DNA of 64,000 bases from Neophaeotheca triangularis. Its lineage: Eukaryota. Below the pieces are notes generated by a model. That model did no database searches and had not been told where the DNA came from. It saw only the letters and a program-made list of their open reading frames with translations. Within the stretch, counting starts at the first letter, position 1. Each line of letters begins with the position of its first letter. The stretch is from NCBI GenBank assembly GCA_054600435.1, contig BAAIJX010000044.1, positions 1 to 64,000 of the forward strand. The letters run 5' to 3'. Below are positions 1 through 64,000 of this stretch, in pieces. Both the position numbers and the translations under genes were made by a program.

Positions 1-99
1 GGGGGGGGTGGAAGATGGAATCGCCACCGAGACCATTCATCGTTTTCTCTTGCTCTGCACGCCTGGTTGGAAATGCCTACCCTTTACTCCATCTACTAA

Positions 100-1077
100 A
101 CCGTAGCGGCGAGATCTGGCCAAGAGGACTAATGCATCCCCGAAGACGACATCCGAGAATTCCTTCGCCGCCAGACGCTCGGTCCCATCCGGAATGCTCT
201 CCTCGCTTTAAGTACTCTCACCATCCTGCCCATCTTCCCCAGCTCAGAGCCCTTTCTCTCGGATCCCTTCTTCGCATCTCATGTCATCAACCAACCAGCC
301 TTGTCCAGCAGACGACGAAGGATCTCGCGGTGCGCGGGCGCCGCCGCAAAAGGAGGTTGGAGTTCTCTGCCGTATCCTTCGCAACGAATATCAGGATTAT
401 AATCGATGCGACGCGCGACAAGAGCGGAGTAGGCGGGAATGAGGATGCAGCTGCAAATCTCGTGGAAACCGATATCAAGTACTTCCTCGTCGCAGTTGAA
501 GTAGTACAAGCAACGCAGGCTGTGCGAGAGTATTGGTGCTCGACAATCGCTTTCAGCCTGCGAGCTCCTCCGAGGAGTGCCGCACCGTGGTACCAGAAGG
601 CGCGGCTCTCGGGGCACTTCGTGACTCGATCTTGAGAAAGCCTAGTAAAGTGTTTGAGGCAGTCCTTGTGGAAGACATGCGAGCACATGATGTTGCGGAC
701 GAGGCGACGAGTGTCGGGGGCGGTGCTGCTAGGTCTCCTGCCGAAGAGAAAGAAGAAGGTGAAAAGGGTGTGAAAGAGGATGCTACTCAGAAGTTGCTGC
801 ATCTTACTCCTCCTCTTCAATAATTCCCGAGCCAAACCGTTGCCATGCTCGTTGTTGTGGTTCTGGCAGATGCCGCAGCTGCCCACCAAGGGAGCCGGCG
901 GATAGTGGCAGAGCTCGTTCGGGAATTTCGATTGATCAATCGATTACTCGACGCACAGAGCGTCTTCTTCATGCACGTGGTGAGGCAGTACTGGATAGCC
1001 ATGGTTAGCTGAAAGTCACTTTCACTGGAAGCATATATGGCGGATGAGGGCGAAGACTTACGGCATGCCATATTCAT
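100..1077 (-). pseudogene. RING-H2 family paralog 1, disrupted
   Basis: ATG at 1077, phase-1 intron 1061-991 (GTAAGT..GCTAAC..CAG), then in-frame TAA at 946-944. Degenerate RING CGIC..CSHVFHKDC..CPES (last Cys lost). 3' end approximate. Confidence 0.7.
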
Positions 1078-1768
1078 TGTGAACACCTTGGAATGCGTCG
1101 AATGGTATCTCGCTGTTGGGTTAAAGAGTCCTTGTTTTGGTGTCGGGAGGCCAAGTTGCGGCGCGATAGGTCAGGCGGGATGGTGAAAATACCGCTGGAG
1201 GTACGGGGGAATTGGCAGCGGTGAAGAGTTGGTTGCTGTCGACGATGCGACCAAGGGCAAGGGCAGTCTGGAGTATCGTCTTTGTGGTGAGTGATGCCTA
1301 CGTAGACGAGAAAGCTCGAGTCAGAACAACATTGACTGGTAGCAGAAGTAGGAGAACGGTACTCTGTCTGCTTAAAGTGTTATAGGTAGAAAAGCTGAGC
1401 AAGAATTTATCTCCCCCTAAACGCTCGGACCTTCTTCTAGTAAACTGACATGTACCTAAGCATTTTTACTAATGTAGAGTATATCGAAAGATGAAGCGAT
1501 AATAGCTTATAAAGGCTGCTTATAACGATAGATAGGGGAAACGTTCCCGAACGGATGCAGCTAATATAGGTACTAGATAAGTGTATTAGATGTATATAGC
1601 ATAAGGACAATTGTTCAGATGTGTACTCTTAAGCGCTTACCGTTCTTCTAGCTTGTAAAGTGGCTACGGGATTGATCTTCTTATTGATGTAAGGAGCGTG
1701 TAAGACCTCCTGATCAGATGCCGCTTCCTTTGTCCCCAACACGCTCGTCTTTGATGCTATCTGACAAC

Positions 1769-2657
1769 TCAATAGTCTTCTCTGTAGACTACTTCCATGA
1801 GATCCATCCCTCGGACGTTGTAGCGGGCGTATAGAGACAAGCCGTTGGTAACAACGCTCGCCATGATCTCCAGAGTGGCTTTGCCATCCAGGACTTCTCT
1901 ATCCGTCGGAATCTCTGTCCCCTCTTCCACACCATAGCTTCGGGCCAAAGCAATGACAGAATCTTCCATTGATAGAGTCGACTCTTCAAACCTCTCAGCG
2001 CGAGCAATGACGGAGGCAAAGCGATTTCGAAAGGCCGAAGTCGTGAGGATCCTGGCGCAAGTATTGCGTGACAACCTTGGGGGGGTTGCAACGCCATCGA
2101 GAGCGGCATAGGCTGCGATTTGCAGAGCAAAGACCAGCTGTCACCCTCAATGTTTCGCATCAAGGGGTTGGCACGGGGAGCCCAACCTCGGAAGTTATTC
2201 CCGATCTTGCGAATCATTCCACCGATTACGCCCGCAGCTCTAGTCGTCTTATCGTTGTGCCACCACACTGCCCGGCAATGGGGACATAGCATGGCACGAG
2301 TCTCCTCCCCCTTCGTGACCGCGCCAATACATCCTCTGTACAGCTTGTGCGTGCACGTCGTGTTCCAGGCGATCGACCCCTGGTTCTCTTCCGCTTCCGC
2401 GTCTTCTCCGTATTCCGCGCACCCTCCGCTATTCTCTCCGTCCATGGGCTCGAGACAAACGCCGCAGTCGTCACCCGTTGGCTCCCGATTGCATCGAACA
2501 AACTCGGTGAGGAATAGTTCCCGGCTAATTGGATACTCGTTCTCTAGGCAGTCGACGATTGGCTCGGAAAGGAATTTGGGTAGTGCTAAATGGTCTATCA
2601 GTAACATGATAAAGGGCTACTCCAAGATGGTTGGAGCTGTTGCTTACCGTGCGCCAT
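1769..2657 (-). pseudogene. RING-H2 family paralog 2, frameshifted
   Basis: ATG GCG CAC G, intron 2647-2586 (GTAAGC..TAG). RING-like CGVC..CTHKLYRGC..CPHC. Homology to paralogs (LQIAAYAAL, VTNGLSLYA) continues only after a 1-nt frameshift near 2140; a sequencing error is possible. Confidence 0.7.
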
Positions 2658-3483
2658 TGCAATTGGGTTGCGATCTTTCCGTTGCAAGGGCTGTTGGCGT
2701 ATGTATGAAGGGCGTGAGAGACTAATGGTGCAGTGGATAGTTATCTGTCCAAGTCGTAGAAGACAAACGATGCTTCTGAGGTGAGGGTGTTGAGGTACAA
2801 CCTGGGGATGGGCGGAGTTGGGTCGTATGCTTGGCGTTTTGTTCGTACAGTCGAAGTGAAGTTGAACTGCGGGTCCTTCACTCGCGCTTGGGTGAGCTCC
2901 AAAGCAGCAACTCTTGGTAAGGGTATATACATTTAAATGAGTACAATACGTGATAAAACAGCCTATTACTGCATCTGTTTTGTAGGATTTGTTTTATAGT
3001 CCAGCAGCGCAGGAAAATGCATCATTGCCAACAGCCAAAATTGCTTTGTCAGAGATAGCATTCAGGCCTTCTCGCTACTATGTTCTGCTGCCTTCGCGAT
3101 CGATCTTCTGATGCGCGGTGCCCTCTCAAACATTTTAGGCATGGGTCATGGGAGTCTCAGTCTGTTGCCCTAAAGGTGGGAGAGAGTGATATGTAGAGTA
3201 CAGAACTTCGCGACGCTACAGGGAACTTGAAATGTGCTAGTGGCCCTTCCAGATGTATCCCCTCCCCTCCTCTTGCTCAAGAAAGACCACCTGAACGCCA
3301 TCAGCCCTCAAAGACTACGCTTGCAACTAATGGCTTCCCATTGCTGTGATTTTTTTGCATCATTGGTTGTCTGTCTCACAGTCAGTACTTATCCACGTAG
3401 TTGTAAAGGAGAGCCGCGTTCTTACCCGGTCTGCCGCCGCTCTCGAAGCCACTCGCGCAGATCCTGACCCCTACTCGTATTTG

Positions 3484-4291
3484 TCACTTAAACCTCTCCA
3501 GCCATGCATACAAGGTGAAGCCGTTGTCCATGACTTCCTTAATGAAGTCTGGAACTTCAGAATTAGGGTCATAAGTAGGGTCACGCTTCTTCCACGCGAA
3601 AAGAACAACCGCACTCATGAGGTTCTTCGCATCCTCGACCCTGACGATATCCTTGCCGTCCATGGCGACCACGCACTGCAAGACCACGTCTATATTCTGG
3701 CGGTTGAAGTTGCTTCGAGCAGTGGGGTGCACGCTGGCGGTCGAGTTGTCGTTGGTGGCGGTGGTTGCGACATATGCTGCGACACTGATGCAGCGGATCA
3801 TCTTTTCGGAAATAAATTGGTGAAACTCCTGCGGCAATTGTTCGTCGTGGAAGCCTCGGCGAGCCAGAAAGATCAAGCGCTTGTAGTACTTGCAGCTAAA
3901 GATAATGTCGGTTCTGAAGAACCATAGAGCTCCGCAGATAGGACACAGGGTTTTCCATTTGTCCAGGGCAAGCCATCTGCGCTGACATCCGAGATGGAAG
4001 ATGTGGTCGCATTCGGTGTTGTGAACGATGAATCCTTGCTGTTCCTCACGCATGTTCTCAGTCACGGGTCCCTGGATGCCGTCCATGGGATCTAGACAGA
4101 GCAAGCAAGACGCGTTGGCATGCATGTTCGAGTACGAGCAGTTCAGTTGAAAAGAGTGCTGGGACGGTGCAAACTCCCAACCCTCAAGGCACCTCTGCAC
4201 CGTTACCGAGATGTACTTTGGGAGCTCTGTTCCTATTTGTCAGCTCTTCCGATGCGTTGTCTCCCTCTTTAGACTACCCACTATGCGTCAT
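3484..4291 (-). CDS. RING-H2 zinc-finger protein (putative E3 ligase), paralog 3
   Basis: Exon 1 ATGACGCATA, intron 4281-4227 (GTGGGT..GCTGAC..CAG). CLLC..CDHIFHLGC..W..CPIC. Intact ORF to 3484. Confidence 0.85.
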
Positions 4292-5436
4292 GTTTCGGAT
4301 CGTCCTGATGGATCGTCGCTAGGAGAGGTTTGAGGTCCAGACTTGTCGTGTTTAAGGGTGAGTGGCTGTAGTAAAAGCGGTGCTGAGCTGTTTGTCGCGA
4401 TAGTGAAGAGACAGCGTTGCAACCGAACAATCTGCAGCCAGTCGTGGTCTACCGAGTGTTGAAGTGCTTGTCAAAGTTCGAGGTGGCTGCTAGAGAAGTA
4501 TGTACACGAGCAGTTGCCTGAGTGGGAGGTGTTTTCGAGAGAATCACGTTCACGCGACAACCGATAAGCATTCTTCACCTACAGTTGACGCTATCGATAA
4601 AGCAGGTCACTATAGTCGAGGCGTTATTGTTAAGCTATTACGACAATAATGAGATGTTGCCTAAGAGCAAACACAGCTATGTCGGCAGCACTAATCGAGT
4701 ATATATGTCTTTGACTTGTTCGTTGGCCGCGCTGGGCCCTCATATATGTTTTCAGGACGAATATCGACGGTTTAACGGGACTGCTGCTGGCATTACTTTG
4801 AGCAGGACTACCTTATCTGGCATCTACTCTCTTGTTCACTCCTATAGGCCTTGTCGTGACATCAGGCAATTGAGTAATCTCATGCTTTGTCATTGCTTGC
4901 TTTGTCTCTGTGAGCAATGCATATCTCGAAGACGGATCTTCTTGCATCTAGCGCCGTATTATCTTCTCCTACAACAACTAGTCCATACCCCGAGATCATG
5001 GCTGCCCCGATAAGCCTCAGCCTTCCTACATTGATTGCTACTTTAACCTTGTAGCTTATCGATATAGCGTTCCCTGTTGTGTCTAGAGAGACAAAATTCG
5101 AGACTTTTAACCTCCTCATTCTTGTTTGATACTAGGACGTGGGCTTTGACTGTCTCGCGAATCGGAAAGATCTAGCTGAAAGGACAAGTATGTAGTGAAT
5201 GTGAACCAGACCACTAGAAGCATTATGGCTCCTTTTGGAGCGCTTTGAAACAAGGGTTCAGAACAGCTATTCATTATAAGGCGCTCCACGAATTGCGGCT
5301 ATCTTCTGCTCATTTTATCGGCCAACACTGCTTTTAGCTATTCGAAGCCTGTCTATAAAATTCTGTACTTCACTCTCCATGCCATCTTGACGTTGGAATC
5401 CAGTCACACCCCCAAGCAACGAAAAAAAAAAAGATA

Positions 5437-5444
5437 CTATATAG
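5437..5444 (+). promoter_or_regulatory. TATA-like element of U6 copy 1
   Basis: CTATATAG about 30 nt upstream of the U6 start; CTATATA is at the same offset in the copy at 50491. Confidence 0.65.
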
Positions 5445-5466
5445 GTGACTTACAGCCAGGCCTCTC

Positions 5467-5570
5467 GCCTTCGGGCATTTGGTCAATTTGAAACAATACA
5501 GAGAAGATTAGCATGGCCCCTGCACTAAGGATGACACATGCAAGTAAAGTGAGCTACCAAGCTTTTTTTT
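5467..5570 (+). ncRNA. U6: U6 spliceosomal snRNA, copy 1
   Basis: GCC-TTCG-GGC 5' stem, ACAGAGA box, AGC triad, ISL GGCCCCTGCACTAAGGATGAC, oligo-T terminator. Confidence 0.97.
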
Positions 5571-5615
5571 GGCCGAGTTCGGGAAATGGGAAACAGGAGG
5601 CTACGTGGGCCGTGT

Positions 5616-5624
5616 GTTCGAGAC
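5616..5624 (+). promoter_or_regulatory. Downstream Pol III B box of U6 copy 1
   Basis: GTTCGAGAC 45 nt after the T-run; equivalent motif follows all four U6 copies. Confidence 0.75.
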
Positions 5625-6067
5625 ATGCTTGAGGTGAGGTTGCTTTTCTTTAATATTAGTATGACTACCTGAGGTTCTAAGGGTGAATCTAGTCCTCCTC
5701 ACACGTAGAAGAATAGAGAAGTCCTACCATGGAAAGGCCCGTATATATTGCTACATCAAATTGCCTAGCACTCGAAGCAGAAAATGTGTTCAAGCCTATG
5801 CTCCGCCCTTGTCACGCCTCAGCACAGACTCCTCGACAAGCAAAAAGAACTACGAAGCGAGTAATTCTCCTCAATCCCCTGGACACACCATAGAGTACCG
5901 TGAAATCGCTACTAGCACCCTCCGTACCGCCATAAACCGCCTATCCTCTGCCACCTATCTTCTGCCGCCCTTCCTCTGCCGCCCATTCTCTGCCGGCCCA
6001 GCTACGCCACCCGAGCGTACAGACCAACGCTGTTTCTTTCACACGACCCTCAATTGCGTCCAAGACA

Positions 6068-6897
6068 TCAGTCATCCAGCCCGTACTCCCACGCCCATGT
6101 GTAGAGATTCACCCCGTTTTCAACAATCCATCTCGCAAACCTCGAGGCGTGATTCGAACGCATGGCCTTCAGCGCTATCTGTGCGCGCAGACTAGCATTG
6201 GCGAGAAGTAGGTGCTTTAGCTGTTGGGTGGTGATTGTTTGCTCGTTGAAAGGCACAGCGGCGAGCAGAAGGATTCGGACGATCTCGCGATGGCCCGGGG
6301 TCGTGGCGTATGGGTGAAGAGACTGATTGATCGTGTCGAAGGCTTTGTCAGGTCGAGCAACGAAGATGCGGCGAGTGGATGTCAGGGTAGCGTGAGCGGC
6401 GATCAAGAGATACTTTTTCAGCTTCATGTAGTCGATTTGACGGAGCAGCGGAGGAAGAGGCACGTAGTCGAAAGATGCGTGGATTTGCTGCACGAAACGA
6501 GTTGTCTTGTTTGCCTCGCTGATGACAAAGTCGTGAAAGAAGAAATGAGCCCGACACTCAGGACAGTTTGCTGACCCCTTTTCAAAACTCCGCGTTTCCG
6601 ACCACAAGCGCACGCATTCTTGGTGAAAAACGTGGCTGCACGAGTCGTTACCCTTGATCGTTTCGTTCTTCTCGCTCCTCTCGGTCAGTGGCTCGAGACA
6701 GATGGCGCATTTGTCACCCTTTTTTGGTCCGTTGTATTTGTGAAGGCCGCTCCAGAATCTGCCTGCGGATCGTGGCTCGCTGTACTCGAGACAATGCGCC
6801 AGGGCGGTCGGTAGGTAAATTGGGAATACTGTGGACATTCAAGTCAGCTTGGAGCGAGCTCTATGGACTCGATCGGTCAACGCTTACAGTGTGCCAT
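6068..6897 (-). CDS. RING-H2 zinc-finger protein (putative E3 ligase), paralog 4
   Basis: ATG GCA CAC T, intron 6887-6829 (GTAAGC..GCTGAC..CAG). CAICLE..CSHVFHQECVRLW..CPECR. Intact ORF. Confidence 0.88.
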
Positions 6898-8559
6898 GTT
6901 GACTCAGGGTCCTCGAATACTGCAGAGTTGCGGTGATATGGTTTGCGGTGATATGGTCTGGTTGAAGGTCCGCCTGGAGTCTGTAGTGTCAAAGAACGAG
7001 GAGCGGTGTTGTCTTCTTGGTGTTGCTTTGCCAGTTGAAAGTGAGGGTGAAAGTCTTGGCGGAAGTCGAAGGCTGTTGGTGTCAAGCCTACGGTAGAGCA
7101 ACGCGGTCATGCCAGCCTGGAAGAGAAGCTGCAACAGTAATAGATTACAGCACGATGCGAGTATGACGCTACTGGGAGGTTTTCGTAACCAAGAATGAGC
7201 ACATCTTTGCTCTCGAAGCAAAAGAAAAACATTTGATAAAGATATCGTGAAGCAGCGTCCGGTGCCGAATGTCGAGGCTCGAAGCTCAGGGGCAAATGAG
7301 CCATCTTACATGAGCTTGTGACTATACAGAGTGTGTTTGATATGCAGGTGCATATTTACTACGTTCGGTCCAGAGATGTACAATGAGAACGTTACGAATG
7401 ACGAGGAGTGGAAGACGGTGCTGCCCTGAACATGTAGCTCTTATCAAGCTCGGCTACGAGATTGCTGCGGTACCCATAATCTGATCTCTTTGTAATGCAT
7501 ACTGTTCAGACAAAGGAAGCAGAATGATTGATCTAAGATGGTTCCCCTTTATCTCGCCCCAGGGCTTGTACATCCATAGACAGACGAAATCGAGGGACAA
7601 CATTGACCCATCGTCAACGGTGGCTCGTAGTGGAAAGAGGAAGTACAGGCAGGCGGGAAGCAGTGTGCTTGAATTAAAGGCAAGCCTGCGGTGAAAGCCC
7701 GTTGTATATCAGGCTCTGTTAGGTAGGAGGTGTTTAGGGAACGCACGGAGTAGGAGGACTCATTAGCAGAGTAACACTTGAGCGCATGAGCTCGAGGATC
7801 AACGATCGTGGAGTTGGTATAGACCTCAAATACGGCGGCTATCTGAGTGTCACGCTCCCAGGAAAAGACTGAGAATTTACCGGTGGGAACGATCGAGGAG
7901 CTTTACAAGTATGGGCTGGAAATTGGCATGGACATGGTGCAAAGAAAGGCTTCCGTGCTGAGAGCTAAGAAGAAACAAAGGACACATTATTTGGCAGTGT
8001 CTCTGGGCGAAAGAGTTTCTTCTACGGACCAATAGGCATATCCGATCGTCAACTTGCTCTTTCTTTCCAGCTATGTTTCCCAGGATTGTATTAAGTAAGG
8101 AGCTAAAAAGTAGCTGGTCTCTTTCCCTTCGTAGCTTCACGATGTTGGCTCAAAGGCTGCATCATACGACTTGGTTGCCTAGTTGACTCAGTCATATCGT
8201 ATGCGTCGATGCCGTGTCCGTGCCTTGGTCATTTTTAGTCACCGCCTCTCCGTACAGTACCTTCGTTGCAGGCTTACCTTGACACCTCGCGTGTGTCTCA
8301 TCCTCGGGGCTGCACTTTGCCGTGGCGAGTGCGTGCTGTTTGATCGAGGCAAAGCAGCCGGCCATCTTTGTATTTGTTGTCTTCCGTTCGACAGATCATC
8401 CGTTGGCCATCTCTTGATTTCCCTGCTTCAAGGTTCCCCCCTCTTGTTTGACACGAGTCGCCTTCCCCGTCCTTTCCTGCTCCGCTCGGCGACACTCAAC
8501 CCTCGGTATTTCACCCTCGAATTGTTGCGTACAAGTCAACCGCCTTTGAAGCGACGACC

Positions 8560-9434
8560 GTAGCGAAGCTCAAGGCATTGTGAGCGTCCTGCGGGCTGAG
8601 ATCATCTGACACCTGCGGGTGTACGTGCACTAGCAATCAAAACATCGCATAACGGCGGTCAATAGGGCTACCATCCAGAGTGTTGGCGTGGTCGTGGAGT
8701 ATGCACACTAGCTGGCGAGATGCTGGCGTGCTGGCGAGTGGGTAATGGAGTCTGTTGACATTGCAAAGGCCGTTGAACACCTGGTAGGAGGCTGTGAGCG
8801 CCGTGTAGGCAGCAGCCAGCAGACTATTTCTGAGTTTCGTTGCGTCGGTGTATCGAAGTTGAGCATTCAAGGATATGTGACGAACGGTTGCGCGGATGAT
8901 GTTGATACAACGCTTGGTTTGCTTCGCCTCTTTAATCGTATAGTCGCCGAAGAACCAGACTCTGTGGTAGCAGGGACAGCTGCCCTTTCCCCCTTTGTCA
9001 CATTCGTGGGCTGTTCAAGCCAGGCTACAGCCCCGGTGACAGACGTGCGCGCAGACGGTATTGCCGGCTGCCGATTCGTTGGTCTTAACTATCGCTTAGG
9101 GTTTCGAGGCAGATTGCGCAGCTGTCGCCGGTGTCTTCGCCCTTGTTGACGAGCTCGTCGAAGAGGTTGCCTTGTGAGGGTGGAGGGTCAATGGCCAGTC
9201 AGCTGACCAAAACCGGTGGAATGAATTGGTCATGCACTGCGGAGCAGTCATCAATTTGGACTTCAGAGATAGTCGAGTGGATGCTTACTGTGGGCCATCT
9301 CGGTATAAGCTCTTTGAGGAGCACGCGGAGAGGTTCGGAGGCAGTGGGAAAAGCTCTATTACCCTTACAGTCCGGTTTCCACAGTAAGTTCAGGGGAGAT
9401 TTGGATGGAGGGCGAAGTATTGCGTCTCGAACAT
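8560..9434 (-). pseudogene. RING-H2 family paralog 5, strongly degenerate
   Basis: Fragments NTVCAHVCHRGCSLA*..CPCYHRVWFF (TGA at 9017-9015) and TKLRNSLLAAAYTALTAS resembling paralog 4 (MKLKKYLLIAAHATLTS). Ends approximate. Confidence 0.65.
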
Positions 9435-10417
9435 GAAGGTGAAAGGTAGCAGATGTTTGCAACCGCTCGTGGACGCGTTCACGGCGAAAGCCATAGGCTG
9501 GCTGCCTCATGTTTCAATATCACGAAGAGGGAAGGATGTATGTACTGCTATCGGGACTTTTCTCCTAGTAAGGTTTTTTCCAGCCCTCGGGCTCATGTCA
9601 ACGATTTTGTGGTAGGCGTGCTTTGATAGGGCCTTGTTCAACCAGAATCTTTCTTTGTCAAGTAGCTCGATTCCATTTTGCTGGTTTCAAAGATGACGTG
9701 AGGACAATCGCAAACAAAGCGTCATCGTAGGCTGCCGCTTGAAGGTAATTTGGCGGATGAGAACAGCAGCAAGCCTAGAGTAAGGATTATCTCACGATAT
9801 CAGCGCGGGCAGGATCTCGAATGGTTCACAGCAATGCCAGCGCTCAAAGGGTAAATAAGAGATTCTTGTAGTAAGTACAGGCAGACAGTGGCCAACAGGC
9901 TTGCTATTTGACGGACACGGGAAGGGTGGAAAGAGTATTTGGAGAACAGCGAGATCAAAAAGGCAAATTACCCTCTTCTCCAAGACCTTGCGAAGAGCAA
10001 GAGCGTGATGAAAAAGGAGTGGGTCGCGTCAGCTAGAAGTAGTGCGATACTAGCGACACAGTGACCCTAAGAATGTGCAAGCACAGAAACTTAGGATCTG
10101 GCGCCAAAAATAAGATTTATCTCAAGGAGGTCGATGACACTCCGTTTCAGAGATCAAACTGAAACTGAAGAAAGGTTAGCACGAGTCGTCGGTCAAGTGG
10201 GAGGAATGATACGAACAGAACAGATGCTACACCTGGAGGAGCCAAAAGGCTAAAGCAAAGTGGGTTAGTAGGGAATATCGAAGGTCTGATAATGTCGAAA
10301 CAGCGTACCAAAGTGTGCTGGGGAGAAGGGAAAGAGGAAGAGGAATCGAAAATGGAGGGAGGCTTGAGTTGTAGTCTCCCAGCCCCCTGCCAAGCGGACC
10401 GTGCCCTCGACAATCAC

Positions 10418-10591
10418 CACACAATCAATGCCCAGCTCTTCCTCGGGTTTCTATGCACGCCAAGGCACAGTTATCACTTGACCGATTGATACGCGTGGTC
10501 CTGTTGATTGTGAGGGGGGCACAGACCAAGTCGCAGGAACAAAACCAAGCTGCCCTCTCTCTCTCAACCTTCTTCCTTTCTTCTCTCTCCC
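10418..10591 (+). promoter_or_regulatory. U4 upstream promoter blocks shared with U1
   Basis: CACACAATCA, ACGCGTG, TGATTGTG, GACCAA, CGCAG, ACAAAACCAAGCTGCCCT, CAACCTT and a pyrimidine tract occur in the same order and similar spacing upstream of U1. Confidence 0.75.
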
Positions 10592-10720
10592 ATCCGAGTG
10601 CAAGGGCGTTATGATTACCTGTGAAGATTTGTCTGAGGTGTCATTATTGCTAGTTGAAAACTAGGTTTTTGACTGCTCCTGTTGGCCTTCGGGTCGGCAG
10701 GGAATTTTTGGCAAAACACT
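10592..10720 (+). ncRNA. U4: U4 spliceosomal snRNA
   Basis: 5' ATCCGAGTGCAAGGGC complements U6 GCCCCTGCACTAAGGAT (stem II). K-turn stem-loop CTGTGA-AGATTTGTCT-GAG. TTGCTAGTTGAAAACT (stem I). 3' UUCG hairpin. Sm site AATTTTTGG 10703-10711. 3' end approximate. Confidence 0.92.
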
Positions 10721-13152
10721 TCGAAGCTGTAGTGACAGCAATCTTTCTTTCATCATGATATCGGCTGGGCGCAGCTGGTATGTGAAGAAGGAGTCATTGG
10801 ATTAAGGCCTTGAGGTGGACTTTCTTTTGCATGCTGTGGATCCGCGTATCGCACTTTTGTATGTCGTCGTGGAAGCATAGCTACAGATTCACTTCACGTC
10901 TTGAGGTGTGTTAAGTTACAGTCCTAAGTGTGAGAAATCATCGCTGAATATGATCAAGTATCAAGGCCCGGTAGGAGGCCGGAGGCGGTCATGTCCACCT
11001 CTGCTCCCATTTCGCTCCTCTTTTGCCGTTGACCTGTTACGAGAGCACTTCATGCGATCTGCTTACGCGACTACGCTGGGCTGGCTTTTGAAGTGGAGTG
11101 GCATCCAATTAAAACTATCCGTCGGGGGAGTCTACTGCTATTCGACTATTCCACACGCCTTCGACTACGACGAGTACTATGCAGCCGCTTCAGAAAGCTT
11201 CGCCGAAGGTGAGCACACATGGGAGCCTGGTTGTCTCGGGGATGATGATGTTCACTCTACCTCACCTCAGCCGTCTCCGCCCTTCGGCACCCTACAGAGA
11301 TTCAGAGTGCATTTTGCATTCGTGGCCACGCTGCGCTTTCTGATGGGGAAGACAGTCTTTGCGGCGAGAGGTCTTCGTCGAAGGGGTGGATTGCTATTCG
11401 ATCTTCTCATGCGCCCTCGAACCTCCACTAGCATTGAGCTGCCATAGCATGTCCGTCGTCTTGGATGCTCTTTTCATGCAAGGAGCGTATGCTGACCGCA
11501 GTACATAACTGCAAAGCGTAGATAATCTCACGCGCGAGCTTGAAGGACATTATATGCGCAATTATCGACACCCACAAAGACACCTTCTCTCTCCTCGTCC
11601 CTGTCGTATAGCCCTTTCGCCACTGCCTCCACGCCAACACCACTGCCATTACATCTTCCCATAAGCAGTTCCTTGGCCAGCAAGAAAAAAGAAGAAAAAA
11701 AGACTCGAATAAAGAAAGCCAGTGCTGGAACTTCGAGGCTGACTTTTTTTGTCGGTGCAATTGCCTGGAAACACAGCAAGAAGACACGATCCACATACCC
11801 TCCAAGGCCATACCAGGGATCCGGGCGAGCTGTTTTAATCGTCCAAGTTCCCGGAAGTCATTCCAACGATGGCCTTCCAAAGCGTTTGGCCAGAGAATTC
11901 AGCGGGAGTACGAAGCGGATCACTCGCGGGGTCACATACTCTTATTCCTCGAGCTTCACCGCCGCAAACTGCAAAGCGGCCAGCCTGTAGCAAAGAAGGG
12001 CGCAGGCGGTAGGTACGCCGTGTTTGGAGAAGGAGGGTCGCTAATGGCAAAACAGGAGATAGGCAAGCGTGGTATGAACAGGGCATAGACAACAGAAGTC
12101 GCGTGCAGGAAGAGAGTAGAAGAGGAAGAGTTGGACAAAAGAAAGATGCAGTCAAAAGCAGAAAGGTATATTTCGATAGTAAGGCAAACACTTTCCCGGC
12201 CGATTTAACGGTCACGCGAGCTGTTGCTGTTAGAACCCCTGTTGTTTCCCTTGTTCCTCTAGTAGCGGTTCTCGTTGCGAAGATGACAGTAAGTCTCTCT
12301 TGCAATCGCCTTTCCGGCCTGCTGCGACCAGCGCACTCCGTATCACTAGCAGCCCGATGACTGGAGGAGCAGTTTGCTTTACCGTTATGAGCACCCCGAA
12401 CTTGAGGAGCAGCTATGTTTTCCCTGGCTCGCAGCTTTCAAGTCTCGCTGGTTCGGGTTAGTTTCTTCTAGAGGCAGGCAAGTGAATTGAACCTTAGGCT
12501 GTTGCGGACCTTTTCCGATGGCTAGGATCTTTTTCTCTAGTCTGAGCTTATCTTGTATAGGTCACCACGCTACAAAGGGGAAGTCGATGAGGAAGAAAAT
12601 GTCCCTCATCGGCTCTAGCGGGCGCTCTCGCTACAGTCTCCTCGAAAGAACTGAAAGAAGCACATGACAGGGGGCGGTAGCAAAACCCCCCGCCCAGGAT
12701 GGTGACGGAAGTCAGGCTAAGAATACAACCACAAATGTATGAGCTTCAGTAGCACTAGTACTGGTTGAGCTCGCGATCAGCTCAGCGGCCTGCTTTAGAG
12801 GCACCGTGCCAATGGCCAGGGTAACTGCTCAAGATCGCAACATGTCAGGCGCCCGCAGAACCGCGATTGACGGCGGAGTAGCGAAGGCTGGTTTGATAAA
12901 GACGGTAGCGCAATGAAAGGTGGGCTGTAAGCAGGGAACACATGCCCGGTGATTACTGTATCTATCTTCTCGGACTTAGGTATGAATGCTTTCATTATCG
13001 TTCACACCGGGCGTCAGAGCGTGGAATAGCAAGCTCGTGTCACCCACACTTGGATGATCCAAACCGCCGGAGTCTGACGAAGGCAATGTCCGCAAGCCTT
13101 GCCCATTGTATCATAACCAGCCAGATCAAGCCGATCAGCGTGCTACATCCGT

Positions 13153-13926
13153 TCAAGCCCTCCTCGTGTTATCATACCCCCATGCATAAGGCCGCAAGCC
13201 CTCCTCCTCCAGCACCTCAACCGCCACCTCTTTCCCATCAACTAGCAGCTTCAACCACTCATCCCTCACCCCTCTCATCTCCCTCGGACAATGCTCCATA
13301 ACCTGCAAGACCCTGACCACGCCCTTTGCGAAAGTAGTTCCCGCCTCGTGCGCCTGGAGCTGCTGTTTCTTCATCCACTCCATGAAGTGCATCTTTTGAG
13401 TCCATGAAGTCGCCACCACCCTCTCTTTGCAATGTTTCAGCTTCTGATAAAGGGCTTTCTCCTCTCCCTCCGTCCGTACCATGAGCTCCACTTCCCCCTT
13501 GTGCCAAAGCCTAATGAAGTGTTCGCGCTTTTGAAAATTCCCAGGGTTACGGACGCGCTCGACGATGGCGGCAATGTACGCTTCATCCGAAGGTGAAGGT
13601 ACTTGATTGAAGAACTTAGCAGCAGCGAGATTAAGGCGGGTGCGGAGGTGAGAGAGCTGGAACGAATGGCGTTCATCGAGGCCACGGAACCAGATGGCGC
13701 GGGAAATGGCGAGTTTTTGATCGCGAGAGGCTTCAAAGTTGCTGCGGAGAGTGTATTTCCAGTCGTCGGGGTTGTGGGCCATGTCGCGGGTCATTGCTTC
13801 GGAGCTGAGGTCGATGGGTATAGGAAAAGGAGGGTTTTGGATTTTGGTTGCTCCTTCGTGGGTGAGGTGGCGGTGGGCGAGGGCCGCCATGATGGCGTCG
13901 AAGCCGCTGCCTGCTGGAGAGGCCAT
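13153..13926 (-). CDS. Hypothetical protein (~257 aa)
   Basis: Uninterrupted ORF from ATG (MASPAGSG..) with protein-like composition; no recognised domain. Confidence 0.7.
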   Translation of the reverse strand: MASPAGSGFDAIMAALAHRHLTHEGATKIQNPPFPIPIDLSSEAMTRDMAHNPDDWKYTLRSNFEASRDQKLAISRAIWFRGLDERHSFQLSHLRTRLNLAAAKFFNQVPSPSDEAYIAAIVERVRNPGNFQKREHFIRLWHKGEVELMVRTEGEEKALYQKLKHCKERVVATSWTQKMHFMEWMKKQQLQAHEAGTTFAKGVVRVLQVMEHCPREMRGVRDEWLKLLVDGKEVAVEVLEEEGLRPYAWGYDNTRRA

Positions 13927-14160
13927 AATGGAGGGAGTTCGAGTGTGTGACGGGGGCTTGCACTTGTTTGAACGGGTAGAGATTGTTTTTGGAGTCGGAT
14001 AGACGTGGGAAATTGAGAGCACCCTGAGAAAGGTTCGGTATGTAGTTTTATGACGCAGAGGAAGGGCAATGATTTAGAGGTTGAACGGAATCGTGTCGTA
14101 GTTCTGAGGGTGCTTCTAGAAGGAACAGCGAGAACACCCAAAGTGAAAGTGAACAACGCC

Positions 14161-14173
14161 TAGGGTTAGGGTT
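14161..14173 (+). repeat. Short interstitial telomere-type motif (TTAGGG)2
   Basis: TAGGGTTAGGGTT followed by CCCTAA. Confidence 0.6.
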
Positions 14174-14614
14174 CCCTAATCATTTCTTCTACGCGAACGA
14201 CAAGACAATTGAACCGAGGTTGGGAACGCAGCGACATAAAATACCCATTGCGGCCGAATACATCCATCTACTGCATCACATCAAATGGAACAGGCTTAAC
14301 GATAGATCACCACTTGACGTTGAGTCGAGGAAAACGATAGATAAGGGACAGTAGCCAGATGTCGTTAAAGAATAATGATGCTTCATCGGCATCTAGATTT
14401 CCCATATCATTGAGATATTTAGTCGGGGTTGTCATGCTACTAGCGCTCGCTAAACTCGAGGTGAAGTCGAAACGCCAGCCGAATTGGGAAAAGTGGACAT
14501 GGTGGATCATCTCCACCCGAGCTTGGCTCCGACTTCACCTTTCGTCCCGTCTTGTGAACTTCTGCTTCTTCTTCCTCCCTACATCATCAACATCTCCCGC
14601 CGTATCACCAACAA

Positions 14615-15652
14615 TCAGCTCAATACATCTGCATAGTCATGGTCAACGTTAACGCTCGACGAGATTGCGGTCTCGACTTGCCAAATGCGGCTTCGGGAAG
14701 TCGAGCCTCACCACCGTTTTCCCACCCGGAGATGGAATGGCACACCGCAGATGGCACCAAGAGCCGGGTCGGATGAAAGATCGGAGCAGCCTTAAGAGAC
14801 ACGGGACGGCTGTCGAGGGAGCAGAGCCATGCCGTATGAGGCGACAGCAAGACCGGAATCGACAAGACCGGGATCACTAGATACAGACAACAACGAGGAC
14901 CCCCAATCCCCCGGGCGAGATTTTGCGATGAAGCACCCGTCGGGATGATCTGGGAATCGAAATACCTCTTGTTCTCTATAAGCTGTCGTTGTCTGTCGGG
15001 CGGAGCAACACCTCCGCTCTTCCCCCTAGAGTCGTTACTGCTATAGACGCGCTAATCCGGCCACGGGGCCCTGCTGTGTTTATCCGGATCACGCATGTCC
15101 ACGGCCCAGGTCTTGTTCCGTGTCCCTACCTTGTTGCATCGGATGCTTAGCCCTCTTGCAGTCCATTGCGGTGATATGGGCGGGTTTCGCTGTTTCAATC
15201 GGATTGGAGCCTATTCGTCGATAGACTCTCGTGATCGCATGAATGGTGGTGGGAGCGACCTTTCGATGCTTTTCGGCGGCTGAGAGCCATGATGTCCTGT
15301 GCCAAAATCACAGGTTTACGGTAGGTGCTTCGGGTAGATGTCAGAAAGCCCCGTTTGTCTCCTAGCTCTTCATGCTTGTTGTACTGGCAGCGGTGAGCTT
15401 CTAAGCCCGTGGAAGACCGAATGCGCACTTGGCCGGAGCAGCGGCAGTGATCAGACTAGCTTGTCTCGCTACTCCTGCGTAAACCTTCAGCCGGCTTTTG
15501 TACTTCCGCAGATGGGTGGTTGTCGCAGGTATGTCTCGAGCTCTCGTTTCGCTGTCTTACGATGGTCTAGATCTTGCTGGCGTCTGGCGTCGGCGAGCTC
15601 TTGAGCCCGTATAAGACCGGCGGTCTGCCGTCTCTACTAGCGTATGAGCTGA
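14615..15652 (+). ncRNA. Candidate large structured ncRNA (unidentified)
   Basis: Nested long-range helices with G-U pairs on the + strand, closed by 14615-14626/15642-15652; no credible ORF. Confidence 0.4.
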
Positions 15653-16249
15653 CTTCTAACAATGGGGAGCGATGGGCTGTGGGGCGTTGCCGAACTTGAG
15701 TGCTATGGAGTCGAATGGTCTGCTCTTGGAACTTTCGCTTTGCTTCCTTTTTCCATCATCTCAGGCATCGGCGAGCTTCCAAGCCCGAACAAGGCAAACT
15801 GCTCATCCCTTTCCAATATCTTCGTCATCCACGTCACCGGCGAGCTTTGGCCCGTGTGAGTCAGCATACCTTGGCGTTGGGCGTCGCACACCATTTGGTC
15901 ACCTCGTGCAAGCCAAATCCTCACCTGCTTCTTCCTTTACAAAGCTCTCTCAGCATCGCAAAGTCACTTCCATACTGCAAATGCAATTTCAATCGCACAA
16001 CTGCTTCCATACTACAATGCCAACTCCACAGCAAATGTCACTATACCTACTCACACTATCCACCGCCCTCCCCGCGAAAAAGATTCTTCTGCGCCTCGTT
16101 ACCGAAGCTCTTAGATCAGTATTCCCCTGCAATCTCTGGTAGAGCTACACTGCCTCATCAAGCCTCCGCTAATCTGAAACATCGCTACAGGCCCCTCTTA
16201 TGAGCTGTAATGGCTCCGTCGACTCCACCCTGGGTATCGTGGTCTCGCC

Positions 16250-17420
16250 TTAGCAGGCCCCTTACACACGGTGGGGAAGGATTCTGGGTTGGCGAACCTC
16301 CCAATCAAGCCCCAAAGCCAGACAAACCCGTGGCCTCTACGGGAGGATCTTGGTTAAAACCCCGGTATCCGCACGCCGCGGTCAACACACAGCCTAGAGG
16401 CGTCTTCTGCTCTTCTCAAGCCCCCGCTGTCGGACGAAGTTAACCGACGATGCCCTGAGGGTTAGCCTCAAGATCTTGGTTAAAACCCCGGTGAAGGCGC
16501 CCAGGTGTAGGGGTGTTGTCGGCTTCTCTAAGCTACGCTGAGGAAGAGTAATGGACCCTTGTTGCCGGCTACTTGGATGATGAAGGCAGTTTCGGCTCGC
16601 AGAGTCCAGGTCGGCGGGCTGTGAAATTGACGAAGAGGTGGAGCTGGCTCAAGGCTTTGGTTGTGGCTTTGCATATACCCCGTAGGGAACCCCGATCGTC
16701 GGCCAGAAGCTAGGAAGTCACAGTTGGGGCGGGACAGCGGTGATTCTCCCGTTGCTCGCTTTGCTGTTGTCGGAAAGGCTTTTGGTTGGCTTTCGAGGCT
16801 GTTGGTTGGGACCGGAAAAAGAAGCCCTTTGGCGGCAGAGCTGTCGCAGGCCTGTGTAAGCCCACTGCGCTGGTAGCTGCCATGAAAGCATTGAAGCTGG
16901 GGGCACCCTTACGCAAGTCCGGAGGAAGACGCTGTGCGCTACCGCCGCTGCCTCCCCACGGAGCGCACTCCGGTCTGCCGCCTTCATACTTCTTCCAGCT
17001 TGCCCACTGAAATGGACGAAGCCACGTCGGCTACTCAAAAACTCACCATACCATTCACGGGTCCCGTGGAACGCTCGTCGAACTGGCCCCGCCACCCGCG
17101 AAGTCACGACAGCGTTTCCTCGACCTTTTTTCTCCTCACGGACCTGGCAGAGGTGGGATGTCGGCAAAGCCCTCGTAAGTCCAGAAGAAACTGCCGGGGT
17201 AGTCTTGAGGCGGCGTCGGCGGTTGACTTTTGTTCTTCTTCCCCTCCTGGCGACATAAGTCGTCGACATAGGGATGCTGTGTCTTTCTCGAGAGTGAAAC
17301 CACAGTGTCTTACTTCTGCTGCTGAATATCTTCAAGCGGTGGTTGTACGGAGGGTGTGGGGTTAAGGCTTATCTTGCTTTTGAAGGCCGTTTGGGGAGCG
17401 ACGGCGGGGAAGAGTAATGA
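16250..17420 (+). ncRNA. Candidate large structured ncRNA (unidentified)
   Basis: Nested helices (16261/16860, 16301/16809 and others), many hairpins, internal 21-bp direct repeat; no credible ORF. Confidence 0.4.
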
Positions 17421-18271
17421 TCCAGATAGTTTTACAACCTCACGTTCGCGTCTGTTTCTCGTGCCTGGCTGTTTCCTCACATCCGCCATTGCTCTGATTC
17501 TGTGTTGCGATGTCCAGCCTGTAATCAAACATTGTACCAGCAAGCTAGTGCGTATTGTGTTGGTTTCCCTTGCTGAATACCTTTGTTCCATGAAGCCCAT
17601 TTTCTTTGTTCCCCGACTGGATGTGTGCTTTCGCTCTCTCCCTTGCGCAAGACATGACACCGTCTCGAAACAAGGCCGCCCTATTCACCTTTTCTGCCGT
17701 CCTCCAACTAGCGCCACGGCTGTCCCGCCGAATGGGAAAGGCCCGGACCTTGCATGACCGCTACTCAAACTCTGACCCTCTTTCCGTTCTTTTTGACTGT
17801 GATGCGCTCAAAGATACGCGATTCTAGCCAAAGAGCAAAGGTTCTTGGTATTAGTGGTAGTTATCAGAGACATATGAGTGGTTTCGGGGCCGATGTAAGA
17901 TTTTTAAGGGGTAGATGGCGAAATCATTGCGTTGAGGTGACTGGGTTAGAAAATGACAGTGTTTTGTTTGAGGATGGCTAGGCATTTTCGCCTGGAAAGC
18001 AATTTTTACTACGAACGAGGTCTACCTGGCGGAAAGCAAGGGTATAGTCTTTGTACAATGGAATCACAAAACTACAGGGGCACAGAAGAAAAGGAGAAAC
18101 ACGATTGAGATGCAGACGGTTCGGATACACGCTATAGAACGCCGAGACAAGCAAATGCAAAAGCCAAACTAGTATAGCCAAAGATCACTGGACTCCTGCG
18201 ACCAAACCAAGCCCGGTACCAGCCCTGACTATAATGATACACACCCGACACGTTGCCAACTTACCTATTCT

Positions 18272-19240
18272 CTACAGGGGCACAATCAACCCATCACCGT
18301 CCTGCATGTCAAGCAACGACATTTCCGCAATATCATGGTCGCTGGGATTTGGGTGAGTTCCGTGAGGCCATTCGGCGATTTCTTCGGGGTGGGGCGTCCA
18401 GGAGCTGCTGAGAGAGAAGGCTGGGTAGGTGTTGTGTTCCGTGACCACGATGACGGCGCGCTCGATGGTACCCTGACGCAGCTCGCCGCGTAGGAACGTG
18501 ATGACTCGGGCCCAGCGGGACGTGATCCATGCAGTGTGGCGGTAAGCCATGGCGTTCAGTAAAAGCTGGTTTTGCATGATGTGGTGGTGGATTGTCAGGG
18601 TTTTTATAGCCCTGAACCGGGTAATGAGAGTAGGTAGGAGAGTGACGACACCGTCAAGGAAGGTCAAGCGCTCGAGGACAAGGTGGAGGTGCTGGATCTC
18701 GGGCTCGTACATGGGGTGGAGGCGTAGCTGCAGGGCGTTGTTCAGTGCGGGTGTGAGGGTGTGAAGGGAGGTTCTTACCGTGTTTCGCTGGAGGATGGCC
18801 ATGCGCGCTTCGTTCCAGTATCGAGCCGGGAGATTGGAGGGGAGGCTGCTCAGGACGTGGTGCACAGAGCCCGCGAGGCTCAGGTCGCCGGGCAAGATGT
18901 ATGGGACCGTCACCGCATCTTGAACGATTTGCACAGCGATCTCTGATGGCATGGCTGCTAGCATGGCGGCTGTGAAGGCTCTTCGGTTGTTGCCAATGCG
19001 AAGGTCCACTGGACCGTGACGGTACGGGCCTAGGCCCAGAGTCGGCGGAGCTTGGGGTGCTTCGGTGGATGGTGCAGAGGTAGAACCTACGGTACGAGCA
19101 GCAGGGGTTGGGGTGTCTTGCATCGATACGTCGCTGTCGTCGGAAATTGGGGATTGTTCCCGGTTGCGTTTGGGGGCCTCTGGACGTTCAAGGCTGTCCG
19201 AGGCCTCACGTTTCTTGCTCATCTGTTCGTTGTCAGCCAT
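18272..19240 (-). CDS. Hypothetical protein with F-box-like motif
   Basis: 322-aa ORF; MLAAMPSEIAVQIVQDAV resembles the F-box start LxxLPxEIxxxI. Confidence 0.7.
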   Translation of the reverse strand: MADNEQMSKKREASDSLERPEAPKRNREQSPISDDSDVSMQDTPTPAARTVGSTSAPSTEAPQAPPTLGLGPYRHGPVDLRIGNNRRAFTAAMLAAMPSEIAVQIVQDAVTVPYILPGDLSLAGSVHHVLSSLPSNLPARYWNEARMAILQRNTVRTSLHTLTPALNNALQLRLHPMYEPEIQHLHLVLERLTFLDGVVTLLPTLITRFRAIKTLTIHHHIMQNQLLLNAMAYRHTAWITSRWARVITFLRGELRQGTIERAVIVVTEHNTYPAFSLSSSWTPHPEEIAEWPHGTHPNPSDHDIAEMSLLDMQDGDGLIVPL

Positions 19241-19714
19241 CGAGGCGGTGTTGGGTAGAGGGAAGGGGAGATGTTGCGCGTGCCGTTGTTGTTTGAAGGG
19301 TCAGAAGCGTTAGAGTATTTAGGTACTGAAACGCACTGCAAAGTGTCTGATCTGGTTCCATCTCTCCTTCGACCTCGAAGGCGCGTTATATGTTCGCCTC
19401 GACAAAGAGCCAAAACCACAAAGCAATTGTGTCAATCAATGAAGCCCCTGTACTGTCGAAGAATGGCCTTTGTACTCTGCTTTGTCCTGAGCCACAAACA
19501 ATGGAGTTTGGGTCCTGAGATGCAGCCTGGCGAAACTGTGTTCTTGGCGTTAAGGGGTAAACCCTACCTCGAGCAACGTCAAGGGTGAAACGCTACAACG
19601 CGTCGAAGTCGGTAAACAAGGAGCACATCGCTACAACCACGCATCAATTCCATCAACTCCTGTCTCATCACAGACTTAGGTCAACGATCAGCTGCCTTCA
19701 TTAACAACGCAAAG

Positions 19715-20452
19715 ATGTCGCAGCCCAACAGACCAGACGCTGTGCCACCTACCCAGAGACTCTCGAGAACCCCGATGTCACGCCTCCCCACCTTCGCCTC
19801 GATCAAAGACACGTCAGACCGTGAGACTGCTGCACGCTACAGAACACTATTCGGCAAACTCAAGAAGGAGGTCAAAACACAGCTATCGCGCGAAGCAGTC
19901 TTGTCTTCCACGCTACCAGTCTCCGAACAATACCGTCCAAAGAAAGGACTCCTCGCAAGACAATACGCCCTACCAACCCACATGCCAAAAGACGGCGACC
20001 AGCCACAAAGCGGCACCCTCACCAAGCCCGCAAAACCCGAGCAACTCCACCCGGTGAAGACACTCTACCAATCAAGGGCCCACCTCCATACCTTCTACCA
20101 AAAGAAATACCGCGAGGCGTACGGCACCCATCCACCAGGCCACAAGTACTATCCTTTTCCAACGGCGCTGCAGGGGCCTGCGGGCAACACGTTTGCGCAG
20201 AGGCAGGTCTTGGACTTGGAGGGCTGGGCTCGGATGGCGGACAGAGTGGCAACTTCCCGGCGTAAGGAGTTTGTGGATAGAGAGGGGGAGGAGCACCCCT
20301 TGAGGGAGGTTATGAGGGTGGAGCAGGCTGAAGGGGTCGCGAGAGAGAGGAAGCGGAGGTGGGACGTGGAACCGGAGAGTAAGGGGTTTGTGGCGGCAAA
20401 GAGAAGCAGGTGGGACGTTGCGCCGGAAGGCGAAAGCAAGAAGCAAGAGTGA
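19715..20452 (+). CDS. Hypothetical protein with two C-terminal RWD (ULM-like) motifs
   Basis: 245-aa ORF ending ..RKRRWDVEP..KRSRWDVAP.. Confidence 0.7.
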   Translation: MSQPNRPDAVPPTQRLSRTPMSRLPTFASIKDTSDRETAARYRTLFGKLKKEVKTQLSREAVLSSTLPVSEQYRPKKGLLARQYALPTHMPKDGDQPQSGTLTKPAKPEQLHPVKTLYQSRAHLHTFYQKKYREAYGTHPPGHKYYPFPTALQGPAGNTFAQRQVLDLEGWARMADRVATSRRKEFVDREGEEHPLREVMRVEQAEGVARERKRRWDVEPESKGFVAAKRSRWDVAPEGESKKQE

Positions 20453-21646
20453 GCGATGGGGCTGTGCAGACAGGAGGTCTGTTGGTGAAATGGAGTTGGG
20501 TCGTTGTTGCGTTTGTGCATGGATTTCCTAGGTGCTTCGGGCGGTGGGTATTCTGGCATTCATTCGAGCGAGCAAAGCTATTTTGATACCACGATGAATT
20601 GTTGGACGGCTCGGAAACGTATGACAGTAGATTTGGGTGCTTCCTCGGCGGCCCATATCTGATATAAAAAGACGCTATGGTAGTAATAGGGCAGGATGCA
20701 GCCGCAGTCAATAGCACGTTCTGCGCAATGCTGCTCTCTCCAGCTCGATATCACATTGCCAGGAAAGATCTTCGTGGTTAAGAAACAGGCAAAGTAAGCG
20801 GGAGAGTTGACGGAACTCGGTGATGCAGATGTCGAGATGATTGAGACTCAAGGGATCAGACACAGGCTACATAAGATTCTTACCCGCCCTGTATTCTCTT
20901 CGCGTTTAAGCCGGGCATTAATAGCCACTGCAGATTGTTCTTTCGTAGAGGTCAAGATCAGCTCATGCGCTTTTAATGTGATCGATGTTTGTAGTATCAC
21001 ACCAATAAAAACTTTGGCATTGCCATCCTTACCGACTCGTCTCAGTGCGAATCTTTGTTCTCTTTATAGATCCTACGTCGCTTTTTCCGGGAGGATCAGG
21101 CTTCTGAGCTTTAGCGTTCTGGGTAGTCTTTCCAAACTTACGCGAGGAACCTCGTCATCTTTAAGGTCAAGGCGATGAGCTGGCCAAGTCTACTACCCCT
21201 CCAAGTGTGTCGCTAGTTCAGTATCATCCGAGATGTTCTACAGGCGGCGGACCTGACCGGTCGTGGCCGGATGCTTTGCCACAACATTACGGATGCTTCT
21301 ACCTTCAGATACTCCGACATCAGCCATAGAACTTGGCCGGGCCTGAACTTTCTGATCGCCACATCTCACCATGTCAGATCAGAAGTAAGACCACAGCCCT
21401 GTCGGGGGGGCGCGAAGTGCCCTCCTTACTTATGGGTTCGTCGGTTGCGGCATCACTATATCTTACTTCAGGAGGTATAATTAATCGAAGCACCGTGACG
21501 AGCCCAACAATGCTCGGCGTCAGCGCATTCGACTGTACCAACTCTTTTGGGCCTCGACAAGTCTCTCTGGAGAGCATGCTGGCACCGATGCGTCTCAAAC
21601 TACCATAAGGGATAGCTACCGTAACGCTTCCATCGCAACCGCTATT

Positions 21647-22240
21647 ATGCCTACTACATCAGTTACTCCCTCTCCCGTTCCACCTCTTGAGGACGTAATG
21701 CGCCGCCCGTCCGCGCTGGACGACAAAATTATGAACGATCTCTTCGACCTCTTCATCGCGAACATCGAGTACTCGGCCGGCCACTCACAAGCCTATCGTA
21801 CTTGTGCAGGGCGCATTGCGAGCACTTTCGAGAAGTCTGACGCCGCCGACACTGATTCTGACGCTGTGCCAGCGGCTTGGAGACGAAGTTCCGTCGGCAA
21901 TCCTTGTTCACTACAGACACTTGCGTCACGGCCGCCGACGGTACTCATACATACCCAGCGTCCATCTTCCAGATCCACCTCTGCCGTTCCGGTCACCCAA
22001 AGAGACGGTAGTCTTTCTTGCAGTGAGCTGATTGCGTCAATTTACCTTCTCGTACATCAGACAGAGTCACACCGAGAGCTTCAGCAGGACAGCGACGACT
22101 CGAACAATTGCTGGTTTCCGTACCGTCGTCAGCTTGCGTTGGTCAGATGAAACCGTCATTGATTTGAATAGCGACACTGCTGCGTTAAGAGTTAAAGCTT
22201 CTGATCACATCAACGTGTTTGTACCATTACTGGTTCTTTA
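21647..22240 (+). pseudogene. Frameshifted paralog of the 30.5 kb and 31.9 kb orphan genes
   Basis: KIMNDLFDLFIANIEY matches HILRHVFDRFLDFINH and HEIERLFDHMLQYINH. Homology (GLETKFRRQ vs GLTRKFNKH) resumes in another frame near 21860 and then meets stops. Confidence 0.5.
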
Positions 22241-22556
22241 AGTCGTGCCAGCTATTGTACGGATGAACGACGGTGCATTGCAATCAGATTCTTTGCCTTT
22301 CCCCACCTGCAACCATTCGAATTCTACATTGACGATGAGGTGAGGTTGGAGTAGCCTCCGGCATCTCCACATCCGCCCCGGACCCCGCCCAAGTCTAATC
22401 GCTTATCAGCGTTTCCCCGCGCGCGATAAGCTTATCAGCCCCCCCTCCATCTACATCACCACCTTCCGTCCTCCCTCTGCCTTTCCCTGCTCTCATCCTC
22501 CTCTCATACGACTACAACATCCCTTCCCCATTCAGCCGAATCCAAAATAACCAACA

Positions 22557-23381
22557 ATGGCAACCAAACTTCCACTCCGACCCCACCTCCTCACCCGCTC
22601 CATCCACCCCGCCCGCCGCTCTTTCAGCACCACCACCGCCCTCCCAGCCTCCCCCCTCTTCATGCTCAGCCAGCTGAGCAACAGCCGAGAAACGACGCAT
22701 TTCAACCAAATCACCAAACTCCCACGCTATGAGCATTCTCCCTCACTCGCCATAATCAAAGACAGCGAGGTCAAGCCATACCCACTTCCCTCCCCACCTC
22801 CTCGAGCTCCTAGACCCCTTGCCACGGCTCTGGACGAGCGACAGGTGCGGAGAGCCCTTCGGGCGGTCGATGTCAAAACCATTGCCGTGGGACGAGCCGT
22901 ATTAGCCGAGCAAGCAAGATTGCAGCGGGGTTTGCGATCGCAGCTTGTGGGGTTGAAGAAACGGGCTGGGATGTCTGGGATGCGATTTGAAAGAGCGTTG
23001 GGTATGTTGGCGGAGGATAGGGACAAAGCGAGAAAGGAGAGTCAACAAGCAGCGGGGTTGGTTGTTATAGCCGTGGGGGTTGCGACGGCGGCTGTGACTT
23101 GGCGATTGTGGCCGCAGAGGGAAGTGGGAGATGGGTTGGCAAAGGTCAGGAATGCGAGTGAAGGGGGTCGGATGGCAAGGGATGGGGGGTTGACGGTGGG
23201 TGCACCGGCCATTGAGCAGCCTGTTGTTGCTACCACGCCGGCGAGAGCGGTGGAGGCGGCGGCGATGGGGGAACCCGCGGTCGTCAGCGTTCCTGCCGCT
23301 GCGTCGGTGGCGGCTCCAGCTGTTGAACAGTCGAAGAGCTCGGCTAGCTGGTGGAAGGGACTTTTCTGGAAGCAATCATAG
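22557..23381 (+). CDS. Probable mitochondrial single-pass membrane protein
   Basis: Arg/Ser-rich presequence-like N-terminus (ARRSFSTT), helical region, hydrophobic AAGLVVIAVGVATAAVTW, C-terminal WWKGLFW. Confidence 0.8.
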   Translation: MATKLPLRPHLLTRSIHPARRSFSTTTALPASPLFMLSQLSNSRETTHFNQITKLPRYEHSPSLAIIKDSEVKPYPLPSPPPRAPRPLATALDERQVRRALRAVDVKTIAVGRAVLAEQARLQRGLRSQLVGLKKRAGMSGMRFERALGMLAEDRDKARKESQQAAGLVVIAVGVATAAVTWRLWPQREVGDGLAKVRNASEGGRMARDGGLTVGAPAIEQPVVATTPARAVEAAAMGEPAVVSVPAAASVAAPAVEQSKSSASWWKGLFWKQS

Positions 23382-24317
23382 GTTTTCGACCCCGAAGAGG
23401 TCATTGTCACGTCGCGGGCCAACAAGGCCATACCCAAAGCCTCGATCCAAACACCTCTGTTCCACATCACCTCGACCTCTTGCCCTTGCTACAAGGTATG
23501 GCAACTCTTTTCGATACGACAAATTGCTCTGCTCTCTACTACACTGTTAGATCCTGCTTCGTGTGAGCCTTACAGCCGTCACACATCGACAGCCAACTGG
23601 CCGCACGACCAGCTACCGCAACAAAGCTGTTCAGAGACCTTACCGCCAACTTTCAAACTGCCCACTTTCCGCCAATCACGATACCCATGCTCTCCTTAAC
23701 ACCCTGTCTAATCGGCTCCAGGCGTTCCAGTGTCTCTACATTCTTTTGGATTTACCTGCATACCTATCCATGCAGCATATCTTTCCCGCCTAGCTTCGCT
23801 TGCGCTTTCTGGTTTTAGACTTATATAGCCTTTCGCAAAGCATTCAATTCCACATCGAGCGGACTTTCTTGTACGACTATACCGTCTGTTCTCGAGGACG
23901 TTCGCCCAACGTTACTGCCAGACGTCTGGCGAACCTATTACTGCCGCGATCGAGCTTACCGAGATTGTACCCCTCATAGTAGATGTCACTCAGCCTCTAG
24001 ACAATGGAGTTGCAACACTTCAGACAATAGGCTTCTTTTACTTCTTTGTACAAGGGGAAATTAAGAGTCGAATGCACTTGTTCAAATTATGGCCCTTTGT
24101 CTATAGTTTGATCATCGAGGAAGCGGTATGTATATCGGGGTACCCTACCATGTCAAGTCGAGATTTCAGACCACTTTCATTTGTCAACGCAACCCCTACG
24201 TTTCATCTGTCTAATACATCTCTCTTTTCATTATTCGAACCCGTCTCGTCCGAGCACATTACATTTCCTCGAGAATCCGCTTACCAACAGTACATCTCAG
24301 CAAAAACGACATCAGGT

Positions 24318-26324
24318 ATGTCTCGCCTTTCTTCCAACCCCCAAGCTAACATTCAAGGCTTCTGGCACGAACCACGTATGGTCCGCAACCTCGAGCACCT
24401 CGCCCTCGAATACAATCACCAAGACCATCTCGACAGTCATGGAAACATGATCCCCGGCGATGTCGCCGAAAGCCGCCATGGCTACGTCTTCCTCTACAAC
24501 AGCGCCCAAGAGCGTCTCCGTAGGTACATGGCCGTTCCTGGTGAACAACGCCATCTCTACCGCGACGAGGAGGAGTTTGGCCCCATGTCTCCTCTACTTT
24601 CCCCTGTGCCGGACGAACGACTAGGTCCCGTCGAAACCGCTCGGCTCATCCACAACCCAAATTGGTCACCTACTGTCTCCGATGACGACTCTTGGAGCGC
24701 CAGGCAATCAAACTTCTCCAGCGACAGCATGAACAGCAGAGGCTTTGAACCTCTTGTCCACCGCGGGCAAGCAATCTACCACGACGAGACCGGAACAATT
24801 GAACAAGAGGTCATCGTACAAGATGTATTTGCATTCATAGAGAACGTAGAACTCCGCCAGCAGCAGCACTCTCCGGGCAACCTTGACGGCCAGTACTTTG
24901 ACCCACCCACTGGAATGGGATGGGAAGATGATGCTAGTCCTGTTGATCAGGGCATGCCCGGGCCTTTCGGACGCCACCAACCAACTCAACAGACACAAGC
25001 ACCGCGTCAAACGCCGCCGCCACATCGAATCCCACGACAACGCCAACGCGGAGAAGAAGAACCCCCAATCCGGCCGCTCTATCCCCAGACCGACATGGAC
25101 GTCCTATACACCTTGTCAGCCCCCGTTGCCGCCTGTTACAACGGTCTGTCTCAAGAGACATCCCACCTCGTGCTCGAAACCCTGGACGCCCGTCGCAAAG
25201 AGCAAGACGACCATATGAAAGAAAAAATGCTCCACCGCGATGCCCTAATCAGCTTTCGACGCAAGCAACAAGCCACTCGCGCGCTCGGGGAATTCGTAAA
25301 AGCCATCAGCGCCTGGAAACGTCGCACTGCTCCCGGTTCCGAGGACGAAAGAGTGTGCGAGGCTTTTAGGAACCACCTGGCCTTCGCTTCTTGCATGACA
25401 AGCAGTCGTGTCAGGCTTTACGACATCTGGGGTTGGTTCTCCGGGCCCTTGCCTTCTGAAGTGAGGCAGACCTTGGAACGGCTAATTGCGCTGGGGCACT
25501 TCGTCAACGGTGACCGGTATTTACTTGAAGAGACTTGGGGCATCATCTCCGGCGTTTTTCCACGGAACGTCGATGCCGATGACGAATGGGCGCGTGTCGC
25601 GGATCTCGATCAAGCGAAGCGAGTATGTTATGGTGATGAGCCGGACCATTTGCAGAGAGGTAGGGGCTTTGGAGATTGTCTTGACGCGTCGAAACTCGAC
25701 ATGAAAACCCACGGCAATCTCATGGGTTGGATCGATGCTTCGGCGCGGACACGGCATCAGAAGTTCTTACAGACGGAGGCGAAAGGCGACACGAAGGAAA
25801 CGTACAAGGTCGCCCGACGATATTTGCGGTTTCTGAGGCAGGCTAGAGAGCTCGTGACCCTCGAAACTTGGACATCAGCTGGAACACCAATGCCCCATGT
25901 TACCGTCAGAGATGTTGAGACTTCTCAATACATCATGAGAGCTCTGGACACTTGGGTAGCGCAAATGAAAACGATGTCGGTGAAGTACTTCGTCTTTTCC
26001 AAAGAGGGTCGAGCTGCCGGGCCTCTGACATACATGGAGTATCATGTGTTTGGCGAGGATGCTTGGGGCGACGAAGGTGAGGACAAGAAGATGATGGGCG
26101 CTTACCAAGATGGGCCATATGAGCCGCACCAAGGAATACATCCCTTACCTAGAATGATTGGAGGAAATGACACTAGCGTAGCGACTGAGCAAGACGAGGA
26201 CGAGGAAATGCCGGCGCGCGACTGGTCGTCTGAGGAAGGTAGTGCTGAGGCTGGGGGTGATGCGGAGGCCGAGGGCGATGCTGTCGCTGAGGTCGAGGAA
26301 GATATCATCGATGAGGCATTCTAG
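24318..26324 (+). CDS. Hypothetical protein (~668 aa), acidic C-terminus
   Basis: Long ORF 24072-26324; likely start at MSRLSSNPQ; no recognised domain. Confidence 0.8.
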   Translation: MSRLSSNPQANIQGFWHEPRMVRNLEHLALEYNHQDHLDSHGNMIPGDVAESRHGYVFLYNSAQERLRRYMAVPGEQRHLYRDEEEFGPMSPLLSPVPDERLGPVETARLIHNPNWSPTVSDDDSWSARQSNFSSDSMNSRGFEPLVHRGQAIYHDETGTIEQEVIVQDVFAFIENVELRQQQHSPGNLDGQYFDPPTGMGWEDDASPVDQGMPGPFGRHQPTQQTQAPRQTPPPHRIPRQRQRGEEEPPIRPLYPQTDMDVLYTLSAPVAACYNGLSQETSHLVLETLDARRKEQDDHMKEKMLHRDALISFRRKQQATRALGEFVKAISAWKRRTAPGSEDERVCEAFRNHLAFASCMTSSRVRLYDIWGWFSGPLPSEVRQTLERLIALGHFVNGDRYLLEETWGIISGVFPRNVDADDEWARVADLDQAKRVCYGDEPDHLQRGRGFGDCLDASKLDMKTHGNLMGWIDASARTRHQKFLQTEAKGDTKETYKVARRYLRFLRQARELVTLETWTSAGTPMPHVTVRDVETSQYIMRALDTWVAQMKTMSVKYFVFSKEGRAAGPLTYMEYHVFGEDAWGDEGEDKKMMGAYQDGPYEPHQGIHPLPRMIGGNDTSVATEQDEDEEMPARDWSSEEGSAEAGGDAEAEGDAVAEVEEDIIDEAF

Positions 26325-27554
26325 GCGCTGGCCATCTTGTAGTCTCTTCTTTCCATTCTTTCCAAGCAATGCTATCGATGCGAGGGTATGTTGTCCGTTT
26401 TGCCAATTCCAATATGTCCAAGCTCTTTTCTGTGGTATTTTCCGCCTCTTTCTCGATTTTTATGAACTGTTCACATGCTATTTCGTACCCAGTCATCCGT
26501 TTCAGCTCCATTCGGCCACCTTTGTTGGGGTAGTATTTTTTCTTTGTTTTCCAGCTCTTTTCATTGATACCTTGTGTTGTTGGATTAGCTAGAACTTTGT
26601 TGAATGCAGATGGGTTGAGCTTGCGTTAACGCCGGATTCTTGAGCATGACTGGAAATGGGAAGCAGAGACTCGAACAAGACAGACAGTGGCACTTTGCCT
26701 TGCCGTTGCTTGCTTTTCTTCCGCTGGAAGTCAGCTACAACAAATTTTGGACGTCTCGAGATACAGCTTTGTGGACACAATGTCGAAACTCACACTGCTT
26801 TCTGCTCACAAGGGATGCCTTCTATATCGTAGTTCCTGTACGACAGTTCAGAATGGGGCTCTTTCCATCTATTTGCTCCTTGGACCAAAGACTCTTCAAG
26901 AAAAAGCCAACGTCGCTGGTTGAAGTCGTACGGGAAGGAAGAGTAATCTGCGGTCCCAGGCTCAGACAAGAGAGGTCTAGACACGAAGGAGTCCCATCAC
27001 GCGGAAGGGTCCACGATTCGTGAGCGCCGTCAAGTTTACGCTTTAAGAGCTTCAGGAACGTATTGTTCGAGTACGCTGCTGCCTTGAGGATATTTCCTCA
27101 CTCGTTAGGTGGAAACGACTCAACTTACGCTGTTGGGTCTTCTTCCATTGAATGCAGAGCAAGACCGCCGTGAGTTGTATAGCTATATAACAAGTAAAAG
27201 AATGGTTGCGCTTTAGCGACAGGCAGTTCCACGTTTGACAATTGAAGCCACGGTATAGTCGCATGTCTTCGACACAGAGAGTGCGCTCAACGCAACAAAC
27301 TGGCGGGAGCATGTCTATTCGTGGTGAGTAGAATGAACATGTGAGAGATTTCTGTCTTGAGTTTAATGCGGCGGCAACAGCAGCAATAGCAGCACGAAGT
27401 ACATCCGTAGCAGAAGGGGAAAGACTAGAATATGCTGAGACGCGAAAAGACATATGCAGCAAAAATGTATCAGAGAAAGAGAGCTGCAACCCTACCTCAA
27501 TTCTTCTCAAGTCTCCCGCAATGAAGCGAAAGAAGCTCATGAAAAAGCAATAGT

Positions 27555-27690
27555 AATTTGTCCATCAAAAATTGTGCCAGCCCCCGTGCCGAAGCTCGAG
27601 GAGTACGAACCTCCCACCACGATGTGCAATGCAGAGGAGGTCGTAGGATCAAAGCACGCGTGAGCGCCCGATCCCCGACAAGGTAAGTAT
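27555..27690 (-). ncRNA. U1: U1 spliceosomal snRNA
   Basis: 5' ATACTTACCT, helix H TGTCGG/CTGGCA, stem-loop II with ATTGCAC (U1A site), UUCG stem-loop III, Sm site AATTTTTGA 27573-27565. 3' end approximate. Confidence 0.93.
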
Positions 27691-27859
27691 GGAGAGAAGA
27701 AGAAGAAAGGTTGTGGAAATTTGCAGAAGGGGAGCTCGGTTTTGTGTCTGCGCTCGTTGGTCCGAGCTCGCCACAATCACTCGCTAATCACACGCGTGGA
27801 ATCTTCTGGACAGAGGGACTCGACCAATGAGAGGGCGACGGTGAGGGTGTGATTGTGTG
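27691..27859 (-). promoter_or_regulatory. U1 upstream promoter blocks shared with U4
   Basis: Same ordered motifs as upstream of U4, including ACAAAACCGAGCTCCCCT (16/18 identical). Confidence 0.75.
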
Positions 27860-28654
27860 CGTGTGCCTCAGGCGCCGGCTGAGGAGCAAATTTTTCTTCG
27901 AGGCAAATTCACTCGAAATCTCTTCCTCTACCGCAACCTAAGGAATGTAGAATCTACCAAATGCACCCCTTCTGAGAGCTTTTGACGCTTCATGCCTCGT
28001 ATCAGAAGCTCCCCTCGAGAGATGGACTATATTGGTGACTTCGAGGTGAAGAAGGGTTGGTCACAACGTGCTGGGCCGCTTCCATAGCCTTTACAAAAAG
28101 CTACCCAGCTTCAAGTCCGTCTTTGCATATCGTTTCTTTGGTCGAGAAGACATGTGAACAATACGCTGTTCGAAGACACCGCCTCCTCTTGAGCTACCAT
28201 GCTGATCTATTAAAGAGCAGTAGCTATTAGACGAAGGGATAGCGCCCTGAACAAGACCATCAATTGCACCTGTATCTTCTGTCCACTATTTGACAACTCT
28301 CGGGCGTGCCACAGCGTTTTGAACGCGAACATATTGATGTGGGTCTCAATGCCAGTCAATGTATGACGCCAGTTGTGATGTTCATCCGTGCTGCCATAAC
28401 CGATCGTACAAGCCTTTTGACAGTTGAATACCACGCACTTGAGGCAATGCAATGGGCAACAAGTAAAACGGTAATACAGGATCAATGCCAACGCGCAGTA
28501 CAGGGGAGGACACGAGCATTACGTTGATTGCAAAGCTGAGCTCGAATGCAATGAGAGAATACTGCTACCTAGCTAATGCTACTCGTACCCAAGGTTTTCC
28601 TCCGTCGCAAAACATCCAGTGCTGTCGTCGTTGCTCATCACTCTTACCCAAGTC

Positions 28655-29722
28655 TCACAGTGCCATTGCCGCAGCGGCCAGAGCACCAACGATCAAAGAC
28701 CCAGCCTCCCCGTATCTTCTCCCAGCACCGTTTGAGCCACCGGCCTCTGGACCATCGAGGTCCTCATCGTCATCGGAAGCAGTACCAGTCGGCGACGGGG
28801 TGCCAGTCATGGACATGGTATTTGTGGCAGTAGCGTTTCCGCCAGTGGTTGCATTGCTCCCGCCGGTGGGTTCGACGACAGGATCATAGGCGGCGCAGGT
28901 GGCGTTCGGGGCGAGGGGGCAGTCATTCTAGAGTCATCAGCATCGAGCTTAAGGAAGACACACAAGGATACTCACAGCAATGCACATAGCCTGCAACTCC
29001 GGCTCAGCATCAGGAAGAACGGCAGTGGGAGCTGAGCAGCGCTGGTTGAATAGCGAGGTCAAGGCAATCACAACTTCACGAACGTCTTCCTCGGCAACGC
29101 CGAAGCTGGCAGCAGCGAGCCCAACTTGCACGATGAAGTAGCTCATTTCGCTCGCATCGAGCCCCATGTACTTGTGCACCTCGTACATGTTGGTGTTGCC
29201 AGCGTATTGTTCGAAGCCATCGCTACCGTATTGCGAGCAGCCCAGGAGGGCGCCGAAGTATTGGTAGAGATGGGTCATGAGGCGGCTGGTGCAGAGTCAG
29301 CGACATGTTGAGGATCGAGGGTGGGCGAGGGATACATACAACTGTCTCGAGTCGGTACCGCTGGCTGGCATGTTCATAGTCAAGGGCTCGGCCCCTCCAT
29401 CGTCGAGGAAGTTCACCGACTCTCCAGCGTCGCCGCCTGTGTTGGTGGAAGCAAGGTCCCCATTGAAATACTGCAGAAGGTTGACTTGCGTTCCGTTGTA
29501 CTCTCCTGGAGCAAGGATACCGGGAACTGCGAGCTGGTTCGGCTCTGTGTAGTTACCGATGACCGCGGTATTGACGACAGCGGTAACGAGGCCGTACTGA
29601 TCTTCTGCGGTGCTGCTATTGAAGAGTGCGTTGGTGTAGTAGTCACAAATTGAAGAGCCTTCTGGCCGCTGCGCTGTCGCGAGCGCTGCGAACGCTGCTG
29701 TTGATATCACGAAGCGCTTCAT
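28655..29722 (-). CDS. Secreted, probably GPI-anchored conserved fungal protein (3 exons)
   Basis: Signal peptide MKRFVISTAAFAALATA; SICDYYT and LMTHLYQYFGALLGCS blocks. Introns 29339-29286 and 28975-28928. Ser/Thr linker and hydrophobic C-terminal tail. Confidence 0.85.
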
Positions 29723-30522
29723 GTTTTGATATCGATCTGGGTTTCAAAAGTTGTGGACGATACGGAAAACGAATGAGAGCGTCGACGGTGGTAATCTTGA
29801 ACTCTGCCATTGATGATGTCAGGTTGCTAATGTTATTGAATTCCTCGCGATGCAGCCTCGCTTGGAATGTGCACCCCTTGCTCAACGCCTTTCCCCAGCA
29901 TTCCAGTTACAAAGGCATGATGATGAAAAAAATCGATTGAAAGGGACTATGTGTATGCTGTGGGCTCTGAACTCCCCCTCTACCCGGTACCACGGCAACC
30001 CTCCCCGAGTATGCCTTTTTCCCGCTTGCGGCGCTTGTGACGACCTGCATGTACTCAAAGTCGTTCTGCCACGTAGCACTGCGCGGCCAGGCCCATGCTT
30101 ATCCAACGCATGTGAGTTCTTCATGACCAGCCAATTCTGCGAGTCAGACGGGTTGTCCAAGGTAATGGTCGAGCCTGAGTTTTGTCAGTGGGTGGATTCT
30201 TGATATGGGTGAGACCAATCGAACTCTTGCCTATCGGCATCCAGCCTCCCGCTTTCTTCATCCGTCCTCCTCCTCAGGGTAAGTCTGGGGAAAGAAGTCT
30301 GGCAGGTCAACAGCCCCAGCATTGATGCTGGCCAGGATGTTGCCATCAACAGCCTGGACCTGGTTCAGCCTGTTTTGCACATCCAGCCAGTACCTCCCAT
30401 TCTCAGAGTCCTCAGGATCCAAGACAGAAATGCCGATGTGGCGGCCATTGGGCTCCAGATTGCACTGTGGCATAATCACCTCTCCCTCAAAAGCGTGGAA
30501 AAGCTAGTGCTGATGGAGCCGA

Positions 30523-31227
30523 TCAAGATTCATCGTCGTCCTCGTCTTCGAGCGCCGGAAAGATACTGAGGTCACTAGGAGAGCTCCACATGCACTTAAC
30601 GTCGTCCGGAAGCAGAGCGTAGGCGATTTGCCTCAGGCCCATGGGTCGCATGCTTCCCGTCTTCGAGTCCAGTTGATGAGCGACGGCGTCTTTCACCGCA
30701 ACGTGTGCCTTTGTTTGTTCAACCGGGAGCTCGTTGTCGTTGTGAGGTTCTAGGCCGTTGAAGTTGTCGCCGAAGAGGTATCCAGAGCACGTATGGACAG
30801 TGCCGTTTGTGGCAAGCTGAATGGTCATGCTTGTTGGCTGCTCCAACTCGCCAACACAGGATTTGTCGACTGTGACGACGTACGAGTAAAAGAGGTGGTG
30901 TAACTGATAGTCGCGCATTTTTGGTCGGAGGCGAACGATCAGTGGCGCAGTGTGCCCGTTGCACAGAAGGTTAAACCGCGTTGTAGTCACTAGAGAGACA
31001 TGATTTTTGAAAGCGCTGGCCAGGCTTGGGCAAACCGTCGACAGCTTAGCCGTGATTGATTCGATGCCGTACTCGAACTCCAGATATTTTTCCGCGAGAT
31101 GGTTGATGAAGTCCAAGAAACGGTCAAAGACATGGCGGAGGATATGGAGTGGTAGTTTTGCCAGCATGTCTCGAGCTGTAGGGGAAAGGGCTGAGAGAGT
31201 CGAGGTGGTTGTAGATAGTCGCGCCAT
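30523..31227 (-). CDS. Hypothetical protein, orphan family
   Basis: 234-aa ORF, similar along its length to the neighbour at 31891-32640. Confidence 0.7.
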   Translation of the reverse strand: MARLSTTTSTLSALSPTARDMLAKLPLHILRHVFDRFLDFINHLAEKYLEFEYGIESITAKLSTVCPSLASAFKNHVSLVTTTRFNLLCNGHTAPLIVRLRPKMRDYQLHHLFYSYVVTVDKSCVGELEQPTSMTIQLATNGTVHTCSGYLFGDNFNGLEPHNDNELPVEQTKAHVAVKDAVAHQLDSKTGSMRPMGLRQIAYALLPDDVKCMWSSPSDLSIFPALEDEDDDES

Positions 31228-31890
31228 GATGTGTTGATGGCGGAGAGGGAAGTTTGCATGAGAAGAGCTTGGAGGTCTCGGTTAAAGGAGACGTTATTGA
31301 AGGTGTTGTAGTTACAAAGGAATACAACGCGGCGAGGGCTAAAGTGCCTTCACGTGTCGAGGCGTCTGAGCTTGGACCAGGAAACCGTAGCATTCAACGA
31401 CGAGTATACGTGAATGGCCCTTGAACGGGTAACTCTGGCGAAGGGCATGAATTTATACAGTGAAGAAGGTTGATTGATGCTATCAAATTAGGAAAGGGTA
31501 CGCTACATCCAGAGTAGAAGAGGTCAGCTTTATAGGGTATGGTGGTTGCTTGCTTTACAAAGGGGCGATGTGAAAGAAGGCTCCTCTCCAGGCCTAAGAA
31601 AGCACGGTTAAAGACCAGTTTATCATACGTCAAATGTTTGGCTCTACTCTGTCTAAAACACGAAGAAGCGTTTTGTGCGTAAGAGTCAACAGCCGTTGTA
31701 AGAGAAATATTACCAAGCCTCTCTTCTCGTCACCTCTTAGCCGTTATGAAAATCATGCCATCATCAGGTCTGAATAGATTGATAGGCTCCTATCTCGCAT
31801 GTGTTAGTTAAATCTGCTGAGAATGATGGGAACGCTGCTCGAACGTGAAACTCACCCAGTAACCACCCTAGCACATGCTAAGCGCGCTTT

Positions 31891-32640
31891 TCATTCAACC
31901 CCTTCCCCGTCGTTGAACTCAAAGTTGAACAGTGGGTTGGTCTCACTATCCTCCACAAAGCCTCCTTCCACCCTTCCGCCACTCGGGTCAAGAGCATCGG
32001 CGATCTTTTCGAAACCGGTAACATTCAATCCACCTGTATCCGGATCACGATGATTCAGGATAGCCCGTTGCATCGCGGTGTTTACTTCCGTCTCCCTGAG
32101 TCTTTTCAGGTAATCGTCCACCTGCGATTGTCCGGCTCTCGTCTCGCTGTCCCGATCGTCGTATTCGAAGGAGGTGAGGAAAGAGTTGTCCTCGAAAATC
32201 TTAACCTCCACGGCGTCCAGGTGTGAGAAGCCGTCCTCTCCCGCATACTGCCCGAAGTAATACTCCAGAGCTGTGTCCACAACTACTTCGAACCTGTAGC
32301 TGTGGTACAGGCGAGATGGCTCGGAGGTCCGCATCGTAGGGAGGCCCGGCAAGGCGAGGCGAGGGTTTGAGCCGTAATCCACAGAGATCTCAGTGGTGGA
32401 CTTGAGAGCGAAGTGTTTGTTGAACTTGCGAGTGAGGCCTACTGTCTCATCTACAAGTAGCAATTTCTCGGCCCAGACTTCGACACGGTAGGAGAGGTTG
32501 GGTGCGTCTGGCCCGTCGTGGTTGATGTATTGTAGCATGTGATCGAACAGCCTCTCTATTTCGTGTTGCGGGGAGTTTGTGATGCGTTGGCGCTCGGCAT
32601 TGGTGAGTCCGGGCTGGGGCACGTTGTAGTATCCGTCCAT
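31891..32640 (-). CDS. Hypothetical protein, orphan family
   Basis: ORF from MDGYYNV (~249 aa); shares FDxxLxxINH, LxxSY and DxxTGx(6)IAxAL blocks with the neighbour. Confidence 0.75.
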   Translation of the reverse strand: MDGYYNVPQPGLTNAERQRITNSPQHEIERLFDHMLQYINHDGPDAPNLSYRVEVWAEKLLLVDETVGLTRKFNKHFALKSTTEISVDYGSNPRLALPGLPTMRTSEPSRLYHSYRFEVVVDTALEYYFGQYAGEDGFSHLDAVEVKIFEDNSFLTSFEYDDRDSETRAGQSQVDDYLKRLRETEVNTAMQRAILNHRDPDTGGLNVTGFEKIADALDPSGGRVEGGFVEDSETNPLFNFEFNDGEGVE

Positions 32641-33576
32641 GTCGATGAAGGTGGTGTTGTGTTTATCTCGATTTGGAGGGGATCGTTGTGCTGATGTGCC
32701 GATGATGTTGTTGGTCTTGGGTGGGAAGCAATTGTCTTGGAAAGGTTGGAAGAATCTATGTGTTGTAGAAGTGTTCAGGTGCAGGTGAAGTCGATCGAGT
32801 GTCGATTCAAAGTAGACGCCAAGGTGTGAATGCAGAGAATTTGCCGCCACACTTACAGTGGCTATATATGTTCTCCGCCACAAACACCTCGAAGAAAAGA
32901 TCGTGTGGACTAGAAAAGTATACAACTGACAAGTATGAGCCTTATAATACGAACCGTAGCAGAATCTCTTGCTGGGGTAAAGCGCAATTGGACGCTTCAA
33001 ATACCCACCATCATACAATGAATGAGTCTCACAACTGAACAGACAATAGAGAGAAAAAGGCAGCAATCCTCTGACTATGATAAGGCCATTCGCTGGTTCA
33101 GTCAAAGCGGAAGCACTGGAGTGCATTAAGCGGATATACTCGCTCGACAGCCATCGAGAGCCGTTCTGTAACATGGGGGACATGAATGCAAAGCCAGTTG
33201 GCGCCTCTCTGCCGTCAATCTTCTCTTCTCGTTTCCCGTGCCGTGCACTCAGGGGTCATGTGCTCGTTTGCCACTTCGCCGACCAAGACCGCACGCTTAG
33301 TTGCTGCACAATGCTAGTAATTGCGGATGGGAAGGACAAAGACATCTGAAAATAGAAGCAGAGTAAGCTTTGTTCAGAGCTCATAGACAAAGCATAGCAA
33401 GACAAAGAAACGTCAACGACGTCAACATTGTATCCAGCAGTGGCGGTGAATAAAGAGGATACAGCCCGCCCTTCGCACCGTCGAGCCAAATCAAATCAAT
33501 CTAACACCACCATTACTATCCTACTCATACCATTCAACATTCCACTCCCCCCAACGAACATCTTAAGAAGCCCAAC

Positions 33577-34023
33577 ATGAGAAACATCCTCCTGACCCTA
33601 CTCCTCGGCGTCCTCTGCCTGTTCGCCATGCAGACCGACGCCATGATGCGCGAAGCCCAAGTTTGCGCTCGCAAGAACCCAGCAGTCGTGATGGCCATTC
33701 GGCGCTTCTGCTCTAAGAACAACATCGTCGTCCCATCCCGGTACGCCGGCAGGGGTGCTCTGTTCGCCGGACCACGCAGAACGGCCGTCGTCAAGATCAC
33801 CGGAGGCTGCTCGCCGCCGCAGTGGGTGCCGCAGAAGTACTGGTATGTATTGCCCCTTCCCTTCCCCTCCCTCCCGCTTTGCTAGCTCCAAGGACTTTTG
33901 CTGACTTCTTGCTCTTACAGTTACTCCCAATTCTACGCCATGTGCGCCCGTGGTGACAGCGACGGTAGACGCAACGCCCAGTTTGGCAGGAACAAGTGCC
34001 AAACCTGGAGTATTTGGGTCTAA
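33577..34023 (+). CDS. Small secreted cysteine-rich basic protein (effector candidate)
   Basis: Signal peptide; intron 33843-33920 (GTATGT..GCTGAC..CAG). Spliced product ~122 aa with 6 Cys in the mature part. Confidence 0.85.
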
Positions 34024-34685
34024 GTTCCTAGTATCGAAGAGCTGCTTTGCAAGCGAACGGTCCTGAAAGACGAAAAAACGGGTCGTCTGCGTTGATTACA
34101 GTCTCCCATAAATAGAAGAGCGCTCCTGGAGAGCTATCTGCCGATATAAAGTTCAGCTTCAAATCCGTCTCAGACTCTCAGGCGCCAACGAGTGTCCAGT
34201 CATGTCCGCGTCTTGTCTTTCCTTTCTCGCGCTGTAGCTTTACGGCGTCCTTCGATCGGTCTTTTTGTATAAGCAGCTTGCGCAATCTAGAGCCTCTAAA
34301 CAGCAAAAGCTTCTACCTACGCTCTACGTCTGGGTGATAAAAAAGTCGGCAACACTGTAGTCGCTCGACTATACCGTGTCTGGCTTGTCTCGCTTTGTCC
34401 TACTGCTGGCCCATAGGCGTCGAGAGCTCTCCGTTCAATTAATCTCGAGCAATTTTTGTTACGGCTAGTCGACACCTGGTAGTGTGGGAACAAAAGAGCG
34501 CGCGGTATTTGTCTGGAAGAAATCGATACTCACGCAGTGTTATTTCGATCATTCAAGTACGTGGAAAGGAGAGATGCGTTGCCGACGTAGTCATGCGCGA
34601 ACGCAAGCAAAAGCTGCAAAAAGGAGTGCTACAACAGTCAGACTCGAACGCGCTCCCCCGGTGCTACAGCCTCACTTAGATCAGC

Positions 34686-34788
34686 AAAAAAAGTTTGGTA
34701 GCTCACTTTACTTGCATGTGTCATCCTTAGTGCAGGGGCCATGCTAATCTTCTCTGTATTGTTTCAAATTGACCAAATGCCCGAAGGC
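34686..34788 (-). ncRNA. U6: U6 spliceosomal snRNA, copy 2
   Basis: Near-identical to copy 1; B box GTTCGAGTC at 34649-34641; GTATAT about 30 nt upstream. Confidence 0.96.
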
Positions 34789-36738
34789 AAGGAGCTTCGC
34801 CGCGTATCGAACATATACACTAAATTTAGGTAACACATGTCTTGGGCAAGACCCTTAGCCTTATCGCCGACACGAAGTTTTCGAGCCCATTAACGGGCAG
34901 ACAGAAAGCTGAGCGCTGATACGTTGAGTAAAGCCCTAGGCTACAGGAACTACTTGAAAGACTGCCTAGAGATCACAGCCCGTTCACCAATCCTGAATAA
35001 AGCGCGCCTCTTCCTTACCCTCAAGCCGACCACGAAATCGCACAAAGCACCTATGTCGAAACCAGCTCATGTGAATGCTTGGGCAAAAGACCTGGCCGCA
35101 CACGTCAGCAGCACAATCTCGACTGCGGCGAGAGACACAAGAGGAGGGGCTGTAACATCGCGCCGTTACAAGAAGAGGCGGAAACCGCAACGAAGCTAGC
35201 AGTGGCAGCGTGCAGGATTGAAAGAGAACGGTAACCAAGAATACTCGGCTTAGGCAAACTATAGCAGGGAGATGGACATCAAAACGATCATGCCGATGCT
35301 TGGGTATCTGGTGAGAGACACCGAGTTAGAGACGACGCCAGCTGTTGGAAGATGGGCATCGATTCTGAAACAATCTGCTAGTGTTCCTTGGATGGCTTGC
35401 CGCGGGCTTTTGGGGTCTCGTAGAGGATACGCATAGAAGCAGCCTCTTTCCTTTGAACCAACCAGCTGCTTGAGGAACCTTGTTCGGCCCGAGGCTAGCA
35501 ACAGCCGTCGCGTGCATTTTTGACCGCAGAGACCATGGCAAACGAGCGACGACAGGACTCCTAGAGGCCCCGATTGGAATTGTTTTATGAGGCTGAGACG
35601 AGATTGTGGGAGCGAGAGCGTTCCCCTCAGTAAAAGACTGTTCGATGAGACGGCAAGCCAAGTAAGAATCCACCACAGCACGCAAATTGCGTTTCAGAGT
35701 GCTCGAGTTATTCTCAAGACGCAACGCCGATCATTCCCGTCTCTGGGCGACTTTACTAGGCTCCTTCGCGCAGATCGCCTAGAATTGTCGTCTACGGGGC
35801 TCGCAAGCCATGCTCTAGAAGGACGATTTAGCTGACCCGAAGACGAAGCGTCCAAGCCTTAAACTGCGGAGGCGTGTTGGGCCTCGACGAAACAGTAATC
35901 GCTAGCTGCATCTATCGATGTTCTCGGTGACGTCTAGGCGCAGCCTCGTTACTTACCCTGGGACAGCTAAGTAGCACGAATCGAGGAACAACACTTAGGT
36001 GGTAAGTGACTACCGCAAGTGGTTGAGCACGGGAGGGTTGGGCTGCCGGATAATGCAGCGATACTAGGAGTAATAAAAGCTTGGGAATAAGACGAGTGAC
36101 AAGCCCGACAGACAGAGTCGGGAACAATCTACGGTTGCTTAGGACTACGGAGTTTTTTGGGACAATTGGGAGAACATCGGCTGCTCGAGGCTTGAGCGAG
36201 CAGGGCAAGATTTCGGTGTCGAGCCCTGGAGACCAAACTGGGCATTGGCTTTTTCTAGGTTTCCATGCAATGTCACCGGGCTTAGAAAGAGGCAATGCAC
36301 CGTGGCCAGCATCAGGTTTTGCTAGAGTTTCGTTTGGATCAGAGCTTAGCCCAAGTGCATCGTCGCCCTATTGCTTGGTTGGAGCAAGCAGTTTTCCTCA
36401 ATATTATAAAACTCAATCATTTGCGATGGTTGCAATTCAAACCTAGAGCAGGTAAACATCTCAGCTTACCGCACTCGACACGATGAGGTGAAGTTCAAGT
36501 AAGCTCAACGGCTCCAGATCCGTTCTCGACCCTGATCTTCTCCCCCGCTCGATACCCTGCAGTAGCGCGAATGACGTTCTCATGACAGCCCCCAATGCGT
36601 CTTCCCCCAGCTCCCTCGTCCATCACGTTCACAGGTTCAACTTCGATTTTCTTCCTCCCGTCTTTCCCAATCAAATTCCACACATTTACCAATCTCACCA
36701 ATCGAACATTCCACCACCACCCTGGTCGTCACCACAAC

Positions 36739-36768
36739 CACCACCACCACCACCACCACCACCACCAC
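36739..36768 (+). repeat. (CAC)n microsatellite in the SDR 5' region
   Basis: About 10 tandem CCA/CAC units. Confidence 0.85.
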
Positions 36769-36816
36769 TACCAACGAACCCGCCTTTCCGCCCAATCTCC
36801 ACCAGTCACACCAACC

Positions 36817-37749
36817 ATGCCTCTCGAACGCAAACAGAAAAACATACTCCTAACCGGCGGAGCCCAAGGCATCGGCCGCGCAACCGCCCGACACCTCCTC
36901 TCGCTCCCGGCCAACCACAACCTCTACATCCTCGACATCGGGGCGGACGAGCTCGCCTACTGCGGCAAAACCTACCTCTCGGCCTACGCACCCCGGGTCG
37001 GCTGGAGCGTCGCCAACCTCCGAGAACCGTCCGAGATCCGCTCCGCCGTGAAGAAAGCCGCCGACTTCTTGGACGGGAGGATTGACGTTTTGATTTGCAA
37101 TGCCGGTATCGCGCGGCCGCATTTTACCGCCGGCGATGGGACGATGGAAGATCAGGCGACTGCGGAAGAGTGGCAAGCGTACGTCGAGACGAATTTGAGC
37201 GCGCCGTTCTTGGTTAGCCAGGCGGTGATTCCTTTTATGAAAGCGCAGGCGAGTTCGCAGCCGGGGCAATCGGGTGACGCGAGGCATGGGGAGGATAGGT
37301 TGGAGGAGGGCGGGTGTATTGTGCATGTCAGCAGCTTTAGGGCTCATATGAGTGATGCCAATTGTGAAGGTTATGGGGCTACGAAGATGGGGTTGGGAGG
37401 GTTGACGCAGGCGATGGCGGTTAGCGGGCAGCAGTGGGGGATTAGGTGTAATATGGTTAGTCCGGGCACGGTGAAGGTTGGGCAGGAGTGTAGGGAGGGG
37501 GATGAAAGGGCGAAGGAGTTGGCCGGTGGGGAGATCGGGGGGTTGCCGCATGAGGGGGAATGGGAGAAGTGGAGGACGGCGGTCTGGGATGAGACGAGGG
37601 GGGAGGCTTATGATGAGGCACACCCGACTGGGAGGGTTGGCAGGGGTGAGGATATTGCTGAGGCGATTGAATTTGTCATGGGTGCTGGGTTTGTGAGTGG
37701 GCAGGAGATCGTCGTTGATGGGGGGAAGAGTAAGAAGAAGACGGGCTGA
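36817..37749 (+). CDS. Short-chain dehydrogenase/reductase
   Basis: TGGAQGIG Rossmann motif, CNAG, SS, YGATK (YxxxK), SPG, VDGG. Confidence 0.95.
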   Translation: MPLERKQKNILLTGGAQGIGRATARHLLSLPANHNLYILDIGADELAYCGKTYLSAYAPRVGWSVANLREPSEIRSAVKKAADFLDGRIDVLICNAGIARPHFTAGDGTMEDQATAEEWQAYVETNLSAPFLVSQAVIPFMKAQASSQPGQSGDARHGEDRLEEGGCIVHVSSFRAHMSDANCEGYGATKMGLGGLTQAMAVSGQQWGIRCNMVSPGTVKVGQECREGDERAKELAGGEIGGLPHEGEWEKWRTAVWDETRGEAYDEAHPTGRVGRGEDIAEAIEFVMGAGFVSGQEIVVDGGKSKKKTG

Positions 37750-38101
37750 ATGTATGGAAGAGAGGAGTCTGGTTCGAAAGAAGCTGGCTGGAATAGGTGA
37801 AAGCCAGTTTTTGAGCCATCGGGAGCCCGAAATGGGGCATCTGAGCTGCCACACGACCGACTACGAAGCGTGACGAAAGCGTGATTAAAGAGCGATGGTG
37901 TTCGGCGTAGCTAAACAGCGCTACATCTAGACGTCTAAAAGTAGTATCCACGACCCAGCAAACATCAGCAAAGGGTATCTATTCATTGTCCATGTCCGTG
38001 AGATGTCTTACACCCGTCTCTTCCGGTTCCATCTCGTCAATGTCCCACTCGTACAAGTCCACATCATGCCTTTTTGTACAAGCCAACCCAGCCCATCACC
38101 T

Positions 38102-38878
38102 CTACCCCTTCTTTCCCCCAAACTCCCCACTAACCTCCATAGTCCCCCCAATAAACGCCCTCAACGCCTTCCACCTCTCAGCCTGGCTCGCACCCACCCC
38201 ACTCCCATCCCCACCGCCCTTCCCACCATCTCCCCCAGCAACTCCCTCCCCCCTCGTATCCCTCTTAGCCATCTCAACAAGATTCCCCCTCATCCTCTGC
38301 ACCTCCTTCAACTCCACTTCCCGCTTCCTCTTCATAGCACCCGGCCGATGCCTCAAACTCTTCATAACCATCTTCCCCTCAGCGCCACCCTTCCTACTCC
38401 CACGCTTCCTCGCCTTGCGCATCCCCTCCGGCAGAGCCTCAACCTCCACATCCCCCACCCCATCCCCTCCCTCGCCACCAACATCAGAACCCGACGACAA
38501 TCCCTCCCACTCATCCGACCCCTCGCCCTCTTCCAGCTCAGGCAAAGCCTCTCCCAACCCCCCAAGCGACTCAACAGCAGCCATCTTCTTCCCCGGCCGT
38601 CTCCGCTTCCTCCCCACGCCATTTCCACTCCCTCCAGCACTCCCGACTCCTGGCTTACTTATCCCTCCTGAACGTACTTTTGACAATAACCTCTCATGCC
38701 TCAACGCGACTTTCTCTTTCTTGTTCGGTTTGTAGCTTTCCTCGGGTGTGTACGTGCTACGGGGGTGCGATATCGCATCTCGCGAGCTTTTGGCGGGCGT
38801 TTGGGCAGTGGGAGGGGCGGAGAGGGCGCCGCGGGCACGAGCGCGGAGCGGGGTGCGTTTTTTCGCTGTTGGGGCCAT
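38102..38878 (-). CDS. SLX9: Slx9-like ribosome biogenesis protein
   Basis: Basic protein with KKEKVALRHERLLSKV, LGEALP, KRKREVELKEVQRM and RWKALRAFI blocks typical of fungal Slx9. Confidence 0.75.
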   Translation of the reverse strand: MAPTAKKRTPLRARARGALSAPPTAQTPAKSSRDAISHPRSTYTPEESYKPNKKEKVALRHERLLSKVRSGGISKPGVGSAGGSGNGVGRKRRRPGKKMAAVESLGGLGEALPELEEGEGSDEWEGLSSGSDVGGEGGDGVGDVEVEALPEGMRKARKRGSRKGGAEGKMVMKSLRHRPGAMKRKREVELKEVQRMRGNLVEMAKRDTRGEGVAGGDGGKGGGDGSGVGASQAERWKALRAFIGGTMEVSGEFGGKKG

Positions 38879-40036
38879 GATTGTTTGCTTTGTTGGTGGT
38901 GGTGGTGGGTTTTGAGGAGTGTTTGTAGTTTGGTGGAGGGGGGGGGTTTGTCGCGCCGCGGCGTTGGTAGGGCAGGGGAAGGTGATTAAGGCTGCGGGAT
39001 GGGCTGTTATTGGGTTGGCGGGTTGGTGGTGGTGTGTCGGCTGTTGGGTGTTGATTTTGTGCGAGTCTGGATTCGATGGAGGGGAAATTTTGGGCGCGAG
39101 TCAGTCTGTGTCAATACATTGCGGGGAGCGGGAGTGCCAAGAGCTGGCCGAACTTCACTTCTGCTTTCGTCGGCTTGTTGCCGCTTTAGGAAACAGGTTT
39201 GAAAGATTATGATGATGGCTCTTTGGTGGTGTTGAAAGGCTTCTTTGGTGACATTCTGATCTATGGCTGGCATGCACCATCATCTTGACTTCTTAGCTGC
39301 ATAAATGAAAGACAGTATACTCTCGCCAATCATTGACTCGAGGAATATGCTATCTAGCAGTGTACTAGCTCTAGCTTACTGTCTCGCGCCCGTTAAGGAT
39401 CCAATGTGAGAATACGAGCGGGATCTGCCAAAGAGCATCCAACTTCGAGGAAATATTTCAGTTTTACCCAGTGCTATTGCTTTACTTACGAGTCTTGAAC
39501 ACACTTCCACCGCTTATGCGACGAGCATTGTCTTGTTTATGAGGTGCCGACGTGATAATGCTACACGACTAGCGAAGGGTACTGAGATTCGATGAAGATC
39601 TCTCTTGTGGATCGAGCCCGCTCGGCCTTTCTGTCCCGAGGTGATGGGCTCCGCGAGGGGTGACACTCTATTCGAGTATAAAAGGCACAGCGCGTGGGAT
39701 CGTGGGGGTATACCAATTATCTTGTCTGCCGACACTCTACTGCCGACACTCTACTGAAAACGACTTTTCCAGAAGAGAGCATTTCGTACATTCTGCTAAG
39801 AAACACCTCTCGATTCGCCCCGATGCCCGGCGCTGCTTAGCTGGTGCTGTAATTCTGTAATCTCCAGCCACAAGTACAGTCGGCGGCTGTATATCATGCA
39901 GGCGCTCTACACGATTGTGCGATGCAAAGTCATGGTGCTATCTCTTTGAGCCTACACACTATCAGGTTTGTTCTACCGCCTGCGCTCACTCCCTATAATC
40001 AATCACGTGTGCATTGTCCCTTTCTCTTTCTACTCC

Positions 40037-40438
40037 ATCTTCACGAGTGAAATGCTGTTGCGCTGCTGAGCGGAGTTCAAGATCCGTTCCTCGACTTCGA
40101 GGGCATCATCTCGTCGCGATAGGTCGTTAGGGAAGAATTTGCTCGGTAAGAGGTCGCGCTGCCCGACAGGTTGCTCGTCTTTAGCTGTCGATGCGACGAC
40201 CCTCTAACTCTGATGCGAAGCGCTTAAGAAAGGCTGGGCTTGCCTGTGTGATTCGCCTCAAGATTTGGGTAGGGCCCCGAGCCGCGCTCTCTCATCCTTT
40301 GAGCGAAGCTTGAGAGCTGACTGTCATCTTATACCGGTCAGCAGTTAATGCATCTCGCTTCCCTACTACAGCTTCCATGGAAAGTTGTCCCTTTAATGTT
40401 TCCCCATTCGTAATTACTCATTCAAATTCTGCGAAGAT
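40037..40438 (+). ncRNA. Candidate ~400-nt structured ncRNA (unidentified)
   Basis: Starts after a pyrimidine tract like those before U1 and U4; terminal helix ATCTTC/GAAGAT; multiple internal helices. Confidence 0.3.
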
Positions 40439-41298
40439 CAACTACTAAGGCGTGCCTTTCGAGAAAGGCCGCTGTGCCAATGTTTCTCATGGGGGAATGC
40501 ACGCAGACCATGTAGGCGTCTCAAACACTCAGCTTGCAGTGTTTGTTGAGAAAGGTACGGTACTAGACACGAAAATGCGATGGCGCGTTTTGTCACTCAC
40601 ACATTCAAAGCGATTCGCGTAGAGTAGCACTGTTCACATACTAAACGTTTGTGCCGTCTTTATTCGGCTGGGTATTCGTCGCACTGCTCGCCCGCAGTCT
40701 GTCCCAATCGACCATGTATACTTGCTCCAGATCTTTGCCCTCCTCCCCCTCCTCTGCGATTTCGAGTTTTCATAGTGACCTCGAGATCGATCCGTTTTGC
40801 GAAAATGGGTTGCAGTTCGTCCTCCAAGTTTGACGAGGCTCCGGGCCTGAGATGGTTGGCTTCCGAGTTCAGCCAGGTATCGATAGATGCTAAGGGGTAT
40901 GAGACTGAGGTTTTAGCGTTAAGAGAGCTGCGTCTCCGTGGGGCTCAATAGATGCTCCAAAAGCTAAAGGAGTGCCGAGTCTGTTATTGGTATTTGCGAA
41001 TTTAAGTTAGCGATCGTTAGACGCTCCCGAGGTCATTACTGATGTCTAGGAACATGAGCCGTGAGTACATGAAGATGATTTGAGCCGTAGCCATAGTCCA
41101 GTATTGTAGCTGTAGCCATAGTCAGGCGAGCTTCAAGTGAATAATTGAACGGTAATCTTGAAACACCTACCAGATCTACTACTCCCGACCTGCCTGCTGG
41201 AATGTCGAGGGTATACATACCGCACAAAAACTTCCACTCTTGGGGGCTGTGACTCCCGAGTTGCAGCCCCCCGTTCTACCCGAAAGGGTAGTCTGTAA

Positions 41299-41402
41299 GC
41301 CCTGGGGGCATCTGGTCAATTTGAAACAATACAGAGAAGATTAGCATGGTCCCTGCACTAAGGATGACACATGTAAGCTAAAGTGAGCTAAAAACTTTTT
41401 TT
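41299..41402 (+). ncRNA. U6: U6 snRNA variant, copy 3 (may start at ~41242)
   Basis: ACAGAGA, AGC and ISL intact apart from one C>T; altered 5' stem and 3' tail; B box GTTCGAGCC 41420-41428. Confidence 0.9.
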
Positions 41403-43402
41403 GTTTTTGCAGGTCTCGCGTTCGAGCCTGCATAGTCTCAGCAGAGCTGGGATTTCGTGAGCAGTCTTACTACTGCATGATCGATACTCGCTATTTTTTG
41501 TATGAGGTCTTGACTCACTGTTTGTCAAATAATCTCCTGCAAGCATCGAATGGACTTGTATTTAAGCATTATGTGAATTAATCAGGTCAATTTTCATTTT
41601 CGATGGCCGGCCCTGTTTCTCAGCAGCGATTTTGCAACCTGCAAGTTCTACAGCTTCACGCTCCACAAGGGAAGCGCTCCTATGTGAGAACTATACGTAA
41701 ACCTCAGCACTCGGTAACAGTAATACCAATTAGCAGGAACGGGTTGACAGCGAGTGTTCAAGACGAATCCCTACAACAAGCATGGAGGCATAATGCATAG
41801 CTCTACAACCTTCAACAAACGATCCCGCAAGATCTCGCTCAAGAATCGATCGTCTAAGCCGAGTCATCGTTTCCCACATCACTCTTACAGCATTGCGTTC
41901 ACTTCTATCAACAGAGCCACAGCCCCACCTATAAGCTATGCGGTACTGCGCTCAAACAAATCTCGAGAACCCTAATTCCGCAAGACAAAGACTAACGACA
42001 AGGTCAAAAGCTCCAGCCAGCTCCTTACGAGGACCAGTCCCGAGCCATACATCGCTATCTCACTAGGACTTGAGAGAAACGAACACCTGCTCGAAGCCCA
42101 CCAGGGAACCTATAGTGCCCGAGATGTCTGCGTGCTCAGAATCAACGTGAACGAATAGACTGTCGTCGGTTGCTAGGAGCGTGCCAGTAATGTTAAGAGA
42201 ACAATCACACGGCCAAAGCACTCGATCCAGAACACGCTCTGGTATTGGGAAAGAACATTGATATTGCGATAGCCACAACACAAGACGAAGAAGTTTGAAC
42301 TCTTAGACATAACAAAAAGCCAATAAACCAGCCGATACCCATTACCCCTTGACAAGTCCACGGCATCACCGTCCGCAATCCCACGCGCCCACGTCCCGTG
42401 TAGTGCGAACAAATCTCAAAACCTTACTCCCTCCCAACCTTCCATCCCTGCCAGCAAAAACAACCGCCATCGCAATAACCTATACCCTCCCCACGCCGAA
42501 CATCCATCCCCCCACCCTCTCCACTCAACCAAGAAAAGCCAGTACGAGACGCAATGCCCTAACCACCGGGAAAGATCAGCACAGTCCACAACCCTCACAC
42601 CCCGCCCAACAAAACCGCCTCAACAGCCAAACAAACAGCTACGCAGCACGGCAATCCATCCCCTCTCACTATCACTATCAAAAGACTCACCCCAAAACCC
42701 TCGGGTTCGAAAAAGCTGACTACCGCCCCCTCTCACACCGCTAACAGCAAACGAAGCTAGTGGCATGCCAAGCACAGCTATCCCCTAGCTTTGACGATGT
42801 CGAAAAGCGAGACTACCGAGAGGGGGAAAGACAGCGAGACGACATTAATCTGGAGCCTTGGGTGGTTCGGGTTCATTGAGGTTTGAGTGGGATGTCGCGG
42901 CTGGGAAATTTTGGTCTTGCTGTGTAGTGCTGTGTAACATCTGTTTTACCACTGTGTTTCTTAGTTGCGATTGCTGTTCTCGGTGGGGGGGGTGGAGGGT
43001 AGGCGTGGCTAGGCGTGATGGTGGTGGCTGCGTTGTTGCGTCTTTTGGGCAGTAGTAGGAAGAGAGGTTGGAGGGGGGGATTAAATTGTAGGTGCTGGGA
43101 GAGAGGCGGTAGGCTGAACCTACGCTATAGAAGATTCGGAGACGGACATAGCCAGAAGCTTGGATGTGGCGTGAAAAATCGTCGAGGTTTTGGTAAGCAA
43201 GGGAAGCGTGAAACTCGGCAATTTTACGAAAACAACTGAGAGTAGGAGGGAAGATGCCCGTACTAACTCGAGCTAAATACGCCGAGCTTTCCCGACTGCA
43301 CAGCGCAGCCGAAACATCATCCCCAATAGCCATAACCTCCCAGCAAACCCTTCCAGTCTCCATCCCCCACGCCCTCTCCCAGATCCGCAAACCCAGCTCC
43401 AC

Positions 43403-45817
43403 CTACTCCATCCCTCCATCACCCTCACCCTCGCCTCCATCCCCCTCACTCGCACCCGGGCCAACACCCTCCCAAGCCCTCAATACAGCAACCTCCCTCC
43501 TAATCCTGCGACGACGGCTCTTCGCGCTCTCCCCATCGAGCCTGCCGTGCTGGATACTGAATTGCGCCGAGCCCTGGTCGTCGATGCGGCGGGAGAGGGA
43601 CCATTTCAGGGGTTGGCCGGCCTTGTTGGTGGAAGGGAGGCCGAAAGGAGCGGGAGCGGCGGGAGCAGGAGTGTCGGTGGCAGGAGAAGGGGTAGTAGTA
43701 GCCGGGACGGTGACGTCGCGCGCTCCATCATTAGCGCCCCGAGTCTCCCCGTCCACAACATCTCCATCTTGTGCCGCAGGAGCAGCACCGCCCGCTTTGC
43801 TGCCAAGCGAACTCTTCCAAACCTCCAAACTCTTCCCAAAAGCCCCCTCAGCCCTCTCAACCTCATCCCCAGACCTGCCCAACGCAGCGAGCGCCTGCGA
43901 AACATCAGCCCGGACTCCATCTCTTTTGGCAAAAGCCTCCAGCGCCTCTGGATCGTTGAAATCGACCCCTGCAGCTCTTGCCTCCTTCGTCAGCCTTAGA
44001 GCTCTCGCGCGCTGGGGACCGGGAGGAATGAAAGCGGCTGCGACGAAGAGGTTGGAAGTTTCGGGGTTGGGTGGGGGGAGAGGCGTGGTGGCGAAACCTT
44101 TGGCGGCGCTTGCGCGTTTGCCTTCCGCGATGATGGAGGCGAGGGCGGCGTCGGCGAGGGCATGTTTGCGCGCGTGGTCGAGGCGCCGGCGGCCGTCTTG
44201 TTCGGGGATATAGCCTGGTGCGTAGTAGGCGTCCTCGTTGTAGCCGTAGCGGGTGGCGGATGGTGCGGTGGCGGGGCGGGTGAGGGAGGTGGCCGGGAGG
44301 GCGGTGGCGACGGTCTTTGTGGTGGTGTTTGTGGTGGGGTGGGTTGTGCTGTGTGTGGTGGACTCGGTGGTGACGGCGAGGGGAGCGGCATCGTGTGTGA
44401 CAAAGGCTGCATCTTGCTTGGTGGGGGTGAAGTCGTTGTCTTCCTGTGTGTCTTGGAGGCTATTGGAAGACCGAGTAGCGCGAGTGGTGACAGATCGCTT
44501 CTCACTTGCAGTTCTCTTACCAACTCCATCACTCTTCTCGAGGCGACGAGCAGCAGCTTTGGCCATGCGCGCTTTGCGAGCATTCTCCGTCTGAGCCCTA
44601 CGTTGCTCTGGTGTAGCGTGAGAGGCTCTGGTAGCTTTGGCAGGAGAAGCCGGTGCATCTGTTGTGGCTGGGGCTTGAGTTTTACCTCTCTTGCGAACAG
44701 ACTTGGCAGCGACCTTCTCAGCATCCTGCTTAGCCTTGAATGCGGCCATCTCGGCTTTGTGTTCGGCCCTCACTTTGCGCAGTCTGAGCTTGCGCGCCAT
44801 CAAATCCGCATTTTCTTTGTCCTTTTGCTGCTTTTCGGCTGAGCGACGGGCATTGTAAGCAGCCAGACCGGCGGTGATCTTGCGTTTGGGCTGGCCTTTG
44901 TCGTTAAGCTCATCTTGGTACTCACGAACACTACTCGTGGCGACGAAAGATGGGAGAGTCTGACGACGGGCGTCGTTGTTGGCGGTCTTGGCTGGTCCTG
45001 GATCACTCGCACGACGATTCTTGAGGTCGGAGGCGTCGGCAGGAATTTCCTCAATCGACTCGTCGTCGTCAGTCTCTTCCGTTAGATCCATAGGATCGTC
45101 GCCATCGTCGTCGATGATGCTGGCTGTGTGGTTGTCGTTGCTGGCTCCGTCACCAACAGACTGCTCATCGTCATCGCCTGCGCTGCGAGCACGACGACGG
45201 AGATGGTCGGAAAAGGGGGCACGTATGGTTGGCTTTGGGCTGTAGTGAGTGAGTCCACCGTGAGCACCCTCAGCAGCCGCCGTCACCTCCTCGTCATCTC
45301 CACCCATATCGACATCGTCACCAGCACCGCGTTTGCCACTCTCATACACTCCATCCATCTGCGGAACCGGCGAAGCAAACGACAAACTCCCCCAAGAAGC
45401 CTGTCCCGACATACTGGACTGCATCTTGCGCTTCTTGTATCGCTGAGGCTGGTTTTCAATCCACTCTCTGGGGATGTTCTGGTCCTTGGGGATCTCGTAA
45501 GTGGCACCGCGGAAATGATAAACCTCCGTGTCAGAGACTTGGGTTGGTTTCCTTCTGTCGCCTTTGAGTGTGTCGGTGCCGTCGATGGCCAAACTCTTCT
45601 GGAGGGCGCGTTTTCTCTTCACAGTCACTGGGTCGTCTGTGGGAAGAATGGTGAGGGGGCTGTCGGTGTTGTGGTCTTCACCAGCCGCACCTTCTGTCGA
45701 AGATGTGTTGTTGTTGGTGTTGTTGTTGTTATTCTGTGCTGAAGTTGTCGTAGGAACAAGTGAAGATGTCGCGGTGACGGAGGAGAGTCGGGGGAGAGAG
45801 TGTCGCGTTGCTACCAT
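43403..45817 (-). CDS. Hypothetical low-complexity, probably nuclear protein (804 aa)
   Basis: Long ORF with acidic, basic helical and Thr-rich segments. Confidence 0.8.
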   Translation of the reverse strand: MVATRHSLPRLSSVTATSSLVPTTTSAQNNNNNTNNNTSSTEGAAGEDHNTDSPLTILPTDDPVTVKRKRALQKSLAIDGTDTLKGDRRKPTQVSDTEVYHFRGATYEIPKDQNIPREWIENQPQRYKKRKMQSSMSGQASWGSLSFASPVPQMDGVYESGKRGAGDDVDMGGDDEEVTAAAEGAHGGLTHYSPKPTIRAPFSDHLRRRARSAGDDDEQSVGDGASNDNHTASIIDDDGDDPMDLTEETDDDESIEEIPADASDLKNRRASDPGPAKTANNDARRQTLPSFVATSSVREYQDELNDKGQPKRKITAGLAAYNARRSAEKQQKDKENADLMARKLRLRKVRAEHKAEMAAFKAKQDAEKVAAKSVRKRGKTQAPATTDAPASPAKATRASHATPEQRRAQTENARKARMAKAAARRLEKSDGVGKRTASEKRSVTTRATRSSNSLQDTQEDNDFTPTKQDAAFVTHDAAPLAVTTESTTHSTTHPTTNTTTKTVATALPATSLTRPATAPSATRYGYNEDAYYAPGYIPEQDGRRRLDHARKHALADAALASIIAEGKRASAAKGFATTPLPPPNPETSNLFVAAAFIPPGPQRARALRLTKEARAAGVDFNDPEALEAFAKRDGVRADVSQALAALGRSGDEVERAEGAFGKSLEVWKSSLGSKAGGAAPAAQDGDVVDGETRGANDGARDVTVPATTTPSPATDTPAPAAPAPFGLPSTNKAGQPLKWSLSRRIDDQGSAQFSIQHGRLDGESAKSRRRRIRREVAVLRAWEGVGPGASEGDGGEGEGDGGME

Positions 45818-47087
45818 TGTTTTTTGTAAAGGTGAGAGCCTAGCTGGAAGAAGGAAGGCGGGGGGGATGACTGCCTAGGCCAGACACTAGCGCACACACG
45901 TGACGGTGGTTGCTATGGCAGTGTGTGACGCGCACCGAAGTCGAGCCGGATGGTAGAGAGTAACAAAGAATGATTATTATGCAAAAAAAACCTGATGTTG
46001 ACACAGTGAAGAAGGAAAGAGCGACTCATAAAGGTTGAATGTCGTGAAGTTGAAGTGAAGTCGAGACAGAAAACACACACCAATCCCGAACATGGCTAGT
46101 GGCGAGCTGCACGGTGCGTATGCAGCTTGTATGATTGGCCAGAGTCGCACAGTGTCTCCACATCGCCAAGCCGCTGTCTCGAGTGGGTGTCTTGTAACCT
46201 CCCGCTCCCGCGATCTTTATCTGACGCCCGTATCAATGAATCGACACAGTACAAAGACATCAGTATCGTTTATTGAAATACCGAATCTTGTTACTTGACT
46301 TGTATCGTGAAAAAACAGAAGCTTCAAGCAGACGAAATACTGTTCGCCTCGTCTGCTAACTGTGTACATAACGAAATTTGGTCTGAGTACTTCTTCGCTG
46401 CTGTAAATATATAAGTGCTAATGATCCGTCTGTAGAACATGGCCCATTCTGTCAGCAATTGTAAGAAGACACCGGAGAAAGGAGGCAAATAGTATTGCAG
46501 TGCTCTCGACAATACGGCTTAACAATCTGGCTTCCTTTGTCCGAGAGCCCTCGCTCGCCAGCTAGAACCATCAACCAAACCGCTGGAGAAGACCTGTGTC
46601 CCGAAAAGGCATTCCCACTACACCTCCTGCAACGATCCAGAACAGGAAAACCGTTTCTCATAAGAAACCCCCGAGGCCCGACGTCTGCTAGCTGAACCCA
46701 AGAAACCGCTGATAAATCTTCCAGAAAACCATGATGAGATAAATGCCACCGATCGATCCGCAAAATGCAGTCTCTCCTCATAAGATAGCACCGATGCCGA
46801 CGCAATGAACCCAGAATCGTTTGGGAATCGTCACGTAAATGCATCGTTCGAAGGGAAAAAGCTCGGTCGCCCAGACCGAGCTCGGTGGAAAGGTGTCCGC
46901 TCCACAGAGGCCGTCGAAACACACCGCGGCCCTTTGACGCAGAGCCGGGAAACCCCCTCACCACATCTCATCAACACCTAGAACCCACAGCTAGCAAGAC
47001 CCACGACCAAAACCCTACACCAGCTCCCCACAGCCAAAACACAGAACCGAGTCCAGCACTACCGCCCAGACCCCCCTCGTCTCCTTT

Positions 47088-47843
47088 TCAAGCGAAAACC
47101 CCCCCACTCCTCCTAGCCCTCGACCCCATCGCGGAACCCCTCGAAATCCGCCCAAACTTGTTGATCAAACACCCCCACAGCCCATACCGGTCGAAACCCG
47201 CAACGATCCCGACATCTTCCTCCAGCGCCTCGACAAAATCCCCCCCGACCCTGTCAGGCGGGTGAATGGTATAGTGCACCGAGAGCCCCAAGCGGCGACA
47301 CGCCGTATACCAATAAAAAAGCCTGATGACGACATCCGGGTGCGGGTCGTCGGAGAAGAGGAGATCGATGTACAAGAGGCGAGCCGGGCGGCGGGGATGG
47401 GTGTTGGGTGGGTGTTGGAAGTCTGGGAAGTGGATTTGGGGGTGTTGGTGGCGGAAGAGGGTTATTAAGCCGTTGAAGTCGAAGTTCGTGATGCTGACGC
47501 GGAAGTCGTGGGTTTTGGTCGAGTGGAGCATTCTTGTTACGTCGGTTTTGTAGCGGGGGGAGAGGGCGAGGAGGAGGTTGGCTATTTCCAGGCGGGAGGC
47601 TGGGGTGGGGGGGAGGGAGAGGAGGTGCGCGGCGTAGATTTCGTCGCGGATTTCGGGTGGGAGGGTGTCGAAGGTTGGCCGGGGCTCGGCGGTGGTGGAT
47701 GTTTGCGTGTCTTGAGTGTCGGAGTCGGCCTTGTTGGATGCTTGGGTCTCGAAATTTGGGTCGGCATCGGGCGTTTCAGATTCTGAGGTGCTTGATTGGA
47801 TGGGCATATTCGATGCCAAGGGCTTTGACAGGGAATGCATCAT
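47088..47843 (-). CDS. F-box-like domain protein
   Basis: TFDTLPPEIRDEIY motif; 251-aa ORF (alternative start 47807). Confidence 0.75.
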   Translation of the reverse strand: MMHSLSKPLASNMPIQSSTSESETPDADPNFETQASNKADSDTQDTQTSTTAEPRPTFDTLPPEIRDEIYAAHLLSLPPTPASRLEIANLLLALSPRYKTDVTRMLHSTKTHDFRVSITNFDFNGLITLFRHQHPQIHFPDFQHPPNTHPRRPARLLYIDLLFSDDPHPDVVIRLFYWYTACRRLGLSVHYTIHPPDRVGGDFVEALEEDVGIVAGFDRYGLWGCLINKFGRISRGSAMGSRARRSGGVFA

Positions 47844-48164
47844 AGATGCAGGGGGTCTTTATCTAGATCTAATGTTAGAGCCAAAACAGTCAATCAGGAG
47901 CAGATAAAAAGAATTACCTTTATCACAAGATAGGTAAGTCTAAATGTCGTACACAGTAGTAGTGTAGGCTTGCTTCAATTAGAGGTAAAGTTAGAGGTAA
48001 AACTAACAATCAGAGGTAGAAATTTAGGCTTACCTCTATGCAGAAATGGGCTATAAAAGCGTGCAACACGCAGTGAAGTTGCGCTTGCTTCAATCAGATG
48101 TGAAGTTAGATAGTGCACTAGACGTGTAAGGTAATGTAGGGGCAGCTTCACCTTTGTCTTGAAG

Positions 48165-49040
48165 TCGGGGTATAGTCCGGTATGTTCGAGAATTGGAGTC
48201 TTTCGGGGATGGGGGATAGTTGTCGAGTAGAGAAAGGAACAACTTGTAGAACTAGCGGATGAGCTAGTTTCGTAGCCAGTAGTCATGTGCGATTTGCCAA
48301 ATCTTGCCCGGACCCACGTGCATGTTTTTCACGACGACTTTCAGAGGTTATAGAGTATGCTTGAGACTTGCAACGGTGCTATAGACGCAACGGATCTGGT
48401 TGTATAGTCCGGTTTGTTTAGGAGAGCTTGTAGTCTTTCAGGGTAGTCTGTCGGAAATAGGTGTTAGTTACGAGTAGAGAAAGGAACAAGTAAGAGAACT
48501 AGCGGAGGAACTGGTTTTGTAGCTAGTAGTTATGTGCGATTTGCTCAGTACTACATACATGTTTTCGACGACGACTTCTAGACGTTATAGAGTACGCTTA
48601 GGAGTTGTAACGATGCTATAGACGTAGTGGATATTAGCTGTATAGTCCGGTGTGTTCGGGGTAGTATTTCGGGAATAGGGGATAGTTCTCGACTAGAGAA
48701 AGGAATAAGTCAGAGGACTACCGGAGAGCTAGTTTTGCAGCTAGTAGCCACATCGCTTTACTCGGGGCTACGTGTATGTTCCCGACGAAGACTTGCCGAC
48801 GTTAAGAAGTATGCGTTGAACTTGTACCGATGCCGAGGGCGTACTAGAATTCGGTTTGTAGATAGCGCCTATGTAGTCTCGGGCGGATTATTGCCGAGTA
48901 GAAGAGGGTACATGATCGTAGAACTAGCGGAGGAACCGATTTTATAGTAGGTAGCTGTGAGCATTTTATTAGTAGCTATATGCATGCTGTCGATGGAAAC
49001 TTTGAGCTGTCAAGGAGTATATAGGAGATTCTTACCGATA
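48165..49040. repeat. Degenerate tandem repeat, ~4 units of ~235 bp
   Basis: TATAGTCCGG at 48171, 48403 and 48641; AGAACTAGCGG-like blocks near 48248, 48495, 48712 and 48920; TA-rich. Confidence 0.8.
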
Positions 49041-50387
49041 CTGTCGACATGGTAGAAACCCTGATTTTCCTAAGCCGAGAATATCTGCTTCTATAGCTCA
49101 TAGCCGATTGCCTATCACTAATCGAGAAGTTTGACTGTACGAGGAATCAAATTTAATGCTAGACAGATAGCGTCCAGTTCTGCCTCGAGGCCCGTAGCTC
49201 GATGTTCGTCATCGATCGAAACTTTAGCAGGTCTAGGAAGGTATGAGGCGTCTGATTCGATAGTGGTATGAGTTTCCGATTACCGGATCATGTAGTAGGT
49301 AGTCCGTTGGTAGTCTGCTCGGAGTTTGTCGTCTGTCGACACATCTAGCCGTTGATGCGCGTGTTAGAAGTTCAGTCGATTGCCGTACATGCAGCCGAGC
49401 GCCGTACCCATACCGTCTAGCTAGATGCATTGATGTAGACTCACAGTGTAACCCTTTACAGCATTCAGAGCAATGCCGACTGTGTAGACACAGCGAAGAG
49501 GCTGGTCCCGTAAAATACAGCTATGTTTGACTTTCTCGAGGCCAGAATGTCTTTCGTTGAGCTTTCCAGCCGTCCAGCACCGATTCAGGGCGGTTACTCC
49601 GCTGAGTCGATATACCCGTGGCCGCTGAAGAACCCGGTGATGTTCAAGCAATGCTTTCAGCTCTCCTAGGCAGTGTCCGAGACTGTGATTATGTAGAGGC
49701 ACTCGGAATGTCAAGTTGATGCTTCCATCTCTGCTGAGTAGTCGAGAATCACAACCGCCTTGTGACATGCCAAGACACGGAGTCAATACTTCTCCTTCGC
49801 TTGGGGAATAGTCCTAAACGCGATTTTCGAGGTTGTGGAGTCTCCGCAGCGCCTCGTCTTATGGGACTGTATTTATCCGGCAGCTCTCTTTCCAGTGCGT
49901 TGGCGATCTCATCTGGTACTACTTACCGGCTTCTTTTCTGTTACATTTTCGGCTCTGTGAAATTGTCGGCAGGAGGAATAGGAATTGCAATATAGAAGTC
50001 GGAAGGTTTAGTGATCTAATAGCTAGACCGCAAGGAGCCGATTCGGAGCGGAGTCGTGCTTGCGACTAAGGCCGAGAAAATGAAGTTGCCTGAAAGCAAA
50101 AGTTGGAGAAAACGTCGAATAGCTAGAACCTCCCTTTGTTTGATCTCAACTACGGCTATGTGTGAGTAGGTGCGGGCTGTCCACAGTGTTTGACTACTAA
50201 ACGTGGTAGGGAGGTAATCGGTAGGTTGTGGGTTGGAAAAGAGTAGTGCGATGTAAATCGAGGAAAAAGAGGTTGCTCACGTGCAAGTTGTAAAAAAAAA
50301 AGCAGCAAACAAACACAAAATACCTACCTCCCTGTCCTCGTCTCGAACCCCAGCCCCCTCTTTCACCTGACTCTTCCAAATCCGGCC

Positions 50388-50491
50388 AAAAAAAAGTTTG
50401 GTAGCTCACTTTACTTGCATGTGTCATCCTTAGTGCAGGGGCCATGCTAATCTTCTCTGTATTGTTTCAAATTGACCAAATGCCCGAAGGC
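50388..50491 (-). ncRNA. U6: U6 spliceosomal snRNA, copy 4
   Basis: Near-identical to copies 1 and 2; TATATATTTA upstream; B box GGTTCGAGAC at 50349-50340. Confidence 0.97.
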
Positions 50492-52919
50492 AAGAAGCTT
50501 GGCTGTGAGTTAAATATATAGACTGTGAGGTATTGTGTTGCTTAGCTGGCGGCCTTTTGCGTGTTTACTTGACCCTAAGATTCACGTGGATGAAGAGCAC
50601 TGGACTTGAGATATTCCGTTCACATTGACGATAAGTAGGTATAGGAGATCGGGAGAGAGATGATGGATGGCTACTTGTACAAAAAGGTACCTAGCGCCTG
50701 TTCTTGCTCATTCCACTCTTCCTACCTACATTCCACCTTTCCCGCTCACCACTAAAGCTTCTATAGCATGATTATCAACTATTGCCCCAGCTTCCACTAC
50801 AGCCGCACGTAAACCAGACATGTAACACAAATGTAACACATCGAGAAAGCGTAGAAAGCAAGTACGCAGCGTCAGACCTATACAAACACTTATCCGAGTC
50901 TACCGGCAACCTACATACCAAGCCAATCGCTTCATCTAAAACCTGGTCTAGTGCAAGAGCAAAGTATCGCATCAGACTCCGTGGAATCGGTACTTAAGCC
51001 AGCCCTCTCTAATGTAGATCCGCGTCCATACGATAGACGTTCTGCGCTCAATGCTCAGCCGGGACCCGCTACCGGAAGTCCACGCATATGTTGTCAGATA
51101 GCAAGCCTCCCACGGCTCATCCCGAGCCACGCTACCTCTGCCGTAGTCGTTGCAAGAGCAATCAGCTGCTGGCCAGACAAGCAAGCTGACATCGAGCTTG
51201 TCTTGATAGCACGGGTAGAAACCTAAGCAATTGTGGGACGAAGATGAACAACGTGTTCGTCTGTCCTTAGTAAAGAGAAATAGGATACAATTGCTGACAT
51301 CTAGCTTAGAGCTCAAATACAGACTTTCAAAGATTTCCCATGGGCGCTTGAGATGGGTCTAAGGAGCAAAGGTTGTGCACTTCGAGAATAGCGCTTGGTT
51401 GCGGAGGTTGACGTGAGCATGGAAGGCGGAATAGGTAAAAGGAAACCGTGAGGAAGTGGAGGACTTGGGAAGACTTACAGTCAGGACACCTTTCGTTTTT
51501 GTTCCAACAGTATCGGACACCGAAGAGCTCTGCACTTACTCGAGGAGGGAGGACAGGGCGAAACAAACACTTGAACCTGCCAATCCAAGCGATCCTGATC
51601 TTTTCCGACTCACGTAAAGGGATTCTCGAAGCCAGAGCCGCCAGTACTGCATCACCAGACCAGCTTAGGTTTCGTCACAAACCACCAGACTAGGGTGAGG
51701 ATCAAACCAATGCAGCCGCAGCCGACAGAATAGGACATATTAAGGCCACTACCTCGGTGAGCAATCATCAAATGATCAAATTGTTTTCGTTTTTGCATCG
51801 GCCCACAGGCAGGACAAGCGCCTCGAAGTATCCAGCACAACCCAAAGCACGCGGATATGCGAAGCTTGAGTTGCTCGACGGCAAACTGGCACGGCTCGGT
51901 GGGAGGAGGTAAAGAGGTCCAACTAAACCCGCACTCAAGGCATCGGGCAGAGCGCTTTTCGCACACCCGGGACCGAGACGGCAACACGAGACGGTGCTAG
52001 GTGAGCTAAACGTGGTTGAAGAGCGTACGAGAATCAAGCGGCTCCATGGACGGCCAAGGGTCTCTAGCAAGACAAGGCGATATATCAAAACCAGCCTTAG
52101 CCTTTCTTCTGCCGACCACGCATAAGTTACGACGAGCATATGAGGCGAAACCTAAGCTGACATATCTTAGGCTGGGGCCCAGAATCGCCGACCAGCGTTC
52201 GTTTCGATGTAGTCGTAGTTCCGGCTGGCTGGCTGAGGCAGGCTGCTGTCGATGCAAAAGACTACTAAAGCACATGCGAGATCTCTTCAGGAAGCTTTAA
52301 GCTTATCGTGCGGCCTGCACTGTTTAGTATTTCTCTGTGTGTTGTTCGTATCCACAACGTTCCCGTTCTCGTTCTCGTTCTCGTTCTCGGGAAGTTCCTG
52401 CAGCGGGAGTCGGACTTTGCTCGCATATTCATTGTTCATTGCTTTATCCGGAAACATCTCCCTGTGTCTATTCGATACATTTTTGATGGGACAGAATCAA
52501 TACCGATCAATATTGAATAGGACAATTAATACACATCCGTGAGTGTGAACAGAAGGACGATTGAGATTGATCAAGTCCGAGGTCGAGATAAGCACGGAAT
52601 CCACGGATTTGAACGTGGAACCCACAATCGATCGTCGACTTGTCTCCCCCACTTTCTCCGCCTCGACGGACTCGCTCGCCTTTACATCAACACTTGCGCC
52701 CGCCCGCATTGAATCCGCATTCATCCACGCCGCCACCGCCATTCCCGAGTACTACCACCGCCGACCCCCCCTTTAGGCGACCGAAGCCGATGTCCTCCGC
52801 CGCCGTCGCATAATCCCTTACCCAACCTCCACCAGCCCTCCCCGGCAGCACTACCTGCACCACAACAAACACTCTCGAACCCCACGTTCAATGCCGCAAA
52901 CCCCTCCACCACCAACAAA

Positions 52920-54911
52920 ATGATGCGCCCCCGGTCACAACCTCATGCCCGCTCTCCCCAAGCAATCGACTACAACGAAAATTACGAAACGTACGACGAC
53001 CTAGACGAGCCGCCGCACCGTCGCCCCAGCCCGGCGGAAATCAGCAGCATCCTGTCCGCGCGCAGTTCAGCCATGGCGGAAGCGCGATCCTCGATCGTGG
53101 CAGACGAGACAATGAATGGGAATGATCTTGGGTATGGGTTGCCGGTTACTACACCGAGAGTGGAGGGGGCGACGACATTAAGTTTAGATTTGGGACTGGA
53201 TGCCAGTTTGACGGTGGTACTACCTGGGGCGGAGACGACGACGGAGGGTGCGGGGAAGGAAGAGGAGGAAGACACGACACCATGGGCGATGCCGACGAGG
53301 ACTTATGGGTTTAGTGGGCCCGCTGCGACGGGGGAGGGGACGCTGCCGGCGAATGCGTACTCCACCGCTGCTACGGAGTCGGTGGTAGAGGCTACGTCGA
53401 GTACACTGGCTACGGCTACGAGCTATGCTGCTAGAGGCACTCGGTATTCGGAACTGCACTCGCCGCCGACACTCACCGCTACCAACTCAAATCGCCTCGT
53501 CGATGCTACGGCATTCCCAGACGCCACTCGCGCTCAGCGTGATGGGAATGGGCTGTCCACTGGATCCTTGGTATCCGCAGTAGTCATTCCAATCCTGGCA
53601 GTGCTTGTGGTCCTCCTCCTTGGTTTGCTCTGCTTCCGACGAAAGCGAAGAAGACGCGATATACCTGAAGCGACATTCAACAACCCACAGGAGATGGCCG
53701 AGACAACGGCAGGAGCGGGAGGTGTGTCGCCCGACACGGTAGCAACAGCAGCAGGAACAGCACCAGCAGCCGGCGCAGCCTTTCTCCCAGCTCTGAGAGA
53801 GAAATTCTTCCCTTTCCCGCATCACTCACACCCCCGCAATAACCACACCAGCAACGGCACTTTCAAACCCCCTGCGCAAACCCGCGCGCGCAACCACATC
53901 GGGCCAGCCGCACTCGCCTACAACCACCCCTCGAATCCACGGCACTCGAATCCGCTGCAGCAAATCCCGCAAGAGCAACCACCACCCTTCACACCGACAC
54001 CCGCAACTCAAAACCCCACCACCGCGCCTCGATCTCCTGCGACCACCACGGGCGCACCCCATATGCTCGCACCACCACCTCCAATGATGTCCCCCACCCG
54101 CTCCAACGCAGGCTACTACACCGGCCTCCCGCTAATCTCGTCTACGACCAACTCCTCCAACGCCTCCCGCAACAGCCAAACCTCCCGCAATAGCCACAAC
54201 TCCCGTCACAGCAGGGCAACAGCCGGTCTAGCTAGTCTAAACACCAATTACAGCGGCGACAGCGGCACCGCCAGACGTAGCGAAGGGGGTACCACTTTTG
54301 CCGAAGCGCCCCCAGTATATCCCGGACGAACTACAACGGGAAGAGAGAGCTTGTACACGCTTCCGGCAGCGGATTTCGGGGAAGGGGGATTCGATCCTTT
54401 TGGCGATCGATTCGCCACTACAAACCATAGCGAGGATGCGGTTGAAGGGCAAAGGGCGGCCGGTCCCTTTGCGGATCCGGGTTCCGAACCTCCTTCGCCG
54501 CCGCCGCCGCCATTCGACGCTGTCTCGCGAAGTCCTGCACTGCCCGCGGGCCGGCATCGCGGTCTCAGTCAGCAGCAGGCCTCGTCCCATCAAGCTCCGG
54601 CCCCTGCTTACGATTCCCTGCTCCCGAACTGCACCGCCCCGACACCTACCGCCGCTGATCCTGACGCCCACCCCTCTTACTCTTCGCACGCTCGGTCAGA
54701 CGTGCCGAGTAGAATGGACACTCAGCGCTCGGCGGTCTCAGCTACGAGTTCGTTGGAGAGTTACGGTTATGGCGAGGAAGAGGCGGTCGTGCAAGAGGCT
54801 AGGGTTGGGAGGCCCGTGAGTTTAAGCGCGGGAACGGATTTGGGTGGGTTTGGTGGGGATGGGTTTGTAAACCCTTTTGTCGATGGTGCTGATGGGGGAA
54901 TGGGAAGGTAG
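52920..54911 (+). CDS. Single-pass membrane protein, Ser/Thr-rich N-part and Pro-rich tail
   Basis: TM segment AVVIPILAVLVVLLLGLLCF followed by RRKRRRR; DPF/GPF/NPF motifs in the tail. 5' end uncertain. Confidence 0.85.
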   Translation: MMRPRSQPHARSPQAIDYNENYETYDDLDEPPHRRPSPAEISSILSARSSAMAEARSSIVADETMNGNDLGYGLPVTTPRVEGATTLSLDLGLDASLTVVLPGAETTTEGAGKEEEEDTTPWAMPTRTYGFSGPAATGEGTLPANAYSTAATESVVEATSSTLATATSYAARGTRYSELHSPPTLTATNSNRLVDATAFPDATRAQRDGNGLSTGSLVSAVVIPILAVLVVLLLGLLCFRRKRRRRDIPEATFNNPQEMAETTAGAGGVSPDTVATAAGTAPAAGAAFLPALREKFFPFPHHSHPRNNHTSNGTFKPPAQTRARNHIGPAALAYNHPSNPRHSNPLQQIPQEQPPPFTPTPATQNPTTAPRSPATTTGAPHMLAPPPPMMSPTRSNAGYYTGLPLISSTTNSSNASRNSQTSRNSHNSRHSRATAGLASLNTNYSGDSGTARRSEGGTTFAEAPPVYPGRTTTGRESLYTLPAADFGEGGFDPFGDRFATTNHSEDAVEGQRAAGPFADPGSEPPSPPPPPFDAVSRSPALPAGRHRGLSQQQASSHQAPAPAYDSLLPNCTAPTPTAADPDAHPSYSSHARSDVPSRMDTQRSAVSATSSLESYGYGEEEAVVQEARVGRPVSLSAGTDLGGFGGDGFVNPFVDGADGGMGR

Positions 54912-55966
54912 GATTGTGGAGCTGGGGAGTTGGTTGGTAAGGGGATGTGGGTTTTTTCTTTAAGGGTTGCTTGTTCAGTGGGAGACGGAGGAGGAGGGGG
55001 GCTAGGAAGTGTGGGTTATGATGCGATATGATATACTATGACTGTTACGATTGCTACGCGGATGGGATGTAAACGGAGCGTTAGGCAGGCTGTGTACTAG
55101 GCTTGAAGAGCTGACCGGTAGTATTGATGACAATGCTAATGGCCATGGAGGGATCCATGGATGGTTTTATATAAAAGCACAGCGAGATATATCTCACGTC
55201 TAAACTCACCCCGACCGATCTTTCTTCTTCTTCTTCCTCTTCTTTCGTCCTCTCCGGTGGTCCTGGATGGAGGCTTTGATATCTGTTAAAGATATCTCGT
55301 CTCTCTTTGTAACTTTCCAAGACGTTGAGAAAGACCAGACATCTCCTTTGACTTCCCTAGTCTAACACAAACCCTTCTCCTCGGCACTTCCTATTCCACC
55401 CACTGGGAAACTCTCCTCCCCAAGCCTACCTAACCTTACCTTACTTGGCATCTACCTTAACCTCCCACACAAGCCCACGTGTGTATATATTACCCCGCAA
55501 AGTCTAAAGTCTCCTTTTCGCTTCGGGGAAAGTCTGATTGGACTGAGATTCCGGGCTCCAAGGCGTACCTAGGTACCTTTACTATCTTACCCGGTCTAGT
55601 CTTGAGTCGACCGTCGGGGTATGATGCGGCCTTATTATTTTCTTCTTCTTCCTTTTTCGCTCGGGGTTGGTCGTGCGTATGTCTTTCTTGTTGGGTACAG
55701 GGTTTAGGCTTCTTCTTTTCTTAATGGATCTCGTGAGACGATGCGCTGTGTTTAATCAAATCTTCTCGGATCGAGGATTTGACATTCCACTCGTCTTGAA
55801 AGGGTAGCGACGGCAAGGTCGAGATACCTTGCTCCGTCCACTTCTCGGTTTCACCACCCCCCCAGCCTTGATCTGCGAGGAATAATGCCCCCGGAGCATC
55901 CATCGGCCAACGGACGAGAGCGGAGGACACCCCCTTGGCCAAGATAAACCTCGCACCTTGCCCAGC

Positions 55967-57811
55967 ATGTCCGCCTCGGGCACCATCGCCAACGGCAGCG
56001 ACGACACCGCCTCGTCCACTTCCTGGACTACGCCCGGCGCAGGCATAACAAACGACTACAACAGCTCCGCCCCCAGCTTCCGCACCTTTGTCATCATCCT
56101 CGTGACTCTCTCAATCTACAACGCCCTCGAACTCATCTTCCTCATCTTCTCCACCTTCACCCGCCGCCGCGGTCTGTACTTCTACGCCCTCCTAACCGCC
56201 AGCATAGGCATAATCCCCTACGCGCTCGGCTTCTTGCTGAAATTCCTAAACTACACCCCCGACAACCTCCGCTGGATCGCCATAGTCCTACTGACCATCG
56301 GTTGGTACCCAATGATCACAGGCGAATCCCTCGTCCTCTGGTCGCGCCTCCATCTCATCCTCTCCGGCAGTCGTGGCCAAACTATTCTCAAAACCACAAA
56401 ATGGATGATCATAACCACCGCCATTTTACTGCACATCCCCACGACAATCCTAACCTTCGGCGCCAACAGCGACACCCACACCACAACCTTCGAAACCGGC
56501 TACAACATCATGGAGAAGATCCAAATGATCGGATTCTTCCTACAAGAAGTCACCCTCTCCCTAATCTACATCATCGAAACCTCCAAACTATTACGAACCT
56601 GCCAGCAAAAGCCCCAAACCCGCAAAATCATGAACCAGCTCATCTTCATCAACGTCATCATCATCATCATGGACCTCGCTCTACTGGGGCTCGAATGCGC
56701 AAGTCTGTACATCCAGGCTACTTTGCTAAAGGGCGTCATTTATTCCATCAAGCTGAAACTCGAGTTTGCCATCTTGGGCAAAATCGTCAACATCGTTAGA
56801 CCACCGAGAAATGCCGCGCAGGGATATAACGCCAACGCTAATAACAACAACAACAATAACCTCACACCTCTACCCCACGACTCAAAAAACTCGCAATCCT
56901 CGGCCTCAGACCCCAAACCCCTCTCGCACTCGCACTCGCACTCCCAATCGCAACCACACGACCGCAGCCGCCATCGCCACCGCCATCGCCATCGCCACCG
57001 CAACCCTCTTGCCCTCTTCACCTCCAATTCCAATTCCAACTACAATCCCAACCCCAACCTGAACCCCAACGATTCAGACGACTCCGACTCCATCTCCTCC
57101 TTTGTAGATCTCAACCGCGTGCAAACCGATCTCACGCACGCTTCGGCCTCGGCGGATGTTTCGAGGGGGAATTCCAGACAATTGGCGTCGCTAGGTGGGG
57201 GTCAGTGGGAGCTGGAGAGGTTTAGGGTTTGTCGGGATGTTGAGTTGAGTTCGCTCGGGGAGGGGGGGAGTGGGGATAGGGGGAGTGAGGGTCGGGTTGG
57301 TGGCTGTGGGGTCGATGGGACTGGGGCCGGTGGGCTGGGGCTTGCAGGCGGTCTGCAGAGGGGTGATGAGGATGGGGTTGGGGGAAGCGGGATTGGGGGG
57401 ATTGGGGATGGGGGGAGTGAGGGTCGGGTTGGTGGCTGTGGGGTTGATGGGACTGGGGCCGGTGGGCTGGGGCTTGCAGGCGGTCTGGAGAGGGGTGATG
57501 AGGATGGGGTTGGGGGAAGCGGGATTGGGGGGATTGGGGGTGGTGCGGTGGTAGGAGCTATGGCGTCGGGAAGTGCGGATCGGGGTGATGAAAGAGCGCG
57601 TGAGCAAGAGGGCGGGAAGCCGCGGGAGGAGTTGAAGGGCTGGGATCCCGAGTCTGGCACAGCCGGCACTGAATTCGAGGCCACTTGCACCGATGACGAG
57701 GTCATCGAGCGTGAGGATTTGAGATCGCAGCGATATATGAGGCTGGAGCCGGGAGGAAGAGTCGACGATGCTGGACATGGCCGCAACAACAAAAACCAGG
57801 GCGAGGTGTGA
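55967..57811 (+). CDS. Multi-pass integral membrane protein (fungal ~7-TM family) with long cytoplasmic tail
   Basis: YNALEL, GLYF, VLWSRLHL, EKIQMIGFFLQE and YSIKLKLEFAIL blocks; about seven hydrophobic segments. Confidence 0.88.
   Translation: MSASGTIANGSDDTASSTSWTTPGAGITNDYNSSAPSFRTFVIILVTLSIYNALELIFLIFSTFTRRRGLYFYALLTASIGIIPYALGFLLKFLNYTPDNLRWIAIVLLTIGWYPMITGESLVLWSRLHLILSGSRGQTILKTTKWMIITTAILLHIPTTILTFGANSDTHTTTFETGYNIMEKIQMIGFFLQEVTLSLIYIIETSKLLRTCQQKPQTRKIMNQLIFINVIIIIMDLALLGLECASLYIQATLLKGVIYSIKLKLEFAILGKIVNIVRPPRNAAQGYNANANNNNNNNLTPLPHDSKNSQSSASDPKPLSHSHSHSQSQPHDRSRHRHRHRHRHRNPLALFTSNSNSNYNPNPNLNPNDSDDSDSISSFVDLNRVQTDLTHASASADVSRGNSRQLASLGGGQWELERFRVCRDVELSSLGEGGSGDRGSEGRVGGCGVDGTGAGGLGLAGGLQRGDEDGVGGSGIGGIGDGGSEGRVGGCGVDGTGAGGLGLAGGLERGDEDGVGGSGIGGIGGGAVVGAMASGSADRGDERAREQEGGKPREELKGWDPESGTAGTEFEATCTDDEVIEREDLRSQRYMRLEPGGRVDDAGHGRNNKNQGEV
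57271..57539 (+). repeat. 132-bp in-frame tandem duplication (44 aa, Gly-rich)
   Basis: Two near-identical units starting at 57271 and 57403. Confidence 0.9.
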
Positions 57812-60800
57812 AGCTCCGATTTAGCAATCTGCTATACTCTTCTTTCGCCACTAGTCAAGCCCACCGCTGGCATCGGCTAGGCTAAGCGGTATTTCCCCTT
57901 CTCTGCACCTCGCAGCGGACTAGGATCAGGATCTTAGAGACACTTCGAGTTAGCAGACCCATCGCGATCACCTGAGAGCTCAGAAGAGTAAAGGCTCCGG
58001 TCCCGACTTCAGCGATTTCGAGCTCTACGCCAGCGCCCACGCCCCTGGCTGGAGGAAGCCACGTCTCCGTCTTCCGAATAGCGGGTGTACTGCACTGCAC
58101 CAGAATGCACTCTATCCCACAGCATACGCCCGCTAGCTCGCTCGCTCGCTCAACAGTAGGGCCCCGCCCATCGTACGAACGGAGTATTCTCGACTAGACA
58201 CGGTACATTTCAGTCCCGGATGCCAGATTTGCGAGCGCCGAGCGCAGTGATCAAGAGTCCTCATTCGTCGTTCGGTATTCATCGTTCGTTGCAGCCGAGA
58301 CATTTAAATCCCCTCGGCTAGGTTTGGAGGTTCCGAAACACGGCCAAAGATGCTGTCAAAGCCATTCAAAGACTGCTATCGCTGGCAAAGTTGAGTTTCT
58401 GATCTCGAGGCTTGCTTCCGGAGTGGGGTACCTTGCCGCGATGTGGGATTTGAGATCCTTCTCCCGTCGGCTCTAATGGGAGACTCGAGTTGTCCATTCA
58501 GGTCGGAACTAACACCGTTGTGCGAGCGATGTCTTCGAGTGTCGTCTTCTTGTTCGTCGAAGGGCATCTCGTGACCTTGAGCAATCAGCAACCGACTCGC
58601 AGCTCTGGCAAGAGCTCTACTACAACACCTTCGCGCGACCGAGAGCAGGCGCAAGAAGACTGACCCGCGGTCTCTTTTGAAAAAAACGTCGGGCCGTTCG
58701 TAAACTGCGCGCTTCCATCCGAACTTAGAAGATGCCGTACTACGCCCTCGCTGCGAGAAGATTGCAGCTCTCAAGGACTACAACGCTCACGCGAAACCCC
58801 GTTGCCTTCCACACAACCCCAGCTTATCGGGTGTCACATGTACAGTCTCCTATAACATTTAGACGCAAGACTTACGATATACCGAGTCCTATTGAACTCA
58901 TCTCTTAACTCATCTCTTCCGTCTCTCATGCTCGATGGGTTGCTCACGGGCCCGGTGAAGAGTCTAGCGGACAGCTACTAGACGAGAGACTTAAAAGAGC
59001 AACTGCCTAAGCTAACGATACGAGGTGTCCTAGGTCTGCTGGCTAGGCTCTAGGAGCTAAGCCGCAATAGAGCGAGAGCGGACTATTTAGCCCTCTCGGC
59101 AACATTGAAAAACGGCAGACGTGAAGGAAAGAGGGGAAATGTGTAGGTCTGACAAATCCTTCAGAGCCGGAGGTCAGCAACTTTCGGGTGCCCATTCGCG
59201 GTAATAGAAAGATATAAAAGTAGTTCCTCGCCTTTGAAACACGCTTATCACTATGTGAACACTTCAACGCTTATGAGATGACGGTCTTGAGCAGCTCTAG
59301 CGATATCTGAAGATGAAAGCTTTTAGATACACAAGGCCTAAGTGTTAGGTTTTACCTAACGCTAAACCCGCCGAGAGACTGCAATGGGTCTTCTATGTCT
59401 TGCAAACCTCGCCCTCCTAGTTCTATCGGTTCCATCTCAACGGGCTGATACTTACTCGACGGAGGAGCTAGAATATGAAGAACTGCCCACCTCCCGCTAG
59501 TTTGTTCCCGTGTAACGCTCTCGAGGGTCGGTCGACTCCACCTGTGTGTAGTTGGCGAAACGTTAGCCTACAGATGTCTTGATTGGTTTCGAAGATTATT
59601 AGTATACATGTTATTTATTGTTGTGTAAGCTCGATAGCGATTTTACCACATGTTTGTTGGAACTTTTTGGGTTTAATGAAGTTACATCGCGTTTGGGGCA
59701 TCGACAATATCATTATGATCTGTCTAGAGGTCTGGAACGATCGTTACGACGCGATCCGAGTAAGCGTCGAGCTCGTCAAAAGTGACGCTCTAGAAACGGC
59801 GGCCAAGATCAGCTCAGATTTCATAAGCGTGACCCCTAGTAGTTACTTATGGATGAGGAGTTTTCCTAGTCACTCCTTGCGATTAGCACGTGCTATTTGA
59901 CAGAGCCAGGTACTTACATAAGCCGCCTCTCCGGACTCTACACTTTCGTCCGCTCCACAGAGAACTTCCTGACCACCACCCCCATTTCCCGCGTCGACAG
60001 GGACGCTAGGTTGGAGCGATCTGCCGTAAAAAGCCGGCTTTCTGTCCTGTGAACGGAGAGAATGTTGTCTCGAGAGGTCAAGTTTCCGGGTTGCTTGAAC
60101 ATAATGTCTGGCTTGTTGCCCAGAGAATGCATTCAGGTCTCCGATCTCAGAAGTGGCAATGCTTCCAGCGGCTATGAGGGATGTCGAGACGCCTGCACTC
60201 TCGATTGGAAAACCTGTCCAGGTTGAGTATGAAGGGTCTAGACTCAAAGTCTCCCAAGTCAAAAATGTAGTGGTGTGGTAAAGGAGTCGGTACTCTATTA
60301 ATATATTAGCAGGGAAAAGGTAGATGTATAAAGACTTTCTCAACTACTACTAAGCTCTTTCACGAGCCCATACAACCTCATGAGCAAGCAGCAAGTGTAT
60401 CTCGACCTTCGGAGCCGATGCACGCCGCGAGGCGTTGGAGAAAAAAAACCCAACCTTGCCATAGTCTCACAACTATATGAGAAGACCATTGCAGGGAAAT
60501 TGGGCAGGTTGCTAGGGATCGTGTTGGTGGGCAAGTGCTCGCAGCATCTGAGAGAAGCAAGGGGAGCCAGGGACCCGTGTCCACCCCTTCAAAACCCCAA
60601 GACAGCCGCGCTCCCAGCAACGCCACGTAAGATTCCAGTCATAAAGGCACGCCCCTTCGCAAACAGTCTTGAACGATCTCGGCCCCTACTTGAATACGTA
60701 CCATCCACGCTCTTCGTTCACATATCTCCTGACCTGGATCTCTCACAGCTCCTTGACGTTCTCGGTGAAGACGAGCACGCTGCACCTACCCGAGACGTGA

Positions 60801-61554
60801 AGCTAGTATTGTTCTCTTGTAAGACATCCGCGTCCCGGCGGCCGGAGCGCCGTCTTTTCCAAACGCAATGGTCGACGATCCTGCTCCAAAGCCTTAGCGG
60901 AGATGAGAACTCCTATATGACTACTACGACCGGCGCTTCGGGTCTAACGTTCTCCACCCACATGGGCAGGTGGGTGATAAACCGGTCTGAAGTAAATATT
61001 TTGGGACTCTGTTCCAGTTGGCGGTTGATACACCGCATAAGCCAGATCTGGCATATGCTTGGCTCCTAACCCTATAGTATCGTCGCTGAGGTCGGGCAGT
61101 TCCTCGTGGGAATTACGAAGCCGACTTAACAGTCTGGCAGAGTGCGTAGCGTTCCCCCCGCAACCGCAGCGACCCCCCCGCCTCACGCCCAAATACCATG
61201 AATTCAAGACAGCAGATTCCGCCTCCTCTCCCCATCTAAGCTTCCCCTCCCTATCTAAGCCTCCTCTCCCATCCAAGTCTCCCCTTCCCATCTAAGCCTC
61301 CTAGTCCAGTCTAAGCCTCCTCTCCCAATCTTAGCCTCTTCCAATCTCAGCCTCCTCTCCTAACCTTTAGCCTCCTCTCCCAATCACAGTCACCAGACCC
61401 CACTCCCCCCCCCTTCCCAACAAGCCCGAATGACCAGACCTGCCTTCGCTACGCTCAAAAGCGAAAAAGCTCCAGCTCAAAAGCGAAAACACCTCAGCTC
61501 AAAAGCGAAAAAAATTCAGCTCCAAGCTCCAAACTCGAAAGCAGGCACCGAACC

Positions 61555-61624
61555 CATCAGCGGACGCCACATCAGCGGACGCCACATCAACGAACGCCAG
61601 ATCAGCGAACGCCACATTAGCGAA
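61555..61624 (+). repeat. 15-bp minisatellite, ~5 units
   Basis: CATCAGCGGACGCCA and variants; preceded by CTCAAAAGCGAAAA x3. Confidence 0.85.
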
Positions 61625-62076
61625 GTAAGAAGCGTGATAATGAGCGTGACAGTGGGGCGGTGAAAGGGACAGAGCCAGAGACAGACACGAGCAGTGGTGT
61701 CCCCTTCCCAACAGCACGGGAGGACTTCGGGGTGCGAGAGCGCTGCTGGCGGCAGAGTAGAGTAGAGTAGAGTAGGGTAGAGGATTGTCGTTCCTGCGTC
61801 GCGAGACGAGGCCGTGGTGTGGGGTGGCTGTTGTCTGACAGGCGAGGGGCGCTGTAAGCTGTGTGAGCGCTTGGCCGTTTCCGCGAGCTCGAGCGGACGA
61901 GCGGCTTCGTCGGAAGACGGGAACTGTCCCAGCGAAACCCGGCAGATAAAAGCGATATCCGTCGTTTGGCCTTCTTTTAGCCCTGGCCTTCTCTTGACCC
62001 CCTCGACCCTCGACTAGGGTTAAGGCAAACCCGAAGCTCCAAACCATAAACATCAACTCCAAGTACCCTCTCCACC

Positions 62077-63129
62077 TCACCTCCCCTCTCCCTCTTCCCC
62101 ACCATCCTCACCCCTACCCTCCAGTTTAGCCTTATCCCCAAACCACCTAAACTGCCCAAAAACCACGCAATCCTCCCCCATAGTCCCCAAACTCCCCACC
62201 AACCACGGCAAGTTCGTCATGACATACCCCTTTTCGACGGAATGAAACAGTATGCCGGCGCCATACGTCGCATTGCCCAACAAACTCAGGAGGAAAAACA
62301 ACAAACTCAAGCCCTCGCAAGATTTCTCACGGTGGTTTTTGAGGATTTGCGGGATGCGAGCGCCGAGGTAAGCGACAGCGGAGAAGTAGCCGAGGAGGGA
62401 AGCGCCGAGCGGGGTGGAGTCGGAGGAGGGGTCGGTGGTGTGGTGGGTGGGTCGGGGTGTGACGGTCCAAGCGCCGGTTTTGTACGCGAGAGCCCAGCCC
62501 GCGGCGCCTGCGAGGATGATGGCGAAGATGGAAAGGGTGTTCTTGAGCCAGGGGTGCATTGGGGAGGTTTTGGTTGGAGGGGTGGAGGTTTCGGCGATGG
62601 GGTCGGGGTGGGTTAGGGAGCGGGTGCTGGGACGGCGGAGGTGGGAGCCGGGGAGGCCGGTGTTGTCGCTTAGGCGGGAGGTGGAGGAGAGGGTGCGTTG
62701 TTTTTGTCTGTTGGCGGCGGGCGTGGTGGTGGTGGTGTTGGTGTTGTTGTTGTCGCCGTCCAGCAACGGCGCTCTCTCTCCTGCCTCTTCCTCCCCGCTT
62801 TTACCCACTTCTTGGTTATTCTTTTTCCTGTTCAGCGCATTATAGTAGAGACACTGCGCTATCAAAACGGTATCGGCGAAGCAGAAGTAGACGGCCAGTG
62901 CAACCACCGTCGGCACCAGACCGGCCCAGACTGCACCAATGAGGTTGGTGACATCGCCGACGAACCAGATGATTAAGAAAGTTAGCGAGATGCCTTCGGC
63001 TGAGCTTTGGGTGTAGTTTTCGATTAGTTGTGGTACGAGGAGGAAGATCCAGGCGGCGAGTGAAATGCTGCCAGTTATCCCGCTCAGGGCTTCGTTCCAG
63101 GTCAGGGGGAGGTCGTGGGGATTATACAT
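62077..63129 (-). CDS. PQ-loop vacuolar membrane transporter (Ypq/PQLC2-like)
   Basis: Two PQ repeats (LVPQLIENY..SAEGIS; RIPQILKNH..SCEGLS) with flanking TM helices. Confidence 0.93.
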   Translation of the reverse strand: MYNPHDLPLTWNEALSGITGSISLAAWIFLLVPQLIENYTQSSAEGISLTFLIIWFVGDVTNLIGAVWAGLVPTVVALAVYFCFADTVLIAQCLYYNALNRKKNNQEVGKSGEEEAGERAPLLDGDNNNTNTTTTTPAANRQKQRTLSSTSRLSDNTGLPGSHLRRPSTRSLTHPDPIAETSTPPTKTSPMHPWLKNTLSIFAIILAGAAGWALAYKTGAWTVTPRPTHHTTDPSSDSTPLGASLLGYFSAVAYLGARIPQILKNHREKSCEGLSLLFFLLSLLGNATYGAGILFHSVEKGYVMTNLPWLVGSLGTMGEDCVVFGQFRWFGDKAKLEGRGEDGGEEGEGR

Positions 63130-64000
63130 GGTGGGGGGTAGTTTGTATGTATGTGTATATGGGTTGTATGTACAATATGATAAGGTACTGTATGGTTATG
63201 TACAAGGCCGTGGTATGGAGAAAGAGAAGAATGACTACCTCGGGGAGGTAAAGGTGAAGGAATGGAAGTTTTTATTCAACGAGCCATAACGGACGGAATC
63301 CTTGGGACATTGGCATTGGCAGGTGTCCGCTTTAGGAAGGTTAGACGTGGGCGGGGGTCGGGAAATTTGCTGACTCGGCTGGAAATTGGTGTCGATTGGT
63401 TGGTCGGAATCTTCACATCAAAACATAATCCCTTTCAGATATTCGGTACCGAGATGGGTATTCAGGCAATCTAAGCATGTTTTGATTGGAATTCTGGGCG
63501 AGTCTTTGGTATCATCTCCGTTAGAATTTAACCCAAGGTCTACCCAGTTATTCATCATACTAGTACAAACATACTTAATTGGTAGGAAAACCCCGCGCAT
63601 CCGCTAGCTAGCGCATATTACTCGCGGCCAATCAGCCACTAGCGTTGTTGAAGTGAAGTCTCTCCTCCCTACCCCTTTACAAGATTCCATTTAACTGATT
63701 GAGATCTTCCCTCAGGTTTTCCTTGAACAACCACCCCAATTCGGACATGGATCATGTCTTCGGACCCGGTTCCCTTCTAGTGACGATCTCTCGCAACCAT
63801 AATCCAGGCAAACTTCCTTTCAACCTCCATAGAAATGCCTGCATAAGTAACGAGGAAAAATAGAAAGCAAAGCGCCTCGAAATAAAGTACCTTTAGCAAT
63901 ACTCACTTCGCCACGATCATATACACAATACCCAACAACCTCACTCTCACAATTGGTCACTGCATGATGCGCAACTCTTAGCACGACCAAAAATAGAGCG

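Follow-up and report, generated by a model that had tools for sequence, protein, structure and literature searches.

Seven snRNA genes, four for U6 and one each for U4, U1 and U2, lie between positions 5467 and 50491 of a 64,000-nt stretch of the Neophaeotheca triangularis genome, in the following called the window (Rfam scan; Table 1). They probably form a non-random neighbourhood of independently transcribed genes that was born by local duplication, rather than a co-regulated island. The first-pass annotation had listed U1, U4 and four U6 genes on both strands among orphan genes. All six were recovered and the setting was borne out (Rfam; Pfam families in 6 of 118 ORFs scanned), but the list was incomplete, as U2 (84.5 bits) had been overlooked. 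The Rfam models detected U6, U4 and U2 above their cut-offs, and U1 in the E-value scan. U5, tRNA genes or other Rfam families were found in the window neither at the gathering threshold nor in the E-value scan, and blastn or nhmmer gave no additional snRNA relics. Hence, the candidate structured RNAs proposed nearby have no counterpart among the Rfam results.

The density of these genes was assessed with a scan statistic for 7-gene clusters in 45 kb of a genome of about 33 Mb. With 14 to 100 genes in the genome, between 1.5e-13 and 6.5e-7 such clusters would be expected (4e-9 with 50 genes), rising to 1e-3 with 300 genes. Published snRNA gene counts are 14 in Podospora (PMC2441463) and 5, 32 and 44-45 in three Dothideomycetes, and fungal genomes have on average 2.3 U6 genes according to Canzler 2016, as cited in PMC5855946. 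Whatever plausible copy number is assumed, chance does not account for seven genes within 45 kb, and the strong concentration claimed before holds. With four types on both strands, surrounded by orphan genes, the genes represent a mixed snRNA cluster, that is, at least two types closer together than by chance. In the whole source run (32.5 Mb), positions 7900-27899 were matched by no more than 10 records other than the spanning contig, all of them at the U2 3'-end, the U4 ends or the U1 promoter. Other U2- or U4-like pieces thus number only about ten genome-wide, a figure that reflects indirect knowledge of the number and position of other copies.

Table 1. Positions of snRNA genes and associated elements in the window.
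Feature	Position	Strand	Description
U6a TATA box	5437-5443		CTATATA, about -30
U6a snRNA gene	5467-5566	+	Rfam RF00026, 79.9 bits
U6a B-box-like element	5616-5624		GTTCGAGAC
U2-like snRNA gene	10018-10259	-	Rfam RF00004, 84.5 bits (cut-off 46), model positions 1-192
U2 gene model	10018-10319	-	start near 10319, two candidate introns
U2 exon 1	10319-10309	-	model
U2 intron 1 (candidate)	10308-10250	-	59 nt, GUACGC..UACUAAC..UAG
U2 exon 2	10249-10217	-	model
U2 intron 2 (candidate)	10216-10165	-	52 nt, GUUCGU..UGCUAAC..CAG
U2 exon 3	10164-10018	-	model
Divergent promoter region U2/U4	10320-10591	.	alignments
U4-side exact upstream element	10539-10555		ACAAAACCAAGCTGCCC
U4 snRNA gene	10592-10731	+	Rfam RF00015, 93.2 bits, full length
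Orphan 245-aa ORF ('ULM-like protein')	19715-20449	+	two C-terminal ULM-like motifs (motif scan, translation)
U1 snRNA gene	27541-27690	-	Rfam RF00003, 44.6 bits, E 5.7e-8
U1 upstream element	27729-27745	-	ACAAAACCGAGCTCCCC
U6b B box	34641-34649		GTTCGAGTC
U6b snRNA gene	34689-34788	-	Rfam RF00026, 81.0 bits
U6b TATAT	34813-34817		about -27, sequence reading
U6c, variant U6 copy	41299-41400	+	Rfam RF00026, 76.1 bits
U6c B box	41420-41428		GTTCGAGCC
U6d B box	50340-50348		GTTCGAGAC
U6d snRNA gene	50392-50491	-	Rfam RF00026, 81.0 bits
U6d TATA box	50515-50521		CTATATA

All four U6 copies exceeded the curated RF00026 cut-off of 44 bits, and their alignments contained the ACAGAGA box, AGC triad and U4-pairing region (ACAGAGAAGAUUAGCAUGG). 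U6a, U6b and U6d were 99-100% identical over 100 nt, U6a sharing 99% with each of the other two. The variant U6 noted in the first-pass annotation is indeed present as U6c, with 92-94% identity to the other copies. In its 5' hairpin GGUCCC replaces GGCCCC (pairwise alignment, folds), a change which is compensated in the fold, and the UUUGGU/ACCAAA 5'/3' pairing is lost.

SNR6 of Saccharomyces cerevisiae has an upstream TATA box, an intragenic A block and a B block downstream of the terminator. The four U6 genes would be RNA polymerase III units of this layout, combining a TATA box at around -30 with a T-run terminator, which is present at U6a, and a B box of the TFIIIC type. Three of the four copies have such a TATA box, the upstream sequence of U6c having none. 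In the window scan the TATA pattern matched twice (0.03 expected), both times at U6 genes. The B-box pattern GTTCGAGNC matched seven times in the window (2.64 expected), and four of these matches, of the GTTCGA type, follow the U6 genes, one each, at a distance of 20-50 nt and in the same orientation, in all cases beyond the T-run terminator. In contrast, the B box lies about 120 nt after the gene in yeast, which also has a single U6 gene instead of four. Outside about -30 to +116 the flanks of the U6 genes are unrelated; the common part consists of the gene, the TATA box (three of four) and the B box (four of four). Only these functional blocks may have been kept alike, by selection or gene conversion. 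Human RNU1 and RNU2 are of the tandemly repeated array type, whose repeat units conserve the spacer along with the gene. The cluster described here is not of this type, as its U6 flanks are unrelated and no paralogous neighbours were found.

The U4 gene matched model positions 1-138 at 93.2 bits, above the RF00015 cut-off of 46 bits, and has the Sm site AAUUUUUGG and the 5' stem-loop. It had been stated that the U4 5'-end and stem I strand are complementary to the local U6 copies, and the calculated duplexes agree with this. U4 nt 1-17 pair with U6a, U6b and U6d at -23.3 kcal/mol and with U6c at -20.6 kcal/mol, and the stem I strand pairs with U6 at -8.4 kcal/mol. The U1 score is below the curated RF00003 cut-off of 69.5 bits, and the gene was found in the E-value scan only. 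It nevertheless has the U1 hallmarks, namely the 5'-end ATACTTACCT with the 5' splice-site-binding ACUUACCU, the U1A-type loop CAUUGCAC and the Sm site AAUUUUUGA, and folds into a four-way junction. The U1 of Aspergillus fumigatus is likewise short, with about 130 nt (PMC2377427).

When the upstream regions of U1, U2 and U4 were aligned, they proved to share an element some 54 nt ahead of the start as well as a CT-rich tract reaching to +1. In the window scan the exact element occurred only at U4 (-53) and U1 (-55), and with up to 3 mismatches four matches were obtained versus 0.53 expected. U2 and U4 are arranged head-to-head on opposite strands with starts 272 nt apart. The region between them supplies both genes separately with a GATTGTG-type distal motif, a GGCAC.G.CC block, a proximal element about 54 nt upstream and a CT-rich tract to +1. 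U1, U2 and U4 would be polymerase II snRNA-type units. Neither this Pol II snRNA-type element nor the Pol III layout recurred elsewhere in the window. By its motifs each of the seven genes looks like a stand-alone, presumably transcribed unit. Five of them (U1, U4, U6a, U6b and U6d) look canonical, and the other two, U6c and U2, have the appearance of diverging variants or pseudogenes.

The U2 copy has a model score above the cut-off, the Sm site and the 3' stem-loops, and most likely carries two spliceosomal introns of 59 and 52 nt. The 52 nt of intron 2 equal the excess of a 64-nt insert in the Rfam alignment where the model has 12 nt. The resulting junction is gap-free against the intron-less U2 of the metagenome contig L032, to which the spliced form aligns better (score 136 vs 107). 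Intron 1 is supported by its splice signals and by promoter spacing, since the upstream element falls at -54 only with a start at 10319; alternatively, an unspliced transcript may start near 10260, without intron 1. Over 128 kb the intron-like pattern began at 11 sites, of which two are in U2. Both inserts are of the mRNA type (GT..CTAAC..AG), and their removal would restore the canonical snRNA. The transcript would need both introns to be spliced out to reach the canonical 191-nt form predicted by the model.

Two functional boxes of this gene deviate. Its branch-point box reads GUAGCA instead of GUAGUA, differing from the Rfam consensus GUGUAGUA and from the L032 U2, and the helix Ia segment (..AGAUC..) is replaced by CCUCCAG, in the context GGCU-CCUCCAG-GUGUAG. 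The duplex with local U6 reaches -5.5 kcal/mol over 4 bp, compared with -11.0 kcal/mol over 7 bp for the canonical U2 of L032. Because of the non-consensus box and the replaced segment, the copy may be a variant or a pseudogene. The changes are confined mainly to the two boxes instead of being scattered, a pattern that agrees poorly with simple decay.

The 118 ORFs scanned were drawn from 141 ORFs of at least 110 aa, and the six with a Pfam family encode two RING fingers, an SDR, SLX9, DUF7703 and a PQ-loop protein, none with a splicing-related domain. The proposed splicing-centred island is therefore unsupported beyond the RNA genes themselves. The ULM-like protein suggested as part of it does contain two tandem K/R-rich RWDV.PE motifs, but this 245-aa ORF is an orphan without Pfam family or Atlas hit. 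Two protein searches returned only the ORF itself, and nothing ties it to splicing. Likewise, an 831-aa ORF found only itself as homologue. The region is duplication-prone: RING-type paralogues occur as five tandem copies at 0.3-9 kb, and two further paralogues form a pair at 30.5-33.3 kb. The surrounding sequence would belong to a Dothideomycete-like ascomycete genome and be poor in genes but rich in orphans and tandem duplicates, and local birth and death of snRNA copies there may have produced the cluster. The identities of the genes, their promoter and terminator motifs, the unrelated flanks and the non-random density are observed; a local-duplication origin we can only infer, because the four U6 copies have no paralogous flanks in common. 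A co-regulated splicing island or a function at the level of the cluster would not be expected.

Clustering of snRNA genes is already known in other eukaryotes and no new mechanism is required. By analogy, the cluster may be regarded as another case of the mixed snRNA clusters of plants, flies and protists. In Arabidopsis, different snRNA types lie side by side, with U1 180-300 nt upstream of U4 in tandem, which the authors read as duplication of an ancestral linked pair; four Drosophila snRNA clusters are cited in the same paper (PMC545797). Common to Arabidopsis and our cluster is that different types adjoin, each with its own promoter. However, the U1-U4 pairs described there are repeated as units, whereas the close pair here is U2-U4, head-to-head, and the other genes are 5-16 kb apart without a repeated unit. 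In Leishmania tarentolae, a 2.7-kb region with U3, U1, 5S and 10 tRNA genes was reported (PMC2784804), and on contig L032 seven RNA genes share one strand within 3.3 kb. These also pack several different small-RNA genes together, but as described they are far tighter arrays including tRNA, SRP or U3 genes, compared with 45 kb, both strands and intervening protein ORFs in our case. The first-pass annotation took U6 linkage with U1 and U4 to be untypical of filamentous fungi, but a fungal parallel exists in A. fumigatus, also a filamentous ascomycete, in which U1 and U6 each have more than one locus. Its U1-2 and U6 are listed in the adjacent intergenic regions Afu4g12490/12500 and Afu4g12500/12520, one protein gene apart (Table 1 of PMC2377427). 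Only two genes are involved there, and the authors do not treat them as a cluster. This adjacency could mean that the linkage is old and selected, which would favour a functional reading.

Such a reading, a selected snRNA locus whose genes are held together by a common nuclear transcription and processing compartment or regulation, with the U2 variant and U6c as expressed isoforms for alternative spliceosomes (e.g. a GUAGCA U2 favouring UGCUAAC), appears unlikely. It would account for the extreme density, the promoter elements common to U1, U2 and U4, the head-to-head U2/U4 pair and the U1-U6 adjacency recurring in A. fumigatus. U1 apparently has no other copy of at least 80% identity in the source run and, if so, an essential gene resides in the cluster. 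Moreover, the U2 variant retains promoter, intron signals, Sm site and 3' stem-loops, the branch site UGCUAAC of its intron 2 matches GUAGCA, and U6c retains its B box and compensated hairpin. However, none of the local U6 copies can form helix Ia with this U2, U6c has lost its 5'/3' pairing and has no TATA box, and no splicing-related protein gene was seen among the 118 ORFs scanned. The snRNA genes of a genome should have similar promoter motifs whether or not they lie in a cluster. The most far-reaching version, a conserved and selected hub in which a twice-spliced U2 (GUAGCA, matching UGCUAAC, with rewritten helix Ia) and a variant U6 are expressed and build or regulate an alternative spliceosome, is very improbable.

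Inactive duplicates or retrocopies in a gene-poor region, with the working snRNA genes elsewhere, are a rather improbable explanation of the cluster. The changes of U2 and U6c at functional sites, further U2-like and U4-like copies in the genome and the orphan-rich surroundings would fit, but the near-identity of U6a, U6b and U6d within unrelated flanks, with TATA box, terminator and B box at similar spacing, speaks against decay. So do the exact upstream elements of U1 and U4 at the same distance and their full canonical features. In the sequence read, no truncation, A-tails or target-site duplications indicative of retrocopies were seen, and no other source-run contig was reported on the U1 body. 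An assembly artefact by misjoining of dispersed genes or collapse of repeats is hardly credible: short-read graphs do break at snRNA repeats and several source-run contigs end inside U2-like or U4-like sequence, but one 29,184-nt contig of run X1, possibly the source itself and then not independent, spans 7900-27899 with 0 differences at a flat depth of 129.9, all 30 bins of this interval are also covered by a second run (X2), mostly at 90-99% identity but only in pieces of 1.3 kb or less, and all flanks are unique sequence.

The cluster offers a concrete view of snRNA gene organization and promoters in a poorly studied fungal lineage. It also provides usable signatures of Pol III (U6) and Pol II snRNA-type promoters, the kind of element used for guide-RNA expression. 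The U2 copy is a probable case of a U2 gene that needs splicing itself, twice. mRNA-type introns in fungal snRNA genes have been described for U6 of S. pombe and for U2, U1 and U5 of Rhodotorula hasegawae (PMC5855946). As in the cases reported there, short GT..CTAAC..AG inserts break conserved snRNA parts, one of them just after the branch-point-binding box near the catalytic centre; the differences are that here one U2 gene has two candidate introns, in a Dothideomycete-like fungus, and exons with non-consensus functional boxes. A twice-interrupted U2 is relevant to the long-standing proposal that introns enter snRNA genes through reverse splicing close to the catalytic centre. Provided that they are expressed, the altered U2 and U6 copies would constitute a simple fungal model for variant snRNAs.

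The cluster is made up of seven snRNA genes of four types, as against six of three types in the first-pass annotation. All six genes listed there (U1, U4 and four copies of U6) are present, and the list was incomplete in that it omitted a U2 gene recognized by Rfam. Six snRNA genes of the window pass the curated Rfam thresholds, and U1 comes from an E-value scan and lies below the cut-off. This region was accepted as a U1 gene because of its exact 5'-end ATACTTACCT, loop CAUUGCAC and Sm site AAUUUUUGA, all recognized by sequence inspection, its predicted fold into a four-way junction, and a promoter that it has in common with U4. A short U1 of about 130 nt is also given for A. fumigatus in PMC2377427. 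Neither U5 (Rfam, E up to 1) nor a U5 loop-I motif (no match with at most one mismatch) was found in the window, nor were tRNA genes or, by blastn and nhmmer, further snRNA fragments. Several candidate structured RNAs had been proposed nearby, and the Rfam scan of the window at E values up to 1 adds no other family.

snRNA genes of the cluster and candidate introns of U2
Feature	Position	Strand	Evidence or signals
U6 (a)	5467-5566	+	Rfam, curated threshold
U6 (b)	34689-34788	-	Rfam, curated threshold
U6 (c)	41299-41400	+	Rfam, curated threshold
U6 (d)	50392-50491	-	Rfam, curated threshold
U4	10592-10731	+	Rfam, curated threshold
U2	10018-10259	-	Rfam, curated threshold
U1	27541-27690	-	permissive Rfam scan, 44.6 bits, E 5.7e-8, cut-off 69.5
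U2 candidate intron 1	10308-10250	-	59 nt; GUACGC, UACUAAC, UAG
U2 candidate intron 2	10216-10165	-	52 nt; GUUCGU, UGCUAAC, CAG

The contig runs carrying the DNA of the window are about 33 Mb in size. In the source run (32.5 Mb), one contig spans positions 7900-27899 with zero differences, and 10 further records align to this stretch; 8 of the 11 records were listed individually. Of the other records, four match the 3'-end of U2 with adjoining sequence (9974-10081), two to four the U4 promoter and 5'-end (10571-10612), and one the 3' part of U4, while one joins a U2-like end to a 27-mer resembling the U1 promoter. Hence, a few further U2 and U4 copies exist elsewhere in the genome. The U1 body had no other record among the 8 of 11 listed. 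With 3 snRNA genes per 20 kb, the density in 7900-27899 is hundreds of times that of the remaining genome. According to published counts, Podospora has 14 snRNA genes (PMC2441463), three Dothideomycetes have 5, 32 and 44-45 (pipeline counts, possibly including snoRNAs), and U6 occurs in a mean of 2.3 and a maximum of 20 copies per fungal genome (as cited in PMC5855946). For 14-100 genes, between 1.5e-13 and 6.5e-7 clusters of seven genes and of such size are expected by chance, which bears out the earlier impression that the snRNA genes are clustered.

The likeness among the four U6 copies is limited to the gene with some 30 nt before it and some 16 nt after it; the remainder of the 300-nt flanks is unalignable between copies, and the U6 genes are the only long repeats of the window. 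U6a, U6b and U6d are mutually 99-100% identical over 100 nt and carry a TATA box near -30. This element reads CTATATA 5' of U6a and U6d, the pattern having 2 matches in the window (0.03 expected), and TATAT in U6b. Each of the four genes terminates in a T-run, and 20-50 nt beyond the gene, on the gene strand, lies the B box GTTCGAGNC, which has 7 matches in the window (2.64 expected), 4 of them belonging to U6 genes. The matches at 9424, 22097 and 26668 were read as chance, being without a T-run or gene-like layout upstream. In yeast SNR6, a TATA box, a terminator and a downstream B box are arranged in this order, and the U6 genes of the window resemble it in this layout. The variant U6 reported previously is indeed present. 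U6c has kept the B box, but its upstream sequence yielded no TATA box, its 5' hairpin is rebuilt, the U4-pairing strand carries a C-to-U change, and the UUUGGU/ACCAAA pairing between the 5' and 3' parts is gone. A perfect hairpin, CTACCC-GAAA-GGGTAG (41263-41284), lies about 15-35 nt 5' of U6c, at the position of the TATA box of the other copies.

U1, U4 and U2 have Pol II-type promoters of a common architecture. The element ACAAAACCRAGCT.CCC is located at -53 in U4 and -55 in U1, and no other exact copy of it occurs in the window; allowing up to 3 mismatches raises the count to 4 (0.53 expected). In both genes a CT-rich tract extends from this element to the first nucleotide, and GATTGTG-type motifs and a GGCAC.G.CC block are found further upstream. 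The upstream region of U2 can be aligned to those of both U1 and U4, but the common architecture stops about 60 nt short of the U2 5'-end as drawn by Rfam. A U2 start at about 10319 would put the element at -54, between the values for U4 and U1. U2 and U4 are arranged head-to-head, with 272 nt separating the proposed starts. At the opposite end of U2, contigs of other U2-like copies from the source run align for about 44 nt beyond the 3'-end (9974-10017). U2 genes of this genome may thus have a conserved signal for 3'-end formation in common.

The U2 gene is probably split by two candidate introns. Evidence for the second is strong. It begins directly after AUCUGUUCU, eight nt beyond the branch-point-binding box, and the Rfam alignment contains an insertion of 64 nt versus 12 in the model, the 52 extra nt being exactly its length. 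Upon its removal, the 20-nt stem IIa (UUUCAG..CUGAAA) joins AUCUGUUCU without a gap, as in the intron-less U2 of L032, a eukaryotic metagenome contig. Global alignment to this U2 scored 136 for the spliced and 107 for the unspliced form, and the spliced RNA is predicted to comprise 191 nt (192 in the Rfam model). Its 5' site is weak (U at +3), with an alternative site 4 nt downstream. Evidence for candidate intron 1, namely promoter spacing and splice signals, is weaker than that for intron 2. The helix II pairing does not separate the spliced from the unspliced 5'-end (-13.4 versus -12.2 kcal/mol), and an alternative start near 10260, with no intron 1, is conceivable. A strict intron-like pattern has 11 start sites on both strands of the window (shuffle mean 13.35), of which two are those of the candidate introns on the U2 strand. 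Introns of the mRNA type are on record for U6 of many fungi and for U2, U1 and U5 of Rhodotorula hasegawae (as cited in PMC5855946).

The U2 copy has non-canonical boxes. Where both the Rfam consensus and the L032 U2 have A(A/U)GAUCAA between stem I and the branch-point box, this copy has CCUCCAG, and its branch-point box is GUAGCA instead of their GUAGUA. The window U6 is canonical at GAUUAGC; with it, the local U2 forms a helix of only 4 bp (-5.5 kcal/mol), whereas the L032 U2 forms 7 bp (-11.0 kcal/mol) with its own U6 and with U6a alike. Stem I, AUCUGUUCU, stem IIa, the Sm site and the 3' stem-loops are intact. This copy is either an expressed variant or a pseudogene whose functional sites have been hit. 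Since the changes are concentrated rather than scattered, plain decay fits poorly. As an anecdote only, the UGCUAAC branch site of candidate intron 2 is a perfect partner of GUAGCA.

The protein-coding surroundings do not support the RNA- or splicing-centred island that had been suggested. Of 118 ORFs scanned, drawn from 141 of at least 110 aa in the window, six contain a Pfam family (two RING fingers, an SDR, SLX9, DUF7703 and a PQ-loop protein), and none of the six is a splicing factor. The ULM-like protein mentioned previously (19715-20449, plus strand, 245 aa) does possess two such motifs, RKRRWDVEPE and KRSRWDVAPE, in tandem at its C-terminus, each K/R-rich and then RWDV.PE, 17 residues apart. 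It is an orphan, though: searches against Pfam and the Atlas as well as word-indexed and full HMMER searches returned only the protein itself and one weak match (E 8.8e-5) outside the motif. Another orphan ORF (23829-26324, plus strand) has an open frame of 831 aa, predicted as 668 aa in the protein collection; no Pfam family was assigned to it, and comparison with proteins of similar length yielded no homologue except itself. Five diverged RING-type paralogues (23-34% identity), two of which match RING-finger Pfam models, are located in tandem at 290-9014 on the minus strand, with U6a between the third and the fourth. Together with a separate paralogue pair at 30.5-33.3 kb, they indicate that the region is prone to duplication. 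No paralogous flank joining U6 copies was found. Between U6c and U6d, a 74-nt direct repeat (48224-48297 and 48471-48544, 247 nt apart, 86% identity) was rejected as a structured RNA, folding no better than shuffles on the plus strand (z +0.19 and -0.24). The DUF7703 ORF contains a 132-nt tandem duplication of 95% identity (57256-57519), and a 19-nt CT-rich tandem repeat is present in 5 copies at 61223-61346.

A second contig run with the same organism label covered each of the 30 bins into which 7900-27899 was divided, the U2/U4 and U1 sites among them, mostly at 90-99% identity, in pieces of at most 1.3 kb that do not cover gene linkage beyond this size. A third run covered 12 of the 30 bins at a depth of only about 3, and a fourth, again with the same label, had no record aligned to this stretch. 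Of the named protein relatives, the best belong to Dothideomycetes (Acrodontium, Cladosporium, Zasmidium and others) and reach at most 70% identity; thus, a close sequenced relative is not visible. A 21-nt U4 string occurs at 58 metagenome loci, all from distant eukaryotes as judged by nhmmer with the window snRNAs; the same program found a U6 match at one of the 58, which serves as a rough background. Among the 11 longest loci, Rfam placed other snRNA genes near U4 in one, L032. There, U6, SRP RNA, U5, U4, U1, U2 and U3 are encoded within 3.3 kb on the minus strand (153-3259) of a contig with 54% GC; all exceed the Rfam cut-offs, SRP RNA as a partial model match. This array is far denser than the cluster of the window. 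Ten snRNA clusters, seven of them U1-U4 pairs, are reported for Arabidopsis (PMC545797), four are cited there for Drosophila, and dense small-RNA arrays are described for trypanosomatids (PMC2784804). Together with L032, these show that this kind of arrangement is already known. A published A. fumigatus table (PMC2377427) lists U1-2 and a U6 gene in intergenic regions next to each other. For filamentous fungi, our literature search found no description of a mixed snRNA gene cluster.

These data are most simply accounted for by a neighbourhood of independent snRNA genes. A hub maintained by selection, in which the variant snRNAs function, is conceivable but considerably less likely. The neighbourhood of independent genes would have arisen as snRNA copies were gained and lost locally in a permissive, fast-evolving region, in which the functional blocks may stay alike through selection or gene conversion.

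Follow-up and report, generated by a model that had tools for sequence, protein, structure and literature searches.

Why do the genes for U4 and U1 snRNA, two unrelated RNAs, carry the same series of short sequence blocks upstream of their 5′ ends in Neophaeotheca triangularis? The question is raised by a stretch of 64,000 nucleotides (the window; assembly GCA_054600435.1, contig BAAIJX010000044.1, positions 1 to 64,000), which holds U1, U2 and U4 genes and four U6 genes, together with an SLX9 protein whose nearest named homologs come from Polychaeton, Recurvomyces, Neohortaea and Hortaea (∼40% identity), a result that puts the fungus within or close to Capnodiales/Mycosphaerellales. An initial annotation proposed that the blocks form a colinear, dedicated Pol II snRNA promoter in which the block at about −55 sits where the metazoan PSE does. 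The targeting of Pol II to snRNA genes in filamentous fungi and mushrooms is barely described in the accessible portions of the literature searched. In this study, the blocks were compared with chance expectation, with the other snRNA genes of the genome and with the U2 promoters of other fungi. The features of the window are collected in Table 1.

Table 1. Promoter, RNA and 3′ features at the U2/U4 and U1 loci (window coordinates).
Feature	Position	Strand	Remarks
Variant U2 3′ hairpin, TTTTCATCA...GGAGAAG	9975..10014	-	Putative RNase III-type end signal
Variant U2 snRNA, head-to-head with U4	10018..10319	-	Rfam RF00004, 84.5 bits
Variant U2 likely TATA position, TACAACTC	10366..10373	-	Placed by eye, 1 base off the flank-based placement
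Variant U2 upstream element, GCACGGTCC	10396..10404	-	31 bp to TATA position, about one turn above usual
TGATTG doublet oriented to variant U2	10411..10427	-	Plus strand is the CACACAATCA block of the initial annotation
ACGCGT palindrome	10491..10496	no strand	Present in 4/28 promoters, three separate regions
TGATTGTG site oriented to U4	10505..10512	+	
U4 upstream element GCACRGRCC	10519..10527	+	The GACCAA block of the initial annotation; candidate USE/PSE-like element
U4 CGCAG, 5′ flank of TATA position	10532..10536	+	
U4 TATA position, AACAAAAC	10538..10545	+	
U4 TATA-position 3′ flank YRAGCTSCYCT	10546..10556	+	Conserved (column counts, 17 promoters)
U4 CT-rich tract ending CC/A	10557..10591	+	Includes CAACCTT; ordinary filamentous-fungal core promoter feature
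U4 snRNA, divergent paralog	10592..10731	+	Rfam RF00015, 93 bits; top identity to other U4 copies 0.71
U4 3′ hairpin	10748..10790	+	
U1 3′ hairpin	27503..27545	-	
U1 snRNA, divergent paralog	27541..27690	-	Rfam 44.6 bits, E 5.7e-8, under gathering score
U1 CT-rich tract	27691..27727	-	
U1 CGCAG, TATA position CACAAAAC and 3′ flank	27728..27752	-	TATA position at 27739-27746
U1 upstream element, GCTCGGACC	27759..27767	-	One mismatch
TGATTR doublet oriented to U1	27774..27790	-	
Lone TGATTGTG site, reverse orientation	27850..27859	+	U1 −169 block

The 5′ ends used here were derived from Rfam matches and from the common junction between pyrimidine tract and A, the A after the tract being taken as the start. 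On this basis all of the blocks lie at the U4/U1 offsets originally given, namely CACACAATCA at −174/−169, ACGCGT at −101/−107, TGATTGTG at −87/−89, GACCA at −68/−72, CGCAG at −60/−62, ACAAAAC at −53/−55 and CAACCTT at −27/−23, and the 18-mer at −53/−55 is identical at 16 of its 18 positions, as had been claimed. When the 180 bp regions upstream of U4 and U1 were aligned globally, none of 1000 dinucleotide shuffles reached the score, and the pair ranked third among 245 cross-family promoter pairs. The core (−80 to −36) was likewise matched by 0/1000 shuffles; the distal part (−180 to −66) was marginal, 10/1000 shuffles reaching its score (rank 10/245). Genome-wide, the 18-mer with at most two mismatches occurs at 26 sites, compared with five for the reversed control, and 11 of the 26 lie before U1, U2 or U4 (outside the window, Rfam covered 20 of 24 sites).

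The genome contains, as lower bounds, ten U2 genes (one a 5′ fragment), five U4, one U5, ten U6, two U3 and 13 U1 genes, 12 of the last being found by search and one via its 3′ hairpin. The 28 U1, U2 and U4 genes formed the promoter set, and as background we used 76 sites with a pyrimidine tract, not mapped promoters, drawn from 180 kb of this genome. ACAAAAC lies at −45 to −58 in 17/28 promoters (background 0/76), CGCAG stands just 5′ of the TATA-position block in 14/28 (2/76) and GCACRGRCC, with up to one mismatch, is found at −90 to −60 in 14/28 (1/76). All 28 genes have a tract with at least 17 of 18 pyrimidines before the putative start. The proposal of a dedicated, snRNA-enriched Pol II promoter is thus borne out and reaches U2, with ACAAAAC in 8/10 U2, 7/13 U1 and 2/5 U4 genes. 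The motifs also proved uncommon in random promoters, to judge from the background sites and from CGCAGnnACAAAAC, 14 of whose 16 genome sites are snRNA genes; on reading, the other two showed no recognisable RNA gene. The expectation that the motifs precede both U2 and U5 held for U2 but not for U5, of which genome searches yielded a single copy, with neither motif. Both motifs are also absent from all ten U6 genes, which have a TATA box near −29 in 7/10 and a downstream B-box match in 5/10.

Several observations on these other genes may be recorded. The U5 gene (L037, G000:C64:48703-48816, minus strand) has a U6-like layout, with TATATA at −30, a B-box-like GTTCGAG at +118 and a T run, and has neither a CT tract nor a 3′ hairpin; to judge from this layout, it suggests transcription of U5 by Pol III, unlike in S. 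pombe. The U6 genes of the window (5467-5566, 34689-34788, 41299-41400 and 50392-50491) have downstream B-box-like motifs, the one at 41299 being a variant that lacks a TATA box, and five more U6 genes are clustered on C19. One or two spliceosomal introns occur in 7/10 U2 and 3/5 U4 copies (L027-L036, L050-L054), both U3 genes have one intron and intron-containing U2 genes are also present in the metagenome set described below. The U2 5′ fragment (L036, G000:C35:3855-3995, minus strand) has a perfect promoter and is cut at the position of the second intron, after which the 5′ end of U2 is repeated in inverted orientation.

In genome-wide pattern searches, CGCAGnnnCAAAAC gave 37 sites compared with 20 in the control, snRNA genes making up 14 of the 16 that have A before CAAAAC, ACAAAAC plus a CT tract gave 41 compared with 25, and the upstream element, octamer and tract together gave ten compared with two. 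The excess of 16 in the second search corresponds to 14 snRNA genes, one unannotated RNA locus and an Argonaute gene, and the ten sites of the third to six snRNA genes, one U1-like relic, the Argonaute gene and two others; since the patterns were derived from the same genes, these counts demonstrate specificity, not sensitivity. The two-element promoter is therefore common to U1, U2, U4 and one U3 gene and rare elsewhere, with one protein-coding exception, and because of the Argonaute gene it is not strictly snRNA-only. A strong but generic fungal Pol II promoter, devoid of snRNA specificity, would account for the full layout at the Argonaute gene and for the CT tract, C/A start, CCTNAGG and CACGTG, which are general in A. 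nidulans according to the accessible part of the source (PMC4046813); however, the excess over the controls falls mostly on snRNA genes, and we give this explanation almost no credence.

The −55 block is probably best read, from its sequence and position, as the TATA position and not as a PSE. The upstream element stands 18–21 bp from the octamer, whether nACAAAAC or TATA-like, in 12/13 genes of this genome. The 17 nACAAAAC octamers comprise CACAAAAC (nine), AACAAAAC (six), GACAAAAC (one) and TACAAAAC (one). None of them has the TATAWAWR consensus; all 17 fit, in sequence, the crystal-derived TBP rule N[AT][ATC][AT][AT]NNN, which allows C at positions 1 and 3 and calls for A or T at positions 2, 4 and 5 (PMC13566119, accessible part). 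TATA-like octamers interchange with nACAAAAC in the genome: the TATA position reads TATAATTT in one U2 gene (L031) and TATATCAA in both U3 genes, one of which carries the upstream element ∼22 bp upstream. In one U4 gene (L050) it reads TATAACAT, followed by the TGAGCTGC flank that U2 genes have after CACAAAAC. A metagenome locus (L189) that matches the U2 promoters of this genome block for block carries the element, the GCGCAG flank and then TATATA. The genome has one TBP gene, whose product is almost identical to the fungal TBPs with PDB entries; since this single gene is ordinary, a modified or additional TBP was rejected as the cause of the TATA shift.

Three observations count against the TATA reading or loosen it. 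When the octamer was placed from its flanks only, it was TBP-compatible in 5/15 non-circular cases (chance 13.7% per position, p ∼0.04). The combination of a canonical TATA with a CT tract shows weak genome-wide enrichment (58 rows compared with 43 in the control, overlaps included), so that the distance from TATA to start in this organism is not independently fixed. Furthermore, a G two bases upstream of nACAAAAC is invariant in 17 promoters from three gene families, and such convergence exceeds what TBP alone would demand; so uniform a word may point, by analogy with Drosophila PSEB, to a dedicated reader. It is conceivable, though we rate it well behind TBP, that CGCAG-nn-ACAAAAC-YRAGCT is read by a dedicated protein that took over the TATA position as in insects. 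The sites of the Ndt80 family have the form CRCAAAW, and a factor of this family is one candidate because CACAAAA matches that form; however, the first C is present in 9/17 octamers and missing in 8/17. A dedicated protein would fit the fact that U1, U2, U4 and other RNA genes shifted in concert, the near confinement of CGCAGnnACAAAAC to snRNA genes, the conserved flanks and the insect precedent, as given in the available sections of PMC1761439. Against it stand the TATA-like octamers within the same flanks in sister copies, the fit of every octamer to the TBP rule and the unchanged TBP.

The conserved PSE/USE-like part of the promoter is, as far as sequence comparison goes, the block first listed as GACCAA, that is GCACRGRCC, ∼20 bp further upstream. 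The initial annotation had the right place but gave the PSE label to the wrong block; what is conserved lies at about −73. For comparison, an exact 34-base U2 pattern was searched in metagenomes and gave at least 119 loci, or 118 matches after de-duplication; 14 of the 118 matches listed were given no start. Requiring 100 bp upstream and collapsing promoters more than 75% alike left, among the matches listed, 46 ascomycete-type, 34 Coprinopsis-type and four other promoters, and the ascomycete-type set fell to 45 on removal of one row whose start had been mis-called. The types were assigned by reference to the 5′ ends of U2 from Aspergillus nidulans and Coprinus cinereus as given in the part of the source available (PMC2396436, supplement 1), not by contig taxonomy. 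The U2 pattern had no match in prokaryote genomes.

Among the matches listed, 35/45 ascomycete-type (Pezizomycotina-type) U2 promoters have a TATA-like box at −30 to −62 and 3/45 have [AT]CAAAA, and GCACRGRCC occurs in 10/45 (control window 1/39), in all ten cases 20–23 bp from TATA. Its reverse complement, TGGYCYGTGCGC, is present in 31/34 Coprinopsis-type promoters among the matches listed, mostly at −55 to −59 (control window 0/32), followed after 21–25 bp by a TATA at −33 to −35 in 29 of the 31; a match in the ascomycete orientation was found in 3/34. The element is not obligatory, because half of the genes here and, among the matches listed, 35/45 ascomycete-type U2 promoters have none. 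A second motif, YTAGCG, often with GCCAAG, was observed in 26/45 ascomycete-type U2 promoters among the matches listed (control 2/31), and, likewise among the metagenome U2 loci (L092-L210), a non-fungal-looking group has CCCATAAT near −64 plus TATTTAAA.

The originally proposed reading, in which SNAPc would bind a metazoan-type PSE at −55 and a DSE would lie farther upstream, draws on the position near −55, the TATA-less look of 17/28 genes and the snRNA specificity. However, the block occupies the TATA position, U5 and all ten U6 genes lack it, and the 18-mer is absent, even with four mismatches, from the 45 and 34 other fungal U2 promoters among the matches listed. An exon-wise genome search, run with no positive control, gave no match to the SNAPc subunit families PF12251 (SNAPC3) and PF09808 (SNAPC1). 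No common distal enhancer (DSE) is seen either, as the distal motifs at −200 to −60 vary among the 28 promoters (TGATTGTG in five, TGASTCA-like in 14, CCTGAGGC in seven and CACGTG in four). We regard a SNAPc-bound PSE as very improbable. The seven-block colinear layout does not generalize: the distal blocks occur in few genes, and CAACCTT is part of the CT tract (4/27 genes).

The likeness continues on the 3′ side. A 3′ hairpin with the conserved base TTTTCATCA...GGAGAAG follows 27/28 U1, U2 and U4 genes, and its pattern occurs genome-wide at 31 sites compared with two in the control; in a relaxed form, the hairpin-base sequence is found at 32/39 ascomycete-type and 0/21 Coprinopsis-type U2 loci among the matches listed. 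Such a pairing of 5′ and 3′ flanks, the many copies (13 U1, ten U2, five U4) and the long promoter stretches shared by U2 copies might be explained by descent, one promoter–terminator cassette having been duplicated or converted with its RNA bodies swapped, so that the blocks beyond TATA and CT tract would be unselected. We think this unlikely, since blocks and spacing are kept where the spacers between them vary, distant fungi have the upstream element at the same two-turn distance and the distal similarity of U1 and U4 is weak.

Unannotated loci that carry both promoter and hairpin were found on C20, C26 and C89; a U1-like relic on C70 and the Argonaute gene on C13 are marked by the promoter only. 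The locus on C26 (L009/L080, G000:C26:305697-307011, plus strand) is a ∼1.2 kb transcript under the snRNA promoter, with one intron and about seven repeated hairpin units ending in ACA-like boxes, an H/ACA-like array with no Rfam match. On C89 (L263, G000:C89:∼36300-37428, plus strand) lies a ∼1.05 kb RNA with the promoter, a Sm-site-like motif and a U4-like 3′ end preceding the 3′ hairpin, also with no Rfam match. The locus on C20 (L002, G000:C20:190401 downward, minus strand) is a ∼0.95 kb intron-containing RNA with promoter, 3′ hairpin, repeated hairpins and an H/ACA-like end; its identification as U3 was rejected, the Rfam match being weak (25.8 bits) and the real U3 genes lying elsewhere. 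Telomerase RNA gave no Rfam match among the unannotated loci under a stricter filter that had no control match. The relic (L262, G000:C70:35080, plus strand) has a full promoter with TACATAAG at the TATA position, a degenerate U1-like sequence and no 3′ hairpin. The Argonaute gene (L305, G000:C13:178612-178685, minus strand; ArgoN domain) has the full element, ACAAAAC and CT tract, and a long 5′ leader with two introns.

The distal blocks call for a separate account. CACAATCA is the reverse complement of TGATTGTG, so that two of the original blocks are one motif. A minus-strand variant U2, missed by the initial annotation, has its putative start at 10319, 272 bp from U4; the U4 upstream region (10320-10591) is therefore a bidirectional promoter common to both genes, and the U4 block at −174 is a doublet facing the variant U2. 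No gene was found on the side that the U1 −169 block faces. TGATTGTG occurs in 5/28 promoters (1.1% of background windows) and is absent from the 45 and 34 other fungal U2 promoters among the matches listed, all with canonical U2 core. Four of the five belong to the most divergent full-length paralogs, with best identities of 0.64 (window U1), 0.78 (U2), 0.71 (U4) and 0.56 (a U1-like RNA on C50); with the shared U2/U4 region counted once, the association is 3/3 compared with 1/24 (p 0.0014, post hoc). All four divergent-paralog regions carry a TGATTG doublet, one turn apart, 101–109 bp before the end of the CT tract. A homeodomain or HMG factor might bind TGATTG, a guess based on the core sequences of such factors. 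The doublet occurs at 16 sites genome-wide compared with six in the control; a genome-wide regulon was rejected, 12 sites outside snRNA promoters having no CT tract within 300 bp, so that no target genes could be named.

The divergent U1, U2 and U4 paralogs retain their folds. In the window U1, the 5′ end, loops and Sm site are also intact, and the window U4 retains its pairing with U6. The variant U2 has two spliceosomal-type introns (10250-10308 and 10165-10216) whose positions agree with those in other U2 copies, and its 3′ stems are intact through compensating changes. Helices II and Ib with U6 are kept, helix Ia is changed and weakened (−3.9 compared with −5.3 kcal/mol) and the branch-point recognition sequence is altered to GUAGCA. 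None of the ten U6 genes (76–81 bit scores; the four window copies in full, six others by score) restores helix Ia, and the variant-U2 pattern had no match in viral contigs. The U1-like RNA (L049, G000:C50:136156-136289, plus strand) folds fully like U1 and has an Sm site, a 3′ hairpin and a TATA-like box, but pairing of its 5′ end with 5′ splice sites is impossible; its bidirectional promoter also serves an unannotated, intron-containing, C/D-box-like transcript. A speculative synthesis, which we hold to be improbable as a whole, would be that GCACRGRCC/TGGYCYGTGC is an ancient Dikarya-wide snRNA element with a non-SNAPc reader and an orientation that is reversed between ascomycetes and Agaricomycete-type basidiomycetes, that its TATA partner was recoded to a snRNA-specific word in the Capnodiales lineage, and that the TGATTG doublet is a separate switch co-expressing intact divergent U1, U2 and U4 paralogs (U2 with a GUAGCA reader, U1 without a 5′-splice-site reader) as a condition-specific variant set of spliceosomal RNAs.

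Building on the observed sequences, positions, spacing and specificity and on the cross-fungal conservation of the upstream element, the reading that we consider fairly probable is a bipartite Pol II promoter of the USE+TATA type, in which an upstream factor loads ordinary TBP on a drifted nACAAAAC octamer. GCACRGRCC, lying some two helical turns 5′ of the TATA position, would be bound by a putative sequence-specific factor that would assist the loading of TBP on the octamer. In this lineage most octamers would have moved away from TATAWAWR to nACAAAAC, a weak TBP-compatible sequence, between conserved CGCAG and YRAGCT flanks. Pol II would start at the A after the CT tract, ∼53–58 bp downstream, and the transcript would end at an RNase III-type hairpin, presumably cleaved by RNase III. 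Further upstream would act a gene-specific mix of activator sites (TGASTCA-like, CCTNAGG, CACGTG), the window U1, U4 and variant U2 sharing the candidate activator site TGATTG, usually as a doublet one turn apart. If the TBP reading is true, changing nACAAAAC to TATAAAAG would not lose transcription.

The promoter is real and snRNA-specific, though not snRNA-only. The element, 9–12 bp at a fixed spacing, offers a bait for its factor, so that replacement of SNAPc becomes testable; promoter plus 3′ hairpin is a tag for unannotated RNAs, with four loci already pointed to; and the change from TATA to ACAAAAC cleanly illustrates how the promoters of unrelated genes evolve in concert. Variant snRNA sets are known from animal development, and similar ones may exist in fungi, provided that the divergent paralogs are co-regulated. 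Literature searches, which included literal motif forms and covered text outside subscription papers and figures, turned up neither an account of this element nor one of variant snRNA sets in fungi, and the accessible parts of PMC2780460, PMC5824354, PMC2518118, PMC2396422 and PMC3547838 hold nothing on this element.

Among known systems, as described in the available portions of the sources, the human PSE is a conserved sequence ∼50–55 bp upstream of Pol II snRNA genes (PMC5855946); it is SNAPc-dependent and shared with U6, with an Oct-1/Staf DSE near −250, and none of these traits was seen here. The present layout falls outside the SNAPc/PSE family in that U6 and U5 do not share it. Drosophila snRNA promoters, which change fast between species and in concert within one, have a snRNA-specific 8 bp PSEB at the TATA position of Pol II snRNA genes (PMC1761439, accessible text), like the block described here; however, their PSEA is ∼21 bp long, bound by SNAPc and shared with U6, whereas the element here is 9–12 bp, no SNAPc subunit was found and U6 has a TATA box and a downstream B box. 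Plant snRNA promoters are closer, with a USE upstream of TATA at fixed spacing shared by U1, U2 and U4 genes, as here (PMC545797, PMC9841428, in the parts available). The plant USE, printed there as RTCCACATCG, is unrelated in sequence to GCACRGRCC and is also shared by U5 and U6, unlike here, where, moreover, the element is present in half of the genes, the TATA position is mostly non-consensus and ∼55 bp lie before the start. The A. nidulans core promoter has a CT tract from −50, a C/A start, CCTNAGG and CACGTG upstream and a TATA distance of 30–45 bp; the available part of that study (PMC4046813) does not report GCACRGRCC or ACAAAAC or treat snRNA promoters. S. pombe Pac1, an RNase III, ends snRNAs at hairpins directly after U1, U2 and U4 (PMC8421224, accessible part), the position seen here, where the base sequence is conserved and U5 has no hairpin. 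The layout would belong to the USE+TATA type, having a conserved element at a fixed distance from TATA, with both elements predicted to be necessary. Zhou and Lobo-Ruppert reportedly described in 2001 a bipartite fungal promoter of this kind, the S. pombe U2 promoter, with a spUSE near −55 and a TATA near −26. The geometry of the Coprinopsis-type promoters, with the element at −55 to −59 and TATA at −33 to −35, is similar (a comparison of positions, not of sequences), and GCACRGRCC may be a homolog of the S. pombe spUSE.
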